NCBI GenBank assembly: GCA_029855935.1
Contig: JAGSHN010000005.1
Location: 142,396 to 206,395, forward strand
Direction of reading: 5' to 3'
Length of the DNA: 64,000 nt
Source: Candidatus Thorarchaeota archaeon
Lineage (GTDB): Archaea; Asgardarchaeota; Thorarchaeia; Thorarchaeales; Thorarchaeaceae
Positions 1 through 64,000 of this stretch are shown here, piece by piece; within the stretch, counting starts at the first letter, position 1; every line of letters begins with the position of its first letter. Both the position numbers and the translations under genes were made by a program. Below the pieces are notes generated by a model. It worked only from the letters and a program-made list of their open reading frames with translations. It had not been told where the DNA came from and ran no database searches.

Positions 1-1813
1 AGTATACAAGAACGTGAGTTGCATTCCACATCTTGAATACGCGTAGCGACTCCGTCAGATTCAAGGCCATCAACGCATAGCCCATAAGAGCTATCTGCGT
101 CCTATTGTGAGTTGAGTTGTCGACTATTGTTCGCCCGCCACCAGCGCTATTAATCCAGTATCCATAGTCCCACCAGCTGGCAATCGTTGCTGTGGGCGGA
201 AGAACGTTCCTGATGAAGTTCATAGCGGTCTGCCAGTCAGTGTACTGTGCACCCTCGGCAATACTGCCAGATGCGAGCTCTGGACCACTGACCTGATTCA
301 CGGTATAGCTGACACCACCAAAGACTGCCATAGATAGGACTAGAGCAACAAAACCATAGGCCATCAGCGTGTGCTCCGATGTCAGAGAAGTGCTGACTCG
401 AAACCGTCTTCTCTCAAACACCGATTTCTCGGCAACTATCTTTGCATATGGCGACAGAGTCTGATGCACAGCCACAGCTGACAGGATGGCAACCCCTGGC
501 GCGAGAATCAGAGCCAACCGGATCATGCTTCCCGCAAAGTACACCGACGTGAGGCCATATAGAAGGATGAGCCAGTCCTCATCGTGGCCTCGCTTGTAGA
601 GGAAGTACATACCGAGCGGGAAGAAGAATATCAGCACCAGAAGCGTGTTGTAGAAGCTTGACCACGGGCTCGGGAGATGCTCTGCAACAGAGGCGAAGAT
701 CCGCTGGTCGAGCCTATAGAAGGGATTGATGACCGTCAGAAACTTGCCACCGATTCGGAGAACTGCGTTGGAATTGGCGGTTCTGATTGACAGGTCAGTT
801 CCACTCCCGTATAAGAAGTAGGCACCGACGGCAATCAACGGCATGATGAGGCCTATTAGGAGCGGCTTCATGTGCGGAGAGAGTGCTGCAGCCGTAGAAA
901 CACGATACCTCTCTATGCGTGTCCAGACCTCGTAGCTGGCAAGGAGCGCACCCACAGCAATCGGGGCCATATACGAGAGGGAGGTGATGTTCTCAAATCC
1001 GTTGCGAGGAACCAGTCCCCCGATGAATAGGCCCAATGATATCGTAATCATGTAGGAGGATAGAAGGCGCCGGCTGTACCGGCCTGCAACAAACATAAGG
1101 AATGCGTAGACAGCCAGAAGATCAACGAGGAAGTCAGCTGCGCCCCACGAGGCCATCAGATATCCGACCGATAGCCCCGCACCGACCGCAGAGGCAATCG
1201 AGTCGCGTTTGATGCTGCGAGTGAAGAAGAACAGACCGAGCACTATTGCGAAAACACCAATACACTCATTGTCAAAGAAGCCTTCCACAGTTCTCTGTAG
1301 GAAGGCGGGGAGATATCCCATGAACAGCGCAGTCAGAAGCCCTACGGTGTTGTTGTAGAGCTCGCGACCAAGAAAGAATGCAACAATTGTTGTCAGAGCA
1401 CCCATCAGAGCAGGCATGATCACAGAAACAAAGGTCACACTCACGTTGATTCCGAGAGCATGTGCTGCGAAGTAGAGGAAGGCGCTGGTGAATGGTACAC
1501 CAACATAGGTGGCCGTTGCAATGTCCCGGCCAAAGGGCATCCATGTCGTGTCATCGTACCAAGTGAAGAAGGCACCATATCCATGCTCTGAGATGTACTC
1601 AGTGACCTTGAGTTGGAACCAAGGGTCGAACGCGCGGACTATTGGCTGCCTATCGACAAGAGGAAGAAGCCGAAGGGCGAGTGACACGAAGAAAATTATC
1701 GTCAAGGCAACAATGACCATCACGGATCCTCGTGAGATCTTTGCTTTCGGACGGTGAAATACCTGGCGGAGAAATCTGCCTGCAGACCTCTTGAGCTTCC
1801 TGAATCGGGCCAT
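1..1813 (-). CDS. aglB: Oligosaccharyltransferase catalytic subunit AglB/STT3, eukaryote-like (3' end runs off window)
   Basis: Not in ORF track (no stop in window). Manual translation from ATG 1813: MARFRKLK...RAFDPWFQ...WYDDTTWMPFGR...GFFDNECIG...IFASVAEHLP...ASWWDYGYWI...VDNSTHNRTQI; many TM segments. Confidence 0.95.
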   Translation of the reverse strand, partial: MARFRKLKRSAGRFLRQVFHRPKAKISRGSVMVIVALTIIFFVSLALRLLPLVDRQPIVRAFDPWFQLKVTEYISEHGYGAFFTWYDDTTWMPFGRDIATATYVGVPFTSAFLYFAAHALGINVSVTFVSVIMPALMGALTTIVAFFLGRELYNNTVGLLTALFMGYLPAFLQRTVEGFFDNECIGVFAIVLGLFFFTRSIKRDSIASAVGAGLSVGYLMASWGAADFLVDLLAVYAFLMFVAGRYSRRLLSSYMITISLGLFIGGLVPRNGFENITSLSYMAPIAVGALLASYEVWTRIERYRVSTAAALSPHMKPLLIGLIMPLIAVGAYFLYGSGTDLSIRTANSNAVLRIGGKFLTVINPFYRLDQRIFASVAEHLPSPWSSFYNTLLVLIFFFPLGMYFLYKRGHDEDWLILLYGLTSVYFAGSMIRLALILAPGVAILSAVAVHQTLSPYAKIVAEKSVFERRRFRVSTSLTSEHTLMAYGFVALVLSMAVFGGVSYTVNQVSGPELASGSIAEGAQYTDWQTAMNFIRNVLPPTATIASWWDYGYWINSAGGGRTIVDNSTHNRTQIALMGYALMALNLTESLRVFKMWNATHVLVY

Positions 1814-2127
1814 AATGGGTGCGCTCTCCAATTCGTCTGGAATCATCGGCATCAGACTGTGGATGTGCTAAAAAGGTTGCGTTTGGAGGGGCACTTGTAC
1901 TAGGACTGCAAACAGCTGTCATGTAGAACTTCGTCGTTTTTGGAAATCTCGCGAGTGAATCATAGAGGCTCAAGGCAGAAAAGGAGTGCTACGATTCAGG
2001 AAGACAGGTGGCGAGCCAAGTCAGGGTGCAGATGACCGACGCCATTGGCACACGGTTGCCCACTGGATGGCTAATCAGTATCCAGCGATGTAGGAACACA
2101 GATAGAAGCGGTGAGAGAGGGAACAGG

Positions 2128-2155
2128 GTCGCCCCATCACGTGCCCCGGGGCGAC
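2128..2155 (-). terminator. GC-rich hairpin just downstream of gcvH
   Basis: GTCGCCCC-N12-GGGGCGAC perfect 8-bp inverted repeat 2 nt after the stop codon; no clear U tract. Confidence 0.35.
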
Positions 2156-2157
2156 TA

Positions 2158-2562
2158 CTATTCTTGCAGTTCCGCGATGTACTTGGAATACTCCTCACTG
2201 GTCATCAGAGATTTGAGGTCCTCTTCTAACTTGGATGGACGAATCTTGAACATCCATCCTCGACCGTACGGGTCCTCATTCACAATCTCGGGAGCATCTT
2301 CAAGTTCGGTGTTGACCTCGATGATCTCACCGCTGACTGGACTGAAGATGTCGGATGAGGCCTTCATCGACTCGACGAGCCCGCATTCTTCCCCCGCATT
2401 GACGACGGTCCCGACCTCACTTATCTCGACATAGGTGATCTCGTGAAGCGCGTGTTGGGCATGGTCGGTTATTCCAACAACGACCACTCCATCTTCAATT
2501 CGAGCCCATTCATGATCCTTCGAGTAGTAGAGCCCGTCAACGACCTTCTTTCCTTCGCTCAT
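2158..2562 (-). CDS. gcvH: Glycine cleavage system H protein
   Basis: YSKDHEW, GITDHAQ, lipoyl motif VESMKASSD, VNEDPYGRGW. Confidence 0.95.
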   Translation of the reverse strand: MSEGKKVVDGLYYSKDHEWARIEDGVVVVGITDHAQHALHEITYVEISEVGTVVNAGEECGLVESMKASSDIFSPVSGEIIEVNTELEDAPEIVNEDPYGRGWMFKIRPSKLEEDLKSLMTSEEYSKYIAELQE

Positions 2563-2633
2563 CAGAGTGCACCTTCGCTCTTGGCTGACGCACAAGGGTG
2601 CTTAAATGAGTTGCTGCAAAGCTAGCGGCCTAC

Positions 2634-3782
2634 CTACTGATTGCGCGCTTCACCATATCTCTGTGGGTCGTAGAATGGCCATTTGCGAGCCTCAGCACGT
2701 CTAATTCTGCCCTTGATGTCAACCTCTATAGTATCACCCTCGTCGACCGAGCCGGGTGAAACATAGCCCATACCAATGCCCTTACCGAGGATGGGTGAGA
2801 GCCCGCCACTTGTGACAACTCCTATTTCATTGCCATCCGACAATAGTCGATACCCCTGTCGTGGAATACCACGGTCCACCATCACGAATCCTATTCTTGT
2901 CTTGCGAATCGCCCCCTCTTTCTTGTGTCTATATACAACGTCATAGCCAATATAGTGGGGCTCGACCTTCAGCTTAACTGCATAGGGGATCCGTGCCTCA
3001 ATCGGCGATGTGTCCTCATCAAGCTCGTGACCGTACAGCACAAAACCAGCCTCGAGACGGGTCGAGTCGCGAGATCCAAGCCCACAGGGGCGCGCCCCAA
3101 GGTCTTCACCGGTTGAGAGTATTCTCTCCCAGAACTCTATTGCTTTCCTACGTCCCTCATCGTTGAAGGGAGTGTCAAGCAATAGAATCTCGCCACCAGC
3201 CTCACCAGTGTACCCAGTTCGGCACAAGTAGCAATCTTGGCCAAACAATGTCATCCGACTACAGCTGAAACGTGGAAGAGAGCGAACATCGGTGTTTGCC
3301 ATCCTTGAGAGAAGCTCAAGAGCGTTTGGACCTTGGACCGCAATCATGACAACCCTGCGCGACCAGTCCTCCAGATGGACATCGAACCCACTGGAATGCT
3401 CTTGGAGATGGCCCCAGATCTTGGAGGCATTCGATGCATTGGTGACCCAGATGAATTCGTGCTCGCCTACTCGATAGAGCATCAGGTCGTCTCGCACGCC
3501 GCCTCGCTCATTGAGACAGGTCGAGTAGTGTCCCATATTGATGCGCAACTTCCGGACGTTGTTTGTTGTCACGGTCTGCAGAAAGTCGACCGCATCGGGG
3601 CCAGATATGGAGAAGCGTGCCATATGGGTGGTATCGAATATTCCGACCGCCTCTCGAACCGCCATATGCTCCTCGCGAATATCGCTAAACCGGACTGGCA
3701 TCTCCCATCCTGCAAACTCTACGATGTCGCCATGCTTCACATGCCATTCGTATAGGTGAGTCCTCTTCAGACCTGTATTCAT
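2634..3782 (-). CDS. gcvT: Glycine cleavage system aminomethyltransferase T
   Basis: LKRTHLYEWH, FAGWEMP, RTGYTGE, GLGSRDSTRLEAG. Confidence 0.95.
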   Translation of the reverse strand: MNTGLKRTHLYEWHVKHGDIVEFAGWEMPVRFSDIREEHMAVREAVGIFDTTHMARFSISGPDAVDFLQTVTTNNVRKLRINMGHYSTCLNERGGVRDDLMLYRVGEHEFIWVTNASNASKIWGHLQEHSSGFDVHLEDWSRRVVMIAVQGPNALELLSRMANTDVRSLPRFSCSRMTLFGQDCYLCRTGYTGEAGGEILLLDTPFNDEGRRKAIEFWERILSTGEDLGARPCGLGSRDSTRLEAGFVLYGHELDEDTSPIEARIPYAVKLKVEPHYIGYDVVYRHKKEGAIRKTRIGFVMVDRGIPRQGYRLLSDGNEIGVVTSGGLSPILGKGIGMGYVSPGSVDEGDTIEVDIKGRIRRAEARKWPFYDPQRYGEARNQ

Positions 3783-3858
3783 AGGGGCACCACTGTATGC
3801 TCGGCCGGCCATGCTAGGTTTTAATTTCTTCCATTCTTGCGAAACTTGGCGAGCGCAG

Positions 3859-5088
3859 ATGTTGTATCAACGACAGGTACGTGTGAGGGACACATATGTC
3901 GGGCGTGACGCGCCCACGCGTCTAATGGCCGTTGTGAATGTCTCTAGCGAGTCGTTCTTTGCAGGCTCGGTAGTGGCCCCCGAGAGCATCGACAAGAGAG
4001 TGAGGCTGTTAGAGAGGCAGGGAGCAGAGATCATAGACATAGGTGGGGCATCCAGCGCGCCCACAGAGATCTATGGTACTGAGCATATCTCCGTCGAGGA
4101 AGAATTGAAACGGATACAGCGAGCAATGAGGGTTGCACGAGACGCAACCGACCTCCCCATCTCGATTGACACTAGCTCTGCAGATGTGGCAAGGTTGGCT
4201 CTGGACCTCGGTGCGGATATGGTCAATGATATCACTGGCCTCAAGGGAGACCCACAGATGGCACCTCTTGTAGTGAGAGAGGACGTTCCGGTGGTGATAA
4301 TGGCGAGCTGCAATGGGCCGTGCCAAGATGCAGAAACGACATGGATGGAAATGAAGAGGAGTCTTGAGCTGGCAGCACAGGCAGGAATTGATGATGACAA
4401 GATAGTCATTGACCCGGGCATAGGATTTGGGAGACCACCAGATGAGGACTTCCGGCTCATCAGGGAGTTGCCCATGTTTTGCACTCTCGGTCATCCGGTC
4501 CTAGTAGGAGTTTCTCGAAAGGCATTCATAGGAAGCCTTCTCAATCACCCGAACCCCGAGGACCGCCTCATAGGAAGTGTTGCCGTCACATCAGTCGCAG
4601 TCGCAAATGGCGCGGACATAATCAGGACGCATGATGTCGAGGAAACAAGGGAGGCAATACAGATAGGGCTGGCGCTTAGAAGACCTGAGATACGGAACGA
4701 GGAAACCGTCCTCCTTGACAATGTGGAAGAGCCTCAGCTGATCTCTGTGCTCGAGAGGATTGGTGTTGATCCGGAGATTAGAGGAAGATTGACGAAAAAG
4801 AGTGTCATGCTGAATCTGTTGATTGGAAGTGTTGCCACACCTGCCGCGCTCGTGATAAAGCAGGAGATGCTGGCATTGGGCGGCGATGCCGCCTACCACA
4901 GAGACGTTATTGACTGCAGGGTATCAGACACCACTCTCTTGATTGTGGGGACTCCATTGCAGTTGGAGAAACTAGGGAGGCGACTGCGAAAGATGAACTA
5001 CTTCGGATTGCCGAGGATTGCTGAACAGATTCGATATATCTTGGAGAAGAGAGAGGAGAGGGCGGTGGTCCCGGTTGGACTGGGCTGA
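3859..5088 (+). CDS. folP: Dihydropteroate synthase with C-terminal accessory domain
   Basis: MAVVNVSSESF, IDIGG, ISIDT, IDPGIGF, VGVSRKAFIG, IIRTHDV; extra ~125 aa containing IKQEMLALGGDAA. Confidence 0.9.
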   Translation: MLYQRQVRVRDTYVGRDAPTRLMAVVNVSSESFFAGSVVAPESIDKRVRLLERQGAEIIDIGGASSAPTEIYGTEHISVEEELKRIQRAMRVARDATDLPISIDTSSADVARLALDLGADMVNDITGLKGDPQMAPLVVREDVPVVIMASCNGPCQDAETTWMEMKRSLELAAQAGIDDDKIVIDPGIGFGRPPDEDFRLIRELPMFCTLGHPVLVGVSRKAFIGSLLNHPNPEDRLIGSVAVTSVAVANGADIIRTHDVEETREAIQIGLALRRPEIRNEETVLLDNVEEPQLISVLERIGVDPEIRGRLTKKSVMLNLLIGSVATPAALVIKQEMLALGGDAAYHRDVIDCRVSDTTLLIVGTPLQLEKLGRRLRKMNYFGLPRIAEQIRYILEKREERAVVPVGLG

Positions 5089-5809
5089 GTGGAAACCTCT
5101 GTATTTGCGGATAGTAGATATGCTTGGTCTCGATGTCGAAGCGGACAGGCGTGCCACTGCCATGTTGGATCGCCTGCTCGCTAGCCGTGACGTAGATGAT
5201 CTCGTGCAGAAACTCAGACGGACAATATATGATACGGAGGTCATAGTGTGTGGAGCTGCCCCCTCACTTGACGCCCATCTCAGGATGATCAAGGAACAGC
5301 ATTTCGCGGACGGGCGGGTGGTCATTGCAGCAGATGGGGCACTGGAGGCGCTGATAGGTGAGGAAGTCCATTGTGATATAGTCGTCACAGACCTTGATGG
5401 TGATCGGGGAGGGCTGATTCCCTCTACAAGACAGGGCACCCTTGCGGTAGTCCATGCACACGGAGACAACATCCCGCTCATACGAAGCGTTGTGCCGAGA
5501 GCATCTAATATCATTGGTAGTACCCAGGTTGAGCCGACTGAACATGTACATCTTTGGGGCGGTTTCACCGATGGGGACAGAGCATGCTATCTAGCGGCCC
5601 ACTACAGCCCACGCAAGATAATCCTAGCAGGCATGGACTTTGGGAGCATAGTTGGGAGATGGTCCAAGCCCGCGTGTGAGTCAGCGTCCCCAGCGAGCAG
5701 ACAAAAGCGTCTCAAGATGTCGATTGGGAGGTGGCTTCTCTCTACGATAGAGAAACGGTTTCACGTCCCTCTGACGTATGTTGACAATGAAACTGTGTTT
5801 CAGCGCTGA
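5075..5809 (+). CDS. mptE: 6-hydroxymethyl-7,8-dihydropterin pyrophosphokinase MptE (DUF115)
   Basis: IAADGA, VVTDLDG, VHAHGDN, GGFTDGDRA, GMDF; TTG start overlapping folP end. Confidence 0.9.
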   Translation: MDWAEWKPLYLRIVDMLGLDVEADRRATAMLDRLLASRDVDDLVQKLRRTIYDTEVIVCGAAPSLDAHLRMIKEQHFADGRVVIAADGALEALIGEEVHCDIVVTDLDGDRGGLIPSTRQGTLAVVHAHGDNIPLIRSVVPRASNIIGSTQVEPTEHVHLWGGFTDGDRACYLAAHYSPRKIILAGMDFGSIVGRWSKPACESASPASRQKRLKMSIGRWLLSTIEKRFHVPLTYVDNETVFQR

Positions 5810-6225
5810 GGTGGCAACTTGAGGCCGAAGAGATACGTCATTATGAGGTACGCAGCACCAGCGAGGATAGCACCAAGTATTAGGAGACGAGTCGCGTAAC
5901 CCGGCTGAAACACGTACTTCGAGGAGTAGTATATGAGGCCCAAGCCCAATGTCCCTATGAAAATAACCACCGACGCCACAAGGCCCTCCATTCCTAGCTG
6001 TACGTCAATTCCTCTCACAACAAGAATGGGCTCGCCATTGGGGCCACCAGCAATGGGCGGAGGAGTCTTCACCAGCGTGTAGATGTTTCCGCCGAGAACG
6101 AAGAGTATGGCAATGAACATGATTCCAAAGACCACTATGTCAGGAGGCCGTGTCGGCGTACTGAATCTCGGACGAGCTAGACGCATCCGAGGTCGAACTA
6201 TGAACTTGGGCCACCACATCTTCAC
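5800..6225 (-). CDS. OST3/OST6-family membrane protein, DC2/OSTC-like
   Basis: 141 aa, 3 TM; LGGNIY..V..PP, QLGMEGLVAS, C-terminal F..KLP match the DC2 pattern (recalled). Confidence 0.8.
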   Translation of the reverse strand: MKMWWPKFIVRPRMRLARPRFSTPTRPPDIVVFGIMFIAILFVLGGNIYTLVKTPPPIAGGPNGEPILVVRGIDVQLGMEGLVASVVIFIGTLGLGLIYYSSKYVFQPGYATRLLILGAILAGAAYLIMTYLFGLKLPPQR

Positions 6226-6406
6226 TTGGCAAACCTCAGGCTGCGAAATAGCGGTCGGCTTTTAAGAATATCGCGAGATGAGAAATCGCACTAGGGCAGG
6301 TCATGGCCAGATCACTCACCAGTGACACAATCACTTCGATAGTCCTTCAAGATACCTTCAACCACCACTCGCAACTATGGCCTCGTCATAACCAGGGGAG
6401 AGAAAG

Positions 6407-8533
6407 ATGGCGAAAGTCCTGATAATCTCAGAGAAGCCGGCTGCAGCCGAGAAAATAGCGTTGGCATTGGATGAGAAGCATGAACCAAAGGTCATCAAGG
6501 CCAGAGGAGCATCATACTATGAATGCGAGAGAAACAACGACACGCTCTTTGTTGTCTATGCACTTGGGCACCTGTACGAACTCAAGCAGACACAGAAGGG
6601 ATGGACGTATCCACGGTTCGAAACCAAATGGGTCCCAAAGTACGAGGTAGAAAAGAAGGCCACGAACGTCAAACCTGTCATCAGTCTCATCCGGAAACTG
6701 TCCAAGGAGTCTGATGCCTTTGTCGTTGCAACGGACTATGACATAGAGGGAAGTCTCATCGGATATCTCGCACTCAAGTACGCGTGCGGAGTCGACCTTC
6801 AGAGGGCAAGAAGAATGCGCTTCTCCACGCTCACCGTGGGAGAACTGGAGAGAGCCTATGTCAACGCTCTGCCCAGCCTAGACTTCCCGCTTGTACGTGC
6901 AGGCTGTCTGAGGCACAAGGTTGACTGGCTATACGGGATCAACCTAACTCGGGCACTGACACTATCAATCAAGAGAGCAGCAGGCTGGTTCAAGATTGTT
7001 TCGACTGGGAGGGTGCAGGGCCCGACGCTGGCGCTTGTGGCTGAACGGGAGAAGCAGATCAATAGCTTTGTTCCCACCCCCTACTGGGTCATAGTCGGCA
7101 GAGTGAGAGTCAATGACAAGACCATCGACATAGATTATAGACGGCAGCGCATCCAGACGCGAATGGAGGCTCAATCTGTCGTCAATGCGCTTCAAGGCAA
7201 GCAACTTACCGTGACGCAAGTAGAAAGCAAGAGAAGGAAGCTCGGCCCACCAGTACCGTTCAATCTCAGCGGACTCCAGAGCGAGGCATACAGGCACTTT
7301 GGCTTCAGGCCAAGTCGTACACTGGCGATAGCGCAGAAACTGTATCTTGATGCCCTCATCTCATATCCCCGGACATCGAGCCAGCAGATTCCCGACAGTA
7401 TAGATACTCGCAGTATATTGCGGCAACTGGGTGAACAGAAGAAGTATGCAAGAATCGTCGAAGAAGTGCTGCAAAGCGGAAGGGAGAGGCCAGTACAAGG
7501 GAAGAAGACGGATCCTGCACATCCTGCCATCCATCCTACAGGCAATGCACCAACAAGGAAATTGACACCAAGCGAGAGGAAGCTGTACGATCTGGTCGTC
7601 CGCAGGTTCGTTGCACTGTTCGGGAAGGATGCCCTGAGGGAGAGCGTGAGGGTGACTCTGAAGCACGATGAGCACATCTTCTACATCAGGGGACGACGCA
7701 TATTGGAGCGTGGCTGGATAGAATACTACGAACCATACGTTGAGATGGGCGAACGGGAGGTCCCGGCACTTGCAGAGGGCGATGTCTTGAAGATTGCGGA
7801 GGTAGTAGCCGAGGAGAAGACAACGACGCCCCCGCCGCGGTACAATCCTTCCAGTCTTTTGAAGGAACTTGAGAAGCAGGGCCTTGGTACGAAGGCCACG
7901 CGCGCCTCCATTGTCGACTCGCTAAAATCACGAGGCTACACTCTGAACGACAAGTTTGAGCTGTCGGCACTTGGCTACGCGGCATTTGAAACACTCGAAC
8001 GTCACGTTCCCGAGATCCTCTCGGCTGAGTTCACACGGAGGTTGGAGCGGCATATGGAGGAGGTACAACTGGGGAAACGCACAATGGAGGAGGTTCTCAA
8101 TGAGGCGGAGGCGACCCTTGGAAGAATCCTCGAACAGTTCAAGGAGAGAGAGGAGGCCATAGGCGAAGAGCTGGTTGCGGGACTCAGAGGCTATTGGAGA
8201 GAGAGGGAGGAGATTGGGCTGTGTCCGAAATGTGGTGAAGGAACCTTGGTCATCATACGCTCCCCAAAGACCGGAAAACGGTTTATCGGATGCTCAAGAT
8301 ACAAAGAGGGTGGCTGTGATGCGACATTCCCGCTACCTCAGAAGGGGACCATCACCCCCTTGAAGAAGAAATGCGAATACTGTGGGTATCAGATGATTAG
8401 GATCTCGCGAGGAAAGAGGGGGTGGGAAACCTGCATCAATTGGGCCCAGTGTCCGGGACGCCAAGATCAGCTCAAGCGGCTGAGAGAGCGACAACGTCAG
8501 GAGGAAACAAAGGAGGGCGACAATAGTGAGTGA
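6407..8533 (+). CDS. topA: DNA topoisomerase IA (archaeal Topo I/III) with C-terminal Zn ribbons
   Basis: IISEKP, ATDYDIEG, GRVQGP, catalytic ISYPRT, AHPAIHPT, GLGTKATR, CxxC ribbons. Confidence 0.95.
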   Translation: MAKVLIISEKPAAAEKIALALDEKHEPKVIKARGASYYECERNNDTLFVVYALGHLYELKQTQKGWTYPRFETKWVPKYEVEKKATNVKPVISLIRKLSKESDAFVVATDYDIEGSLIGYLALKYACGVDLQRARRMRFSTLTVGELERAYVNALPSLDFPLVRAGCLRHKVDWLYGINLTRALTLSIKRAAGWFKIVSTGRVQGPTLALVAEREKQINSFVPTPYWVIVGRVRVNDKTIDIDYRRQRIQTRMEAQSVVNALQGKQLTVTQVESKRRKLGPPVPFNLSGLQSEAYRHFGFRPSRTLAIAQKLYLDALISYPRTSSQQIPDSIDTRSILRQLGEQKKYARIVEEVLQSGRERPVQGKKTDPAHPAIHPTGNAPTRKLTPSERKLYDLVVRRFVALFGKDALRESVRVTLKHDEHIFYIRGRRILERGWIEYYEPYVEMGEREVPALAEGDVLKIAEVVAEEKTTTPPPRYNPSSLLKELEKQGLGTKATRASIVDSLKSRGYTLNDKFELSALGYAAFETLERHVPEILSAEFTRRLERHMEEVQLGKRTMEEVLNEAEATLGRILEQFKEREEAIGEELVAGLRGYWREREEIGLCPKCGEGTLVIIRSPKTGKRFIGCSRYKEGGCDATFPLPQKGTITPLKKKCEYCGYQMIRISRGKRGWETCINWAQCPGRQDQLKRLRERQRQEETKEGDNSE

Positions 8534-8756
8534 GTGTAGAATCTGTGGGAGGGAGCCGGTAGATGGCAGGTACTGTAGATATCATAGGGTCGCATTCGAC
8601 AATCTAAGAGAGAAATATGCGGTGTGGAAAGAGGCGGCGGGTGTGTCGTGGGACGACTACCTAGAGCGATTGAGGCAGAACCCGGAAACGGGCCGATGGG
8701 TCTTAGAACTCATCGAGGATCTGATGACAGAAGATGATCCTTCAGTGACTGCATAA
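8526..8756 (+). CDS. Small Zn-finger protein coupled to topA
   Basis: CRICGR..YCRYH; overlaps topA stop, GGAGG upstream. Confidence 0.65.
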   Translation: MSECRICGREPVDGRYCRYHRVAFDNLREKYAVWKEAAGVSWDDYLERLRQNPETGRWVLELIEDLMTEDDPSVTA

Positions 8757-9096
8757 GACTTGGCAATATGTCCCGACCAAGTCGGTCAACCGACACGATG
8801 GCAAGACATGGGCGGCCAGTCCATCGAGACACCTGTTCCGCTATCACTCGAACAATCATCTGTTCTGCGTCAACACCGAAAAGCGGTGTGGAGAGCGGGC
8901 CCTCCATACCCGATGCTCCAGGAAATGCCAGTGCAATTGGGCCGATACGGAACCCCTCTGTGGAAGACAATAGCAGCACGATAGAGTCTGCGAGATGAAG
9001 CGCTCGCCCATATACCCTTCCAGCTTGCGTTTCAATCACAAAGTCAGACAGTTCGGTGGATGCCATAGGTTCTATGACCTCATTCCCAATAGTCAT
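8710..9096 (-). CDS. Proteasome assembly chaperone 4 (PAC4)-like protein
   Basis: LADSIVL..IGPIALA..STPLFG..IAEQVSRWTGRP resembles the PSMG4 pattern; start may be 9066. Confidence 0.55.
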   Translation of the reverse strand: MTIGNEVIEPMASTELSDFVIETQAGRVYGRALHLADSIVLLLSSTEGFRIGPIALAFPGASGMEGPLSTPLFGVDAEQMIVRVIAEQVSRWTGRPCLAIVSVDRLGRDILPSLMQSLKDHLLSSDPR

Positions 9097-9172
9097 GCGT
9101 CAATCTCGACGCCCTACCAACTGTGAGACAATAGCATTATCAAGATGTTGCATGCCTATCCACGAGAGCCGA

Positions 9173-11101
9173 ATGACAGAGAACTACTCGTACAGGGACT
9201 TCTTTCCATATTCGTCAGCCCGAGAGGGGCAGATAGAGATGATGGAAACCATAGAGGAGTGCGTACGGACGGCTCGTCACGTGTGTGCAGAGGCGCCCAA
9301 TGGATTCGGCAAGACCTGTGTGACCCTCGCGGGTGTGCTTCCGTGGGTCAAGGAGAACGAGGGGAAGGTGCTCTATTGCGCAAGAACTCACAAGCAGCTC
9401 GACCGAGTGATGGAGGAGCTCGCAGAGATAGCAACCAAGACCGGCGCGTCGGGGGTTTCTTTCAGAGGACGCCAACATATGTGCATCAACGACTTTGTCA
9501 CAGAGAACGCGGGGACTGTGGCACCGCTCAGTGAGGTGTGCGGCCACCTGAAGGCTGAGAGAAGGTGTCCCTACTATGAAAATCTCAGGCCATATCGCGG
9601 GACTGGCGACTTGCTGGCCGACTTTGACAAATCGGTCCTGACAGCGACCGAGATAGTGCAGTTCGGTCGCGAGGAGGAACTTTGTCCCTACGAACTCGCA
9701 AAGCTCCTTGCCAAAGAGGTTGATGTCGTGGCCCTCTCCTATCTGTATGTCTTCGATCCACATATCCTAGAGCGTTTTGCTCCCGAGCTGGAGATTCCAC
9801 TGTCCAAGGTGGTGCTCGTGGAAGATGAGGCACACAATGTCCCGCACACTGCTCTTGATTCGGCCAGTGATGCGCTCACGCTCCGAACCATCCGACAGGC
9901 AATCAATGAGGGGGGCACTTACAATGACGATTCATCAAAGAGGTTCTGCCGTGGACTCGCGCGTGTCCTGCTCGATTTGTCATCTGACATGAGCGACAAT
10001 TCCGAGATGGTCATTCAACCAGATGATGTGATGGGACGGGTCAAGAGAGAAGCTGACCTGAGAGACTTGACCGAAGTCCTTGTCCACATGGTGGAGCTTG
10101 GACTGAGCATAAAGAGAGGGCTTGTCCGAGTCGGCAAGTATCCTGTGTCAGCCATTCATAGAGTGGCGGAGTTCACGATACGGTTCAGGCAGGTATCCAG
10201 CCGTGAAGACTTTGCCTTTCTTGTATCGTCAAGTATCACCCCCCGTGGGTCAAAACGTGTAGCCCTCGAGATTGTGGCTCTGGACCCCACCTCGGTCACA
10301 GCGCCAATCGTGAGAAGAGTTCATTCTGTGGTCGCGGTATCAGGAACCATGTCGCCACTCTGGGCCTACGCGGAGATGATGGGTCTCAACGCTGATACTA
10401 GGACGTTTGCGGTGAGGAATCCCTTCTCGAGGACGAGCCGGATTGCCCTTGTTGTCGACGGCTTGGATACGTCCTATGCAGAGAGAACCCGAGCACTGTT
10501 TGAGAGGATGGTCAATCATTGTGTTGCAGTGGCGCACTCCACACCCGGAAACACAGGAATCTTCACTACAAGCTACAAGGTGCTCCGAGAGCTATTGGCA
10601 GCAGGCCTAGGTAAGCGGCTGAAGAAGAAACTGTATGTTGAGAAACAGGGTGCCAAGAATACAGAGAATGATCGGCTCGTGGAACAGTTCAGGGAGAGCA
10701 GTACACAGGGAGGAGCTGTTCTGCTGGGGGTGCAGGGTGGACGTAACTCTGAGGGCGGCGATTTCCCGGGCGACACGATGAACAGTGTCGTTGTGGTTGG
10801 AGTGCCCTACGCGCGTCCGACACCAAGAATTGGGGCGCTGATAGAATACTATGATGCTCGTTTCAATGGTCGGGGCAGAGACTACGCATATGTTCTCCCA
10901 GCGATGACAAGGGCGATCCAAGCAGCAGGACGACCAGTGAGGAGACTAGAAGATAGGGGTGCCATAGTATTTTTGGACCAGAGATTTGCAACACCGTACC
11001 TGCGTCGCTTCCTGCCAGCGTGGCTCTCGGAGGTCCTTGAGGTCGTCCCAGACGATCCGTCGACCGTTGCGGAGCGGGTTCATTCATTCTTTGCCGGATG
11101 A
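9173..11101 (+). CDS. xpd: XPD/Rad3-family Fe-S DNA helicase
   Basis: EAPNGFGKT, RTHKQ, Fe-S cysteines (MC, VC, CPYY, CPYE), DEAHN, SGT, SEGGDF, QAAGRPVR. Confidence 0.92.
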   Translation: MTENYSYRDFFPYSSAREGQIEMMETIEECVRTARHVCAEAPNGFGKTCVTLAGVLPWVKENEGKVLYCARTHKQLDRVMEELAEIATKTGASGVSFRGRQHMCINDFVTENAGTVAPLSEVCGHLKAERRCPYYENLRPYRGTGDLLADFDKSVLTATEIVQFGREEELCPYELAKLLAKEVDVVALSYLYVFDPHILERFAPELEIPLSKVVLVEDEAHNVPHTALDSASDALTLRTIRQAINEGGTYNDDSSKRFCRGLARVLLDLSSDMSDNSEMVIQPDDVMGRVKREADLRDLTEVLVHMVELGLSIKRGLVRVGKYPVSAIHRVAEFTIRFRQVSSREDFAFLVSSSITPRGSKRVALEIVALDPTSVTAPIVRRVHSVVAVSGTMSPLWAYAEMMGLNADTRTFAVRNPFSRTSRIALVVDGLDTSYAERTRALFERMVNHCVAVAHSTPGNTGIFTTSYKVLRELLAAGLGKRLKKKLYVEKQGAKNTENDRLVEQFRESSTQGGAVLLGVQGGRNSEGGDFPGDTMNSVVVVGVPYARPTPRIGALIEYYDARFNGRGRDYAYVLPAMTRAIQAAGRPVRRLEDRGAIVFLDQRFATPYLRRFLPAWLSEVLEVVPDDPSTVAERVHSFFAG

Positions 11102-11866
11102 TCTCCCGCGCGTAAGTACGAGCAGAGACGTTTCACCAGCAATCACCCGTTTCGCATCACGTGGCGAGAGACCATTGGACCCCGTCAGTTTCGTGAAGAG
11201 CTTCTGGAGTAGCCGTACATATACATCTCGCTCCTCAAGAATCATGTCAGCATCTGTAACAGGAACTCCGCCACGCAGCGCGATTAGGCGGGCCGAGGAA
11301 CAATCATCAGCACCATTCACTGTGGTATTCCGCTCATCGGTCAGCTCGACTGGCGACTCGTTGTCTATCATCTTGAGACTACGGAGATACAGCGCCCCGA
11401 AGAGTCTGGAGCCATTACCCACGCGAATGACAATGCTACAGTATGGAAATCGCTTCCTGATGGCAGAAGTCCAGAGGGCGGTCTTCCTTGCGGCATCACC
11501 TGGCGATAGAGCAAGTGAAGACAGGATGTGTGCACCATCAATCAGGAGAGCCAGGCCAAATCGCATACCGGGATCAATACCAATGGTTGCTGTGTTCGGC
11601 CGTTCGATTCCCCGTAAGAGGGTCAGAGCCGCAATCAATGCATCCTCGATACTGTCAGTTGACTCTATGCCGACCAGATGTGGAATCGTCCCCGAGGCGT
11701 CGTCTGTCAGTACAGACCGAGCGACCCCGCAGATGGGATCGTTTGGATTGCGGACAACAAAGTCCACTCTCAAGTCTTTGAGTCGTTGAATCACAAGAAA
11801 GCGTAGACGTGAGTCATTGATAGCGACAACTATGGTATCGTGCAGCCCCATATTATCGACAGTCAT
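11084..11866 (-). CDS. Hypothetical protein with RNase H-like (YqgF/Tex-type) motifs
   Basis: TIGIDPG-x2-FGLAL, VGNG, DERNTT, DxxSAxxIA; start trimmed to avoid overlap with radB. Confidence 0.6.
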   Translation of the reverse strand: MTVDNMGLHDTIVVAINDSRLRFLVIQRLKDLRVDFVVRNPNDPICGVARSVLTDDASGTIPHLVGIESTDSIEDALIAALTLLRGIERPNTATIGIDPGMRFGLALLIDGAHILSSLALSPGDAARKTALWTSAIRKRFPYCSIVIRVGNGSRLFGALYLRSLKMIDNESPVELTDERNTTVNGADDCSSARLIALRGGVPVTDADMILEERDVYVRLLQKLFTKLTGSNGLSPRDAKRVIAGETSLLVLTRGRSSGKE

Positions 11867-11908
11867 GGAGCAGTTATCCTTATCACTTCTGCGCAATAGG
11901 GCAGAATA

Positions 11909-12619
11909 GTGATGACAGAGAGTAGTGTCCTCAGCTCGGGACTGGGCTGTATAGACAGACTTCTGGAGGGAGGTCTGAGGGGTGGACAACTGATTCATAT
12001 CTATGGAGAGGCTGCATCTGGAAAGAGCACACTTGCCTATGTCTTCATCAGGGCCGCGTACAGGATGGGCGGTGCGTCTGTCTTGCTGAACTGTGAAACC
12101 AGTTCGCCCGTCGAGCGGCTGGAGCAGGTCCTTGAACGACGAATAAGAGATGTACAGGACCACTTGCGTATCTTTGTGCCAAAGACCTTCGAGGAGCAGG
12201 CGGAGCTCATAGATGATCTCGACCTTTATCTGCCGGAAAATACTATGCTAGTAGTTGTTGACACACTGACCCGGCTGTATAGGGCTAGCCTAGAGGACAA
12301 GGAGAGCAATTATCGGATTCACAGAGAGCTGAACAGACAGATGGGAATATTGAAGGGCATTGCGACACAGCGTGGCCTTCCCGTGTTGGTGCTCAATCAG
12401 GTCAGAGCAGCTCTCAATGGTGATGAGAGCCGATTCGAGCCTGTTGCAAAGAGCATAATGGCATATTGGGCCGATGTCGTCATTCGAATGGAAGTTGGGA
12501 ACCTGCGAGGTGAGAGGATTGTGTCCCGTACGGACCGCAAAGGCAAGCGTTCCGTCTGCCGGTTGGTATTGACTCAAGACGGGCTCGTTACAGCAGGCTC
12601 ATCATATGAGAAAGAGTGA
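11909..12619 (+). CDS. radB: RadA paralogue RadB
   Basis: SSGLGCIDRLLEGG, Walker A GEAASGKST, LVVVDT, LNQV; no N-terminal HhH. Confidence 0.8.
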   Translation: MMTESSVLSSGLGCIDRLLEGGLRGGQLIHIYGEAASGKSTLAYVFIRAAYRMGGASVLLNCETSSPVERLEQVLERRIRDVQDHLRIFVPKTFEEQAELIDDLDLYLPENTMLVVVDTLTRLYRASLEDKESNYRIHRELNRQMGILKGIATQRGLPVLVLNQVRAALNGDESRFEPVAKSIMAYWADVVIRMEVGNLRGERIVSRTDRKGKRSVCRLVLTQDGLVTAGSSYEKE

Positions 12620-12653
12620 TATAACCAACAAAGAAGCACGACAAGAATGTCAG

Positions 12654-13214
12654 ATGTACGAAGAGATTGCCGTCGTCGAGATCGCATTGTGGTTGGGACT
12701 CCCAGCATGGATTGCCAATGCAGTTCCAGTAATCTTAGGGGGAGGACGACCAATCGATGGCGGACGTCGCTTTAGGGATGGACGAAGAATACTCGGTGAT
12801 GGCAAGACCATCAGGGGATTCGTTTCTGGTGTCGTACTGGGAACTGCCACTGGCATTGTTCAGGGCATAGTAGCCCCTTGGATACCCGCGCTCTTGGATA
12901 GGTTTATTGTGGTGACCAATGACATGATTGAGGTCATCTACATCAGGCCCGATACGGCATTCTTGCTGTCTTTTGGGGCCTTGGTCGGGGACCTAGTGGG
13001 CTCGTTCATCAAACGGCGTGTAGGGCTCAGAAGCGGTGGACCAGCGCCAGTATTGGATCAGCTCGGATTTATTGTCATGGCATTGATAATGGCGGCACCT
13101 GTAATTCAGCCAGCGTATCAGTACGTGAGCGTGCTGGTTATTCTGACGCTCATTGTTCACTATCTTAGCAACGTGGGAGGATATCTGCTGGGCTACAAGA
13201 GGCACCCCTGGTAG
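12654..13214 (+). CDS. carS: CDP-archaeol synthase
   Basis: PAWIANAVP, PIDGG, GDGKTIRG, GDLVGSFIKRR, LDQL, terminal PW. Confidence 0.92.
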   Translation: MYEEIAVVEIALWLGLPAWIANAVPVILGGGRPIDGGRRFRDGRRILGDGKTIRGFVSGVVLGTATGIVQGIVAPWIPALLDRFIVVTNDMIEVIYIRPDTAFLLSFGALVGDLVGSFIKRRVGLRSGGPAPVLDQLGFIVMALIMAAPVIQPAYQYVSVLVILTLIVHYLSNVGGYLLGYKRHPW

Positions 13215-13417
13215 TTAGAGGGCGAAACGCCGTGGCAACAGAGTCGGATGCCGAGGATGTGCCACAGCACTGTTGCGCCTGATCCTATTGAGGGGACCCA
13301 CATCAGTGTAAACGTTATATTAAAAAGTACGTACGCGGGGCTATCCTCAAGTGCTCGGAGAGGTGATTCTCCGCACGCACAGTACAACCAATTCTTGATA
13401 CCGGAGTCGTTTGAACA

Positions 13418-14269
13418 ATGAAGGTAGCAGACTTTATGCAGACGGACGTCGTTCATGTGCATGTCCCCGGGACTCGAGAGGACGTTCTGCAGCTGATGGC
13501 CGAGAAGCAGATTAACGGTCTTCCTGTGGTCAAGAAGGGGACGAAGAAACTCGTCGGGATTATCACCAGAACTGACCTCTTGCGGAAGGCCGACGAAGAT
13601 CAGCTTGCTATGTTGATGGTACGTGACCCGCTGACAGTGACCCCGAGAACGACACTGAAGAAGGCTGCAGAACTCATGCTAAAGAGAGGCTATCGACGAC
13701 TGCCGGTAGTTGAGGGAGAAGAACTGGTCGGGCTCATTTCGATACCGGACATTCTTGGTGCAATACTGGAGAATAATGAGGTGGCGCAGAATACTCCAAT
13801 CCGGGAATTTGTCCGTAGGAGTATACTCAGTGTGTGGGAGAAGACCCCATTGCCTCTCGCATACATGATAATGGACATGGCCGGTCAGAACGCTCTTGTT
13901 GTGTTGAATGATCAGGGAGGGGTGACAGGCCTCATCACAGTGAGCGACTTCATCCGTATGTCGGAGGAAACCGTCGAGAACAACGTTTCCGCCACTTTCA
14001 GCGGAACTGAGAATACAGTCGAGTGGGGCTGGACATCCAAGGAGTTTCTCATAGTGACGAAGAAGCTGCTGAGGCTGCCAGACGTGCCAGTGGAGAAGAT
14101 TGTCACAAGGGACATAATCAGCGTCACGGAAGTGACGACTGTGGCTGAATGTATCCGGACAATGCGGAAGAATGATATAGATCAGGCCCCGGTATTGTCA
14201 GCCTCAGGCAATCTGATTGGGATGATTGAGGACCGTGACCTGCTCAGCTTCGCAATCGAACAGATTTAG
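13418..14269 (+). CDS. CBS domain protein (4 CBS repeats)
   Basis: Repeated LPVV..LVGIIT..D motifs; conserved archaeal WxW insert. Confidence 0.85.
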   Translation: MKVADFMQTDVVHVHVPGTREDVLQLMAEKQINGLPVVKKGTKKLVGIITRTDLLRKADEDQLAMLMVRDPLTVTPRTTLKKAAELMLKRGYRRLPVVEGEELVGLISIPDILGAILENNEVAQNTPIREFVRRSILSVWEKTPLPLAYMIMDMAGQNALVVLNDQGGVTGLITVSDFIRMSEETVENNVSATFSGTENTVEWGWTSKEFLIVTKKLLRLPDVPVEKIVTRDIISVTEVTTVAECIRTMRKNDIDQAPVLSASGNLIGMIEDRDLLSFAIEQI

Positions 14270-17200
14270 AAGAAGTCCGTCAGAGCCGTCTGTTTCGACA
14301 CGAAGAGAGAGTCTAGGGAGGCCTCCATCAGACGTACGCGTTCGCGGAGGTAGTTGCTGAGGTCGTATTCGTCCAACATTCTCTTTGCAATGTCAAGATA
14401 CTTGGATATGTTGCGTTCGCGGACCGTAAGGGATAGGCTTGCTCCACAGACGCATTTTCCTGAGAGAGGAACTCTTCGGTAGACTCTGTGGCATCTCAGG
14501 CACTGTATCTTCTGAGTGGAGTAAGCACGGAGATTGCCTCGAATGTCGCGGATGAAGTGGTGGGAGAGAACGCGCTCGGCCACATCCCTTGCGTCCACCG
14601 CAGCAATGAGCTTTGCAATCTTCAACTGGGCCTCGAGCTTCTCGGCCATAGTACCGAGAACCTTGTACCTCGTGGTTTCTGGACCGGAATTGATGTTCGA
14701 GGTGCCGTGTGTGAACGCGAAACCCTCATACTGCGCAGCAGTCCCAAGACGCCTAGCCAGTATGTCTACAAGACGTTCCACGTCCTTTGGGCTACCACCG
14801 CGTGCGGCCATGTCATAAAACTCGGCGGGATACCGACCGCACACCTCCATGTTGTGACTCTCGTCATCCACCTCCGCAGGATTCAATATCACAGAGAGAA
14901 CGAGAGGCGCATCCATAAAACCTCCGCGTCCCGCAGGGAGAAAGTGCTTCGAGAAATTGAGGAGCGCATCGAGTACCAGAATTACCGCATCCTCGTCACC
15001 ATCGCAGTTTCGACGCTTGGCCGCGTGCCAGTATGGATGCGCATAGCATACACTGGCACTGGTAAAGCCGATTACCCGCCCTATGATTCCAGCCGATGTA
15101 TGTGGAGCAAGACCAATTACAAGATGCCCCACAACATCGTCGCGTTTCTTGAACTTGTAGTACCGTGACATATTGTAGATCTTCTCTAGACAGTCGTCGA
15201 CAAACTTGCCCACTCGTACAAGGTAATCTGCACAGTTCTCAGGAACAACAATGTCCTGCACTTTCAGTTCTAGAACTTGATCCTCCGATGTTAGTGGCAT
15301 GCCTTGGTAGTCCGTATGATATCCGAGACCGCGCAAACGTTCAACGGATACACCAATCTCTCGTGGCGTAAAATGAGTGAGTGGAGCATCTGTCGCGTCA
15401 AAGCGCGCAGTACCGTCTCGGTAGGAGTAGACTCCGTGCTTCGCTCTCAGAATTCCCTTACCGATATACTCGGGAATCTTGAAACTGCTGGTCAGTCCAA
15501 GAACACCACGAACACCATACGTCTGTGTTTCGCCAATCTCGGACTTGACACGTTCGAGTAGTTCTCGCATGTCTATACTGTACGTTCTGGTCGCCTTGAC
15601 GAGGTTGACATCGTGACCCAATGGGCACATTCCGGTCTTCGGATCCACAGGGCGACCACAGTCCTCATACGAACAGTAACGTATGATGTCGGTATGCGAG
15701 CCACACTCGGGACATCGCGACTCGAAGGTGTTGTGATGGCAGGTGGGACATAAGCGATTGACCATCTCAACAGTTATCCCACGTGAGGCAGTGTCCAAAG
15801 AGTGACCGGATCCATCCTCAGTGAGTACAGCTGAGGAGGAGTTTACACTCATTCCCTCGGCCACACGCTCCAGAGAGCGCTCACTCCCCATCTCTCTGCC
15901 AACTGGAAAGAGTACTTGGACAGGGGGATGCATGCGACGTTCTTCGGCTTTCTCCGGACGACCCATACGGGCACCTATTGAAACACCAAGCTTGTCACGA
16001 AGTGGAACCTCGGACACAGAGTTTAGGAGAGCAACCGCAGAGTCGCCAGAAGGGGTCGCCTCCGGCGAGCCTAGCTGAGCAAGGATTGTCACGGGGCTGT
16101 CTGCAAGAGTCAGATGCGCATGTGTTGGGATGTGTGGAATGCCCGCACGTTCTAATAGGGACTTGAAGTACTGATCGGATGGGATGACAATATGCTTAGC
16201 ATCCTTGACCTCTAGTATCTCCATATTGGATAGTATCCAGTTTCTCAGCTCCATGACCTCTTCAGCGGAGAGGGCTTGCCAGCGATAGAGGTAGGAGGGG
16301 TGTAGTGGCACTCCGAAGACCTTTGAGAGAGCAACGGCCTGCTCGGGGGTAGGAGTGTGCGATAGAGGCAACTTGATGAACTGATCAAGAAGTTGTGCGG
16401 TCACTCCACACTTCGTCAATCGTCCTGCCAGTTCACGCTCAGGAACCGAACTCACAGCCCTCTCAAGATCGTGTGACCACCACTCCTCACAATACCCAAT
16501 GGGCACTAGCGGATGATTGTTCTCTATGAACTCTCCAACCGCCACTAGAATGTCACCAAGATAGAGAATCTTGGCAACACGGTCACGCACCTCAAGTGCT
16601 CTCTTGACAGTGGATATCTGTTCGACACTGCCATCATCCAGTAGCACTATCGGCCCTTCAATGGAGTCCACGGGCGCAGCAATAGAGCCCTTGCCAGGGC
16701 GTTCAGTGCGAATGTGCGTTCCCGGCGCCAAGAACTCGTCAACAAGATACATCGTGGCGGGGTGGATTCCGACACCAGCGAGGCCAGTGTTTCTGGATCG
16801 GCCATAGCGGAGCCTAAAACCCCCTGTGCGGGAGGGGTGCGAGAATACGGGTCGTCCACCTATGACATCCTCAAGATACTCGGTCTTGGGCGCAATTGCC
16901 TTAGCGATATCATCACCAGTCTCTGCCTGCTTTGCCTTTGATGTTTTCTTCACAAGGTCCTCAAGCCATTCCCAACCCGGAATGTTGATTCTGCTCACTA
17001 TGCGGGCGAGCTTCGCAGCTCGGCCGACCACTCCATCATTCAGAACAAGGACCATCCCGCTCCGTACACGGTTGGTCTCTATCCGGGGCAGGTCGCGGGT
17101 CCCTGATACCTCAAAATCCTCGGTCGGTTCGCCAGTGAGCATTATGGGAAGATGGGATGCAGCGTAGCGAATCAGCTCTGGTTGTACAGAGTATTGTAGA

Positions 17201-17802
17201 TGGACGGCACGTGCGTACAGCTCGACCTCCTCTAGGGCACGCTCGACCTCCTCGGGTGTCGACTTTAGCGCAGGGAGACCTAGAACCTGCCGGACGTAAT
17301 CTGTGACCAAAACAGTCATTGCGGCCTCGGTGCCACCTGCAGCGCGAATGGGACCTGCAAGATAGAGCGCTAGGTATCGCTCGTCACCGGACCCGCGGAT
17401 GCGTACCTTTGCTATGCCCTCAAGAGGGGCTGCTGTGATGCTCTCCGTCAGAATTGAGAGAGCGACACGGACAGCCTTGTCGGCGGCCTTCTCAGGATCG
17501 GCGATATCGCCCAGCGTCCCCTGCGCAATCTCCTTGGCAATCTGGAACGCCACCTCTTCACGTGACATCTTGCTCTGGAGCTCGCGAATACGTGCGGCAA
17601 CACCTTGTGGCCCCTCCAGCGTTGCCTCTACACGGGCGGCCACATCGTGAGCATGCGGAATCTCCACGCGTCGTACAGGATCAACCCCCACAGCGCGTGC
17701 TCTCTCCGCAATGTGGTATATCCGCTGCACCTCCTCACTTAGCTTCTGAAAGTAGAGCGCATACGCTGGACTATGCTCCGGAAGAGTGTGTTCTACCGCC
17801 AT
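14266..17802 (-). CDS. polC: DNA polymerase D large subunit DP2
   Basis: AGPIRAAGGT, GGFRLRYGRSR, RMGRPEKA, catalytic RRNCDGDED, C-terminal Zn finger and PIP box QTALTDFF; no intein. Confidence 0.97.
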   Translation of the reverse strand: MAVEHTLPEHSPAYALYFQKLSEEVQRIYHIAERARAVGVDPVRRVEIPHAHDVAARVEATLEGPQGVAARIRELQSKMSREEVAFQIAKEIAQGTLGDIADPEKAADKAVRVALSILTESITAAPLEGIAKVRIRGSGDERYLALYLAGPIRAAGGTEAAMTVLVTDYVRQVLGLPALKSTPEEVERALEEVELYARAVHLQYSVQPELIRYAASHLPIMLTGEPTEDFEVSGTRDLPRIETNRVRSGMVLVLNDGVVGRAAKLARIVSRINIPGWEWLEDLVKKTSKAKQAETGDDIAKAIAPKTEYLEDVIGGRPVFSHPSRTGGFRLRYGRSRNTGLAGVGIHPATMYLVDEFLAPGTHIRTERPGKGSIAAPVDSIEGPIVLLDDGSVEQISTVKRALEVRDRVAKILYLGDILVAVGEFIENNHPLVPIGYCEEWWSHDLERAVSSVPERELAGRLTKCGVTAQLLDQFIKLPLSHTPTPEQAVALSKVFGVPLHPSYLYRWQALSAEEVMELRNWILSNMEILEVKDAKHIVIPSDQYFKSLLERAGIPHIPTHAHLTLADSPVTILAQLGSPEATPSGDSAVALLNSVSEVPLRDKLGVSIGARMGRPEKAEERRMHPPVQVLFPVGREMGSERSLERVAEGMSVNSSSAVLTEDGSGHSLDTASRGITVEMVNRLCPTCHHNTFESRCPECGSHTDIIRYCSYEDCGRPVDPKTGMCPLGHDVNLVKATRTYSIDMRELLERVKSEIGETQTYGVRGVLGLTSSFKIPEYIGKGILRAKHGVYSYRDGTARFDATDAPLTHFTPREIGVSVERLRGLGYHTDYQGMPLTSEDQVLELKVQDIVVPENCADYLVRVGKFVDDCLEKIYNMSRYYKFKKRDDVVGHLVIGLAPHTSAGIIGRVIGFTSASVCYAHPYWHAAKRRNCDGDEDAVILVLDALLNFSKHFLPAGRGGFMDAPLVLSVILNPAEVDDESHNMEVCGRYPAEFYDMAARGGSPKDVERLVDILARRLGTAAQYEGFAFTHGTSNINSGPETTRYKVLGTMAEKLEAQLKIAKLIAAVDARDVAERVLSHHFIRDIRGNLRAYSTQKIQCLRCHRVYRRVPLSGKCVCGASLSLTVRERNISKYLDIAKRMLDEYDLSNYLRERVRLMEASLDSLFVSKQTALTDFF

Positions 17803-18020
17803 CTCCGTCCAATAGAAGATGCCTTTGCCCGCTTTTGAGTGTTGAGATACAAGGCGGCAGAAGAGAGTGCCTCAGCGACCTTCATGCGCATAGTCAATGG
17901 TCGCATAATGCGTGAGGAAGATTGCGTCAGGCCAACATAGCTCTGAACCACCGAGCAGTGACACTTTAAGGGTCATTGTACAACAGAGAGGCAGAGTCGA
18001 ATTGAGAGGATGAACTGTAG

Positions 18021-19784
18021 TTGCTCACGCTAGAGGAAACAATTCAATTGATTCTCAAGAACAGGACGGACTTGGATCGCAAGGCAGTCATGGAGATGAT
18101 AGAACAGAAGCGCCAACAGATGGGGCCCGAGTTAGTGAACGAGGAGTCTGCCGCAATGATTGTGGCGCGCGACTTGGGTATCGACCTCCACCAGATAACA
18201 GCGAGACCGCGCATGAAGATTGAGGACATCACGGAGGGGAGCAGAAGTGTCACTCTTACTGCGAAGGTGGTTGGAGTGGACACCGTGAGGGAGTTCTCCA
18301 GGAGTGGAGGAGGGACTGGCAGGGTCGCAAGTATCACTGTGGCCGACGACACGGGAAGAATAAGGGTCGTTCTATGGGACGAAACGACAAGACTTGTTTC
18401 AGATGGCCTGGTGACCGTAGGATCGTGGGTCCAGATACGGAACGCCTATGTAAAACAGGGATTGAGGGGCGCACTTGAGCTGAACATCGGACGAATGGGA
18501 GGAATAAGGGCTCTTGAGGATTACGAGATTGAGGAACTCGACATCGAAGTCGCCGATGCTGAAACCGTCAAGCTGGGAGAACTCAGGGAGAATATGTACG
18601 ACGTCGTTGTGGTCTTCGCGGTTCAGAGAGTATTTGGGCTATCCACGTTCACTAGGAAGTCAGATGGCAGTGAGGGAAAGGTGCTCAGCCTGATTGGCGC
18701 GGATGAAACAGGATCCGCGCGCATAGTATTCTGGGACGATCAAGCGGAGCAGATGAGAGATGTCGAGGAGGGTGAGGTGATACGACTCTCGGGAGCATAC
18801 ACAAGAAAGGGCAGATACGGCGACATAGAGGTACATGCCGGAAGATCGTCGCGGATTGACAGAGGACTGGACCAGAAGATTGAGGCCGTTGAAACTCCAT
18901 CCGCGAAGTTCCAAGAGATGGGGCTACAGCCAATCAAGAGCCTCTCCATTGAGATGAGGGACGTGGATATCGAGGGTAAAGTGCTCAAGATATTCCCCGC
19001 GACCACCTTTCAGAGAGAAAATGGAGAGGGGCGGGTTCAAAATATTCTCGTCACAGATGGCACGGGCACTGTCAGAGTGACATTCTGGAATGACGATGTC
19101 GACAAAGTGAAAGACCTACATGAAGGCGACATCATAAGAATCAGACATGGCTATATCAAGGAGGGGTTCAGGGGAGGAGTGGACTTTCAGGTGGGTCGAA
19201 GAGCCGAGATTGAGATAAATCCAAGAGGGACTGGCCTTGAGAACCTGGATTTGAGTCAGGTCGATCTCGTTCCCACCACCTTGGGAAACCGAGTGCAGAT
19301 CGCAAAGATTGACGAGAGCATGGAGGGTAAGAGTGTGGAGATAAGCGGCCTAATAATGACCGTTTCGCGGAGGAGCCCAATCTACGCAGCCTGTCCCAAC
19401 TGTAAGAAGAAGGTTGAGGAGGATGCACAGGGATACACCTGTCCAGTCTGTGGCCCAGTTCCTCAGCCAGAGTACCGTATGCTGTACAAGGTGACAATAG
19501 ACGACGGGACCAGTTCAATTCCGGTGACGCTCTTCGGACAGACTGCCGAGGAGTTGTTGGGCATGACTGCAGCAGAGGCGCATGAACTCATCACGAGGAG
19601 TGGGAAGGAGAGCGAGCCATTCGACAGGAACTCCCATCGAATGCTTGGAGTGCGCGTAGCAGTCAGAGGTAGAGTGACAAGGTTTCGAGACTCGTTGGAG
19701 ATCGCCGCCTCATCCCTAGCGTTTCCCGACATCATAAGAGAGATAGAGAGAGAACGAGAGAGGATTGGACAGCTCATGAGGTGA
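18021..19784 (+). CDS. rpa: Replication protein A large subunit (4 OB folds + Zn finger)
   Basis: Three D-x-TG..R...W OB folds plus OB-C with CPNC..CPVC and DDGT; C-terminal helix. Confidence 0.9.
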   Translation: MLTLEETIQLILKNRTDLDRKAVMEMIEQKRQQMGPELVNEESAAMIVARDLGIDLHQITARPRMKIEDITEGSRSVTLTAKVVGVDTVREFSRSGGGTGRVASITVADDTGRIRVVLWDETTRLVSDGLVTVGSWVQIRNAYVKQGLRGALELNIGRMGGIRALEDYEIEELDIEVADAETVKLGELRENMYDVVVVFAVQRVFGLSTFTRKSDGSEGKVLSLIGADETGSARIVFWDDQAEQMRDVEEGEVIRLSGAYTRKGRYGDIEVHAGRSSRIDRGLDQKIEAVETPSAKFQEMGLQPIKSLSIEMRDVDIEGKVLKIFPATTFQRENGEGRVQNILVTDGTGTVRVTFWNDDVDKVKDLHEGDIIRIRHGYIKEGFRGGVDFQVGRRAEIEINPRGTGLENLDLSQVDLVPTTLGNRVQIAKIDESMEGKSVEISGLIMTVSRRSPIYAACPNCKKKVEEDAQGYTCPVCGPVPQPEYRMLYKVTIDDGTSSIPVTLFGQTAEELLGMTAAEAHELITRSGKESEPFDRNSHRMLGVRVAVRGRVTRFRDSLEIAASSLAFPDIIREIERERERIGQLMR

Positions 19785-19880
19785 CGGACTGGATTCTCCT
19801 GTCAGCCACGACGACCCCGAGCAGAGAACGACTGGTGATGGCGGGGACTACATAGTCGGAGTGTAAAGATATCTCTAGCA

Positions 19881-21128
19881 TCACCTACTGGCCTCGACTA
19901 GGGACTGCAGACCCTCCAGAAAGACATCAACATCGTGCTGGTTATTATAGAGGTAGAAGCTCGCACGCGCCGTGCCTACAGTCGGAGGTATTCCTTCTTG
20001 ATAGTGGAACGGGTGGGCACAATGAGCCCCCGACCTTACCATCACCGCAAACTCGTCATTGAGAAACGTTGCAACATCGTGGGCCGAGCCCACCGTGTCT
20101 ACTCCGAATGTCACGAGACCAGTACGCACGTCGACATCGGTGGAACCTAGGATGTGCACGTGATCCATCTCCTTCATGCTCTTCAGTGCTCTCGCCAGCA
20201 GTCTTCGTTCGTGCCTCTCAATCTCATGCATCCCTATTGACAAGAGGTAGTCGGCAGCGGCACCAGCACCAATCGCACCCGCATAGTTCTGGAGACCCGC
20301 CTCAAACTTCTCCGGAGGCGGGAGATACTCGGGGATTATCCGACCATTCTCATATCGGACGTCAGCCACTGTGTCGCCACCCGTGAGAAACATGTCCATT
20401 GACTTGAGATGCTCAATCTTCCCGTAGAGAAGGCCCATTCCACTCGGACCACACATCTTGTGAACAGACAGCGCTGAGAAGTCAACATCCAATGCCTGTA
20501 CGTCCAATGGATGGTGTGGGGCATACTGAGCATCATCTGAAACAACAATGGCGCCTCGGTCGTGAGCTATCTCCACAATCTCGCGCAAAGGTGCCACAGT
20601 GCCTGTGACATTTGAGGAGTGGACGACGGAAACGATCTTAGTCTTACTGTCAATCGCCTCTTTCCAACGCTCTATGTCAAAGGTGCCATCACTACGAGCG
20701 GGGACTATCTCAATCCCGAGGCCATCTCGCCGTGCTCGTTCTACGAAGGGTAAGGAACCACTGTGATGCTCCAAGGAAGTTGTCACAATCTTTGACCCCT
20801 GGGGCAGGGGGAATGAGCGAGCCACTATGTTGAGGGCTTCAGTGGCATTGCGAGTCCAGATACATTCATCCTCGCGTGTGGCATTGATGAAAGAGGCCAT
20901 CTTCCTTCGGGCCTCCGCATAGGCGGCGGAAACCTCTTTCCCCAATGTATGGATACTGCGTCCTCCGCAAGCGGGAAACCTCAGATAGTATTCGTTCATC
21001 GCATCTATGACCTGCTGTGGCTTGAGGGACATGCAGGCGCTATCCAAGTACACGATTGGCCTGCCGTTGATCTTGCGTTTCAACGCAGGAAAATCGTCGC
21101 GTATCTGATTCCAATCGACCATGGTCAC
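19881..21128 (-). CDS. sufS: Cysteine desulfurase, SufS/CsdA group
   Basis: YLDSAC, NATEA, EHHS, SVHKMCGP (PLP Lys), RSGAHCA. Confidence 0.88.
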   Translation of the reverse strand: MTMVDWNQIRDDFPALKRKINGRPIVYLDSACMSLKPQQVIDAMNEYYLRFPACGGRSIHTLGKEVSAAYAEARRKMASFINATREDECIWTRNATEALNIVARSFPLPQGSKIVTTSLEHHSGSLPFVERARRDGLGIEIVPARSDGTFDIERWKEAIDSKTKIVSVVHSSNVTGTVAPLREIVEIAHDRGAIVVSDDAQYAPHHPLDVQALDVDFSALSVHKMCGPSGMGLLYGKIEHLKSMDMFLTGGDTVADVRYENGRIIPEYLPPPEKFEAGLQNYAGAIGAGAAADYLLSIGMHEIERHERRLLARALKSMKEMDHVHILGSTDVDVRTGLVTFGVDTVGSAHDVATFLNDEFAVMVRSGAHCAHPFHYQEGIPPTVGTARASFYLYNNQHDVDVFLEGLQSLVEASR

Positions 21129-21359
21129 TTACCTCACTATCGACCAGCGGTAGCCACCCTTGCCGAACCGCTTCGTTATCAGACCAAGTGATACCAGTTC
21201 ATTTGCCGCTGCAACAAAGGCGTCACCACCAGCACAGTCCGTACAGACCTCTGCAAATTCGGGACGCCGTGCCATCTCGAGAATCTCCGAGGTGGTGAGC
21301 GAACCGGCAGTTTCGAGAATCTTGAGTACACACTGGGCATTCCTAGACAGGTCGGACAT
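21129..21359 (-). CDS. Small winged-helix protein with CxxC
   Basis: MSDLSRNAQCVLKIL..LTTSEI..CTDC..LVSLGLI..GGYRW; abuts the sufS start. Confidence 0.7.
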   Translation of the reverse strand: MSDLSRNAQCVLKILETAGSLTTSEILEMARRPEFAEVCTDCAGGDAFVAAANELVSLGLITKRFGKGGYRWSIVR

Positions 21360-21524
21360 CTTGGAATGCCACGGGCCAAACAACAATATGAAGACTTCTG
21401 TCGAGCCAATGTCGATAGGCATTCTCGTTACCGAACAAAATCCTTAAATGAATGCCAGAGTGCGCAATAATGCTCCTTCTTGCAGGGCCCTCTGAACTTG
21501 TGGAAAATAGATAAGGTGAAGGAA

Positions 21525-21779
21525 TTGGGAAGACGACGACGACAAAAGGTCATTAGACGACCTCAGAAGAAGATCCCAGATGTGTATCCGTGCCCAGAGT
21601 GTGGTAACACAGCAATCAAGATTGAGCTGTACAAGGATAACAAGGTGGCACTCGTCAAGTGTGGCTCCTGTGGACTTGAAACGCTGATTGACGAGGTGAC
21701 CCCTCTGACTGAAGCAGTCGATGTGTATGGAACATTCATCGACAGGTACTATGAGGAGAGGCGACTCACGACCACATAG
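21525..21779 (+). CDS. elf1: Transcription elongation factor Elf1
   Basis: (L)GRRRR basic N-terminus, CPEC..CGSC, EAVDVY..FID; TTG start after an SD-like GGTGA. Confidence 0.9.
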   Translation: MGRRRRQKVIRRPQKKIPDVYPCPECGNTAIKIELYKDNKVALVKCGSCGLETLIDEVTPLTEAVDVYGTFIDRYYEERRLTTT

Positions 21780-21861
21780 GCACAGGGCGCACAGATAGAG
21801 TAGCCCAACGAAGTTAGCAACCGTTATAAGAGGACAGCAATCTCGCAGGAAACGATCTCCA

Positions 21862-21978
21862 ATGCAGGCTGAAGTCACAACACAAATCTTGAGCATTATT
21901 CTGACGGCTCTAGGTATCATTGCCCTGCTACTGATTCTAGGATACTCCATCTACGGCGAGGAGGAGGCACAGGAGTAA
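21862..21978 (+). CDS. 38-aa single-TM microprotein, OST4-like
   Basis: Manual translation MQAEVTTQILSIILTALGIIALLLILGYSIYGEEEAQE*; TTATAA at ~21824; fills an intergenic gap. Confidence 0.6.
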   Translation: MQAEVTTQILSIILTALGIIALLLILGYSIYGEEEAQE

Positions 21979-22011
21979 TACAAGAGAAGAGTAGGTGGGG
22001 GCTCGCCATCC

Positions 22012-22257
22012 TTGTGGTCGGAGATCGCAAGTGTGGTCAATAGATCATTCGAGCAGGCGGCCGCGCATCTGGCGAACTTGGGACCAGTGAGAAACATTAT
22101 CGATGACCTACTCAAAGAGAGTCGGTCCATAGAGGGGTTTCTCGCTCGGCTGGAGGAATACGAGCGCACAGGCCAGGATGTAACAATCAGAACAGACATC
22201 CGCATCCTCATCAATGAGATAAGACACATAATGGCGCAGCGGAAGGCAACAAGATGA
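22012..22257 (+). CDS. Small helical hypothetical protein coupled to lhr
   Basis: ATGA overlap with lhr; natural amphipathic composition. Confidence 0.6.
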   Translation: MWSEIASVVNRSFEQAAAHLANLGPVRNIIDDLLKESRSIEGFLARLEEYERTGQDVTIRTDIRILINEIRHIMAQRKATR

Positions 22258-25103
22258 CCTCGGCGTTTGGCCGCTTGAGTAGCGAGATTGTCGAGTACAT
22301 ATCGAGTGAGGGGATTAGTGAGCCGACGCCAATCCAAGAAACCGCAATTCCGCAGATTCTTGACTCAGACGACTGTTTCCTGCTCTCGGCACCTACTGGA
22401 ACTGGAAAGACCGAGGCCGCGCTACTGCCTCTGCTTCACAAGCTATCCGCGAGGATAGAGAAGGACGGAGGCATCTTTGGAATAGCGATACTCTACATAA
22501 CACCGCTCAAGGCCCTGAATAGAGATGTGTTCAAGAGAGTAAGGGGGCTCTGCGAACATCTAGGGGTCGGAATAGATGTCAGGCATGGAGACACGACCGC
22601 CTATGCCAGAAGAAAGCAAGCACTCTATCCTCCCAACCTGATGGTCACAACCCCCGAAACCCTTCAGGCAATCCTCCCGGGAAAACGAATGCGCTTTAAT
22701 CTGCGCAGTGTCACGGCGGTTGTAGTAGATGAGGTTCATGAGATTGCAGGGAGCAAGAGAGGGGTCCAGCTTGCTGTCGCACTGGAACGACTTGAGCATC
22801 TAGTAGGGCGGCCAGTGCAGCGGGTCGGACTCTCGGCGACTGTTGGAAATACGCGAGAGGTCGCCAGACTCGTGGGAGGTGTAGGAAGACCAGTCAAGAT
22901 GCTCTGGGCGGGATATGCCACCAGAGATCTGTCAATGAGAGTAGAGATGCCAGTTCCGACCGACAAACATCATCTGCTCGCCAAGCGATTGGCCTACCCT
23001 GCACACCCCATATCACGTCTCGATAGAATCAGGGAGCTAGTGGAGGGACACGAGAGCACGATAGTATTTGCGAATACACGGTCACTGGCCGAAACTATGG
23101 GGGCGAAACTAAGGCTTCTGGCGCCCTCACTGGAGTTCGAGGTCCATCATGGATCGCTCTCTAAGGATGCACGCCTTGCGGCAGAACACCGTCTAAGAGA
23201 GGGAGAGATAAGAGCGATTATTGCCACATCAAGCCTGGAACTGGGTATAGACATCGGCCAGGTCGATCTTGTGATTCAATATGGCAGCCCCCGAAACACA
23301 TCTAGGGCGGTTCAGCGGGTTGGAAGGGCAGGTCATAGAGTTGGAGGTAAGTCAGAGGGGGTGATCATTGCCACAGTCAACCTAGATGATGTCACGGAGT
23401 CGGGGGTGATACTCCGAAGAGCACGGGCGAACAGAATCGAGAGAACGCACGTGTTACGCAGGGCATGGGACGTATTGGCACACCAGGTGGCAGGCATTGT
23501 TCTAGAGCATAGAGCTATAGATGTCAGAACGATACTTCAGATTGTCAGAAAGGCGAGCCCCTTCAGAAACGTTTCAATGGCCGAACTGAATAGAATCATC
23601 GATTTCCTAGCCAAGCGAGGTATGCTGCGTCGAAACGAGTATGAGGTCAAGATGGGACCGCGCACCCGAGCGTACTACTATGAGGGGCTGAGCACAATTC
23701 CTGATGTCCAGCAAGTTATGGTTGTCGACAGCATCACACGATCCAGCATCGGAGTGCTGGACGAAGAATATGTGCGCGAGTATATTGACACAGGGTCGAC
23801 TTTCGTGATACGTGGACGCCCGTATGTTGTTGTTTCAGTCGACGACGAAGAGGTACTGTGTCAACCAATCGTTGGGACTGACCCCACCGCACCGCGTTGG
23901 ATTGGTGAGATGATACCTGTTCCATTCGAGGTCGCATGTGAGGTTGCGGACCTGTGGAATAAGGCTGCAGAGAGGAACGAGAGAGAAGTTCGCAGAGACA
24001 TCAAGAAGAGATACTGCCTAGAGGATGCTGCGGTGGGCTTTCTTCTGAGGGAGAGTAGGAGGGCCAGAGAGGAGCTGGGATGCCTGCCCTCAAAACGCAG
24101 GATTGTGATAGAACAGTTTCCGAGTGGTACTGTGATCCACGCCCCCCTTGGAACTCAAGGTAATGAAACTCTCGGGCTGATCGTGGCGGCAGTCCTTACA
24201 ACGCGGATTGGCTCTGAGATTTTGGTCGAACACGACCCCTACAGAATCCTCCTCGTATCGAGGGGCACCGTCGATGCGCAGGCCGTCAAGAGTATTCTTC
24301 GCACCTATGATCGAGAACAAATCAATGTGGTTCTTCGACTGGCACTCAAGAACACACAGACCTTTGCATCAAGATTCGTACAAGTGGCCCGGAGAATGGG
24401 GATAGTCAAGAGAAACGCAAGGCTGCGTGACATTCCGGTAGGGAGGCTGATCGAGAGCTACGTGGACAGTCCTGTGTTCGAGGAGGCTATGGAGGAAGTG
24501 TTGTCCGAAAAGATGGACCCTATGCTGATTGGAAACGTGATCGACCGTGTCCGAGAGGGTACTGTTGAGATTACTACGGTCAGAACCGAGAAACCCTCAA
24601 CTCTGGCAAGGCTGATAGTCGAGCACAAGACTCGATTCGAAATGATCACAGAGGTCACTGGCGAAGAGGATGTCCTGCGCCTCCTTGAGGAGCGACTGCT
24701 ATCAAGACGGATGAGATTGGTGTGTATGAGGGGGGACTGGGAGAGCATAAGAACGGTGTCCACCTTGGACGACACCGTCAGATGTACGAGATGTGGGTCG
24801 ACACTCGTTGCGGTGACCAACACCACAGACAAGGACTTGAAACAGCTGATTGCACGAGTGCAGAGGGGAGAGAGTCTCACTAGAAACGAGAGGAGAAGAT
24901 ACGAACGGGCCGCACTGTCATCTAGCTTGGTGGCAACATACGGCAAGGTTGCGGTAATGGTATTGGCTGGACGCGGAATAGGACCAGAAACAGCATCAAG
25001 GATTCTCAGGCCGGGAAATGTAGAGCACCGATTGACTCTTTTGAGGGCGGTGGCAAGAGCAGAGAGAGACTATGCACGAACCCATCAGTACTGGGCCAGA
25101 TGA
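22254..25103 (+). CDS. lhr: Lhr-family SF2 helicase with C-terminal Zn ribbon
   Basis: APTGTGKTEAA, TPLKALNRD, TTPETL, DEVH, SAT, HHGSLS, ELGIDIG, QRVGRAGH. Confidence 0.93.
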   Translation: MTSAFGRLSSEIVEYISSEGISEPTPIQETAIPQILDSDDCFLLSAPTGTGKTEAALLPLLHKLSARIEKDGGIFGIAILYITPLKALNRDVFKRVRGLCEHLGVGIDVRHGDTTAYARRKQALYPPNLMVTTPETLQAILPGKRMRFNLRSVTAVVVDEVHEIAGSKRGVQLAVALERLEHLVGRPVQRVGLSATVGNTREVARLVGGVGRPVKMLWAGYATRDLSMRVEMPVPTDKHHLLAKRLAYPAHPISRLDRIRELVEGHESTIVFANTRSLAETMGAKLRLLAPSLEFEVHHGSLSKDARLAAEHRLREGEIRAIIATSSLELGIDIGQVDLVIQYGSPRNTSRAVQRVGRAGHRVGGKSEGVIIATVNLDDVTESGVILRRARANRIERTHVLRRAWDVLAHQVAGIVLEHRAIDVRTILQIVRKASPFRNVSMAELNRIIDFLAKRGMLRRNEYEVKMGPRTRAYYYEGLSTIPDVQQVMVVDSITRSSIGVLDEEYVREYIDTGSTFVIRGRPYVVVSVDDEEVLCQPIVGTDPTAPRWIGEMIPVPFEVACEVADLWNKAAERNEREVRRDIKKRYCLEDAAVGFLLRESRRAREELGCLPSKRRIVIEQFPSGTVIHAPLGTQGNETLGLIVAAVLTTRIGSEILVEHDPYRILLVSRGTVDAQAVKSILRTYDREQINVVLRLALKNTQTFASRFVQVARRMGIVKRNARLRDIPVGRLIESYVDSPVFEEAMEEVLSEKMDPMLIGNVIDRVREGTVEITTVRTEKPSTLARLIVEHKTRFEMITEVTGEEDVLRLLEERLLSRRMRLVCMRGDWESIRTVSTLDDTVRCTRCGSTLVAVTNTTDKDLKQLIARVQRGESLTRNERRRYERAALSSSLVATYGKVAVMVLAGRGIGPETASRILRPGNVEHRLTLLRAVARAERDYARTHQYWAR

Positions 25104-25719
25104 CACGCGAGAACTAGTCGTCTTCGTAGGAAGAAGTAATGTCGGGAAGAGCAGTATCATCAGAGCCCTCACGGGGAAGCGGGTCCGTGTCGGAAAGCAT
25201 CCCGGCAGCACTCGCAAGTTCCTAGCTCTCGATATGGGGCCAGTCATCTTCATAGACATGCCCGGATTTGGGTATATGGCCAAGCAGAGCAGGACCAAGA
25301 TTGAGGAAACTAAGACAGCCATAGTCAGGTCTCTTGAGAAGCTTCAGGAGAGAATCGTATTGGGAGTTCTCATACTGGATGTTTCCCTATTCAGAGAAAT
25401 AGTAGAGAGATGGGAGCGGCGTGGAGAGATTCCAATAGATGTGGAGTTCTATGCGTTCCTCCACGAGGTGGCAAGACAGGTCATAGTTGTGGCCAACAAG
25501 ATCGATAAGGTGCGTAGACGCGATAGAGGGGACGTATTGAGTTACGTCGCTCAGCGTCTGACCGAGGCGATGCCAACAAAACAACTCAATCTTGTCGTGA
25601 CATCTGCGTCTAAGAAACACGGCATCTCAGAGCTGAGAGAGGCCATAGAGGCATGTCTTGATAGCGAGGGTGTTGGCATCCCGCGCTGGCCAGGGATTGA
25701 AGTTGATCAGAGCGACTAG
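25072..25719 (+). CDS. engB: GTP-binding protein EngB/YihA
   Basis: GRSNVGKSS, PGST, DMPGFG, NKID, SA. Confidence 0.9.
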   Translation: MHEPISTGPDDTRELVVFVGRSNVGKSSIIRALTGKRVRVGKHPGSTRKFLALDMGPVIFIDMPGFGYMAKQSRTKIEETKTAIVRSLEKLQERIVLGVLILDVSLFREIVERWERRGEIPIDVEFYAFLHEVARQVIVVANKIDKVRRRDRGDVLSYVAQRLTEAMPTKQLNLVVTSASKKHGISELREAIEACLDSEGVGIPRWPGIEVDQSD

Positions 25720-26819
25720 CGTCGTTTCCTCACAGAATAGTATATGACTCCGAGCATAAGAACGACCGACGATACTGTGAGCATAGGAGTGATCGCAGTC
25801 GGCGATTCGATGTGCTGCTCTGAGAGCCAGTTGAGGATGTTCATGAATAGGCGTGCATTGTCAGCAGTGTAGAACCACTTCATCTCCGAACGGGCGTCGG
25901 ACTCTGGAAGGTCAAGTGGTCGACCGGTGAACATTATGGTAGACCCCGATATGACAATACGACTACGACCATACTCGAATGCGGCAAGCCAAGGCGGGAA
26001 AGTACCGTTGATTGCCGAGTACGAATAGGGGCGCTCCTCAAACTCGGCCAGACTCATATTCGGAAACGAGATGTTAGCAAAAGAATACGGGCCCTTCCTG
26101 TACTGAGCAAAAGATGTGTCATAACCACGTGCAATCGCGCAGGAAACGTCAATGGGCTTGAGCGTAGCGGTCATCACGACCAGCTCATTGATGTCATTGA
26201 ATATTGGATGAGAGGTGTTCCAAGTGGTACTGTCCAACCGAATGACCTGAGGGCGCGTTTCATTGAGCGCATGCTCATAATCGAACATAGAGTCAGACCA
26301 GTATCTATCCTCCGTGGCATTGATGCTGAACCGCACACCAGACATGTTGAGAGCATCGAGAAGCCTGTTGACCGCGATATTGTCTCCTAGGTCCTGAAAC
26401 GGCTGTTCAGACCAGTATGTCGAGTTCTGATCGATTGCTGGATCTCCCATAATGAGCATGTCGCTCCCATTTTTGAGAAAGTCTGAGATGGCTCTAATCT
26501 CGGAGGGCTCGAATTCGCCGCTTCGGTCAGGATCCGCGATTATCAGAAGGTCGACATCGTTGAGGAGCGACTCATTGAGTGGGGAACCCTCGTGCACCTT
26601 GACGAGGTATCGCGTGGAGGCGTTCACCATATCGAGCATCAGCTTCAGACCGTTCTCTTCGTCGTCGGGAGCAAACTGTTGGAGATGGCTCGCGTCGTAC
26701 AGGACCACAATCGGATCCAACGTGGATTGGGCCCGAACGCCTAACGGGATGGACGACGCCATTGTCAGGGCAATAATGGCAATGGCAAGGAACTTTGACG
26801 ATCTACTGAGCCTCGACAT
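25716..26819 (-). CDS. Type I membrane glycoprotein with GIFT/WBP1-like (GATase-like) domain
   Basis: Signal peptide; VLYDASH, DLLIIADP, F..SEI.AI.DF...G..MLIMGD, SRIVISGS..MF, NARLFMNILNWL; C-terminal TM + RKRR; 11 NxS/T sequons. Confidence 0.7.
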   Translation of the reverse strand: MSRLSRSSKFLAIAIIALTMASSIPLGVRAQSTLDPIVVLYDASHLQQFAPDDEENGLKLMLDMVNASTRYLVKVHEGSPLNESLLNDVDLLIIADPDRSGEFEPSEIRAISDFLKNGSDMLIMGDPAIDQNSTYWSEQPFQDLGDNIAVNRLLDALNMSGVRFSINATEDRYWSDSMFDYEHALNETRPQVIRLDSTTWNTSHPIFNDINELVVMTATLKPIDVSCAIARGYDTSFAQYRKGPYSFANISFPNMSLAEFEERPYSYSAINGTFPPWLAAFEYGRSRIVISGSTIMFTGRPLDLPESDARSEMKWFYTADNARLFMNILNWLSEQHIESPTAITPMLTVSSVVLMLGVIYYSVRKRR

Positions 26820-26972
26820 CTTGGGGTTTCCGACCTTCCTGCTCAGACTGCGACCACCAATCTGGCTTCGGTTTTAAAGATATTCCTCGGATTTTGGGAT
26901 GAAATGAACTCAACGAGAGGCAGCCTCTAGTGAGGCCGGACAGCAGGAGGGCCACTGGGGGCTGACAGAGGC

Positions 26973-27359
26973 CTAGTCTGTGCGTCGCCATCGTGCGAGG
27001 AACTCTTTCCGTTCGGAATCGTGTACGTGGACACGTGTAAAACGACCGAGAATCTGAGCAATCTCCTGTGCTAGGAGATGATAACAGAAGTCTAAACGAT
27101 GAGACAGTACTACGTCTTGGTAGAAACTTCGGCAGCTGCAATAGACGTTGGGTATCACCAGGTATTCTCGTTTGGCCCCGAGCACTATCCACCTGCTTGT
27201 TCCACTCGGTCTGAAAATGTAGTGCTGTACTCTATCCTCTTCCACTGCTCGAGCCGCACGAATGAATCTATTGCCATATTGATTGGTGAGAACTTCCACT
27301 GTCCTATTGTTAATACCGTTTGACCTGATCAGTTCAATCTCAGACTCGCTAAGGACCAT
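26973..27359 (-). CDS. SWIM zinc-finger protein (Sws1-like)
   Basis: YCSCRSF...CYHLLA. Confidence 0.8.
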   Translation of the reverse strand: MVLSESEIELIRSNGINNRTVEVLTNQYGNRFIRAARAVEEDRVQHYIFRPSGTSRWIVLGAKREYLVIPNVYCSCRSFYQDVVLSHRLDFCYHLLAQEIAQILGRFTRVHVHDSERKEFLARWRRTD

Positions 27360-27421
27360 CCTTGGTCAATAGGTCATTACAGCAGCGGTTAAAACATTGT
27401 GCCCTCTCAGATGACGGTGAA

Positions 27422-28252
27422 ATGGAGATCATTCTTGAGAGACGTGGAATGATTCTATCGTCCGGTGACCGATCGTCACTTCTTGTCGCAGACCTACACC
27501 TGGGACTCCACAGAGAACTTGAAACTAGGACTGGTGCTGTCTTCGACTCAGAGCAGGAGGCCATCACACACGATATTGAGAAACTCATCAGGCGATACAG
27601 AGTGGATAATCTGTGGATTGTAGGCGATCTGAAACACTCCATTGGAGTTGACACGGGATACAACTGGAGCGAGATTCCCAAGTTCCTAGACAGACTCAGT
27701 AGCAGGGTGAACGTCACGATACTTCCAGGCAACCACGATGGCGAGATTCGCGCACTAGTTCCAAGGAGAGTTGTAATAGGCGACGCTAGGGGGTGTACGG
27801 TCTGGCGCGGGGAACTGGTAATAGCCGCCGTTCATGGTCATGCTTGGCCCTCACCAGAGGTGCTGAGCGCAGATGTCATTGTGATGGGACATAATCATCC
27901 AGCCATTCGTATCATCCATGAAGTTCCCCTCGGCAGTGGCGGACGAGTTAGAAGGAGAGGAATGCCAGTTCCTGTCTTTCTGAAGATGCCATTGAGCAGG
28001 CAATGCGTCGCAAGGCACGCGAGGATGAACTCAAGAACCGAGAGACGCGGAGAGGCAGTATTGTTCGTCATGCCAAGTTTCAATCCGCTCGCAGCAGGTG
28101 TAAACATAGGCAGAGCGGATGCGAAACTACGCGGACCTATGATAGAGAGCGGATGTGCTGACAAGTCCCAAGCGGACGTATACAGCGAGAACGGAGTATT
28201 CCTGGGAGATCTGGCGAGTCTATCAGAGAGAACTAACGAAAGCATTAAATGA
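27422..28252 (+). CDS. Calcineurin-like metallophosphoesterase (COG1407 type)
   Basis: ADLHLG, GDLKH, GNHD, HGH, GHNHP, MPSFN. Confidence 0.88.
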   Translation: MEIILERRGMILSSGDRSSLLVADLHLGLHRELETRTGAVFDSEQEAITHDIEKLIRRYRVDNLWIVGDLKHSIGVDTGYNWSEIPKFLDRLSSRVNVTILPGNHDGEIRALVPRRVVIGDARGCTVWRGELVIAAVHGHAWPSPEVLSADVIVMGHNHPAIRIIHEVPLGSGGRVRRRGMPVPVFLKMPLSRQCVARHARMNSRTERRGEAVLFVMPSFNPLAAGVNIGRADAKLRGPMIESGCADKSQADVYSENGVFLGDLASLSERTNESIK

Positions 28253-28277
28253 CTCCAGAGGCGGAATTGAGATTGAT

Positions 28278-28354
28278 GGGTCGGTGGTCTAGCTTGGTAT
28301 GATTCTTGGTTCGGGACCAAGAGGTCGCGAGTTCAAATCTCGTCCGGCCCACCA
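28278..28354 (+). tRNA. tRNA-Pro(CGG), intronless, CCA encoded
   Basis: Cloverleaf GGGTCGG/CCGGCCC, anticodon arm CTTGG-TTCGGGA-CCAAG, TTCAAAT. Confidence 0.95.
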
Positions 28355-28423
28355 CCGACCCACCGTCTTCTGCTAGAGCATAGCTCGGAAACATTGACAC
28401 TGTCTTCGGGGGGGAATTACACA

Positions 28424-28900
28424 TCACTGTTGTGCCGATTTGATTGCGTGGAGAAGAACGGACGCCGTTGCGGCCGGACCAATATCGATCTGGGAGTCAA
28501 TGCTTACACACTCGCCAAGGTCCATCTCTCGCCTTGAGAATGAACTGGTACTGCCGGACAGGGTTATCATAACACGCTCACCGTTTGTTACCTGCCGCGA
28601 CAAATCGTGCAGATTCACACGATTCTTCGTCAACATTGGGGAAACCAGCATCAGAGGACGCGCTACGCCCAACAGTTCGATGGCATCTGACAAGTCTGGC
28701 AAGACGATGAATCTACCGTTCATCTTCAGAGCAAGTTTGTTCGCATCTGGAACACCGCTCTGGGCAGCAGCACCCTCCGGTTTCGATACTATGAATGTTG
28801 GAAAACCCATCCCGTACACAACTTGGGCAGTGTCTACGACTTTGCTGACGGAGTGGACATTGTGGAGTACGACGAATACGTTATCAAACTTATGAAACAT
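28424..28900 (-). CDS. COG4080/DUF2122 SPOUT-like protein
   Basis: VVLHNVHSV, SKPEGAAAQSGVP, LPDLSDAIELL, FSRRE. Confidence 0.75.
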   Translation of the reverse strand: MFHKFDNVFVVLHNVHSVSKVVDTAQVVYGMGFPTFIVSKPEGAAAQSGVPDANKLALKMNGRFIVLPDLSDAIELLGVARPLMLVSPMLTKNRVNLHDLSRQVTNGERVMITLSGSTSSFSRREMDLGECVSIDSQIDIGPAATASVLLHAIKSAQQ

Positions 28901-29852
28901 GAACCTGAACCTCCTGTGCAATCAGATGGGAGATCAGAGGTGGAACACTCTCTCCAACTTGATTGTATTGGCTTTCAATCGGGCCTACAAACTGGTAGTC
29001 ATCAGGATAACTCATCAGTCTTGCGTGTTCTCTCACAGTGAGTAATCGGTGCTCATATGGATGTATGTATCGTGAGAGACCGTTGACAGATGTTGCGACT
29101 TGATTTGGATGAAGACGTACCCAGTTGGGGATGGTCCGTCCACGAGATCGAAAGTACCGAATTCCTTGACCCCAACGAGTCTTACGTACGAGCTTCTCTC
29201 GCGACGGGGGCAGCAGGCGCAGCTGATGATTCGGAACATCGTTCGCTTGAGGTGAGAACAGAGCATCAAGACCTAATGGTGGTAAGTCGCCGATGGCCTC
29301 CTCAACAACTGGGGCACGACGACGAGGCAGATGCAGTCGAATGTTGCTGATGAATAGCCTCAGCCTGCGAGACGGGTTCCCGTGCTCTTCAGCCCGGATC
29401 AGATTGAAGTTGACGTTGCTGATACCAGCCCGCTCCATCTCCTCCAGCACTATGTCTCGGCCACCTGCACGAAGCAGAGCTGCTACGTTCTCGATAACAT
29501 AGACCTGTGGCTCTAGGTCGCCGATGAGCCGAATCGCATCGAGGAGTAGTCGCGCTGTCCCCTCGCCATAGACCCGCTCGATTGCAGGGCGCTCACTAGT
29601 CGGGTTGGCCAAACTGAACTCCTCACATGGGGGAGAGGCGATGACTATATCCGGTCGACCTCCAAGGAACCGTTCAATAGTCAGGGAGTGAAGGGCGCGG
29701 ATATCGTGTAGCAGCACCGTTGCCTGCGGATTATTCAACTGGTAGGTTGCAAGAGCGAACGAATCCACATCTATTGCAAGATGATGCGTTGCAAGATGGG
29801 CGAATCCCTGTGAGAAGCCTCCAGCGCCGCAGAAGAGGTCAACAATCTTCAT
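28890..29852 (-). CDS. C5 cytosine methyltransferase (orphan)
   Basis: DLFCGAGG, SPPC, ENV, RxRLF, RLLTVRE.ARL, QVGESVPP. Confidence 0.9.
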   Translation of the reverse strand: MKIVDLFCGAGGFSQGFAHLATHHLAIDVDSFALATYQLNNPQATVLLHDIRALHSLTIERFLGGRPDIVIASPPCEEFSLANPTSERPAIERVYGEGTARLLLDAIRLIGDLEPQVYVIENVAALLRAGGRDIVLEEMERAGISNVNFNLIRAEEHGNPSRRLRLFISNIRLHLPRRRAPVVEEAIGDLPPLGLDALFSPQANDVPNHQLRLLPPSREKLVRKTRWGQGIRYFRSRGRTIPNWVRLHPNQVATSVNGLSRYIHPYEHRLLTVREHARLMSYPDDYQFVGPIESQYNQVGESVPPLISHLIAQEVQVHVS

Positions 29853-30006
29853 GCTCGTCACCGGGTCGGAACCAGGCAATAGAAACCTATCGGTTGATGA
29901 TTAACCAAGAAGAGTTCAAACAGGTGTGCTAGGCAGCTGTCGACGGAAGAGTTCAAATGGAACGATGAACAACAGACCGCTCACACCGCAACAAGAGAGT
30001 GAGAGA

Positions 30007-30948
30007 ATGGGCACCGGAACAGGAAAGGGCAAGACCATTCTGTTTGGTGAGCACTTTGTCGTATACGGATATCCAGCACTAGCTGCAGGAATTGCAGCTG
30101 AAACTGTTGCTGTTGTGACGAGAAAGGAAGAGCCCGGCTGGACGCTTGACGATCAGAGACCCGAGATGCCGGGCTACAAGAAGGAGAAAGCCGAAGAGCA
30201 GCGCATCTCGATAGAAAACGTCCTGCGATTCTGTGGAATTGATGTGTCAAAACAGGGCATTCACATAGAGTTTGGTGGTAATCTCGTTTGTGCCTCAGGA
30301 ATAGGTGCGAGTGCGGCAAGCTGCGTTGCACTTGCACGTGCACTGAATGACGAGTTTGGACTGGGCTTCGACGACGAGAAGATAAATGAGGCTGCATACG
30401 AGGGGGAGAAAGGCTATCATGGGACCCCCTCGGGGATAGACAATACCGCATCGACATTTGGCGGACTTGTGTGGTATGTGCGGAATTTGGAGGGCGGACC
30501 ACCAACCTTTGAGAGAATCAAACTATCAAGGGGAGTAGACCTCGTCATTGCGGCAACGGGACTGACTGCTAGTACGAGGGAAGTGGTGGGTGATGTTAGA
30601 AGGAAGAAGGAGAGTAACCCTGAATGGTTCAAGGAGATAGTGACGGAGTATGATGGACTCGTCAGATCGGCTAGGGAGGCCCTCATCGCCCTCGACCTCA
30701 AGAAGGTGGGAGAACTGATGAACAGAAACCACGAACTGCTACAGGAACTGACAGTTTCCTGCGAGGAGCTAGACAATCTTGTGGGCATAGCACGAGAGAA
30801 CGGTGCTCTGGGGGCAAAGCTTACGGGAACGGGACGAGGGGGGAATATGATAGCGCTGGCAGAAAGCCCACAGGCGGCACAAGACATCGGGGAGGCCTTG
30901 AAAAGGGGAGGTGCTGCTGCTGTGTGGATAACATCGTTTGGACTATGA
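30007..30948 (+). CDS. mvk: Mevalonate kinase
   Basis: GKTILFGEHFVVYG, GIGASAA, HGTPSGID, GAKLTGTGRGG. Confidence 0.93.
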   Translation: MGTGTGKGKTILFGEHFVVYGYPALAAGIAAETVAVVTRKEEPGWTLDDQRPEMPGYKKEKAEEQRISIENVLRFCGIDVSKQGIHIEFGGNLVCASGIGASAASCVALARALNDEFGLGFDDEKINEAAYEGEKGYHGTPSGIDNTASTFGGLVWYVRNLEGGPPTFERIKLSRGVDLVIAATGLTASTREVVGDVRRKKESNPEWFKEIVTEYDGLVRSAREALIALDLKKVGELMNRNHELLQELTVSCEELDNLVGIARENGALGAKLTGTGRGGNMIALAESPQAAQDIGEALKRGGAAAVWITSFGL

Positions 30949-30975
30949 GAACTAATCAAGAGGAGGTAGAGAACG

Positions 30976-32283
30976 GTGATTCTGGAGGAATACGTCAACA
31001 CCCAACGAAATGATGGCAGACTCAGAGTGGTAAGAAAAGAGGTTTCCAAGAACTTGGAGGCCGCGGGAGTTCTAAGTGCAATGGAGCCTACTCCAATTCT
31101 CTTCGAAAACATAGCGGAGTCCGAATTCAGGGTTGTGGGAAACCTCTTCTGCACGAAGATGCAGATAGCAGACTACTTCGGCATCTCGGTTCAGGACATC
31201 ATCCCCATCCTCACCGCAGCGATTGAGAAGAGAAGCCCACCAGAGGTCACGGACAATGCACCATGTCAAGAGGTTGTGAGAGAGCACGTCGACCTGAATG
31301 AGCTGCCGATACTCGTGCACAATGAGGTTGATGGTGGGCCGTACATCTCGTCGGGCGTGATGGTGGCATCCGACCCGGAGTATGGTCAGAACCTGGACTT
31401 CCACAGAGCCATGCAATTTGACAAAGACAAGATGGTGATTCGTGTTGTCCGTGGGCGCGACTTTCACAAGTTCCTACAGAAGAATGGAGAACTTGATGTG
31501 GCACTTTGTGTTGGAAACACTCCAGAGGTTCTCATCGCGGCCGCAACGTCGGTAGAAACTGGCATCAACGAGCTTGAGATTGCGAATGCGCTTCGGCCAA
31601 TTCAGGTCACAAAGGCCAAGCTCTCAGACCTGTTGATTCCTGCCGACTGTGAGTTCGTTCTCGAGGGGCGGGTCTTTCTTGAGGAGCTTCACGACGAAGG
31701 ACCATTCATTGACCTCACAGAAACTGTCGATGTAGTCCGACAGGAACCGGTCTTTGAAGTCAGGAAGATAACTCATAGGAAGACGGCCATCTGGCAGGCT
31801 CTGCTCCCAGGTAAGCTGGAGCACAAGATCCTGATGGGAATGCCACGTGAGCCCACAATATTCAGAAAGGTCAGGGAGAGAAACGTGGAGGTTCTCGACG
31901 TGTACATCACACCGGGAGGCGCGAGCTGGCTCCATGTCGCTGTCAAAATAAGAAAGCACAATGAGGATGACGGGCTGAGAGCCGTCCAGGCTGCATTTGA
32001 GGGCCATAAGAGCGCAAAGCATGTCTGGGTGTACGACGATGATATAGACATCTATGATGAGCGTGAGCGTGAGTGGGCCATGGCAACTAGGTTTCAGGCC
32101 GATGAGGACCTTCTGATCAAAGACAGGGAGCCCGGTAGCTCTCTCGACCCCAGCGCCGAGCCGGGCACCAAGATGACGACCAAGGTGGGATTTGACTGTA
32201 CAAAGCCCCTTGTCACAAAGGGCAAGAGCTTTGACAAGGCGAAATTCCCTGTCGTTGATGTTGATAAGTATCTGGGTGAGTGA
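30976..32283 (+). CDS. UbiD-family decarboxylase, probable anhydromevalonate phosphate decarboxylase
   Basis: DGGPYI, FHR, EGPF, SSLDPS, KVGFDCTKP; located between mvk and the aconitase X genes. Confidence 0.85.
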   Translation: MILEEYVNTQRNDGRLRVVRKEVSKNLEAAGVLSAMEPTPILFENIAESEFRVVGNLFCTKMQIADYFGISVQDIIPILTAAIEKRSPPEVTDNAPCQEVVREHVDLNELPILVHNEVDGGPYISSGVMVASDPEYGQNLDFHRAMQFDKDKMVIRVVRGRDFHKFLQKNGELDVALCVGNTPEVLIAAATSVETGINELEIANALRPIQVTKAKLSDLLIPADCEFVLEGRVFLEELHDEGPFIDLTETVDVVRQEPVFEVRKITHRKTAIWQALLPGKLEHKILMGMPREPTIFRKVRERNVEVLDVYITPGGASWLHVAVKIRKHNEDDGLRAVQAAFEGHKSAKHVWVYDDDIDIYDEREREWAMATRFQADEDLLIKDREPGSSLDPSAEPGTKMTTKVGFDCTKPLVTKGKSFDKAKFPVVDVDKYLGE

Positions 32284-32284
32284 A

Positions 32285-33472
32285 ATGGGACTCGAACTGA
32301 CGAGAGAAGAACAAGAGATGCTGGACGGGAAACACGGCAAGGCAACCCAGAAAGCAATGGAGATTATCACAACACTGGGAGAAATATATGGTGCAGAGAA
32401 ACTGATTCCGGTTTCAAGCGTGCAGATTGCGGGTGTCTCATATCACAACCTCGGAGAGGCTGGGCTTGAGTATCTCGCGGAGATGGCGGAGGACGGAAGG
32501 GTGCGCGTTCTGACCACTCTCAATCCAGCAGGTATGGACCTGACCGAGTGGAAAAAACATGGAATTCCCGAGGACTTTGCCAAGAATCAGCAACGAGTGG
32601 TCGAAGCATTTGCAAGGATGGGGGTCATAACTACCTGCACCTGCACCCCCTATCTGATTGGCAACCTTCCGCACTACGGTGAACACATAGCTTGGGCCGA
32701 GTCCTCTGCGGTCTGCTTTGCTAACTCGATTATCGGAGCACGAACGAATCGCGAGGGCGGTCCCAGCGCTCTCGCCGCGGCACTCACTGGACGGACAGCG
32801 GAATACGGACTTCATCTCGATGAAAACAGGAATGCACAAGTGAGATACATTGTGGAGGCCGACCTTGAAAACACGGACGACTTTGGTCTGCTGGGAAAGG
32901 TGATAGGTGACCGTACCAAGAAGAGGGTGCCATATATAGTCGGCATAGAGAGTGCGACCACTGAGGAATTGAAGTCTCTCTGTGCATCCATTGCGACATA
33001 CGGCGGTCTGGGCATATTTCACATCGAGGGCATAACGCCCAACCGAACACCAATCCCTGAAGAAACAGAAACGGTCACTCAAGAAGATCTGGAGCAGGCG
33101 AGGGACGAACTCGACGACCGGGACGCGGAAATAGACTTCATCAGCATTGGATGCCCTCACGCCAGCATAAAGGAGATAGTGAGGGTTGCTGAACTCCTGA
33201 AGGGGAAAAAGATTGCTGAGGGGAAGACTGTCTGGATAACCACTGCAAGGCCAACAAAGGATCTTGCCATCAAGATGGGATACTATGACATCATAGAACA
33301 GGCAGGAGCATTCCTTGTCAGCGATGCTTGCTGTGCAGTGGCCCCGCTCAAGGGCAGGTTCAAGGGCCTGATGACGGACTCCGCCAAGGCTTGCTTCTAT
33401 GCCAGAGGCAAGAACAAGTTCAGGACCGAGATTCGGACTGTGGAGGAATGCATCAGGGAGGCGACATCATGA
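32285..33472 (+). CDS. Phosphomevalonate dehydratase large subunit (aconitase X)
   Basis: QIAGVSY, TTLNP, TCTCTPY, WAESSA, GARTNREG, GCPHAS. Confidence 0.9.
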   Translation: MGLELTREEQEMLDGKHGKATQKAMEIITTLGEIYGAEKLIPVSSVQIAGVSYHNLGEAGLEYLAEMAEDGRVRVLTTLNPAGMDLTEWKKHGIPEDFAKNQQRVVEAFARMGVITTCTCTPYLIGNLPHYGEHIAWAESSAVCFANSIIGARTNREGGPSALAAALTGRTAEYGLHLDENRNAQVRYIVEADLENTDDFGLLGKVIGDRTKKRVPYIVGIESATTEELKSLCASIATYGGLGIFHIEGITPNRTPIPEETETVTQEDLEQARDELDDRDAEIDFISIGCPHASIKEIVRVAELLKGKKIAEGKTVWITTARPTKDLAIKMGYYDIIEQAGAFLVSDACCAVAPLKGRFKGLMTDSAKACFYARGKNKFRTEIRTVEECIREATS

Positions 33473-33861
33473 AACTCCAGGGAAGGCGCATATTCAAGGG
33501 AAAAGCAACGGGAGAGGTCCTCGCCACCTCCGAGGACATCTCGTTCTACGGAGGCTGCGATCCGGAAACAGGGGAGATTGTCGAGAAGAACCACCCTCTT
33601 GAGGGGCAGTCCGTTGCGGGGAAAGTTCTGGTATTTCCAACGGGAAAGGGCAGCACAGTCGGATCATACGTTCTGTACGCCCTGAAGAAAGCAGGTAAGG
33701 CCCCTCTTGCAATTATCAATAGGGCGACGGACCCCGTCATTGCCGTCGGATGTATAATAAGTGAGATTCCCGCAGTGGATCAGATAGACATAGACCATCT
33801 CAGGACGGGACAGAGAGTGGAAGTGGATGCAGACAACGGCACCGTCACAATCTTGGACTAG
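33469..33861 (+). CDS. Phosphomevalonate dehydratase small subunit (DUF126 swivelling domain)
   Basis: ISFYGG.DP.TG, GKGSTVGSY; ATGA overlap with the large subunit. Confidence 0.9.
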   Translation: MKLQGRRIFKGKATGEVLATSEDISFYGGCDPETGEIVEKNHPLEGQSVAGKVLVFPTGKGSTVGSYVLYALKKAGKAPLAIINRATDPVIAVGCIISEIPAVDQIDIDHLRTGQRVEVDADNGTVTILD

Positions 33862-34478
33862 AGCCGCTGAATCTGCGGCTCAAAGTCCTCCACCGTGAAC
33901 GCCGGCTCTGCATCTTCAGGAATATCCCCGCGTTCGATTAGTACCTGCTTCGTGAGGAGATAGTAGATCAACGCCAGTGCCTTGCGTCCGCGGTTGTTCG
34001 TCGGGATGACTAAATCGACGTTGGTCACCACGTTGTCGGTGTCGCACAGTGCCACAACGGGAACACCGATTTTCGATGCCTCTGTCAGGGCCTGCTGATC
34101 GGTACGCGGGTCTGTCAGTATGACCAGCTCCGGCTCCACGTATACACGAGGACCAGCAATGCTCGGGTTTGTTAGCGTTCCTGGAATGAACCTTGTTGTG
34201 AACGCATTTGCACCCGTGTAGTGCGCGAAGGTTTCCACAGGACGCTTACCATATGCGCGACCCGATACCACCGCGATCTTTGATGGTTCAAACCTTGCAA
34301 TGAACTTGGCAGCAACACGTAGACGCTCATCGGTCTTGCGGACATCCAGAACATAGACGCCCGTTGGTCGCTGACGATAGACGAACTGATCCATATCCTC
34401 TGTCTTCATTGTCGTGCCTATGTGACATCCAGCAGCGAGATAGTTGTCCAGTGATGTCAGCAGGTCAATCTCAGCCAT
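33858..34478 (-). CDS. rps2: Ribosomal protein uS2
   Basis: YLAAGCHIG, RFIPGTLTNP, DTD, IPTNNRG. Confidence 0.96.
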   Translation of the reverse strand: MAEIDLLTSLDNYLAAGCHIGTTMKTEDMDQFVYRQRPTGVYVLDVRKTDERLRVAAKFIARFEPSKIAVVSGRAYGKRPVETFAHYTGANAFTTRFIPGTLTNPSIAGPRVYVEPELVILTDPRTDQQALTEASKIGVPVVALCDTDNVVTNVDLVIPTNNRGRKALALIYYLLTKQVLIERGDIPEDAEPAFTVEDFEPQIQRL

Positions 34479-34485
34479 CTCAGTA

Positions 34486-34710
34486 TCACTCACTCTGCTT
34501 AGCCTCCTCTGCGCCAATTGTCGCAAACGCCATGAAGCTGTCGATGATGTCAATATGGGCGAGCAACATCCGACGACAGCAGTACCGATGAAGCCCCAGA
34601 TTGTCTAGAACCTCAGCGGGATCAGCTCCCTGTCGGACCTGACGCCGAAACTCTTCATACTTGTCTGCAACAACTTTTCCGCACGTGAAACATCGCACTG
34701 GGATTATCAA
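34486..34710 (-). CDS. rpoN: RNA polymerase subunit N (Rpo10)
   Basis: [20 protein letters not shown]. Confidence 0.96.
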
Positions 34711-34728
34711 TCGTTCACACCTCATCAT

Positions 34729-35133
34729 CTACCTGTATGACTTCTGATATCGTGCTCTTGCAGACGGGCCTCCGAACTTCTTGGGCTCGGTTCGACGCGC
34801 GTCACCCACAAGCATCGTACGATCATGCTCGAGCATTCGGGAGCGGGCCTCGTAGTCCTGACTCATCTTGATCAGGCCAGTCGCAATTGCCATTCTCACT
34901 GCATCAGCCTGACTCATAAAACCGCCACCGCGTACCCTGACACGGATGTCGTATTTCTTCCATCCGTCACCAAACAGAAGCAGTGGTTCCATAATCCTCA
35001 GCCTTGCCACCTCGGGCTCAAGTATCTCAAGGGGCTTGCCGTTGATACGGATACGTCCCTTCCCCTCCCGGATTGTGGCCTTAGCCAAGGATGTCTTTCT
35101 CTTTCCTGTAGACACTACGACCCGCACTTTCAC
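34729..35133 (-). CDS. rps9: Ribosomal protein uS9
   Basis: GKRKT, GGG..SQA.A.R, EPKKFGGPSARARYQKSYR. Confidence 0.96.
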   Translation of the reverse strand: MKVRVVVSTGKRKTSLAKATIREGKGRIRINGKPLEILEPEVARLRIMEPLLLFGDGWKKYDIRVRVRGGGFMSQADAVRMAIATGLIKMSQDYEARSRMLEHDRTMLVGDARRTEPKKFGGPSARARYQKSYR

Positions 35134-35591
35134 GCCTCCTCCATGGGATTCCTCCAGCCAAGCTCGTGACATAGCTCGCCGACCGTTATGTATTTCCTAG
35201 TCAGACTGGTGTACCGGGCCCCCTCCAGCACGATGGGGTCTATGTCAGCATATTCCTCCGGAACCCCTATGTAGACACGAATCCGCTTGTAAGCAGCCTT
35301 GCCTCTGGGCTTGGGCCAAGGCAACATTCCACGGATGATTCTACGCACCAAAGTATCAGGCCTCTTGGGATGAAAAGGCCCTTTGCGAGGATTGTATGAC
35401 GTACGAATCCGACGCTTGGACTTGTATGCCTTGATCACTGTATACCGGTCGCCCGTTATGATTGCTTTCTCAGCGTTGACGATGACCACAATCTCGCCCA
35501 AGAGCGCAGCCTTTGCCGCCTTGGCCGCAAGGCGCCCTACGACCAGATTCGATGCATCGTACACTTTGACTCGCTGTTCGTTCATCATCAT
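35130..35591 (-). CDS. rpl13: Ribosomal protein uL13
   Basis: GRLAA, VNAEK, GPFHP.RP, RGMLP. Confidence 0.95.
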   Translation of the reverse strand: MMMNEQRVKVYDASNLVVGRLAAKAAKAALLGEIVVIVNAEKAIITGDRYTVIKAYKSKRRIRTSYNPRKGPFHPKRPDTLVRRIIRGMLPWPKPRGKAAYKRIRVYIGVPEEYADIDPIVLEGARYTSLTRKYITVGELCHELGWRNPMEEA

Positions 35592-35596
35592 CCACC

Positions 35597-35959
35597 TCAA
35601 ATAATGATTGTCACCCCTCGCCCAGTTGGCCGCTGGGCCAGTAGTTCGTCAATCGAAATCAGTGATCCACCAGCACCTACAATCATAGACCGCGCAGATG
35701 CTGATGCGTTCAAGGCGGCAACTGTGACCTTGTGCGCAATGGTCCCGGCTCCAAGTACTTTGCCAGGGACCACAACTATGTCCCCGTCATCTGTATAGCG
35801 TGCAATCTTGCCGATGTTGACCACCACTCTCTTGCGTGCAGGCCGAGCGATGAGCTCAGCGACACGCTTCCATATGTTCACACCGTGCCTGTTCGCAGTT
35901 CTGCGAAGGGCCTTGATTAGAGCACGGGTGTTGGGGTCTGTTGCTCCGGATTTCACCAT
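35597..35959 (-). CDS. rpl18e: Ribosomal protein eL18
   Basis: IWKRVA, VNIGKI, VVPGKVLG. Confidence 0.95.
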   Translation of the reverse strand: MVKSGATDPNTRALIKALRRTANRHGVNIWKRVAELIARPARKRVVVNIGKIARYTDDGDIVVVPGKVLGAGTIAHKVTVAALNASASARSMIVGAGGSLISIDELLAQRPTGRGVTIII

Positions 35960-35974
35960 TTGTTGTCTCCGCTC

Positions 35975-36775
35975 CTATAACAAGTTCGCAAAGTCCAAGG
36001 CGATACGTATCCGCTCCTTCAGGATGTCAAGAGCCTTCTCTATAATTACGGTCGGTTCTAACGCACCGGTCGACTCAACCTTGAACAAGAAGCTATCAGG
36101 TTTTGAGTCGATTGTTATTGCATTCGGCTCACATTCTTTCACGCAGAGCTCACACAGGCTGCATTCGAGTGTGTTCTGCGTCGATAAGACATCCCCCTCA
36201 AGACGGAATATCTTCTTCGGGCATATCTCGACGCAGACACCGCACCTGTCGCAGGCCTTGGTGTCTATGCTCACTACAGGAACATACTTGTATGCAACCG
36301 TGGACACCGGCTGGAACTTCGCATTCTCCCGACCAGTTCCCAGACGGGCATAGGCCTCGATGATGATTCTCTGTCCAGGAGCGAGTTTGACGAGCGGGAT
36401 CTTGTCTGAGGCGGGCACAACCTTTGGGTCCTGAGACATTAGGTCGCCAGAGTAGACGAGCTTCTCCTCGCCCTCAGCCTCAACCTCAAGAGTGAGTGTA
36501 CACTGGCAGAGGCTACAGCCCTTCCCCTCGCAATCGCACTCGTCGGGATGATTGTAGTCTTCCAGTGGTGTCACCAAGGGTATGAGGCCAAGGCGGTGCG
36601 CCAGCATCTCATCGTACATTACACTCGTGTTCTCCAGAATGAGAACTTCATCTATGGCCATTGATGGCACCCGCGTCAACATAGTACGCCGGAGAGCATT
36701 TGCAAAGGCCACGTCTACTCCTTCGATGAGGAAGTGGCACACGTCATCTTTCATATATATGATTGTGACTTCCAC
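35975..36775 (-). CDS. rpoD: RNA polymerase subunit D (Rpo3) with ferredoxin-like domain
   Basis: ANALRR, NTSV.YDE.LAHRLGLIP, two CxxCxxCxxxCP-type motifs. Confidence 0.95.
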   Translation of the reverse strand: MEVTIIYMKDDVCHFLIEGVDVAFANALRRTMLTRVPSMAIDEVLILENTSVMYDEMLAHRLGLIPLVTPLEDYNHPDECDCEGKGCSLCQCTLTLEVEAEGEEKLVYSGDLMSQDPKVVPASDKIPLVKLAPGQRIIIEAYARLGTGRENAKFQPVSTVAYKYVPVVSIDTKACDRCGVCVEICPKKIFRLEGDVLSTQNTLECSLCELCVKECEPNAITIDSKPDSFLFKVESTGALEPTVIIEKALDILKERIRIALDFANLL

Positions 36776-36907
36776 CTAATCACCTGACCTCAGAGGCTGT
36801 GTGTGTCCACCCAAAAGACACTGTTCCCGGACGGACTCGCTATCGACCGGTGTGTCGTCTAGCTCACTCGCCCGTGTCCTGGGCAGGTCTGCGACCTGCG
36901 CACGACA

Positions 36908-36920
36908 ATAAAAGGATTAC
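36908..36920 (-). promoter_or_regulatory. BRE-TATA-like element GTAATCCTTTTAT upstream of the rpoD operon
   Basis: Near-identical 13-mers at 45994, 54506 and 59115, each upstream of minus-strand genes. Confidence 0.55.
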
Positions 36921-37036
36921 CGTAGAGCCGTGTGATTTTGTCCAGTAGCGCAGATCGAATTGGGCAAGCAGGAGTACGCGATGCAGGGTGGGCGAACGTC
37001 CGTCCCCACAAATCAAGTGCCTAATGACCAAGGTGC

Positions 37037-37534
37037 CTAGGCAGCCAGTTGGACCATGTCCCTCAGACCCTCCACTATCAGTCGATATCCACGTAGGCGC
37101 TGTTTCGGATCAATTGCTATCATCCCGTAGGTCGGAATTCCTAGGAGGTCCTGAACAGACTCCGGGCGCATTGAACCAGGCAGGTCTTGTTTGTTAGCGA
37201 TGGCGATTACCTGTTTCCCAGCCAAGAGAGCTTCGTATTTCTTCAGCAGCTGGCGGGTCTTGAGAACTGCCTTGGGAGTACTCTCTGTGACCACGACAAT
37301 CATCTCGCTGCCCTTCATAAAATCGGGCCACATAAACTCAAAATGAGCTTGACCACCCATCTCAACAAGTGTGATCTTCGTCCGATCATCGAGGGTGATT
37401 GTCCCGCAGTCCATTCCTGCGGTCGGCTGGTACTTGCTTTGAAGCTTGGTGACATCATCCGTCAACAGACGAATCAGAGTAGATTTGCCAGCGTACCCCG
37501 CGCCCATCAGGGCAACCTTGACGTATCGAGTCAT
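37037..37534 (-). CDS. Small Ras-superfamily (Arf-related) GTPase
   Basis: G1 GAGYAGKST, G2 PT, G3 EMGGQ, G4 NKQD. Confidence 0.88.
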   Translation of the reverse strand: MTRYVKVALMGAGYAGKSTLIRLLTDDVTKLQSKYQPTAGMDCGTITLDDRTKITLVEMGGQAHFEFMWPDFMKGSEMIVVVTESTPKAVLKTRQLLKKYEALLAGKQVIAIANKQDLPGSMRPESVQDLLGIPTYGMIAIDPKQRLRGYRLIVEGLRDMVQLAA

Positions 37535-37716
37535 TTCATACGGCTCCAGTCGAGTTCTCGACGGGGATAAGGGATACAATACATATCAGCCATCGTGTTA
37601 CGATTGTAACACAGGCTGCTCCAGAGATAGGTACATATTGCCCCCTTTAAACTGCCACACGGTCTAACAGAAGCTCTTAACAAGCGGCTTACAGCTGTGA
37701 CTGTTGGTCGGGTAAC

Positions 37717-38700
37717 ATGGACAATGTTCGTCCCGAAATAGTGTTCATCCAAAACGATGCAATAGAGAGGCTTCCGGAGATTGTTTCAAGGTACGGAAAA
37801 GGACTCGTAGTTACAGACAGTATCATCTTCAAGCGATACGGGGAGAGGCTTGCCAAGACTTGTGATAGTGACCCAACGTGGGTGCTGGTGGACAAGGGAA
37901 TTCCCAATGACCTGCAGGTAGAGGGAATCGATGTCATTGTGGGGTTTGGAGGAGGACGAAGCATTGATGCAGCTAAGCTCATAGCCGCGCAGACCAAGTT
38001 GGATTGGATTTCCGTTCCGACTGCAGCATCGCACGATGGTATTGCTAGTGAGGCAGCCTCTGTCGCCCACAATGGTTATCGATACTCGAAGCGTTGTAAG
38101 CTACCCGTTGCTGTAGTGGCAGACCTGTCGATAATCTCAGATGCGCCAGTGGAGCTGAAGCAGGCTGGAACGGGGGACATACTGTGCAAGGCATCCAGCC
38201 TTAGTGAGTGGAAGTTCGCACACGAGAGGTATGAGGAACCGTTTGTCCAAGAGGCATACAACCTGGTCAGGCGCGCACTAGACCAAGTAATTCGGGACGA
38301 CCGCCTTGAAACCCTAGTGCGTGCGGAGATTGATGCGGGACGGGCCATGTACTTGGCACAGAGCTCTAGACCCTGTTCGGGGACCGAACACGCAATATCA
38401 CATGCGATGGAGCGTCGGAACCATGCGCTTCACGGTCTACAGGTCATCTTTGCCACACCTTTGTGCCTGCACTACCTAGAGGCGAGAGGCCAAGCGCTCT
38501 ATTCAAGGGACTTTATGACTGAGGTGATCAGTGAAAGAGGACTGCCACGTATGCTTGAAGACCTAGACCTCACTCTAGAGATGTTCGTCGACGATATTCA
38601 TCATGCACTCAAGATAATGCAGCGGAGGAACAGACACTCGATACTCGCGGACGTTGAGGACGAGGAACTCAGACGAGTGATATTGGATCTGTACACATAG
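37717..38700 (+). CDS. egsA: Glycerol-1-phosphate dehydrogenase
   Basis: GFGGGRSIDAAK, VPTAASHDGIAS, SRPCSGTEH.ISH, LHG.QV. Confidence 0.9.
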   Translation: MDNVRPEIVFIQNDAIERLPEIVSRYGKGLVVTDSIIFKRYGERLAKTCDSDPTWVLVDKGIPNDLQVEGIDVIVGFGGGRSIDAAKLIAAQTKLDWISVPTAASHDGIASEAASVAHNGYRYSKRCKLPVAVVADLSIISDAPVELKQAGTGDILCKASSLSEWKFAHERYEEPFVQEAYNLVRRALDQVIRDDRLETLVRAEIDAGRAMYLAQSSRPCSGTEHAISHAMERRNHALHGLQVIFATPLCLHYLEARGQALYSRDFMTEVISERGLPRMLEDLDLTLEMFVDDIHHALKIMQRRNRHSILADVEDEELRRVILDLYT

Positions 38701-38775
38701 ATGCGCTGACACTTCGACAGTTTTAAAAGAACCAGCCATGACGACGACCAGAGCGCCGATAAGAGAGCGTTCTCA

Positions 38776-38803
38776 TTACCAATGAAGTATTAGACAGAGG
38801 TAG
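38776..38803 (+). promoter_or_regulatory. Kink-turn in the rpl7ae 5' UTR
   Basis: TTACC-AAT-GA-A-GT-loop-AC-A-GA-GGTAG: C-stem, 3-nt bulge, tandem G.A pairs; covers the SD GAGGT. Confidence 0.7.
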
Positions 38804-38810
38804 TTGAAAC

Positions 38811-39182
38811 ATGCCGAAACCGAGTTTTGTTGACTGGGAACCCACAGAGGACCTCCAGAAGAAGGCTTTGCAGGCACTGGAGATGGCAAGGGATACGGGT
38901 CGTATCAAGAAGGGAATAAACGAAACGACCAAATCCATCGAGAGAGGCATTGCAAAACTGGTCCTTATTGCCGAGGATGTGGAACCTCAGGAGGTCATTA
39001 TGTACCTGCCTGGGCTGTGCGACGACAAGAACGTGCCCTATATCTTCGTAAAGAGCAAAAAGGATCTCGGTGCGGCTGCGGGAATTCAGCGACCCACAGC
39101 TGCTGCCTCGATTCTTGTTGAGGGTAAAGGAAAAGACCTTGTTGCCGATGTTGTAGACAAGATTGCTGCACTACGTAAGTGA
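38811..39182 (+). CDS. rpl7ae: Ribosomal/K-turn-binding protein L7Ae (eL8)
   Basis: KKGINETTKSIERG, IAEDVEP, LGAAAG. Confidence 0.96.
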   Translation: MPKPSFVDWEPTEDLQKKALQALEMARDTGRIKKGINETTKSIERGIAKLVLIAEDVEPQEVIMYLPGLCDDKNVPYIFVKSKKDLGAAAGIQRPTAAASILVEGKGKDLVADVVDKIAALRK

Positions 39183-39207
39183 AGATTGAAGTAGGTGATG
39201 GTTTTCA

Positions 39208-39432
39208 ATGAGTAAGGAAGCAGAGAAGGAGCCAGCCATCCCTGCCGAGGTCCTCGAACTGCTCGGTAGAACTGGCGTGACCGGGGAGATTACTCAGGTC
39301 AGGGTCAGGATACTTGAGGGCAGAGACGAGGGGCGTGTTCTCACACGCAACGTGAAGGGCCCCGTGCGTGTCGGGGACATTCTCATTCTACGGGAAACCG
39401 AGCGTGAGGCCCGCAAGATGAGGAGGCGCTAG
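39208..39432 (+). CDS. rps28e: Ribosomal protein eS28
   Basis: [25 protein letters not shown]. Confidence 0.96.
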
Positions 39433-39434
39433 TC

Positions 39435-39632
39435 GTGGTTGGTACTCAGAAATGCGTCTTTTGCGGTCGAGACATCGAGCCGGGGACGGGCATTGCTTTT
39501 GTTAGAACAAAGGATGGGGCGGTGCTCTGGTTCTGTTCCAATAAATGCAAGGTTGCCAGTCTGAAGCGGGGGATGAAGCCCCGGGACACGAAGTGGACTG
39601 CAGAATACAAGAAAGGTGCAAGGGGCAAATAG
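39435..39632 (+). CDS. rpl24e: Ribosomal protein eL24
   Basis: CVFCG.DIEPGTG, FCSNKC, PR..KWT. Confidence 0.95.
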   Translation: MVGTQKCVFCGRDIEPGTGIAFVRTKDGAVLWFCSNKCKVASLKRGMKPRDTKWTAEYKKGARGK

Positions 39633-39682
39633 AGAGCGGAAGCAGAGTGACCCTTTGTCGCCATTTGGGCGTCGCTGACGAA

Positions 39683-39720
39683 GGAGCAAGGGCCCGTTGG
39701 GCCCCGTTGGGCCCCGCTCC
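39683..39720. terminator. GC hairpin with a 10-bp tandem repeat between convergent rpl24e and ndk
   Basis: GGAGC/GCTCC and GGGCCC/GGGCCC arms; about 2.5 copies of GGGCCCCGTT. Confidence 0.4.
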
Positions 39721-39747
39721 ATCACAAGTATAGCGATGAGATGCCGT

Positions 39748-40413
39748 TCATCCGCTCTTCGAAACCTCTTCCTTTACCAACGCGAAGATTGCCTCAGCTA
39801 GTTTCTCGACCTCATCGTCCTCCACATCGCGCGCGTCCTTGGCGATGAGGACCTCTAGCGACTCCAGAACCGAGGAACTAACATCATCACTATCTATTGC
39901 GTGCACAACAACCTCACGAATCTCGGATGTGTGATCAGAAGCCTCAGCTGTGTATCGTTCAATGTAGGTCAGCATCTCTTTTTCAGCTCCATCTGACTCC
40001 CGAACATTGCCCTCTCTGCTCCAGAGGTCAATCTCGGTGGCAGCCGTTTCTGGACTATCGGACGCATGGGCTATGTTGATGCCCCCCCAGATGCCATACC
40101 TACCACGCAGGGTGTCAGGTGGGGCCTTCTGCACGAATGTGGGCCCAAGTGCATCACGTATCCTCTGAATCGCATTCTCTCCCTCAAACACCAGCACAAG
40201 AACGCGTCCAGATGTGATGAACTGGACAAGCCAAGGAAAGAACGGCTTTCCTTTATGAACTGCATAATGCTTCTCGGCAAGCTCTTGAGAAACTCGCATC
40301 TCTCGAAAGGCACGGACCCTGAGGCCGAGTCCGTGAAGTGCTTCAATGACACGGGCTCCGACTGTCCTGCGTACTGCGCCATCAGGCTTGATTATGACAA
40401 GAGAACGTTCCAT
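39748..40413 (-). CDS. ndk: Nucleoside diphosphate kinase with acidic C-terminal extension
   Basis: MERSLVIIKPDG, HKGKPFF, LRGRYG, NIAHASDS. Confidence 0.93.
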   Translation of the reverse strand: MERSLVIIKPDGAVRRTVGARVIEALHGLGLRVRAFREMRVSQELAEKHYAVHKGKPFFPWLVQFITSGRVLVLVFEGENAIQRIRDALGPTFVQKAPPDTLRGRYGIWGGINIAHASDSPETAATEIDLWSREGNVRESDGAEKEMLTYIERYTAEASDHTSEIREVVVHAIDSDDVSSSVLESLEVLIAKDARDVEDDEVEKLAEAIFALVKEEVSKSG

Positions 40414-40553
40414 TCGATTCACCAACTTGATTCGTGCTTGCACCAAGGCAAAACGTGGCTTATTTTAGCATTGTGACGTCGCCAGTCTCTAAGGCAAGTT
40501 TCATATGCTCGCAGTAGTTGCCCGCTCATAGTTTAGTCAGCGAGGGCCTGCCA

Positions 40554-42350
40554 ATGAAGCCGTCAGAGAGAAACACGAGGGAACGACTTCGCTCGCCAAT
40601 TGTCACCGTCCTTGGTCACATAGACCACGGAAAGACTTCGCTCCTTGACAAGATGCGCGGAACAGCTGTGCAGCACAGGGAAGCGGCAGGAATAACCCAG
40701 CACATTGGCGCATCGTTTTTCCCCACTGAAACGATAATGTCCATATGTGGCAACCTCCTCAAGGCCATAAAGACCGAACTCAGGATAGATGGGTTGCTGT
40801 TCATAGATACCCCAGGACATGAAGCGTACCTGAACCTCCGCCGACGAGGCGGAGCCATAGCTGACATAGCAATATTGGTTATCGACATAAACGAGGGGCC
40901 CCTCACACAGACCTACGAGTCCCTGAAGATTCTGCGAGCTGGGAGGACGCCATTCCTAATTGCAGCGAACAAACTCGACAAGGTCCCCGGTTGGCAGCCA
41001 AAGCCTGAGCTTCCGCTGGTACAGGCAATTAAAGCACAGAGTAGGACCACCCAAGCAGAGATTGATCGGAGGCTCTATGAGATAGTTGGAGCGCTATCAG
41101 CAAATGGGATTCAGTCGGAGCGATTCGACAGGGTGAGGGACTTCACAAGGACTGTTGCCATTGTCCCCACAAGCGCGAAGACTGGTGAGGGAATTCCTGA
41201 GCTTCTCATGGTCTTGGCGGGACTGACGCAGCAATATATGAAGGAACGGCTCCGAGTGTCGACAGGTCCGGCAAAGGGTGTAGTTCTAGAAGTGAGGGAG
41301 GAAACTGGGTTGGGGGTCACACTAGACACAATTATCTATGACGGAGTGTTGCGAAAGACTGACACAATTGTCGTCGGGGGTCTTGAGGATGCCATTGTGG
41401 CGAAGATAAGGGCGCTCCTTCTACCAAAGCCACTCGATGAGATTCGTGATCCAAGGGAGAGGTTCACACAGGTCGATGAGATACACGCTGCAGCAGGAGT
41501 TAAGATAGTTTCGCCAGACATTCAGGGAGCAGTGGCGGGAGCACCCATTTATGGGGTCGGCGAAACAGATGATATCGAGGAGATTAAGCAGAAAGTCCGC
41601 GATGAGGTGGGCGCTGTCAGAATCCATCGCGACTCATCGGGTATCGTTGTCAAGGCTGACACCCTGGGGTCGCTAGAGGCTGTGACACAGTTCCTTCAAG
41701 AGAGAAAGATACCCGTGCGAGTCGCGGATGTGGGGCCAATTGTGAAACGTGACATAATCGAGGCAAGTGCGGCAGGGGAAACTGACCCACTTAATGCTGT
41801 TGTCCTAGGATTCAATGTCAAGGTAGCTCCCGGTATTGAGGACCTTGCCGCAGAATACGGAGTAGAGATATTCGTCAGTGATGTCATATATCGCCTCTAT
41901 GACGAGTATTACGCTTGGCTTATTGTCAAGAGGGAACAAGCCAAGGCTAAAACTCTGGGCCACATGATACGGCCAGGAAAGATAGAGATTCTCCCAGACT
42001 ACGTATTTCGAAACAAGGATCCAGCAATCGTAGGAGTCCGGGTTCACGGCATAATCCGTCCCAAGACTGCACTGATAAATGCTGAGGGGCGCCGTATTGG
42101 TACAATCCTCCAGATTCAAGACAGAGGTGTGGCGATAGAGGAGGCTACTGACGGAATGGAGGTGGCAGTATCCATTAGGGGGCCAACCATTGGGAGACAG
42201 GTGAAGCCTAGTGAAACCCTGTATGTTGATGTGCCTGACAAGCACATTCAGGCACTCCGCAAGAAGTTCAGGGAGGAGCTGAGTCAATCCGAGCTAGAGA
42301 TTCTAGAAGAGATTATCCGCATTAAGAGAGCGGCAGGGGCGTTGATATAG
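40554..42350 (+). CDS. infB: Translation initiation factor aIF5B/IF-2
   Basis: LRSPIV.VLGHIDHGKT, GITQHIGA, DTPGHE, NKLD, KADTLGSLEA. Confidence 0.97.
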   Translation: MKPSERNTRERLRSPIVTVLGHIDHGKTSLLDKMRGTAVQHREAAGITQHIGASFFPTETIMSICGNLLKAIKTELRIDGLLFIDTPGHEAYLNLRRRGGAIADIAILVIDINEGPLTQTYESLKILRAGRTPFLIAANKLDKVPGWQPKPELPLVQAIKAQSRTTQAEIDRRLYEIVGALSANGIQSERFDRVRDFTRTVAIVPTSAKTGEGIPELLMVLAGLTQQYMKERLRVSTGPAKGVVLEVREETGLGVTLDTIIYDGVLRKTDTIVVGGLEDAIVAKIRALLLPKPLDEIRDPRERFTQVDEIHAAAGVKIVSPDIQGAVAGAPIYGVGETDDIEEIKQKVRDEVGAVRIHRDSSGIVVKADTLGSLEAVTQFLQERKIPVRVADVGPIVKRDIIEASAAGETDPLNAVVLGFNVKVAPGIEDLAAEYGVEIFVSDVIYRLYDEYYAWLIVKREQAKAKTLGHMIRPGKIEILPDYVFRNKDPAIVGVRVHGIIRPKTALINAEGRRIGTILQIQDRGVAIEEATDGMEVAVSIRGPTIGRQVKPSETLYVDVPDKHIQALRKKFREELSQSELEILEEIIRIKRAAGALI

Positions 42351-42468
42351 CGCGCGAATCAGGCACCCACTCGGTTTCACCACTGTGGGGAGAAACAATA
42401 CGAAAAAGAATCGAACACGGGCCACTAGGGCCCGGTTCACGTGTACACGTGTTTGTTCTACGATGGAG

Positions 42469-43776
42469 CTACTTGCCACGCGGTGTGATGTCAAGTACCA
42501 CACCGACAGCGACCGTCATGCCCATATCTCGAACAGCGAATCGACCAAGTTGAGGAATCTCCTTGTACTTCTCAATGACCATAGGCTTGAGGGGTACAAG
42601 CTTTGCAATCATCGACTCGCCTCTCTTGACGAAGTCAGGGTTCTCCTGAATCACCTGACCTGTGCGCTGGTCGATCTTCTTCAGTAGCTCCTCAAATCGG
42701 CACGCCACCTGAGCCGTGTGAGCATGGACGACTGGCGTATACCCCTTCGTGATTGCCGTCGGATGCTGGATGACCATAATCTGCCCGGTGAAGTCGGCAG
42801 CGACCGTGGGCGGAGTATCAGCATGACCTGCAACATCACCGCGTCCGAGGTCCTTTCGCTCAATGCCACGAACGTTGAATCCTATGTTGTCACCGGGGAC
42901 AGCCTGATCCAGCTGCTCATGATGCATCTCAATAGACTTGACCTCGCCAGTCTTGTTCGGCGGCATGAATGTAACCTTGTCGCCAGGCCTGAGAATGCCC
43001 GTTTCAACACGACCGACAGGTACGGTGCCGACACCCTTGATCGAGTACACGTCGTTGATTGGGATTCGCAAGGGCTTATCGACGGGCTTCGGCGGAGGCT
43101 CGACCAAGTCAAGCGCCTCCAGCAGACAAGGCCCATCGTACCAGGGGGTCAGATCGGGTGTTCGTTCCTTCAAGTTGGCCGCGTCGAGAGCCGAGGTTGG
43201 AATGAAGGGAATCTTATCGGTCTTGTAGCCGATACTCTTAAGGAATGATTCAACCTCTTCCTTGACCTCTTTGTAGCGCTCCTCGCTGTACTTGACGCTC
43301 TCGTCATCCATCTTGTTGATACAGACAATCATACTGGGAACGCCGAGCGTCATCGCGAGATACGCATGCTCCTTTGTCTGACCACCAGGACCAATTCCGG
43401 CCTCAAACTCGCCCTTCTTGGCAGACACGACCAGCAGGGCCACATCAGCCTGCGATGCGCCAGTGATCATGTTCTTGATGAAGTCCTTGTGACCGGGCGC
43501 ATCGATGATGGTGTAGTAGTACCTTTTCGTCATGAACTTGAAGAAGGCGATGTCAATCGTGAGGCCACGCTCCCGTTCCTCCTTGAGACGGTCCAGCGCA
43601 AAAGCCCATGCCCAGCTGGGCCGCCCAAGTTTCTCAGCTTCGGCCTTATACTGCTGGAACGTACGTTCGTCAACAGCGCCTGTTTCGTATAGGAGCCTGC
43701 CAGTCATCGTGCTCTTGCCGTGGTCAACATGACCGATGACGACGAGATTCAGGTGCTCCTTCTCTTTCTTGGACAA
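42469..43776 (-). CDS. tuf: Elongation factor 1-alpha
   Basis: GHVDHGKST, ERERGLTID, DAPGH, NKMD, LGRFAVRDMG; TTG start after AAGGAG. Confidence 0.98.
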   Translation of the reverse strand: MSKKEKEHLNLVVIGHVDHGKSTMTGRLLYETGAVDERTFQQYKAEAEKLGRPSWAWAFALDRLKEERERGLTIDIAFFKFMTKRYYYTIIDAPGHKDFIKNMITGASQADVALLVVSAKKGEFEAGIGPGGQTKEHAYLAMTLGVPSMIVCINKMDDESVKYSEERYKEVKEEVESFLKSIGYKTDKIPFIPTSALDAANLKERTPDLTPWYDGPCLLEALDLVEPPPKPVDKPLRIPINDVYSIKGVGTVPVGRVETGILRPGDKVTFMPPNKTGEVKSIEMHHEQLDQAVPGDNIGFNVRGIERKDLGRGDVAGHADTPPTVAADFTGQIMVIQHPTAITKGYTPVVHAHTAQVACRFEELLKKIDQRTGQVIQENPDFVKRGESMIAKLVPLKPMVIEKYKEIPQLGRFAVRDMGMTVAVGVVLDITPRGK

Positions 43777-43985
43777 GGCATTAGTCTCCTTTCTCTTTTT
43801 TAGTCGGTTCACTGAACCGGGACTCTGGTCAACCCTTCGTGAGATGCTTTTAACGCTTTCGACAATACACATTGACCAAGTCGCGGAACTGGCGACCTGA
43901 CCAAGAGAATGACTCTAGGACAAAGGAGAACTGGATGAATTGAGAAACAAGAGAACAGGGAATGCTACAAGGGTGGCATTGAGAG

Positions 43986-44101
43986 TGGCGCCGGGGGAGG
44001 GATTTGTCCCAAGTTGGCCACAGTCCAACTCGTTTGAACCCTCGCGTGCGGAGCACACCAACTTAGCAGGCTGGCTCCTTACCAGGCTAGGAAACCCCGG
44101 C
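43986..44101 (-). tRNA. tRNA-Ser(GCT) with 30-nt T-loop intron (58/59; ~44004-44033)
   Basis: GCCGGGG/CCCCGGC, anticodon CCAGC-CTGCTAA-GTTGG, long variable arm, BHB GTTC/GGAC with AAA bulges; CCA encoded. Confidence 0.92.
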
Positions 44102-44174
44102 AGCGTGACAAAGGCCCTTGAATCCTCTCTTAAACATTGCCGTAGTATCGCGGGTCAAAACTAGGTCTATGAGG

Positions 44175-44489
44175 TGCAGCGGCCCCTTGGCCTCGAGCGT
44201 CCCTCGCCTTGGCGCGATCTCGCACCTTTCTCGGAGCGGCTACCTCCGAGGCTCCACCACTCCTCCTTAGGGCTGTTCCCGCCAGGGCCTGACCCGGTTC
44301 GGAGGTCTAAGCCAATCCCAGCAGTCCTACAACCGCCGTTATGGCCGTGGCAGACTTCGGAGACCGCCCGTCATGGTCTAGTGCGAGGGCGCACAAGGCT
44401 TGGGTTTCGCCCTCAGCCTCGGTTACTGGTCCCGGCTATTGCCATACCGGTCACAGGTCGCGGCAAACGACCCGACCCTACCCGCTGCA
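44175..44489 (-). ncRNA. ffs: Archaeal SRP (7S) RNA
   Basis: 315 nt closed by TGCAGCGG/CCGCTGCA; helix 8 AACCGGGTCAGGCCC-TGGC-GGGAACAGCCCTAAG; TTTTTA ~25 nt upstream. Confidence 0.88.
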
Positions 44490-44582
44490 ATAGGAGGTTC
44501 GTGGACTTGTGCCTAAAAACGTTGTCAAACAGTAGGATTCTTACTCTATGAATCGTACCCGCAACGAGAGCCCAGATAGGAA

Positions 44583-44777
44583 GTGATTCTGACGGAACAG
44601 GGAGATGGGTCTCTGAGGCGACTAGTACTGCTGATATTGTTGATTCTGCTGCTGACATCTCCAGGAACGCTCTTGGTCTTTCTCTCGCTGGGACCGATGG
44701 ACCCATTGCCCCTATTGATTATGTGGCCAGTCGGCATTGCGTTCGTTGCATGGTGGATACGAAAGACACGGAGGTAG
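44583..44777 (+). CDS. Small two-TM hypothetical membrane protein
   Basis: Two hydrophobic segments and a basic tail RKTRR; fills the gap between SRP RNA and rps7. Confidence 0.5.
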   Translation: MILTEQGDGSLRRLVLLILLILLLTSPGTLLVFLSLGPMDPLPLLIMWPVGIAFVAWWIRKTRR

Positions 44778-44804
44778 TATGAGCGAAGAGGGCAATCCTC
44801 TACT

Positions 44805-45479
44805 CTACCGTGCCGACCGCGCGACACGCTCACGCTCATCTTTCCTGGCAATTGCAAAACTCGCGGAATCGCCCTTGTAAGCCAAGAGCAACTCGTCCAC
44901 GATGCACTCCTCATACGACTTGGCACTGTTATGGGCATTGCGGGTCGCTCCAACAGCAAGATACCGTAATGCGAGATCAATTCTTCGCTGAGGGGCAACA
45001 TCTACCGAGCGGGGATAGGCCATTCCACCATAGGATATTCGTGTTGTTTCTTCTGCGGGGGCGGCATTCTCCACAGCTGTGACTAGCACCTGAATGGGGT
45101 TGAGGCCCGTTCGGTGATCAATCATCTCGAAGACACGTCGTAGGATACCTATCGCACGGGCCTTCTTGCCAGAACCGCGACCAGTGCGCGTCTTCTTCTC
45201 TTTCCGCGAACCGGCATTCATTAGCTTGTTGACGAATCGTTCAACAATTGGTACTTTCGACTTGTGGAAACGGTGGTTGGCATGCCGACCAGCTGTGTGT
45301 GGTATCAGTACGGGTTTGAGAGATATGTATCGCTGGAGGCCGATATCGCGCACTTGAACCTCAGAGGGGTTCCACTTGCCGAATAGCAGGAGATGAGGTG
45401 TTTCATGTTTTGCATCGTCAGTCGTTTCAGATGACGCAGCAGGAGTCGTATGTTCTTTGTCGGACATGACGTGCATCAC
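44805..45479 (-). CDS. rps7: Ribosomal protein uS7
   Basis: LFGKW, PHTAGRH, NPIQVL..AVENAAP.EE, VDVAPQRR, ERERVA.SAR. Confidence 0.96.
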   Translation of the reverse strand: MMHVMSDKEHTTPAASSETTDDAKHETPHLLLFGKWNPSEVQVRDIGLQRYISLKPVLIPHTAGRHANHRFHKSKVPIVERFVNKLMNAGSRKEKKTRTGRGSGKKARAIGILRRVFEMIDHRTGLNPIQVLVTAVENAAPAEETTRISYGGMAYPRSVDVAPQRRIDLALRYLAVGATRNAHNSAKSYEECIVDELLLAYKGDSASFAIARKDERERVARSAR

Positions 45480-45481
45480 CC

Positions 45482-45925
45482 TTATCTAATCGGTTTCTCG
45501 GCCTTGCCATAGATCAGCGACTCTAGACTGACACCATTGACCTTGAAGACGCGCCATCGAACACCAGGCAGATCACCGATAGCACCACCCATAGCGCCAC
45601 CAATCCCCTCGACTAACACGGTGTCATGCTCGTCGATGAACTTCAGGCCCCCATCACCGGGTACAAACGCCGTAATCTGCTTGCCGTTTTTTGAGAGCTG
45701 AACACGGACGCACTTGCGGATTGCAGAGTTGGGCTGTTTGCTCTCGACGCCCACTTTCTCCAGCACAATTCCCCTCGCCTGAGGAGCGCCCTCTAGTGGA
45801 TCGGTCTTCCGCTTCAGCTTGAGCATTCGTCTCTTGTAGCTCGACTTCTTCCAGCGAAACCTCTTTCGCTTGACTCGGAGGGGTCGCGCTGCAAACTCTC
45901 CTAGCGGACTCTTGGACCTGGTCAC
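45482..45925 (-). CDS. rps12: Ribosomal protein uS12
   Basis: [28 protein letters not shown]. Confidence 0.97.
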
Positions 45926-45993
45926 ATAATCTACCTCTGTCGAGATTTGTGGCTTAACGTATGGATGGTTCAGTGCTTCGCCCTGTCATAGAC

Positions 45994-46006
45994 TTAAAAG
46001 GATTAT
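45994..46006 (-). promoter_or_regulatory. BRE-TATA-like element ATAATCCTTTTAA upstream of rps12
   Basis: Copy of the recurring 13-mer. Confidence 0.55.
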
Positions 46007-46039
46007 GAACATGACCCATCCTTGATGATAGAGGAGGGC

Positions 46040-46474
46040 TCACACTATTACCACATTGTCGAGGCCGAAATGGCGTTTGGCAAGTATTCGGGCCCGCGCT
46101 ACGTTCCGCCCATCACGGCCGATGGCTATTCCACGATCCTCTTCTTTGACCGTGACTTGGGCAATACGGGCTCCATTCCGACCACGGACTATCTTGACCT
46201 CTTCCACACGAGCAGGCGAGAGGGCACCCTTGACGAACTCCTCGGGCGTGTCGGCCATTTCCACAACATCAATGACCCTTCCGAAGGCCTCTGATGCATT
46301 TCGGACATTCGCACCACCACGACCTATTGCACGACCAAGCTGTTTCGGACGAACAACGAAAATCAGGCGGTTGGCCTCGTCGTCCCTGACAACATCCACC
46401 GCAGAGGCGCCAGTAATACGCTCAAATGTTGCTATGAGGGCCATGTCCTCCATAGAGAGTCGCACCCGAGGCAT
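46040..46474 (-). CDS. nusA: Archaeal NusA (two KH domains)
   Basis: FERITGA, AIGRGGANV, AIGRDGRNV. Confidence 0.94.
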   Translation of the reverse strand: MPRVRLSMEDMALIATFERITGASAVDVVRDDEANRLIFVVRPKQLGRAIGRGGANVRNASEAFGRVIDVVEMADTPEEFVKGALSPARVEEVKIVRGRNGARIAQVTVKEEDRGIAIGRDGRNVARARILAKRHFGLDNVVIV

Positions 46475-46483
46475 ATGACCGCC

Positions 46484-46771
46484 TCACACCATCTCTAGAA
46501 TCTTAGAGTCACCAGGATCGATTATTGCAATGGCTGACACCATAAAGGGTTTCCCGATGACTTCGCCAAGATCCCAAGAGGTGCCATTGAATTTGTAGAC
46601 CCGGGTGTTGGTCATCTGTGCATACCGTTCGATGTCCTCGTAGTGCTCTCGGGGGCAATTAGAGGCGACAACTATTAGCTTGGCCGCTCCCTTTCTCAAC
46701 GCATCAATTGATGACCTTGCGCCAATTCGGCACTGGCCCGTACTTACTGCACTTGCAATCGGCTGATTCAT
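46484..46771 (-). CDS. rpl30e: Ribosomal protein eL30
   Basis: AKLIVVASNCP, GT.WDLG...GKPF.VS, DPGDS. Confidence 0.94.
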   Translation of the reverse strand: MNQPIASAVSTGQCRIGARSSIDALRKGAAKLIVVASNCPREHYEDIERYAQMTNTRVYKFNGTSWDLGEVIGKPFMVSAIAIIDPGDSKILEMV

Positions 46772-46903
46772 GCTCAATTCTGATGACCTCACATCATAAT
46801 TATCATTCATTCCACTGGATGGCCAACCCGACCAAACCAGTTATGGTTTTAATGCTTGCGCCGCGACACATCTTGGGGAAACTGTTATCTATGAGTGTCA
46901 TCA

Positions 46904-48103
<1,200 letters not shown>

Positions 48104-48109
48104 TCACTC

Positions 48110-50767
48110 CTACTCAATCCTGCTCTTACCAAGAACTTTCTCGATGGCGATATCAATGTTGACGGCACGCCCGTGGTCAGATTTGCTCGGATCGACACCG
48201 TCATCCCCAAACTTGAACTGAACTATACGGCCGCTTGCAGTGCGAACCGTCTGATCCGTTTCCACCTTGAGGTCCTGAAGGGCCGTCATCAGTCGACGTT
48301 GCATGTAACCCGATGTGGATGTTCTCACAGCCGTGTCCACAAGACCCTCTCGCCCTCCAGCAGCGTGGAACCAGTACTCAATGGGATCGAGACCCCTCTT
48401 GTAGCTCGATGTGACGAATCCCCTAGCCCGGGCCCCCAGATCGCCCTTCTCAAAGTGGGGCAGGGTCCGGCCTTTGTAGCCGCGTTTGATTCTCTCTCCA
48501 CGAACAGCCTGCTGGCCAACGACTGCGGCCATCTGGGAGAGGTTGAGGCGTGAGCCTCGCGCACCAGTCTGGGCCATTATCACAGCAGAGTTCTCCAAGC
48601 CAAGATGCTCGCCAGCAATCTCGCCTGCCGAGTCACGGGCCTCTGCAAGTGTGGCCATAATCCGCTGTTCCAGAGTTTCAAGCAGAGTCTGGCCAGGGTT
48701 GGCATCGAGCTCACCACGCTTGTAAATCTCAATGAGCTGATTCACCTTCTCCTCGGCCTGCTCCAAGATGACCTTGATACGCTCTTCGGCCTCCCGTGGC
48801 AACGTGACATCATCGAGACCCATTGAAAAGCCGCGATCGGTGATTAGGCGGACGAGGAGTCGACCCACAGAGTCCATGAACTTCCGCGCGGCCGTTGGAC
48901 CCTTCTCCTTGATGATTCGGTGGAACAGAGAGTCGGGTTCACCTGCACCGAATGCCTTCTCGTCAACAACGCCGAACTCCAAGTTGCCGTCGCGGACCAC
49001 AACATAGGCATCGTATTCACAGTCCTCCCGCTTGCAGACCGCGCACTTGCGACATATGTTGGCCTTGAATGAGATGTTGATTCCCTCAGGTACAAACATG
49101 CTAAAGATCTGCTTGCCGGTCCACAAGCGCACCGGGGCCTTGATTGCAGGCTCCGGCAACTTTCCCTCGAACCCTGTGACGGCCATGAGCTGGTTCACGC
49201 GGTCTAGAGTGAACAGGCTCGATTTTCGGGTCAATAGAAAAGCGGCAGAGATATAGTCCTGAAGAGCGCCGATGATTGGTCCGCCGTACCTCGGGGACAG
49301 TATCTGCTCCTGAACACGCATCAGCACACGGGCCTCGGCACGAGCCTCTTCAGATTGAGGGACATGGAGGTTCATCTCATCGCCATCGAAGTCTGCGTTA
49401 TATGGTGGACAGACGTATAGGGATAATCTAAAGGTGCGGTATGGCATTACCCGGACCTCGTGCGCCATTATCGACATGCGGTGCAACGACGGCTGTCTGT
49501 TGAAGAGAACTATATCGCCATCTGCAAGGTGCCGCTCGACTATGAACCCTGGCTCGATGGTATTGGCGATGATTGTCCGGTCCTTGACAAAGCGCAGGTC
49601 GACTCGTCTTCCGTCAGTACGGATAAGGTAATTGGCACCTGGGTGTCTATCAGGCCCGCGGATGACGAGCTCTTTCATTTCCTCGATGTTCCACTCGGTG
49701 ACACGCTGCGGTATTGTCAGAATCTTTGCTATCTCCTCCGGGACGCCCACCTCGTTCATACTGAGATTGGGGTCTGGTGAGATGACAGTACGAGCGGAGA
49801 AGTCCACCCTCTTGCCGGAGAGGTTAGAGCGGAAGCGACCCTCCTTTCCCTTTAGACGCTGAGCCAAAGTGCGCAGTGCGCGGCCCGATCTGTGTCGTGC
49901 AGGGGGGATACCACTCACGCCGTTATCAAAGTACGTCGTCACGTGATACTGGAGCAGCTCCCATAGATCCTCTACAATGAGGGCTGGAGCGCCAGCGTCC
50001 AGGTTCTCTCGCAGACGTTGGTTTATTCGGATGATATCGATTAGTTTGTGGGAGAGATCATCCTCAGAGCGGACGCCGCTCTCAAGAGTGATTGACGGAC
50101 GGACTGTGACAGGAGGAACAGGGAGCACCGTGAGAATTGCCCATTCTAGACGGGCGGCGTTTGGATTGATTCCCATCAGGCGATAGTCGTCATCTGTGAT
50201 GTTCTCTAGGCGTTCACGAATGTCGATGGGTGTGAGCCTCACAGAACCCGCCTCACCAATCTCATAGATGGAGGTCGGTTTCTCAAGCTTCAGCTTCAGC
50301 TGTTCGGCGCCACAGTGAGGACACGTCTTGACCTTGGCAGCACGCTTGAGAATCTCCTTCGAAAGTACTGAAGTCCGCTCTCCTATCTCGGGATATCGTT
50401 TGAAGAGCTGTTTGAACTCCTCAATCTCATCGTCGCTCAGAAGAAGACGATTGCATTCACGACACGTGGCTCGGAGAACCTTATGTATGACTTTGGCATA
50501 TCCCTCATGCATCACTGGTCGAGCGAGCTCTATGTGACCGAAATGTCCGGGACAGTTGCCGACACGATTGCCACAGGTCTTACACCTTTGACCGGGATCA
50601 ATCACACCGAGACGCGGGTCCATTATTCCCGACTCTATGGGATAGCCATCTTCGTCATACGTGTCAGCGACGACTATCTGCGCAACCGACATCTTGCGGA
50701 TATCGTCGGGCGAGAGGAGCCCAAACTCAACTGCATCAATCTTTTTGATACTAAGTCCAGACAACAT
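48110..50767 (-). CDS. rpoA1: RNA polymerase subunit A' (Rpo1N)
   Basis: CPGHFGHIEL, YNADFDGDEMN, GREGLVDTAVRTSTSGYMQRRL. Confidence 0.98.
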   Translation of the reverse strand: MLSGLSIKKIDAVEFGLLSPDDIRKMSVAQIVVADTYDEDGYPIESGIMDPRLGVIDPGQRCKTCGNRVGNCPGHFGHIELARPVMHEGYAKVIHKVLRATCRECNRLLLSDDEIEEFKQLFKRYPEIGERTSVLSKEILKRAAKVKTCPHCGAEQLKLKLEKPTSIYEIGEAGSVRLTPIDIRERLENITDDDYRLMGINPNAARLEWAILTVLPVPPVTVRPSITLESGVRSEDDLSHKLIDIIRINQRLRENLDAGAPALIVEDLWELLQYHVTTYFDNGVSGIPPARHRSGRALRTLAQRLKGKEGRFRSNLSGKRVDFSARTVISPDPNLSMNEVGVPEEIAKILTIPQRVTEWNIEEMKELVIRGPDRHPGANYLIRTDGRRVDLRFVKDRTIIANTIEPGFIVERHLADGDIVLFNRQPSLHRMSIMAHEVRVMPYRTFRLSLYVCPPYNADFDGDEMNLHVPQSEEARAEARVLMRVQEQILSPRYGGPIIGALQDYISAAFLLTRKSSLFTLDRVNQLMAVTGFEGKLPEPAIKAPVRLWTGKQIFSMFVPEGINISFKANICRKCAVCKREDCEYDAYVVVRDGNLEFGVVDEKAFGAGEPDSLFHRIIKEKGPTAARKFMDSVGRLLVRLITDRGFSMGLDDVTLPREAEERIKVILEQAEEKVNQLIEIYKRGELDANPGQTLLETLEQRIMATLAEARDSAGEIAGEHLGLENSAVIMAQTGARGSRLNLSQMAAVVGQQAVRGERIKRGYKGRTLPHFEKGDLGARARGFVTSSYKRGLDPIEYWFHAAGGREGLVDTAVRTSTSGYMQRRLMTALQDLKVETDQTVRTASGRIVQFKFGDDGVDPSKSDHGRAVNIDIAIEKVLGKSRIE

Positions 50768-50768
50768 C

Positions 50769-53700
50769 TCAAATCAACTCCTTCAGGCGTAGTCTGCAGG
50801 CAAGACCCAATGACATCATCTCTTGTATGAGAAGCTTGAATGCATAAGAAACGACAACACTGCTGATCTTGGCATTCGGGCCGCAGATAGGACAATAGTA
50901 GATGTCCTTGTTACGATCGTAAACACCGATGAGGCCACACTGCTCACAGACAAGCATATTACTCTTGTCCGACTCATCAAGGAGGCGGCCCTTGAGCAGG
51001 ATTGCGGCTCCGTGGCCTATCAGCACGTCGCGCTCCATCTCACCGAAGCGCAGACCTCCCTCTCGAGCGCGTCCCTCGGTCGGCTGCCTTGTAAGAATCT
51101 GGACCGGACCTCGTGCCCGTGCATGAATCTTGTCTGCCACCATATGATGGAGCTTCTGATAGAAGATTGCACCTATGAAGACTGTAGTCTGCAGCCGCTC
51201 TCCAGTGATGCCGGAGTACATGGTTTCGCGGCCATTGTACTGGAAACCATGCTCTTGGAGAATCTTGAACAGTTCCTCCTCTGTCACCCCTGAGAAGGGG
51301 GTTGCATCTTGTTGCTTGCCCTCAAGACAGGCTGCTTTTCCCGCAATCATCTCAAGAATCTGACCGATTGTCATTCTGCTTGGTATCGCATGCGGATTAA
51401 TAATGAGGTCTGGGACAACACCATCCTCTGTGAAGGGCACATCCTCCTGGGGAACGATGTAGCCGATCACACCCTTCTGACCATGCCGCGAGGCATATTT
51501 GTCGCCCAGTTCCGGAATCCGCAGGTCACGGACCTTGACCTTGACGAGCCTATTGCCATCTATGGTTTCCGTAAGTATCACACGGTCTACAACTCCCGAC
51601 TCGCCGTGCCGGACAGCAACGGACGTTTCCCTTCGGTTTGGAGATGTTATCTCGAACTCAGAGAACTCCTCAAGGAATCGCGGAGGAGATGTCCTGCCGA
51701 TGAGAACATCGCCTCCCTGTACCTCGACCTCCGTTTCAATTATGCCATCATCGCCGAGATTGCGGTAGGCCTCGGATGCTCTGTATCCTCGGACACTTCT
51801 GTCGGGGATTGTGAACTTGTCCTCTTGACCACCAGGGTACTTCCGCTCCTCACTCTCGTAGACACGGATGAACGTACTACGACCTAGGCCTCTCTCGATG
51901 GACGCCTTGTTCATGATGAGGGCGTCCTCAATATTGTAGCCTTCGAAGGAGAGAATTGCAACGATGAAGTTCTGCCCCGCGGGCCGCTCCTCATATCCGA
52001 TTGAGTCCATAGCCCGTGTCTTGACAAGTGGCACCTGTGGATAGTGAAAGAAGTGTGAGCGTGTGTCAGCGCGATAGGCGAAATTGGAGGCGGGGACGCC
52101 CACAGACTGCTTTGCCATTCCTGCCATGTACACGTTCCGTGGAGACTGATTGTGTTCGGGGAATGGGATGAGAGCCGCAGAGATTCCCAAGATGGTCGAG
52201 GGGACGATCTCAAGGTGAGTTGTTTTCGGCCCGATCTCCTCTGGATACATAGCGATGAGGGTGTTCTCTTCCTCCTCTGCATCTAGAAACTCCACAATTC
52301 CATTCCGAACTAGGTCCTGGAAGCCCCACTCACCCTCCTCAATCATTCTGATGTGTTCGTCCGTCAGCCGACTCTTACCGTTCTCAACGACAATAAGAGG
52401 CCTGCGCACACGACCAGCATCACAATTGACCTGAACCTCATGTGTGTCCTCATAATAGGCAATGTTGACCTCATAGTCAATCTCACCCGCACGGCGTTTC
52501 TGCCGGATCGTCTTCACGAGGACCTGGGGCGCCGGATGTACGCCGACCAGCCGGCCGTTCAGAAAGACGTCGGCCCACTTACTGCTTCGCTTGCCCCGGC
52601 GCTGCTCGATAGGTTCGACCTCGGCCCTGAAGAGAGCTCGTTCTACGGCTTCCTCATCGGTGCCAACAGAGATGTATGCCATCATTGCTAGGTTCTTGAC
52701 AAGCCCGCAGTTCGGTCCCTCCGGGGTTTCATTGGGGCAGATCTTGCCCCAGTGTGTGGCATGCAGGTCACGTGCCTCGAAGTGGGGCTGCGACCGTGAC
52801 AGTGGCGAAACCACACGGCGCAGGTGTGACAACGAGGAGATGTAGTTGGTCCTATCGAGGAGCTGAGAAACACCTGCTTTTCCGCCCACCCAGTTTCCCG
52901 TTGCGAGGGCATGTTTCAGACGCTGTGTGATGACATCGGCACGGACCGCAGTACGAATGTTCGGTTTTCGTCCGCGCACAGCTGTACGCTCCAACTGATA
53001 CTTGATGTCACGTGTAAGGGAGTATAGTGCCACGCGGAACAGCGACATCAGAAGATCGCCGCTCAGCTTGAGCCGCTTGTTCGCATAGTGGTCCTTGTCG
53101 TCAGGCTGGCGCTTCCCCAGCACGAGCTCCAATAGACGTTCGACCATCTGACCTAGGTAGTAGGCCTTCTTGATACGATGCTCTGGCTCAGTGCCTATGT
53201 GGGGCAGAAGATATCTATCGAGAACCTTCTCGGCGCGTGCCAGACGGTATTCCTTGGTCTGGCCCACGGCCACACGTTTCCCTATGTAGTCCAGCGCATT
53301 CTCACGGGTAGAACCCTTCTCCGCATCCGGACCAGCATTTATGGGCGCGGACTGCTCAATGGTGACAATCAGTTCGGTCTGAATCTCCTCATCATCTGAG
53401 ATTACCTCGACTATCTCGCGGTCCGATTCCAGCCCCAGAGCCTTCATCAGAATTGCAAGCGGAATCTTGCCGGGGACGGAGGGGAAGGACACACGAAGCT
53501 CACCTGTGCGTTTACGCTCAATCGTCACCGGAGCACGGAACCCTCTCGATGTGGAGAAGACCTTTGCCACGTGTGTGTATCCAGAGGACTTGCTCGCCTC
53601 CTCAATGAGGATTCTGTTTGGCGCCAAATCCTCTTGTGTGACAAGAACCCGCTCAGATCCATTGATTATGAAGTATCCACCAGGATCACGGGGGTCCTCT

Positions 53701-54134
53701 CCATGTTTAATCAACTCCTCGTCGCTCATTCCATAGAGTAGGCACTTTTCACTGCGCAGCATTATCGGCAGGTCACCAATGTAGATCTTCAGAGTTTCCA
53801 ACCGCGTTGTAACAGAGCCCTCCTTCTTTACGGGAGTCATCTCGAGATACAATTTGCTTGCGTACGTCAGGTTGCGAATTCTCGCCTCCAGAGGATAGAG
53901 AGGATGTTCGCTCCCGTCAGCCTCCCGAACAGAAGGCGGTTCAACGTAGATCTTGCCCAGCTCGACATAGTAGCCTTCTACCTTGGGCGTGATTCTGCCA
54001 ACGCTGTCTACTACTTCTTGTAGCTCGTATTTCACGAAGCGATTGAAGGAATCAAGATGTTGACCTACAAGACCTCTATCCTTGAAGTATGCCTCGATTA
54101 TCGGCCAGTACTTCTGACGCTCTTCTGTGCCCAA
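50769..54134 (-). CDS. rpoB: RNA polymerase subunit B (Rpo2, unsplit)
   Basis: GGYFIING.ER, ETPEG, GDKYASRHGQKG, GGLRFGEMERD; probable TTG start after GAGGTG. Confidence 0.98.
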   Translation of the reverse strand: MGTEERQKYWPIIEAYFKDRGLVGQHLDSFNRFVKYELQEVVDSVGRITPKVEGYYVELGKIYVEPPSVREADGSEHPLYPLEARIRNLTYASKLYLEMTPVKKEGSVTTRLETLKIYIGDLPIMLRSEKCLLYGMSDEELIKHGEDPRDPGGYFIINGSERVLVTQEDLAPNRILIEEASKSSGYTHVAKVFSTSRGFRAPVTIERKRTGELRVSFPSVPGKIPLAILMKALGLESDREIVEVISDDEEIQTELIVTIEQSAPINAGPDAEKGSTRENALDYIGKRVAVGQTKEYRLARAEKVLDRYLLPHIGTEPEHRIKKAYYLGQMVERLLELVLGKRQPDDKDHYANKRLKLSGDLLMSLFRVALYSLTRDIKYQLERTAVRGRKPNIRTAVRADVITQRLKHALATGNWVGGKAGVSQLLDRTNYISSLSHLRRVVSPLSRSQPHFEARDLHATHWGKICPNETPEGPNCGLVKNLAMMAYISVGTDEEAVERALFRAEVEPIEQRRGKRSSKWADVFLNGRLVGVHPAPQVLVKTIRQKRRAGEIDYEVNIAYYEDTHEVQVNCDAGRVRRPLIVVENGKSRLTDEHIRMIEEGEWGFQDLVRNGIVEFLDAEEEENTLIAMYPEEIGPKTTHLEIVPSTILGISAALIPFPEHNQSPRNVYMAGMAKQSVGVPASNFAYRADTRSHFFHYPQVPLVKTRAMDSIGYEERPAGQNFIVAILSFEGYNIEDALIMNKASIERGLGRSTFIRVYESEERKYPGGQEDKFTIPDRSVRGYRASEAYRNLGDDGIIETEVEVQGGDVLIGRTSPPRFLEEFSEFEITSPNRRETSVAVRHGESGVVDRVILTETIDGNRLVKVKVRDLRIPELGDKYASRHGQKGVIGYIVPQEDVPFTEDGVVPDLIINPHAIPSRMTIGQILEMIAGKAACLEGKQQDATPFSGVTEEELFKILQEHGFQYNGRETMYSGITGERLQTTVFIGAIFYQKLHHMVADKIHARARGPVQILTRQPTEGRAREGGLRFGEMERDVLIGHGAAILLKGRLLDESDKSNMLVCEQCGLIGVYDRNKDIYYCPICGPNAKISSVVVSYAFKLLIQEMMSLGLACRLRLKELI

Positions 54135-54298
54135 CTTGTCACCACACACCTCGGCCGTGAAAGGCGGGGGAACTACTGCTGTCTTGATTGCTTCCCAGTG
54201 CATGAACCCATAGAAAGTCGAGTTCCATCATAGACCGCAATAGCCGCCCCGCATGCTTTGCTCTTCTGGGCTACCGCATCCCATCCTGCAAGGACCAA

Positions 54299-54375
54299 TG
54301 GCGGGCTCGGCGGGATTTGAACCCGCGGCCATCAGGTTAAAAGCCTGCTGCGCTACCTGGCTGCGCCACGAGCCC
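54299..54375 (-). tRNA. tRNA-Lys(TTT), intronless, CCA encoded
   Basis: GGGCTCG/CGAGCCC, CAGG-CTTTTAA-CCTG, TTCAAAT. Confidence 0.95.
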
Positions 54376-54727
54376 AGCATTCCTACGAGATTCCAGTTCA
54401 CGGCTCTCATATGGAGTCCGCACCAGACGCTCTGAGCAATGTGGCAGATGGTCATGCATGATGGGAAGCAGCTCCGCCTGAGCAATCGAGGGGAATTCTG
54501 TAGCCATAAAAGGATTGCGATGACACAAAGGTTTGGAGTATCATCTCTTCAGGTCGGCACTGATGCCAGTACTATTAGGGCTCAGTTCTCCATATAAACT
54601 TGGTTTGTTCGACTACCGATCCGACTGAATGGGGGTGTGGACTCATAAGACATAGGAGGAGAGTGCTGAAATCCAGAGGGACTATCCGACAACTTTAATA
54701 GAAAATCGATTGGACGACATCCGCGAT

Positions 54728-54835
54728 GCCCCTGTAGTGTAGTCCGGCCCACGTTTCGAGAATCTCGAAACGTACGGAATAGCATATGTGACTGTCACTC
54801 ACATGACCCGGGTTCAAATCCCGGCGGGGGCGCCA
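54728..54835 (+). tRNA. tRNA-Asp(GTC) with ~30-nt D-loop intron (~54750-54779)
   Basis: GCCCCTG/CGGGGGC, TGTGA-CTGTCAC-TCACA; perfect 10-bp hairpin ACGTTTCGAG/CTCGAAACGT inserted in the D-loop; CCA encoded. Confidence 0.92.
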
Positions 54836-54943
54836 TCTTCCTTTTGCCACAGATTCTGGGACATTACTGACGATCTCACGGTGTACGAGCCATCATCGTT
54901 AAGTGCGGACTCGGTCGAGTGATTGTTCTCAAGGGTGGTTCGA

Positions 54944-55942
54944 ATGGTGAGCAAGTTTCTCAAGCAATGCCACGAGGGTCTGCATTCGCAGGTGAAGGGA
55001 CTAACGAAGACATTACAAGGATTGTCGGGAGACGAGAGAGAGTCTGTTATTGGTAGGCGATTGGTCGTGCTCACTGGTTGTGGAGACTCGCTGGCCGTCG
55101 CATCGTATGGAGTGTGGGCACTATTGCAAGAGGGGGTCTGTGCAATCTCAGTGTCACCACCGGACCTCCAGAGGCTGCCTCTTGACAACAGTTGCACAGT
55201 CATAGGAGTGAGTGCTTCTGGAAGAAGCATATCCACAATGAGAGCAATTGAATACGCCAAACGGTGTGGCGCTACAACGGTGGCACTGACCGACAATGAA
55301 CAAGGAAGAATCAATGAGACGGTCGATAGTCTGTGGCTCACGAACTCAGGAGTCGAAACGTATGACATTATTCCCACGGCCCCGACTACATGCGGAATGG
55401 CATTCATCCTAGGAGTGGTGGGGCAGATCAATCCAGCTAAGTATGGCGATGACTTGCATGTCCTTCAACGATTGATTGACGATATCTGGGAGTGGGCCGA
55501 ACTAGAGGGACTCAGCATCTCACAAATGATTGACGTCAATCGGAGAGTCACGTTTGTTGCGGACGGCCCATGCTATGTGTCGGCTGAACTTGGAGTGATG
55601 AAGATTAGTGAATCTTCCCTGACATACGCCACGAGTGTGCCTACAGAGGAGTTCCAACACTATGGCGGCCTCTCGACTAAGAGGAATGATTTGGTCATCT
55701 TTGTGACCGAGAAACGATTGACAGCAGCTGATGCTAGATTCTTGAACATACTGAGAGATGTGTTGGGCTTGAGGACATACCATCTGCACCCACCCGAAAC
55801 AATCAGTTTCACCACATCCATGGCCCGAGTGATACCCAATGTGATGGCGATTCAGATTGGGACGTACTACACGCTTGTTCGGGTGGATCCCGAGAGAAAG
55901 TGGTTCAGACTCCCCCATGCTAGGGCCTTCAAGATATACTGA
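54944..55942 (+). CDS. Double-SIS-domain sugar isomerase/deaminase (GlmS C-terminal-like)
   Basis: TGCGDS, VSASGRS, EL.VMK..E, EEFQH. Confidence 0.82.
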   Translation: MVSKFLKQCHEGLHSQVKGLTKTLQGLSGDERESVIGRRLVVLTGCGDSLAVASYGVWALLQEGVCAISVSPPDLQRLPLDNSCTVIGVSASGRSISTMRAIEYAKRCGATTVALTDNEQGRINETVDSLWLTNSGVETYDIIPTAPTTCGMAFILGVVGQINPAKYGDDLHVLQRLIDDIWEWAELEGLSISQMIDVNRRVTFVADGPCYVSAELGVMKISESSLTYATSVPTEEFQHYGGLSTKRNDLVIFVTEKRLTAADARFLNILRDVLGLRTYHLHPPETISFTTSMARVIPNVMAIQIGTYYTLVRVDPERKWFRLPHARAFKIY

Positions 55943-56006
55943 TGCAAACAACCCAATTGGAAAGACATAACTCGCCTCAGGAGGAGTACCGCATGAGTGA
56001 GAGATA

Positions 56007-56960
56007 GTGCTCGCGGAGGTCATAGATGCTCTGCAGACAGGCCAGATTGACGCCGCAGTCAAGATTGTCACAGACCGAGGAGAAGAATTTCTTGCTGAAA
56101 CCGAGTCTATCTTCCGACAGCGCGGGGAGGATGTACGACATACGAAGGAACGTATTCTGAGTCTGGGCGACCATCTCCCTGACGACATTTCGGCGGCTGT
56201 CATTCGGATGGCCATTGCAGATGATGATGAGATAATACGTGTAAGAGGCCTCCAAGCAGCATACAGAAGACGGGTGAATCTGTTGAAGGAAGACATCACC
56301 CGCATTCTTCGCGATCAGCATGAGAACTTCGAGGCCCGGAAGTGGGCCATCCATATCCTTGCCACTACAGAGGGGGAATGTTGCGGGGACTTGATTCGCG
56401 CCCTTGCTAGGGACCGAACAGAAACCCCTGAGATGAGAAGAGAGGCCATCTTCGCGTTGACGAGCATCGCTGGTGAGGGGAGCATAGGCACGCTCTGTGT
56501 CCTGCTGGGGGACGCACTTCCTGAGATACGGCAGGCGGCTGCATGGGCACTTGGGAGGATATCCTCTCCTCGGTCAACAGACTGCCTTCTGGCCGCGATA
56601 GAAGACGAGGACTCGGAGGTGAGGGACTGGGCAATTCGTGCTCTTAGAGATATGGACGACACCCGCGCCCTGCAGGGTCTTGCCGATGCTCTGTCAAAAT
56701 CAGAACCTGAGGAACAGGTCAAGCTGATCCGGCTCTTGGCAGAGAAACGCTCGGAGATAATACATCGGGCAATTACCGAGGCGCTAGGCTCACCGCACGC
56801 CGTCGTGCGGCGGGAGGCAGCGTGGGCACTGAGTGTTACTCCATACCCTCCTTCGGCTGTGGCCCTCCGCGAACTCCTTTCCGATGATGACGAGGAGGTT
56901 CGGAAGTACGCCATGAGTGCACTCAAGAGGCTTGGTGAGAGCCACGGCGCCTTGGACTAG
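56007..56960 (+). CDS. HEAT/PBS-lyase repeat protein
   Basis: Repeated D.(D/P).VR..AAWALG units. Confidence 0.85.
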   Translation: MLAEVIDALQTGQIDAAVKIVTDRGEEFLAETESIFRQRGEDVRHTKERILSLGDHLPDDISAAVIRMAIADDDEIIRVRGLQAAYRRRVNLLKEDITRILRDQHENFEARKWAIHILATTEGECCGDLIRALARDRTETPEMRREAIFALTSIAGEGSIGTLCVLLGDALPEIRQAAAWALGRISSPRSTDCLLAAIEDEDSEVRDWAIRALRDMDDTRALQGLADALSKSEPEEQVKLIRLLAEKRSEIIHRAITEALGSPHAVVRREAAWALSVTPYPPSAVALRELLSDDDEEVRKYAMSALKRLGESHGALD

Positions 56961-56970
56961 GTGCGGCTGC

Positions 56971-57726
56971 CTACATCATCCCTTGGTATAGGCCACCGTC
57001 GACAAGCAGTAGTGCCCCATGAACATAGCTGGCAAGGGGGCTCAACAGAAATGCACATACTGCACCAAATTCCTCGGGATTGCCCATCCTTCCAAGCGGG
57101 ATGGAGGAAAGTATCTCACTCTCTCTCTCGGGCGTTCGTGAGAGAAGCTGTCTAACACGGTCCGTACGAATCCAGCCTGGACACACGGCATTGACTCTGA
57201 TACCGTCAGTGGCCAGTTCGCGGGACAGTGTACGCATCATTCCCACAACAGCTGGCCGAAGTGCGTTGGACAGTAGTAGGTTCTCAATAGGTTGCTTGAC
57301 CGAGATTGACGTGCTGTAAAGGATTGATGGTGCATCCGACTTCTTTAGCAGAGGCAGTGCCTCCCGTGTCAGCCGTACTGCGCTCATCACTGTCAAATTG
57401 AATGACCTCTGCCAGTCATTGTCAGAGAAAGAAACAAAGGGGCCGGGAGGTGGTCCTCCCGCATTGACGAACACACCATCAAGTCCACCCCATTGTTTTC
57501 TGATGTCACTCATTAGGTGGACTATGTCGTCAGGTCGGGTTAAGTCGGCGACAACATACCGGCCCCGACTGCCCAACGTCTTGACTGCTTGGGCGAGCGC
57601 GCTTTCATCTCTACTGCAGATTGTGACATCGGCGCCCTCTGCAACCAAGGCTTTTGCTACACTGAATCCCAGTCCCTTTGAAGCTGCGGTCACCAAGTAC
57701 CGTCGGTCCTTCAGTAAGAGATTCAT
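56971..57726 (-). CDS. Short-chain dehydrogenase/reductase
   Basis: TAASKGLG, NAGGP, VNAVCPG, IPLGRMG.PEEF, VDGG; atypical active site (SNALR). Confidence 0.9.
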   Translation of the reverse strand: MNLLLKDRRYLVTAASKGLGFSVAKALVAEGADVTICSRDESALAQAVKTLGSRGRYVVADLTRPDDIVHLMSDIRKQWGGLDGVFVNAGGPPPGPFVSFSDNDWQRSFNLTVMSAVRLTREALPLLKKSDAPSILYSTSISVKQPIENLLLSNALRPAVVGMMRTLSRELATDGIRVNAVCPGWIRTDRVRQLLSRTPERESEILSSIPLGRMGNPEEFGAVCAFLLSPLASYVHGALLLVDGGLYQGMM

Positions 57727-57924
57727 TTACCAGTCACCGTTAGAGCTTGGCTTGCGGGTAGACTCCCCGCATAGGTCCATTTCAAGCTCGACCTTGCAGA
57801 GTGAGTCGTATTAAGTGCTGTTGTGAAGAGAAAGACTACCGTGCAATTCCACATACGAGATTGCCTTACAATAACTCCTCGTAACGCACACCGTTTGACC
57901 GCCGAAATCGCGACGGATCTGTAC

Positions 57925-58239
57925 TCACCCAGCGCGGGGCGAAACCTCGGCCTTGCTCCTAGCTCCCAGGCGAACCTCTAGATGCAGAAATGCAGAGCTC
58001 AGCCGGTGGAACCGCTCCTGCGCCTTAAAGTCTGCTATGCCCAATGAATTGAGGACACGCTCGACTCTGGAGGGGGTCAACCTCTGGCTCTCTGTGGCGC
58101 TAAAGGCAATCACCAGCTTCGGGTCGTCAGGGTCAGGAAGGGAGAACACTGTGTGGCAGGCAATGCCTCGTCGTTTGAGCTCTGTCTTTATCTGAGACTC
58201 CAGTTGACGCATGGCACTCTCCTCATCCAAAGGCTGCAC
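57925..58239 (-). CDS. Hypothetical protein
   Basis: 104-aa ORF filling an intergenic gap; no recognised motif. Confidence 0.5.
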   Translation of the reverse strand: MQPLDEESAMRQLESQIKTELKRRGIACHTVFSLPDPDDPKLVIAFSATESQRLTPSRVERVLNSLGIADFKAQERFHRLSSAFLHLEVRLGARSKAEVSPRAG

Positions 58240-58402
58240 ATCAGACTACTAAACACCAAGTAAGAGCACAGTAATACCTGCTGAGGGACAGGAGGACCAT
58301 CCCATTAGCGAGCTGTGAATACCATCGGTACCCTCTTAGTCCTGTTACCACGGGGGATGCTATGGAAGGCCTTAAGAATCGAGCAGCTCTCAAGGAACAT
58401 GT

Positions 58403-58513
58403 GGGCGCGTAGTCTAGTCTGGATAGGGCGCCAGCCTTCGGAGTTGGATGTCCCAGGTTCGAAATCCCATCACTTCGGGTTGTGATGGGACGGGAATCCT
58501 GGCGCGCCCGCCA
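58403..58513 (+). tRNA. tRNA-Arg(TCG) with 33-nt T-loop intron (59/60; 58464-58496)
   Basis: GGGCGCG/CGCGCCC, CCAGC-CTTCGGA-GTTGG; BHB TTCG/CGGG with AAA and AAT bulges, 9-bp intron stem; CCA encoded. Confidence 0.93.
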
Positions 58514-58729
58514 TCACATCCCCAATTTTTCACTCCACACCTTGATGAAATACTCCAGAGAACGATCATACGTTCGTTCGGCATCTTCGGGGAAGAGGCA
58601 ACCCGGGAGCTCACGATGGCGCCAGTGATAGGCAAGACAGTCGCAGCAGTATCCCTTCCTAGAGCACCCTGGATACGAACACGTACAACGCATTTTGTTA
58701 CGGTCAACACTACATTCTCGTCCGGTCAT
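58514..58729 (-). CDS. Small Cys-rich protein (DUF6485-like)
   Basis: C..N...CTCSY.GC.RKG.CCDC..YH....ELPGC.F...AERTYDRS...F. Confidence 0.75.
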   Translation of the reverse strand: MTGRECSVDRNKMRCTCSYPGCSRKGYCCDCLAYHWRHRELPGCLFPEDAERTYDRSLEYFIKVWSEKLGM

Positions 58730-58955
58730 CGGAACCCCCTGACAGTCTTTTTCGGGTGTCTTATATATCTGATAGTATCGTGGCGATGAACTCACAGCCG
58801 ATTGACACTGTAGTTACACTTGCACTAGAACGGCCCAGTCACTTGGGAATCGTGTCAAGAAGCACTGAGGTGTCAGCTTGGTTGCGAAGAAGATGCCATC
58901 TATCGTACAAGAACCATCCGTGGCTAGTTGCGACAAGAGATTTCGCAAGAAGGAG

Positions 58956-59062
58956 TGGTCGGGACGGGGAGATTTGCTCCCGTCCGAGGCTTGCTCGGAT
59001 GGTTTGAACTCCCAACCGACGGATCTACAGTCCGCTGCTCTGCCAGATTGAGCTACGTCCCG
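58956..59062 (-). tRNA. tRNA-Tyr(GTA) with 30-nt T-loop intron (58/59; ~58974-59003)
   Basis: C1-G72 acceptor CGGGACG/CGTCCCG, A73, GCGGA-CTGTAGA-TCCGT; BHB GTTC/GAGC with AAA bulges; CCA encoded. Confidence 0.92.
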
Positions 59063-59143
59063 ACCTTTGGAATCAGCACCGTAGCCGATTCGAGAGAGTA
59101 CCTAGTCTGACATAATAAAAGGATTACTCCGCAGACAGTCGGA

Positions 59144-60175
59144 CTACCCCTCAAACATACTACGCATCTTATCTTCATTCGGGGCCTCAATCACGCCCCG
59201 GTCCGTTATTATGGCTGTCACAAGCTCAGGGGGTGTGATGTCGAAGGCGGGATTGTAGACCTTGGCTGTCGGCACTGTGATGTACTGGTTATTGATAATC
59301 CTCACTTCATCGGGGGACCGTTCCTCAATGACAACATCCTCAACATCTGTCACCATATCAATGGTCGAAGTTGGCGCGGCCACATAGAACGGAATATTGT
59401 GATGGTGGGCTGTAATTGCCATCGTGTATGTCCCAATCTTGTTGATGACATGGCCAGTTCGAAGTATCCTGTCAGCGCCAACAACACAGCAGTCGATTCG
59501 GCCCTGGTGGAACACCGTGCCAATCATTCCATCAGTTATCAATGTCGTATCTATCCCATCCTCCATGAACTCGAACACTGTCAGCCTTGCGCCTTGCTGA
59601 CGGGGGCGGGTTTCAGCAGCGTATACCTTGATGTCACCATATCGCTCTTGCGCGACGCGGACCACTGCTCCTACCGTTCCAAGATGCACTGTCGCCAATG
59701 AGCCAGCATTACATATAGTCTGAATCGTGAAACCAGGCCTAATGAATTGTAACGCGTTCTCACCAATTTGACGACACATCCGAACGTCCTCTTCTGCAAT
59801 CTCCTTAGCCTCTTCAATCAGCCGCTGGACGATTGACTGAACACTGCCTTCAGTGTTTCTCGCGACACGGAGCATGCGGGAAGTAGCCCATGTCAGGTTG
59901 ACAGCTGTCGGGCGAGTGTTCAAAGTGCGAGCCGCGGTTTCGAGATCGGCAAGAAGGCGCTCTTTGGTGGACGCCTCACTCTCTATTGCAGCAAGAGCCA
60001 TTCCCATAGCCGCAGCTGCACCAATTGCAGGGGCGCCTCGAATCTCCATCACCTTGATTGCCTGAGCAATCCGTTTGTGACTTGATGTTTCGATAAACTC
60101 GACTGCAAGGGGAAGCTTCGTCTGGTCAACGAGCTTGACCGTGTTGTTCTCTTGCCATTCAATTGTGCGGAACAT
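59144..60175 (-). CDS. mtnA: Methylthioribose-1-phosphate isomerase / aIF-2B family
   Basis: DQTKLP, IRGAPAIG, RPTAVNL, CNAGSLAT, ETRP.QQG.RLT, NKIGT, NPAFDITP. Confidence 0.9.
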   Translation of the reverse strand: MFRTIEWQENNTVKLVDQTKLPLAVEFIETSSHKRIAQAIKVMEIRGAPAIGAAAAMGMALAAIESEASTKERLLADLETAARTLNTRPTAVNLTWATSRMLRVARNTEGSVQSIVQRLIEEAKEIAEEDVRMCRQIGENALQFIRPGFTIQTICNAGSLATVHLGTVGAVVRVAQERYGDIKVYAAETRPRQQGARLTVFEFMEDGIDTTLITDGMIGTVFHQGRIDCCVVGADRILRTGHVINKIGTYTMAITAHHHNIPFYVAAPTSTIDMVTDVEDVVIEERSPDEVRIINNQYITVPTAKVYNPAFDITPPELVTAIITDRGVIEAPNEDKMRSMFEG

Positions 60176-60677
60176 CGGACTGACCTCGCAGATGCAATTC
60201 TATGACCTGCTTGAGGATGCTAATAATCTTCCGAGCTGTTTCCTCAATCACGGGAGTTAGGCCTTCACCAAAGTCGATATCTTGCGGTTGCACTCCCAGT
60301 AAGATAGTCTGGGCACCAGTTTCCTGCTCGAGATACATCATCAAGAAGGACAGGGGGAGATGATGAGTGCTAATCGCAATCCCACCAATCCGGTCCTTGG
60401 TTATGAGATCAACCGCTCCCGGGGACCTGCGCATATCTGCGGCATCAATGAGAATGACCCTCTGCGCCCCAAACTCGGCAATGGGCCGAGCAAATGCCTC
60501 AGGAACAGAGCCAACATTTTCAATCATCAAATTCGAATCATTGATGGAGAGAGAACGGACTATATACGGACCAAGACCATCATCTCTTCTCAGGTCGTTC
60601 CCAATGCCCAAGATGGCAATCCGCTGAGCGCCTCGGAGGAACTCGCGGAGCTTCCCAGCTAGAACATCTACATCCAT
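60159..60677 (-). CDS. hycI: Hydrogenase maturation endopeptidase HycI-like
   Basis: GIGNDLRRDDGLG, VPE, IDAAD, STHHLPL, GVQP. Confidence 0.88.
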   Translation of the reverse strand: MDVDVLAGKLREFLRGAQRIAILGIGNDLRRDDGLGPYIVRSLSINDSNLMIENVGSVPEAFARPIAEFGAQRVILIDAADMRRSPGAVDLITKDRIGGIAISTHHLPLSFLMMYLEQETGAQTILLGVQPQDIDFGEGLTPVIEETARKIISILKQVIELHLRGQSDVPHN

Positions 60678-60802
60678 AACAGGACTCGATGCGCGAGTAA
60701 GTCGGCTATAGTTCTTTTGAAATGACTGTCCACTACGAAGGGTTTTTCACACTTTGATATCGAGTTGGGCAAGAGCACTTGGATGTGAGATGTGACCACC
60801 CG

Positions 60803-61414
60803 ATGAGCGATGATGGGGACGGACCGTCCAATAGGGCAGATAGCATATCCGAAACCGATGAAGTGACCGTAGCGCCAGTTGATGTCAGACTGATTGGAAA
60901 CAAGGCGTATGCCGAGAGAGAGAATGCCGAGAAGATATCGCAAGGGGGACTATATGGCACACTGCTCGAAGATGGACGACTGGAGATAGACCTAGTTGAG
61001 TTATTGCTGCTGATGGAGAGAGGAAGAGTACATGTATATGACGAGAGGGGATCCCAATTAGAAACGAGGGATATTGTGCAGCGGGGCTATTCGAACAATC
61101 CTAGTCTATGGATTCACTATCTCGTCTATCGGGATCTCCGTAGCAGAGGATACGCGGTGCGTCAGGGACTAGGGGGACGAATTGGATTTCGGGTCTATGC
61201 ACGGGGAGAAAGGCCAAGGACAGCAAGTGCAAATCAGCTGGTGTACGTCTTGAGGGACGGTGAGCCAATATCTCTTCAGGATCTTGACTCTGTGACTCGA
61301 ATCGCATCAGAATCGCGAAAGAAGCTAGTCTTTGCGCTCATTGACCAGAATGGAGAGGTGAACTACTACAGGGTGGCACAGATAGAGTTGATGAACAAGG
61401 AGAGCGCGTCATAA
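60803..61414 (+). CDS. endA: tRNA-splicing endonuclease subunit, probably the structural (beta) subunit
   Basis: YG..LE.DLVE, YLVYRDLRSRGY, FRVY.RG, RKKLVFALID..G.V.YY; catalytic His and KYG motif absent. Confidence 0.85.
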   Translation: MSDDGDGPSNRADSISETDEVTVAPVDVRLIGNKAYAERENAEKISQGGLYGTLLEDGRLEIDLVELLLLMERGRVHVYDERGSQLETRDIVQRGYSNNPSLWIHYLVYRDLRSRGYAVRQGLGGRIGFRVYARGERPRTASANQLVYVLRDGEPISLQDLDSVTRIASESRKKLVFALIDQNGEVNYYRVAQIELMNKESAS

Positions 61415-62673
61415 TGGCAGATTGGTATGATGAAGAGATCGAGCTGCTTGAGTCGTATTTTGACGAACACACTATGAGTGTTCATCTAATTGAGAACACG
61501 CCCCCACGTGCCAAAAGAGGCTCGCCGGGAGACTGGACTCTGGTTGATCTATCGGATGAGATTCTGTCCTATGAGGATCTCGACGCAATGGCCAATGCGA
61601 TAATGGAGAGCGCAAGGAATGACAGATTCTCGTTTATAGAGATACAGGAGGAGGGAGCAGTAGTCGTTCAGCTGCGGAACCTCAGGATAGCAATTGCTTC
61701 ACCACCGTTCGCCGATAAATATGAGATATCCGCCATTAGACCCATCACAAAGCTCTCGATGGAGGACTATGATTTGAGCCCTAAGCTGATGAAACGGCTT
61801 GAAACAAGAGCAGAGGGAATTCTGGTATCTGGTGCTCCCGGCTCAGGCAAGAGCACGTTCGCGGCAGCGCTTGCCGAGTTCTACAGTCAGCAGGGCAATG
61901 TTGTCAAGACACTGGAACAGCCAAGAGACCTCCAAGTGAGTGAAGACATAGTCCAGTATTCACCGCTCGACGGGAGTATGGAAAAGGCAGCGGATGTACT
62001 ACTCCTAGTACGACCAGATTATGTAGTCTATGATGAGCTTCGAAAAGACTCAGACTTTCAGGCCTATGCCGACCTTAGGTCTGCAGGCGTCGGCATGGTG
62101 GGTGTCGTCCATGCAGGATCCGCCATTGATGCTATCCAGCGTCTGATACATGGCGGGAGAGTGGAGCTCGGGCAGGTGCCCAGCACTGTCGATACGGTCA
62201 TCCATATAGAGGCAGGCCGAGTGGCGAAGGTGTCATCTCTCTCCTTGAAGGTGAAGCTCCCAACCGGAATGAGTAGCTCCCAGAGAGATCTTGCACGACC
62301 AGTGGTGGAGGTTCGTGACTTTGAGGAGGGGATACTCGAATACGAGATGTTCACTTTTGGCGGTGAGCGCGTTGTGATGCCAGTCAGAGGGGAGGTGACA
62401 ACGTATCGTCGGGCTGGCCGTACGCCTGTGAAACGGGGTGTGCCAGGTGAGTCCGTTCCTATCTCCGTTAGCTACTCAAAGAAGAAGGTAACAATCTATG
62501 CTGGGCGCAAATATGCTAGACAGCGCCTTGATATATACGCAGACAACACCTATCTCTTCACGACCGTGATAGGACGGAATGGGGAGAGTTCAATCAGAAT
62601 CAAGACCAAACAGGGTAAGGCCCTCGTTGACGCAATTGAGGAGGGCGCAGTGATAACTGCTAAGATAGCCTAG
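61414..62673 (+). CDS. PINA/COG1855-type ATPase lacking the PIN and KH domains
   Basis: YFDEHTMSVHL, GAPGSGKST, LE.PRDLQ, LLVRPDY..YDELR, GMVGVVHA, DLARPV. Confidence 0.85.
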   Translation: MADWYDEEIELLESYFDEHTMSVHLIENTPPRAKRGSPGDWTLVDLSDEILSYEDLDAMANAIMESARNDRFSFIEIQEEGAVVVQLRNLRIAIASPPFADKYEISAIRPITKLSMEDYDLSPKLMKRLETRAEGILVSGAPGSGKSTFAAALAEFYSQQGNVVKTLEQPRDLQVSEDIVQYSPLDGSMEKAADVLLLVRPDYVVYDELRKDSDFQAYADLRSAGVGMVGVVHAGSAIDAIQRLIHGGRVELGQVPSTVDTVIHIEAGRVAKVSSLSLKVKLPTGMSSSQRDLARPVVEVRDFEEGILEYEMFTFGGERVVMPVRGEVTTYRRAGRTPVKRGVPGESVPISVSYSKKKVTIYAGRKYARQRLDIYADNTYLFTTVIGRNGESSIRIKTKQGKALVDAIEEGAVITAKIA

Positions 62674-62722
62674 CTGTACAAAACCTTTAACAACACAGGA
62701 CAGGTTCACGAAATCAGACAGC

Positions 62723-62857
62723 GGGCCCGTGGCCTAGCCTGGACCTCTGGCGGAATCGTCGAAGGAGGTAGATAGGGCACCAGCCTCCTATCCGTCATCC
62801 CCATAGTGACGGAGAGAGAGTTGGTAATCGCCGGTTCGAATCCGGCCGGGCCCGCCA
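62723..62857 (+). tRNA. tRNA-Arg(CCT) with two introns: D-loop 19/20 (62743-62771) and canonical 37/38 (62791-62818)
   Basis: GGGCCCG/CGGGCCC; D-loop BHB GCCT/AGGT with GGA and AGA bulges; spliced D-loop AGCCTGGATA matches the Arg(TCG) D-loop; CCAGC-CTCCTA^A-GTTGG; CCA encoded. Confidence 0.9.
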
Positions 62858-62862
62858 CGCTC

Positions 62863-63567
62863 CTATTTCTCCGGTTCTGAGTTGTTCCGCCTTAGAATTC
62901 TCACACCATCATCGGTTCCAATATGAACCTCGTCACACATCCCAACGAATAGGCCGGTTTCCAGCACACCAGGAATACCCTTCAGGCGAGAGTCCATCTC
63001 CGGAGGATTTTGGATTGGCGAGGAGAATTCTAGGTCAACGATGAAGTTTCCATTATCTGTGACGACTGGCCCTAGTTTACCGGATGCCTCTCGGAGGCGA
63101 GGAGTTATCCCCATACGGCGTATGTGCTCCGTGACAAACCCTAGTGCAAATGGCAGTACCTCGATGGGTACGTCGTGACGTGTCGCAAGCCTGTCCACCA
63201 GTTTTGAGTCATCCACAATGATTACAAGCCGTCCAGCTGCCGCTGCAATCACCTTCTCTCGCAGAAGAGCAGCGCCGCCACCCTTTGTGAGATTCAGATG
63301 AGGATCGACCTCATCGGCGCCATCAATTGTCACGTGCAGAAAAGGATGGAGGTCAAGAGACGTCAGAGGAATATTGTTCTCGATTGCAAGCTGGTATGCT
63401 TGGTACGAGCTTGGTACAACAGCGATGTCATATCTGCGTGTGGCAATCAACTCGCCCAAGATTCGTGCAAAGATTGCTACTGTAGAACCACTTCCCAGAC
63501 CTACTATCCCCCTACGTGGTAGTACGGACACTGCACTCTCGGCGGAGATCCTCTTCTTCTCGGACAT
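62863..63567 (-). CDS. rpiA: Ribose-5-phosphate isomerase A
   Basis: GLGSGST, IDGADEV, KGGGAALLREK, VTDNGN. Confidence 0.96.
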   Translation of the reverse strand: MSEKKRISAESAVSVLPRRGIVGLGSGSTVAIFARILGELIATRRYDIAVVPSSYQAYQLAIENNIPLTSLDLHPFLHVTIDGADEVDPHLNLTKGGGAALLREKVIAAAAGRLVIIVDDSKLVDRLATRHDVPIEVLPFALGFVTEHIRRMGITPRLREASGKLGPVVTDNGNFIVDLEFSSPIQNPPEMDSRLKGIPGVLETGLFVGMCDEVHIGTDDGVRILRRNNSEPEK

Positions 63568-63720
63568 AGGGAACACTCCAGACGGTCACATTGACGATTG
63601 ATAGGTTTGAGGCAGGAAAGTTCAAGACTGTACTACACTGCACCTCAAGATTAGTTTATTCCCGGAACTGGTGAAGACAAGCCAGATGAAACCCAGCACC
63701 GACACGAGAGGTTGGTGGAG

Positions 63721-64000
63721 TTAGTCCCCGCTCATCAACGCCTTCAGCCGTTCCATTTCAGCGAGCATCTCCGACTGTAGAGAGCTCCGCGGTGCGGAGC
63801 CAGCCGGTCGAGCTGCACCTGCAGACGGACCTGGTGCTCCACCACCCGGAGGCCCACCACTCGGAGGTCCACCACCCGGAGGCCCACCACTCGGAGGCCC
63901 ACCACTCGGAGGTCCACCACTCGGAGGCCCACCACCCGGAGGTCCACCACCCGGAGGCCCACCACTCGGAGGCCCACCACCCGGAGGCCCACCACTCGGA
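63721..64000 (-). CDS. C-terminus of a Pro/Gly-rich protein (start beyond the window)
   Basis: Manual translation (PP[S/G]GG)n-APGPSAGAARPAGSAPRSSLQSEMLAEMERLKALMSGD*. Confidence 0.7.
   Translation of the reverse strand, partial: PSGGPPGGGPPSGGPPGGGPPGGGPPSGGPPSGGPPSGGPPGGGPPSGGPPGGGAPGPSAGAARPAGSAPRSSLQSEMLAEMERLKALMSGD
63838..64000. repeat. 15-bp coding tandem repeat (about 11 copies, continues off the window)
   Basis: Unit YCCACCACYCGGAGG, encoding PPSGG/PPGGG on the minus strand. Confidence 0.9.

Follow-up and report, generated by a model that had tools for sequence, protein, structure and literature searches.

The oligosaccharyltransferase (OST) systems closest to the locus described here are the STT3A-OST4-DC2 assembly of human OST-A (6S7O, 8B6L) and its yeast counterpart, subcomplex II, which consists of Stt3, Ost4 and Ost3 (6EZN, 6C26). 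Eukaryotic OST4 is a single-pass protein of about 37 aa, and yeast Ost4 is reported to occupy the gap between TMH1 and TMH13 in Stt3 (PMC7226087). Human DC2 is a three-helix protein that lacks a thioredoxin domain. The eukaryotic complexes reside in the ER membrane, whereas the corresponding membrane in Thorarchaeota is the cell membrane. The single-subunit AglB enzymes of the archaea A. fulgidus and P. furiosus have the catalytic family and the WWDYG motif in common with the Thorarchaeal STT3.

Zaremba-Niedzwiedzka et al. (2017) described Asgard homologues of OST subunits, and Eme et al. (2023; PMC10307638) already claimed an Asgard homologue for every OST subunit, placing Ost4 and Ost5 in most classes. 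The account of prior work in an earlier, sequence-only reading of this DNA, which named OST3/6, ribophorin I and WBP1 as the reported accessory subunits, was thus incomplete. OST1, OST3/6 and STT3 were reported for MK-D1 (PMC11417166), and WBP1 is listed in published Asgard surveys (including PMC10307638) for the Heimdallarchaeia only. The published toolkit (STT3, 'OST3/6', Ost5 and a claimed Ost4, the last compared here by description) is the same lineage-wide set as the one encoded in the genome studied here.

The window, a stretch of 64,000 nucleotides from a 97% complete Thorarchaeota genome, contains all four open reading frames that the sequence-only reading had assigned to a eukaryote-like OST, namely those for STT3, a DC2/OSTC-like protein, an OST4-like microprotein and a WBP1-like protein. 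As that reading stated, the genes do not form an operon; they are located on different strands, are separated by genes for glycine cleavage, folate metabolism, topoisomerase I, Elf1, an Lhr helicase and a GTPase, and are not co-transcribed. Their 27-kb spacing is kept within the family, and the distance of about 20 kb between the STT3 and microprotein genes, found in at least 12 genomes, is general synteny, which also takes in unrelated genes such as a RadB-like paralogue. Because the 27-kb region is syntenic family-wide and carries housekeeping genes, gene proximity was discounted as functional evidence. Linkage of STT3 and OSTC genes within 7 kb was seen repeatedly, in five Asgard families, and exceeds family-level synteny. 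A related-locus search with the alignment of the DC2-like protein returned Thorarchaeota loci only.

STT3 and the DC2/OSTC-type protein

The STT3/AglB gene (2..1852, minus strand) runs off the left edge of the window, which holds its first 617 codons; the full gene (L001:67-2871, minus strand) continues to the left and encodes 934 aa. Translation probably starts at Met14, at position 1813, where relatives of the protein begin and where the sequence-only reading had also placed the end of the gene. The protein matches Pfam STT3 (PF02516) with 173.9 bits against a cut-off of 24.5 (E 1e-50), carries the WWDYG catalytic motif at residues 560-564, and is encoded by a single copy in the whole genome. 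Of the solved proteins, human STT3A is the nearest to it (299 bits), followed among eukaryotic enzymes by STT3B (267 bits) and yeast Stt3 (252 bits), whereas solved AglB domains from Pyrococcus score 30 bits or less. These comparisons bear out the proposed eukaryote-like character of the enzyme and establish that the Thorarchaeal STT3 is of the eukaryotic type. It differs from single-subunit AglB in being far nearer in sequence to eukaryotic STT3, and its genome also encodes conserved small candidate partners.

One of these candidates is a 141-aa protein (5800..6225, minus strand) with a basic, proline-rich N-terminus and three membrane helices, predicted in the structure model at residues 29-53, 71-103 and 108-136, and without a thioredoxin domain. 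It matches Pfam OST3_OST6 with 34.9 bits (cut-off 27), and the match is confined to positions 183-288 of the 294 in the profile, which correspond to the membrane half. When the PDB was searched with a family profile built from 24 orthologues, human OSTC was the sole match (E 1.5e-7), aligned over its full length (residues 11-136 against OSTC residues 14-142 of 149), and Ost3, TUSC3 and MAGT1 were absent from the matches at E ≤ 10. The Thorarchaeal protein and human DC2 are collinear throughout. DC2 chains were also the top four Foldseek matches of the model. The VIA-align comparisons with DC2 (Z 7.7, 2.9 Å, 23% identity) and with helices 2-4 of MAGT1 (Z 7.5, 3.5 Å, 13% identity) are non-discriminating for a three-helix model of this kind, since many helical bundles reach Z 7-8.5.

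Both sequence and architecture, together with fold, agree with the earlier designation of this protein as DC2/OSTC-like. Our analyses showed that it is homologous to the three-helix module common to DC2/OSTC and to helices 2-4 of OST3/6, and its nearest counterpart by sequence and architecture is DC2. An assignment as OST3/OST6 (TUSC3/MAGT1) was rejected, as the protein has no thioredoxin region with a CxxC motif and has three helices rather than four. The one other OST3_OST6 match in the genome, on contig C12, is a plain soluble thioredoxin. A DC2-like protein is encoded in 119 of 151 Asgard genomes; published papers label this small protein OST3/6, whereas the architecture and the only PDB match found here are those of DC2/OSTC.

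The 38-aa microprotein and its predicted site on STT3

A single-pass membrane microprotein of 38 aa, a candidate Ost4-like partner of STT3, is encoded at 21862..21978 on the plus strand. A TATA-like box, TTATAAG (21824..21830, plus strand), lies 32-38 nt upstream of its ATG, and both the box and its distance to the ATG are invariant in 17 of 17 related loci. The gene is present in all 26 family genomes, with weaker syntenic orthologues in other families; orthologues are 31-44 aa long, pN/pS is 0.18-0.41, and 26 unnamed representative clusters (29-53 aa) were collected. Comparative evidence of this kind demonstrates a real, conserved coding gene with its own promoter. The Elf1 gene, which is not a glycosylation gene, is its constant neighbor. 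The protein consists of one hydrophobic helix and an acidic C-terminal tail, and in being single-pass and 30-40 aa long it has the size of OST4, the cytoplasmic tail of which is basic or polar.

The sequence likeness to OST4 is not above chance. In a whole-genome search, Pfam Ost4 (PF10215) gave no match at the microprotein locus at E ≤ 10, and OST4 was not among the PDB matches of two microprotein profiles (A2 and A5). The scores of human and yeast OST4 fell inside the spread of those from 1418 membrane windows of this genome, hhalign gave a probability of 1.5%, and the nearest look-alikes in the ESM Atlas were bacterial small membrane proteins (scores ≤ 0.83), none of them OST4. Pfam Ost4 was the top match of two distant orthologues, at 16.6 and 12.2 bits (E 0.0073 and 0.17) against a cut-off of 25. 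Even the genuine OST4 proteins of human and yeast match at just 16.7 bits, and weak scores are therefore to be expected in the OST4 family.

STT3 (residues 1-755), the DC2-like protein and the microprotein were folded together, and the microprotein was the chain scored. Its interface with STT3 reached an ipSAE of 0.78, and the best of three controls reached 0.00, the control partners being poorly folded (pLDDT 26-39) and possibly not membrane helices. In calibration, 58 of 80 solved complexes and 2 of 110 mismatched pairs attained such a score, whereas the present co-fold, unlike the calibration, used three chains and custom alignments. Runs shared at least 90% of their contacts, with a partner pLDDT of at least 76. 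On the STT3 side the predicted contacts fall at residues 41-67 and 495-518, its first and its last hydrophobic segment; in the model, residues 3-15 of the microprotein are close to the outer helix ends and residues 24-33 to the cytoplasmic ones. From these contacts we infer a position between the first and last STT3 helices with the N-terminus out and the C-terminus in, which is the TMH1/TMH13 groove and the orientation of Ost4 (PMC7226087). Since solved STT3-OST4 complexes exist, the co-fold result may reflect memory of a helix in this groove.

The co-folding that the sequence-only reading had proposed for its candidates thus gave a microprotein-STT3 interface, but the contacts listed included none that joined the microprotein to the DC2-like chain. 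The OST4-like label has likewise held in part, in that the gene is real and the predicted helix lies in the Ost4 groove, whereas significant OST4 likeness in sequence was not found.

The GIFT-domain protein

The gene at 25716..26819 (minus strand) encodes a 367-aa candidate type I membrane glycoprotein that contains a GIFT (GldG/IFT52/OST48-like) domain, as indicated by Pfam ABC_transp_aux (PF09822; 46.2 bits, cut-off 34.7) and by a structure model. The protein has a signal peptide, a single C-terminal helix (residues 343-366) and a basic tail, KRR, and so combines the GIFT-like luminal domain and the type I topology with a short basic tail by which a WBP1/OST48 protein would be recognized. 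Its model matched the N-terminal domain of IFT52 (5FMS) with Z 22.1, human OST48 (6s7o_G) with Z 20.0 (236 residues, 3.0 Å) and yeast Wbp1 with Z 17.4, and ThuA/GATase1-like proteins were next at about Z 15; as modeled, the protein resembles IFT52 and OST48 about equally. The fold is common to these proteins, and GldG (PF09822) is also a GIFT-domain protein; type I topology is shared with OST48 as well. Unlike OST48, the Thorarchaeal protein has one luminal domain only. Residues 31-339 of the model align to OST48 residues 42-307 only, the membrane helix follows directly, and the second luminal domain of OST48 is absent from the model.

Pfam OST48_N had no match genome-wide at E ≤ 1, in agreement with the limitation of WBP1 to the Heimdallarchaeia in published surveys. 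Some distant Asgard homologues of the 367-aa protein gave sub-threshold OST48_N matches (16-24 bits). Asgard proteins scoring above or close to the OST48_N cut-off are 431-460 aa long by translation, and OST48_N-type proteins are encoded at separate loci in genomes G038, G141, G146, G100 and G051; each of these genomes has the P0004 type as well, the family to which the Thorarchaeal 367-aa protein belongs. The P0004 family HMM did not match OST48_N-type Asgard proteins at E ≤ 10, and by sequence the 367-aa protein is in a clade separate from them. Its nearest clusters include euryarchaeal CGP-CTERM and DUF4350 proteins, and some of its orthologues are named 'Gldg family protein' by NCBI. The neighboring genes encode a GTPase, an Lhr helicase and small unknown ORFs, with no ABC transporter gene among them. 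In one further Asgard family, 1.4-7 kb separate the GIFT gene from that of the DC2-like protein, and this linkage takes in an unrelated RadB-like gene on the opposite strand.

The earlier identification of this protein as WBP1 agrees with its fold and topology only; in its missing second luminal domain, its missing OST48_N match and its clade the protein departs from WBP1, of which it is not an orthologue, and it is probably not an OST subunit. It contains 11 sequons, of which eight are conserved, and these eight N-glycosylation sequons set it apart from known GIFT-domain proteins. The sequence is more in keeping with an extracellular, heavily N-glycosylated candidate from a separate archaeal GIFT family, and for this reason it is more likely to be a substrate of STT3.

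Composition and meaning of the candidate OST core

The remainder of the genome was searched for further subunits, as had been recommended together with the sequence-only reading. An OST5/TMEM258 homologue was found on contig C13 (29.2 bits, cut-off 27.4), but the Pfam searches of the whole genome gave no match for Ribophorin I, OST48_N, Ost4 or DAD, from the last of which a divergent DAD1 could escape, nor for TRAP-alpha and TRAP-gamma. Ribophorin_II likewise had no match genome-wide in a search run without a positive control, from which divergent forms could escape. A TRAP_beta-like match in a 573-aa frame was set aside, as ordinary archaea also match TRAP_beta. Of the eukaryotic subunits, KCP2, the ribophorins, DAD1 and OST48 were not found by Pfam in the Thorarchaeal genome.

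On balance, it appears somewhat probable that this segment encodes STT3 together with two small membrane proteins, most likely its binding partners, as a minimal counterpart of OST subcomplex II (STT3-OST4-DC2/Ost3). The microprotein would sit between the first membrane helix of STT3 and the last, with its N-terminus outside and its acidic tail in the cytoplasm, and by analogy with Ost4 may stabilize STT3 there; the DC2-like protein would bind neighboring STT3 helices, and the OST5/TMEM258 homologue encoded on contig C13 may also be part of this assembly. The STT3, DC2 and OST4 core that had been postulated thus gains from the identity of the first two proteins and from the predicted microprotein position, but not from OST4 homology by sequence. 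That shortfall, the bacterial look-alikes in the ESM Atlas, the adjoining Elf1 gene and the weak co-fold controls are what would be expected if STT3 acted alone or with the DC2-like protein only, the microprotein being unrelated (for example, an accessory of another complex) and its placement a modeling artifact. This is possible but doubtful, as the microprotein scored far above the best control, its contacts coincide exactly with the first STT3 helix and the last and its orientation is that of Ost4, Pfam Ost4 is the top match of two distant orthologues, and the scores of genuine OST4 are themselves weak.

A translocon-docked, eukaryote-like multi-subunit OST of all four proteins, with the GIFT protein as the WBP1/OST48 equivalent, would explain the Z scores to OST48 and Wbp1, the type I topology, the sub-threshold OST48_N matches of distant homologues and the linkage to the DC2-like gene in one other family. 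It is nevertheless very unlikely, given that IFT52 matches the GIFT model as well or better and ThuA/GATase1-like proteins follow, that the OST48_N match and the second luminal domain are missing, that OST48_N-type Asgard proteins occur at other loci and escape the P0004 HMM, that Pfam detected neither DAD1 nor ribophorin II, and that euryarchaeal CGP-CTERM and DUF4350 proteins are found among its nearest clusters. GldG typically has two flanking helices. The above-threshold ABC_transp_aux match and the NCBI names of some orthologues would point to a GIFT protein that assists an ABC-type exporter in the manner of GldG, but such a role is unlikely in view of its cleavable-looking signal peptide, its one C-terminal anchor and the absence of an adjacent ABC transporter gene.

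Since the idea of an Asgard OST has already been published, the gains of this study are narrower. They comprise a specific family of conserved microproteins, as yet without a name, for which a site of binding to STT3 is predicted; evidence for the DC2-like nature of the Asgard 'OST3/6'; and the correction that the GIFT protein of Thorarchaeota should be removed from the list of WBP1 proteins. It may be suggested, tentatively, that the Asgard 'OST3/6' is really of the DC2/OSTC type and forms, with the Ost4-equivalent microprotein and the STT3A-like enzyme, a pre-eukaryotic ancestral OST-A-like core, in which case eukaryotes would have added the thioredoxin-bearing OST3/6 subunits later. If the three proteins assemble, Asgard archaea would already possess the core of the eukaryotic OST in the form of a small complex with a defined composition, made up of a catalytic subunit, a stabilizing micro-subunit and the component that connects OST with the translocon in animals, and such a complex could be expressed and solved.

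STT3 and the DC2/OSTC-like protein

The window is 142396-206395 of contig C14. Its proteins have homologues labelled Candidatus Thorarchaeota, which marks the source as an Asgard archaeon. The source genome (2.97 Mb, 32 contigs, 97% complete) contains a single STT3 gene, which runs past the left edge of the window and encodes a complete product of 934 aa (locus L001, positions 67-2871, - strand). The product matched the Pfam STT3 profile at 1e-50 and has the WWDYG motif. Among all solved chains its top match was human STT3A (299 bits; residues 44-685 aligned to 17-646), followed by STT3B and yeast Stt3, whereas solved archaeal AglB domains reached only ~30 bits; the enzyme is therefore eukaryote-type. 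The ~185 additional C-terminal residues (about 750-934; encoded to the left of the window) are missing from the shorter Asgard STT3s of ~740 aa, and the NxT sequons directly after WWDYG are kept, like those of eukaryotic STT3.

The 141-aa protein (window positions 5800-6225, - strand) matched Pfam OST3_OST6 at 34.9 bits (cut-off 27), and the match was confined to the membrane half of the profile (positions 183-288 of 294). The only other OST3_OST6 match in the genome was rejected as a full-length OST3/6 because it is an ordinary soluble thioredoxin, and the genome therefore has no full-length OST3/6. A profile built from 24 orthologues had human OSTC/DC2 as its sole PDB match (6S7O chain H, E 1.5e-7, collinear over nearly full length), with no match to Ost3, Ost6, TUSC3 or MAGT1 in the PDB even at E ≤ 10. 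The AlphaFold model has three helices, and its best four Foldseek matches were all DC2 chains (20–22% identity). VIA-align gave Z 7.7 for DC2 (2.9 Å, 23% identity) and Z 7.5 for helices 2-4 of MAGT1 (3.5 Å, 13% identity); as many unrelated helical bundles score in this range, the fold has no discriminating power by itself. Together, the profile match, the helix count and the Foldseek result upheld the DC2/OSTC likeness proposed in the sequence-only reading.

Of the 151 Asgard genomes sampled, 119 have the same 140–200-aa form, which is therefore the protein named 'OST3/6' in the literature on Asgard archaea. It has the architecture of DC2, which is also its nearest solved relative; none of the papers searched states this. 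In five Asgard families the DC2-like gene lies ≤ 7 kb from STT3.

The 38-aa microprotein

The 38-aa ORF (21862-21978, + strand) occupies the gap 3' of a gene for an Elf1-like zinc-ribbon transcription elongation factor (21480-21779, + strand; Pfam 2.1e-17), which was found directly upstream in 16 of 17 related loci as well. The ORF was present in 23 of 24, later 26 of 26, sampled genomes of the family, always with 33–39 aa, an MQ start and an acidic tail. Its pN/pS was 0.18–0.41, with synonymous sites close to saturation, and all 17 of the loci compared have a TTATAAG box, its spacing to the ATG being constant. Orthologues in other Asgard families are weaker and partly syntenic and carry an ILAY..EE motif, and an exhaustive profile search returned 26 representative clusters, each of 29–53 aa and each unnamed. 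The ORF is thus a real gene. Further downstream, an 81-aa ORF (22012-22257, + strand) without a Pfam match overlaps by ATGA the start of the gene for a 949-aa Lhr-type helicase, with which it may therefore be co-translated.

That this microprotein is OST4 cannot be demonstrated by sequence. It had no match to Pfam Ost4, OST4 was absent from the PDB matches of two microprotein profiles, and hhalign against OST4 gave a probability of 1.5%, although in the register seen by the sequence-only reading. The scores of verified human and yeast OST4 lay within those obtained for 1418 membrane windows taken from the genome. The best Pfam match of two distant orthologues was Ost4, below the cut-off (E 0.0073 and 0.17). 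The match between human and yeast OST4 is itself worth only 16.7 bits, so that sequence tests have little power for this family.

When STT3 (residues 1-755) and the DC2-like protein were co-folded with the microprotein as partner, the microprotein scored 0.78 and the best of three controls 0.00; 58 of 80 solved complexes reached the mark for this score, as did 2 of 110 mismatched pairs. Runs shared at least 90% of contacts, with a partner pLDDT of at least 76. The modelled contacts on STT3 fall at 41-67, 167-180, 463-474 and 495-518, residues 44-62 and 496-514 being the first and last hydrophobic segments, and the pairings orient the microprotein so that its tail is cytoplasmic and its N-terminus external. 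In yeast, Ost4 has been described as nestling against Stt3 between its TMH1 and TMH13 (PMC7226087). The model supports binding of the microprotein to STT3 but does not show it, because solved STT3-OST4 complexes exist and the high score may stem from structures already known to the predictor, the controls were poorly folded partners, the set-up was unlike that used for calibration, and the contacts reported included none with the DC2-like chain.

The GIFT protein

The 367-aa protein (25716-26819, - strand), read earlier as a WBP1/GIFT-like subunit, matched Pfam ABC_transp_aux at 46 bits. Its model (pLDDT 78) gave Z 22.1 with the IFT52 GIFT domain, 20.0 with human OST48 (236 residues, 3.0 Å) and 17.4 with yeast Wbp1, followed by ThuA/GATase1-like proteins at ~15. 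The predicted fold and type I topology are thus common to this protein and OST48, but model residues 31-339 span only the first domain of OST48, and the membrane helix comes immediately after. Pfam found no OST48_N match anywhere in this genome. Among the 151 Asgard genomes, OST48_N-type proteins are encoded at loci apart from the gene of the P0004 family (that of the GIFT protein) where a genome has both. The sequences retrieved for translation have 431–460 aa and a basic tail as well as a signal peptide, and did not match the P0004 family HMM. The P0004 family thus forms a clade of its own, and the WBP1 identity was rejected on these grounds.

The nearest language-model clusters of the P0004 family include euryarchaeal CGP-CTERM and DUF4350 proteins. 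Sequons number 11 in the GIFT protein, a density of 3.0 per 100 aa versus 0.47 in the genome background, or six times as high. Eight of these N-x-S/T sites are kept in no fewer than 35 of 36 orthologues; such density and conservation fit a substrate of STT3.

Outside the window, two remote GIFT-domain paralogues of the 367-aa protein on contig C21 (268059-269207 and 274568-277105; E 0.003 and 1e-4 to the P0004 family HMM) may be the genome's true GldG-like proteins. In another Asgard family (L165:1729-5362, L166:1794-4611), genes for DC2-like, RadB/Rad51-like and GIFT proteins lie within 1.4–2.4 kb of one another. A RadB-like gene (11909-12619) lies between the DC2-like and GIFT genes here, and an ancestral cluster has apparently been spread out in this window.

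Probable composition of the oligosaccharyltransferase

Homologues of all oligosaccharyltransferase (OST) subunits have been described in Asgard archaea: most classes have Ost4 and Ost5, and Heimdallarchaeia alone have Ost2, WBP1 and Swp1 (Eme et al. 2023, PMC10307638). Knowledge of Ost1 and Ost3 in Asgard archaea goes back to 2017, and in human cells OST1, OST3/6 and STT3 of MK-D1 localised to the ER (PMC11417166).

Searching the rest of the genome yielded a further candidate subunit outside the window, a 70-aa, two-helix OST5/TMEM258 homologue (contig C13, 24488-24664; L025:1471-1683, + strand; Pfam 29.2 bits, cut-off 27.4). Pfam detected no ribophorin I, ribophorin II, DAD1, TRAP-alpha or TRAP-gamma, of which divergent forms could escape.

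All four ORFs were found where the sequence-only reading had placed them. The genes between them are of housekeeping type and lie on both strands (GcvT/GcvH, FolP, MptE, topoisomerase I, Elf1, Lhr helicase and a GTPase), so that the four genes are, as that reading said, not operonic. The multi-subunit, eukaryote-like OST that it proposed is partly supported, without its WBP1 member: the likely unit consists of the STT3 enzyme, the DC2-type protein and the Ost4-like microprotein, perhaps joined by OST5.

Follow-up and report, generated by a model that had tools for sequence, protein, structure and literature searches.

The window, the 64,000-nucleotide stretch of thorarchaeal DNA analysed here (G000:C14:142396-206395), comes from a genome of 2.97 Mb that is 97% complete. 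Between its genes for Elf1 and the Lhr helicase lies a very short open reading frame, and the features in and around this spacer are as follows:

21480..21779, forward strand: Elf1, the upstream neighbour (Pfam Zn_ribbon_Elf1, E 2e-17; synteny)
21816..21830, forward strand: BRE/TATA element AGCAACCGTTATAAG, with TTATAA at 21824-21829; putative promoter
21862..21978, forward strand: coding sequence of the 38-aa microprotein, ATG at 21862 and TAA at 21976-21978
21994..22001, forward strand: Shine-Dalgarno-like GGTGGGGG, 10 nt 5' of the orf81 TTG start; putative, a sequence reading
22012..22257, forward strand: orf81, a small four-helix protein with a TTG start and a stop that overlaps the Lhr ATG (ATGA)
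22254..25103, forward strand: Lhr helicase, the downstream neighbour (Pfam DEAD, Helicase_C, WH_Lhr and DEAD_assoc)

Translated from the window sequence, the microprotein reads MQAEVTTQILSIILTALGIIALLLILGYSIYGEEEAQE, which divides into a short N-terminus (MQAEVTTQ), a transmembrane (TM) helix at about residues 9-31 and an acidic tail (GEEEAQE). A sequence-only reading of this DNA had singled out the same 38-aa ATG-TAA frame on the forward strand and a TATA-like box near 21824; the peptide is as it was quoted there, and the TTATAA is present and belongs to an element conserved in family loci. The frame had also been described as missed by the ORF track, which holds only in that it falls below the length cut-off, as relatives are publicly called as "hypothetical protein". 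In the window the TTATAA lies 38 nt from the microprotein ATG, and orf81 begins 33 nt after the microprotein stop. The only sequencing run listed for this sequence is a hydrothermal-vent metagenome, a possible source of the DNA, with no RNA run listed.

The Elf1 side of the locus encodes PolD DP2, RPA, a class-V aminotransferase and a 97-aa ORF, and an EngB-type GTPase follows Lhr. The 3' end of Lhr and the start of the GTPase gene share 32 nt (window 25072-25103), an overlap that suggests a single transcription unit running from the microprotein through orf81 and Lhr to EngB. The 97-aa ORF, orf97 (window 21129-21422, reverse strand), is conserved at 57-82% identity across the family, had no Pfam or NCBIfam match, and immediately precedes the gene for the cysteine desulfurase-like class-V aminotransferase, with which it shares its strand. 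A 168-aa ATG ORF (window 21444-21950, reverse strand) runs antisense to Elf1 and the start of the microprotein, and is most likely spurious because both sense genes are conserved.

Conservation of the microprotein within the GTDB family of the window was nearly complete. A 20-sequence profile (A1) matched it in 84 of 85 family genomes at E-values from 1e-11 to 1e-20, with the same start and stop, and the sole genome that lacked a match is 87% complete. Searching six frames with the single peptide recovered it in 23 of the 24 other family genomes, always in an open frame of 39-59 aa. Family copies are 33-39 aa long, start with MQ, have one TM helix, and end in G and a run of E or D, after which the stop comes at once; M1, Q2, L14, L22, Y28 and G32 are invariant, G18 is found in 97%, and in the wider Asgard alignment Tyr28 is invariant in 40 of 40 sequences. 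The gene order cysteine desulfurase-orf97-Elf1-microprotein-orf81-Lhr was common to the loci examined, with synteny of orf81 and the microprotein in 18 of 20. Upstream of the microprotein, 35 unique family loci share the consensus TcAGcAAt.aTTATAAG, and in 33 of these TTATAA starts at a distance of 36 nt from the ATG, an arrangement that fits a putative archaeal BRE/TATA promoter with a very short leader.

The sequence-only reading had proposed conservation and dN/dS as checks, and both came out in favour of a gene. Mean pS was 0.77, with synonymous sites near saturation, against a mean pN of 0.29; the median dN/dS over 76 unsaturated pairs was about 0.27, and variability at codon positions 1, 2 and 3 was 0.25, 0.13 and 0.47. 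This substitution pattern is that of a coding gene under purifying selection, and judged on the comparative sequence data the ORF is almost certainly a real, conserved gene for a one-helix membrane microprotein. We also considered whether the frame might be read through into orf81, as the two lie in the same frame with one TAA between them in the window, and rejected this reading because the frames differ in relatives. One genus (g4; loci L019 and L020, ~2096-2677) has the cluster without Lhr, with an EngB-type GTPase directly after orf81; Lhr was not found with our query in any of seven g4 genomes, in which the microprotein and orf81 are kept.

Relatives extend well beyond this family. The first matches outside it were weak and lay in frames of 34-45 aa, and the peptides they identified are built like the family members, with a short head, a single helix that ends in (I/L)L(A/G)Y, and an acidic tail. 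Some of these relatives lie directly upstream of Lhr (genera g31 and g23) and others upstream of an orf81 homologue (g50 and G025, a genome of the same order). A survey of the region upstream of Lhr in 35 further genomes added members in families f32, f22 and f20, and Lhr-adjacent microproteins are now found in families f8, f12, f15, f20, f21, f22 and f32. Scored with a profile built from Thorarchaeota only, the f32 and f22 peptides scored higher than any of 943 natural TM windows taken from the genome of the window (19.9 bits for f32); the f20 peptides were marginal by sequence with that profile, yet adjoin Lhr in several genomes. With a 40-sequence profile (A6), matches at E <= 1e-3 were obtained in 172 of 400 Asgard genomes and in more than 20 GTDB families, nearly all of the frames being 35-75 aa long; where a family had supplied sequences to A6, its share of this count is partly circular. 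When 1.84 billion proteins were searched exhaustively with the family profile, 25 clusters came back at E <= 1e-3, all of them 29-53-aa peptides of the family type. The named members of the family come from Thorarchaeota, Hodarchaeales and "Asgardarchaeia", and in Hodarchaeales and "Asgardarchaeia" metagenome-assembled genomes (MAGs) they are labelled "hypothetical protein". On these profile matches Thorarchaeota as a whole conserve the microprotein, and relatives can be recognised in many further Asgard lineages. One genus, g43 (loci L053-L057, Hodarchaeales by the name of P0025), encodes a 44-aa variant (..INWYYA.FIASAL..LLLILAYLLFYNEEEE..) that starts with TTG behind GGAG, and within the 6 kb examined neither Lhr, Elf1 nor orf81 adjoined it.

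The earlier reading had taken the peptide for an archaeal homologue of OST4, the small single-TM subunit of oligosaccharyltransferase (OST), aligned without gaps to the human protein. The human OST4 sequence it used is correct, being identical to that in PDB 2LAT and 6S7O. Homology at this length is hard to read from sequence: human and yeast OST4 match each other at only 16.7 bits, which places the OST4 family at the edge of the reach of sequence methods. The Pfam Ost4 model (PF10215; 34 positions, gathering score 25 bits) did not match the window protein at E <= 10, matched none of the microprotein loci in 41 genomes, and matched 1 of 31 family members (E 0.17). A six-frame scan of 400 Asgard genomes with this model gave scattered noise only; its best matches (22-23 bits, in G177 and G178) were rejected because they lie in AT-rich junk frames or in the helix at the C-terminus of a 372-aa membrane protein. 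In the opposite direction, the family profile found no OST4 among PDB sequences, and none of its 25 matches at E <= 1e-3 among the 1.84 billion proteins is OST4-like.

With hhalign, the microprotein family scored 17.0 against an OST4 alignment consisting only of the human and yeast sequences (A3), with P 0.0014 and a probability of 17%, and the alignment placed residues 10-30 on OST4 7-27, with G18 on G15 and Y28 on Y25. The ungapped register of the earlier reading was thus reproduced, and it came out again from the Pfam Ost4 model on an Lhr-linked peptide of family f32, with G on G15 and Y on Y25. No other Pfam model matched this f32 peptide as well as Ost4 did, although the match (E 0.0073, 16.6 bits) stays under the cut-off. 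None of 200 column shuffles and one of 200 TM-core shuffles attained the hhalign score, which therefore exceeds 399 of the 400 shuffles, a control of the kind that the earlier reading had suggested. Natural TM helices are a fairer control than shuffles: 330 of them gave a mean hhalign score of 9.9, a 95th percentile of 14.2 and a 99th percentile of 18.1, and on this scale the two single OST4 sequences, at 14.4 and 13.9 against the family, stand at about the 95th percentile. Among 943 natural TM windows of the same genome, HMMER ranked human OST4 at 156 and yeast OST4 at 29. An HMM built from the two OST4 sequences gave the members a group mean of 2.0 against 0.5 bits, a shift set aside as evidence because the members are kin and all start with Met. 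In the Y-H-x-V motif of OST4 the His position is taken by T, S or M in the Thorarchaeota family, and Val comes at +2, not +3; the Lhr-linked f20 peptides carry G-Y-H-L-V and, read from their second ATG, have Tyr-His at positions 25-26, as OST4 does. Taken together, the sequence evidence for homology with OST4 is suggestive and keeps to one register, but it falls short of significance.

A signal of this size invites another reading, namely that this is a conserved Asgard membrane microprotein with a different partner or role, for example as an accessory subunit of some other membrane complex, and that its likeness to OST4 in size, Gly/Tyr spacing and docking could come from any small TM helix patterned with small and aromatic residues. 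A sequence signal as good is given by about 1 in 20 natural TM helices, and many unrelated single-TM Pfam families match members of the family at similar E-values. A language-model protein atlas likewise returned generic small TM clusters only (YldA, DUF3149 and MgtS-like, at scores <= 0.85) and no Ost4. The tail chemistry also agrees with a different partner, as it is opposite to that of OST4: the earlier claim that the two proteins share size and a polar tail is borne out for the 38-aa length and the single TM helix, and is not supported for the tail, which is acidic where that of OST4 is basic.

Prediction of complexes with STT3, the glycosylation enzyme on which eukaryotic OST4 sits, bears on this choice. 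The window encodes two OST components of its own:

2..1852, reverse strand: N-terminal 617 codons of STT3/AglB (Pfam STT3, E 1e-50; the full gene, L071:2048-4852:-, encodes 934 aa)
5800..6225, reverse strand: OST3/OST6-family protein, TM region only, 141 aa, DC2/OSTC-like (Pfam PF04756)

STT3 is single copy in the genome, with its last TM helix at 493-519 and a WWDYG motif at 560. Its cytoplasmic N-terminal arm (about residues 14-43) contains a very basic stretch, RFRKLKRSAGRFLRQVFHRPKAKISRGS, that is nearly invariant in 51 thorarchaeal sequences. When the STT3 TM domain (residues 1-530, with an alignment of 51 sequences) was combined with the peptide (31-sequence alignment), the predicted complex reached an ipSAE of 0.71 (0.69, 0.71 and 0.72 in three runs), and the best of three controls reached 0.00; both replacement control peptides were sequences not known to be TM helices, and the score, which is not binding, may owe something to recall by the predictor of solved STT3-OST4 complexes. 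Of 80 solved complexes, 58 reached this ipSAE mark, as did 2 of 110 mismatched pairs. At least 94% of contacts were common to the three runs, with a partner pLDDT of 75-76.

In the model, peptide residues 3-33 meet STT3 at 40-67 (first TM helix), 167-180, 463-474 and 499-518 (last TM helix), which is a predicted position flanked by the first and the last TM helix, at the OST4 site where the earlier reading had said that docking should be sought. Ost4 is described in a review as "nestled between TMH1 and TMH13 of Stt3" (PMC7226087). The contact pairs (STT3 56 with peptide 14, 53 with 18 and 21, and 49 with 25) run the peptide antiparallel to the first TM helix. Because the STT3 N-terminus is basic and therefore cytoplasmic, the antiparallel helix gives the microprotein a predicted topology with its N-terminus outside and its C-terminus inside; Ost4p has the same Nout-Cin topology, and its critical residues lie in the part of the helix nearer the cytosol (PMC3687696). 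An acidic C-terminal tail conflicts with the positive-inside rule for a cytoplasmic C-terminus. The Glu tail lies beside the basic STT3 arm in the model, and we infer that the two may pair. The most confident contact residues of the peptide (14, 17, 18, 20, 21, 22, 24, 25 and 28) are also the conserved ones, with a mean entropy of 0.75 bits against 1.57 bits for the other TM positions.

The genome also encodes other OST subunits of eukaryotic type. The 5800..6225 protein scored 34.9 bits against PF04756 (cut-off 27), covering model positions 183-288, and a 73-aa Ost5/TMEM258-like frame elsewhere in the genome (G000:C13:24488-24664, forward strand) was above the Pfam cut-off; ribophorin I was not found in the genome with its Pfam model. 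The microprotein gene is 20 kb from STT3 and adjoins neither the OST3/6-family gene nor the Ost5-like gene, and its conserved neighbours Elf1, orf81, Lhr and EngB have nothing to do with glycosylation.

We think it probable that the microprotein is an Ost4-like accessory subunit of oligosaccharyltransferase, seated on thorarchaeal STT3. Its helix would pack against STT3/AglB in the groove that the first and the last TM helix form, with the predicted orientation of N-terminus outside and C-terminus in the cytoplasm, through a conserved face formed by L14, G18, A21, L22, I25 and Y28, and its acidic tail would come to lie beside the very basic N-terminal arm that STT3 has in the cytoplasm. Such a subunit might stabilise STT3, and it might also help to recruit the OST3/6-type subunit. 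A different partner for this conserved membrane peptide seems unlikely to us, although it is the alternative to which we give real weight: it has to contend with docking predicted at 0.71 against 0.00 at the published Ost4 site and in the published orientation, with a conserved helical face that coincides with the predicted interface, with three alignments that give one register, and with the further eukaryote-type OST subunits in the genome. The proposal that this is an archaeal OST4 homologue is supported in part: the register, the f32 relative with Ost4 as its best Pfam match and the predicted STT3 docking speak for it, and the lack of a Pfam Ost4 match to the window protein and a rank near the 95th percentile among natural TM helices speak against it.

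A role tied to the gene's own operon was also weighed, in which the microprotein would be a membrane tether or partner of orf81 or Lhr, or a translated regulatory leader of the microprotein-orf81-Lhr-EngB unit. The orf81 protein is 75-83 aa long across the family, carries the motifs AFE..A.H..NL and TLRTDIRILINE, follows the microprotein in nearly all family loci, and matched no family in Pfam or NCBIfam. Through the ATGA overlap it is translationally coupled to Lhr, and it may be an Lhr accessory protein. Adjacency of the microprotein to orf81 or to Lhr in at least nine Asgard GTDB families, the short distance of 33 nt to orf81, and the placing of the cluster's only recognisable promoter element ahead of the microprotein are what an operon role would lead one to expect. 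A search for related loci with orf81 found Thorarchaeota only, a result that reflects a search pattern specific to the family and is uninformative outside Asgard. The AlphaFold model of orf81 has a four-helix fold (pLDDT 94), and its best fold match is the uncharacterised P. furiosus protein PF2048.1 (PDB 6E4J; TM 0.79/0.88, rmsd 0.9 A), a soluble four-helix protein, a likeness that counts against an operon role. Some lineages have the microprotein gene divergent from or convergent to Lhr, or kilobases away, and a leader would need no invariant helical face, no conserved Tyr and Gly, and no fixed length over such divergence. We regard an operon role as improbable; the linkage of the microprotein to orf81 and Lhr may simply reflect the position of the cluster promoter in front of the microprotein, with no functional reason evident. 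The least probable reading, a chance ORF in the Elf1-Lhr spacer that is not a gene, could appeal to the shortness of the frame and the absence of its exact sequence from the public protein collection, but it is refuted, as far as sequence can show, by the start and stop kept in 84 of 85 genomes, by purifying selection, by a promoter element conserved at fixed spacing, and by relatives called as proteins in other MAGs.

Because PF10215 is defined by a sequence match that the window protein does not give, we do not assign the microprotein as a proven member of that family. Common descent with eukaryotic OST4 is plausible and unproven, and we would put it forward tentatively. It is possible, if somewhat doubtful, that OST4 has its true Asgard orthologue in this family of Lhr-linked microproteins with acidic tails, which synteny allows one to follow across more than 20 Asgard families, Hodarchaeales among them. 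If it were, the STT3-OST4 core of OST subcomplex II would predate eukaryogenesis, and the tail would have changed from acidic to basic or KKxx as the enzyme moved to the ER, the Asgard tail being the one that pairs with the STT3 arm. If the microprotein is a subunit of STT3, the thorarchaeal OST would have at least four parts (STT3, an Ost4-like helix, a DC2/OST3-like subunit and an Ost5-like subunit), which would favour the idea that the Asgard ancestor was where the multi-subunit enzyme of eukaryotes came together.

That Ost4 had not been reported in archaea, as the sequence-only reading supposed, is wrong: homologues of Ost4 and Ost5 have been reported in most Asgard classes (Eme et al., 2023; Nature 618:992; PMC10307638). 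The portions of the text and supplements of that paper available to us give no Ost4 sequences, accessions or model names, and the supplementary discussion names nothing new beyond OST5 and WBP1. We place the microprotein with Asgard Ost4-like microproteins as a kind, and it shares with the reported homologues a wide Asgard occurrence and the same proposed role as an OST subunit. As the idea of an Asgard Ost4 was published in 2023, the value of the present locus is in confirmation and detail, not discovery: it supplies a sequence-defined family with alignments, an STT3 interface that can be tested, and a synteny rule, by which the gene can be sought beside Lhr or orf81 where profiles fail.

Two kinds of known system offer a comparison. 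The bacterial peptides AcrZ, KdpF and MgtS are, like the microprotein, single-TM peptides, 30-50 aa long, that annotation often overlooks, and they bind a large polytopic membrane protein and stabilise or tune it. They have no sequence relation to the thorarchaeal protein, and their genes usually lie next to that of the partner or are regulated together with it, which is not so for the thorarchaeal microprotein. Eukaryotic OST4 (yeast Ost4p and human OST4; PF10215; structures in PDB 1RKL, 2LAT, 6EZN, 6C26, 6S7O and 6S7T) differs in giving no significant sequence match to the window protein, in having a His after the Tyr that Thorarchaeota lack and the G-Y-H-L-V of the Lhr-linked f20 relatives contains, in a tail that is basic or KKxx where the microprotein has a Glu run, and in a host enzyme that sits in the ER instead of the cell membrane. 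In other respects the two proteins are alike: both have 36-38 aa, a single TM helix and a short N-terminus, often with one acidic residue in it; both have a Gly and a Tyr 10 residues apart (G18 and Tyr28 here) in the same register, with the critical residues in the cytoplasmic half of the helix; and the N-out/C-in topology and the position on STT3 flanked by its first and its last TM helix, published for OST4, are those predicted for the microprotein.
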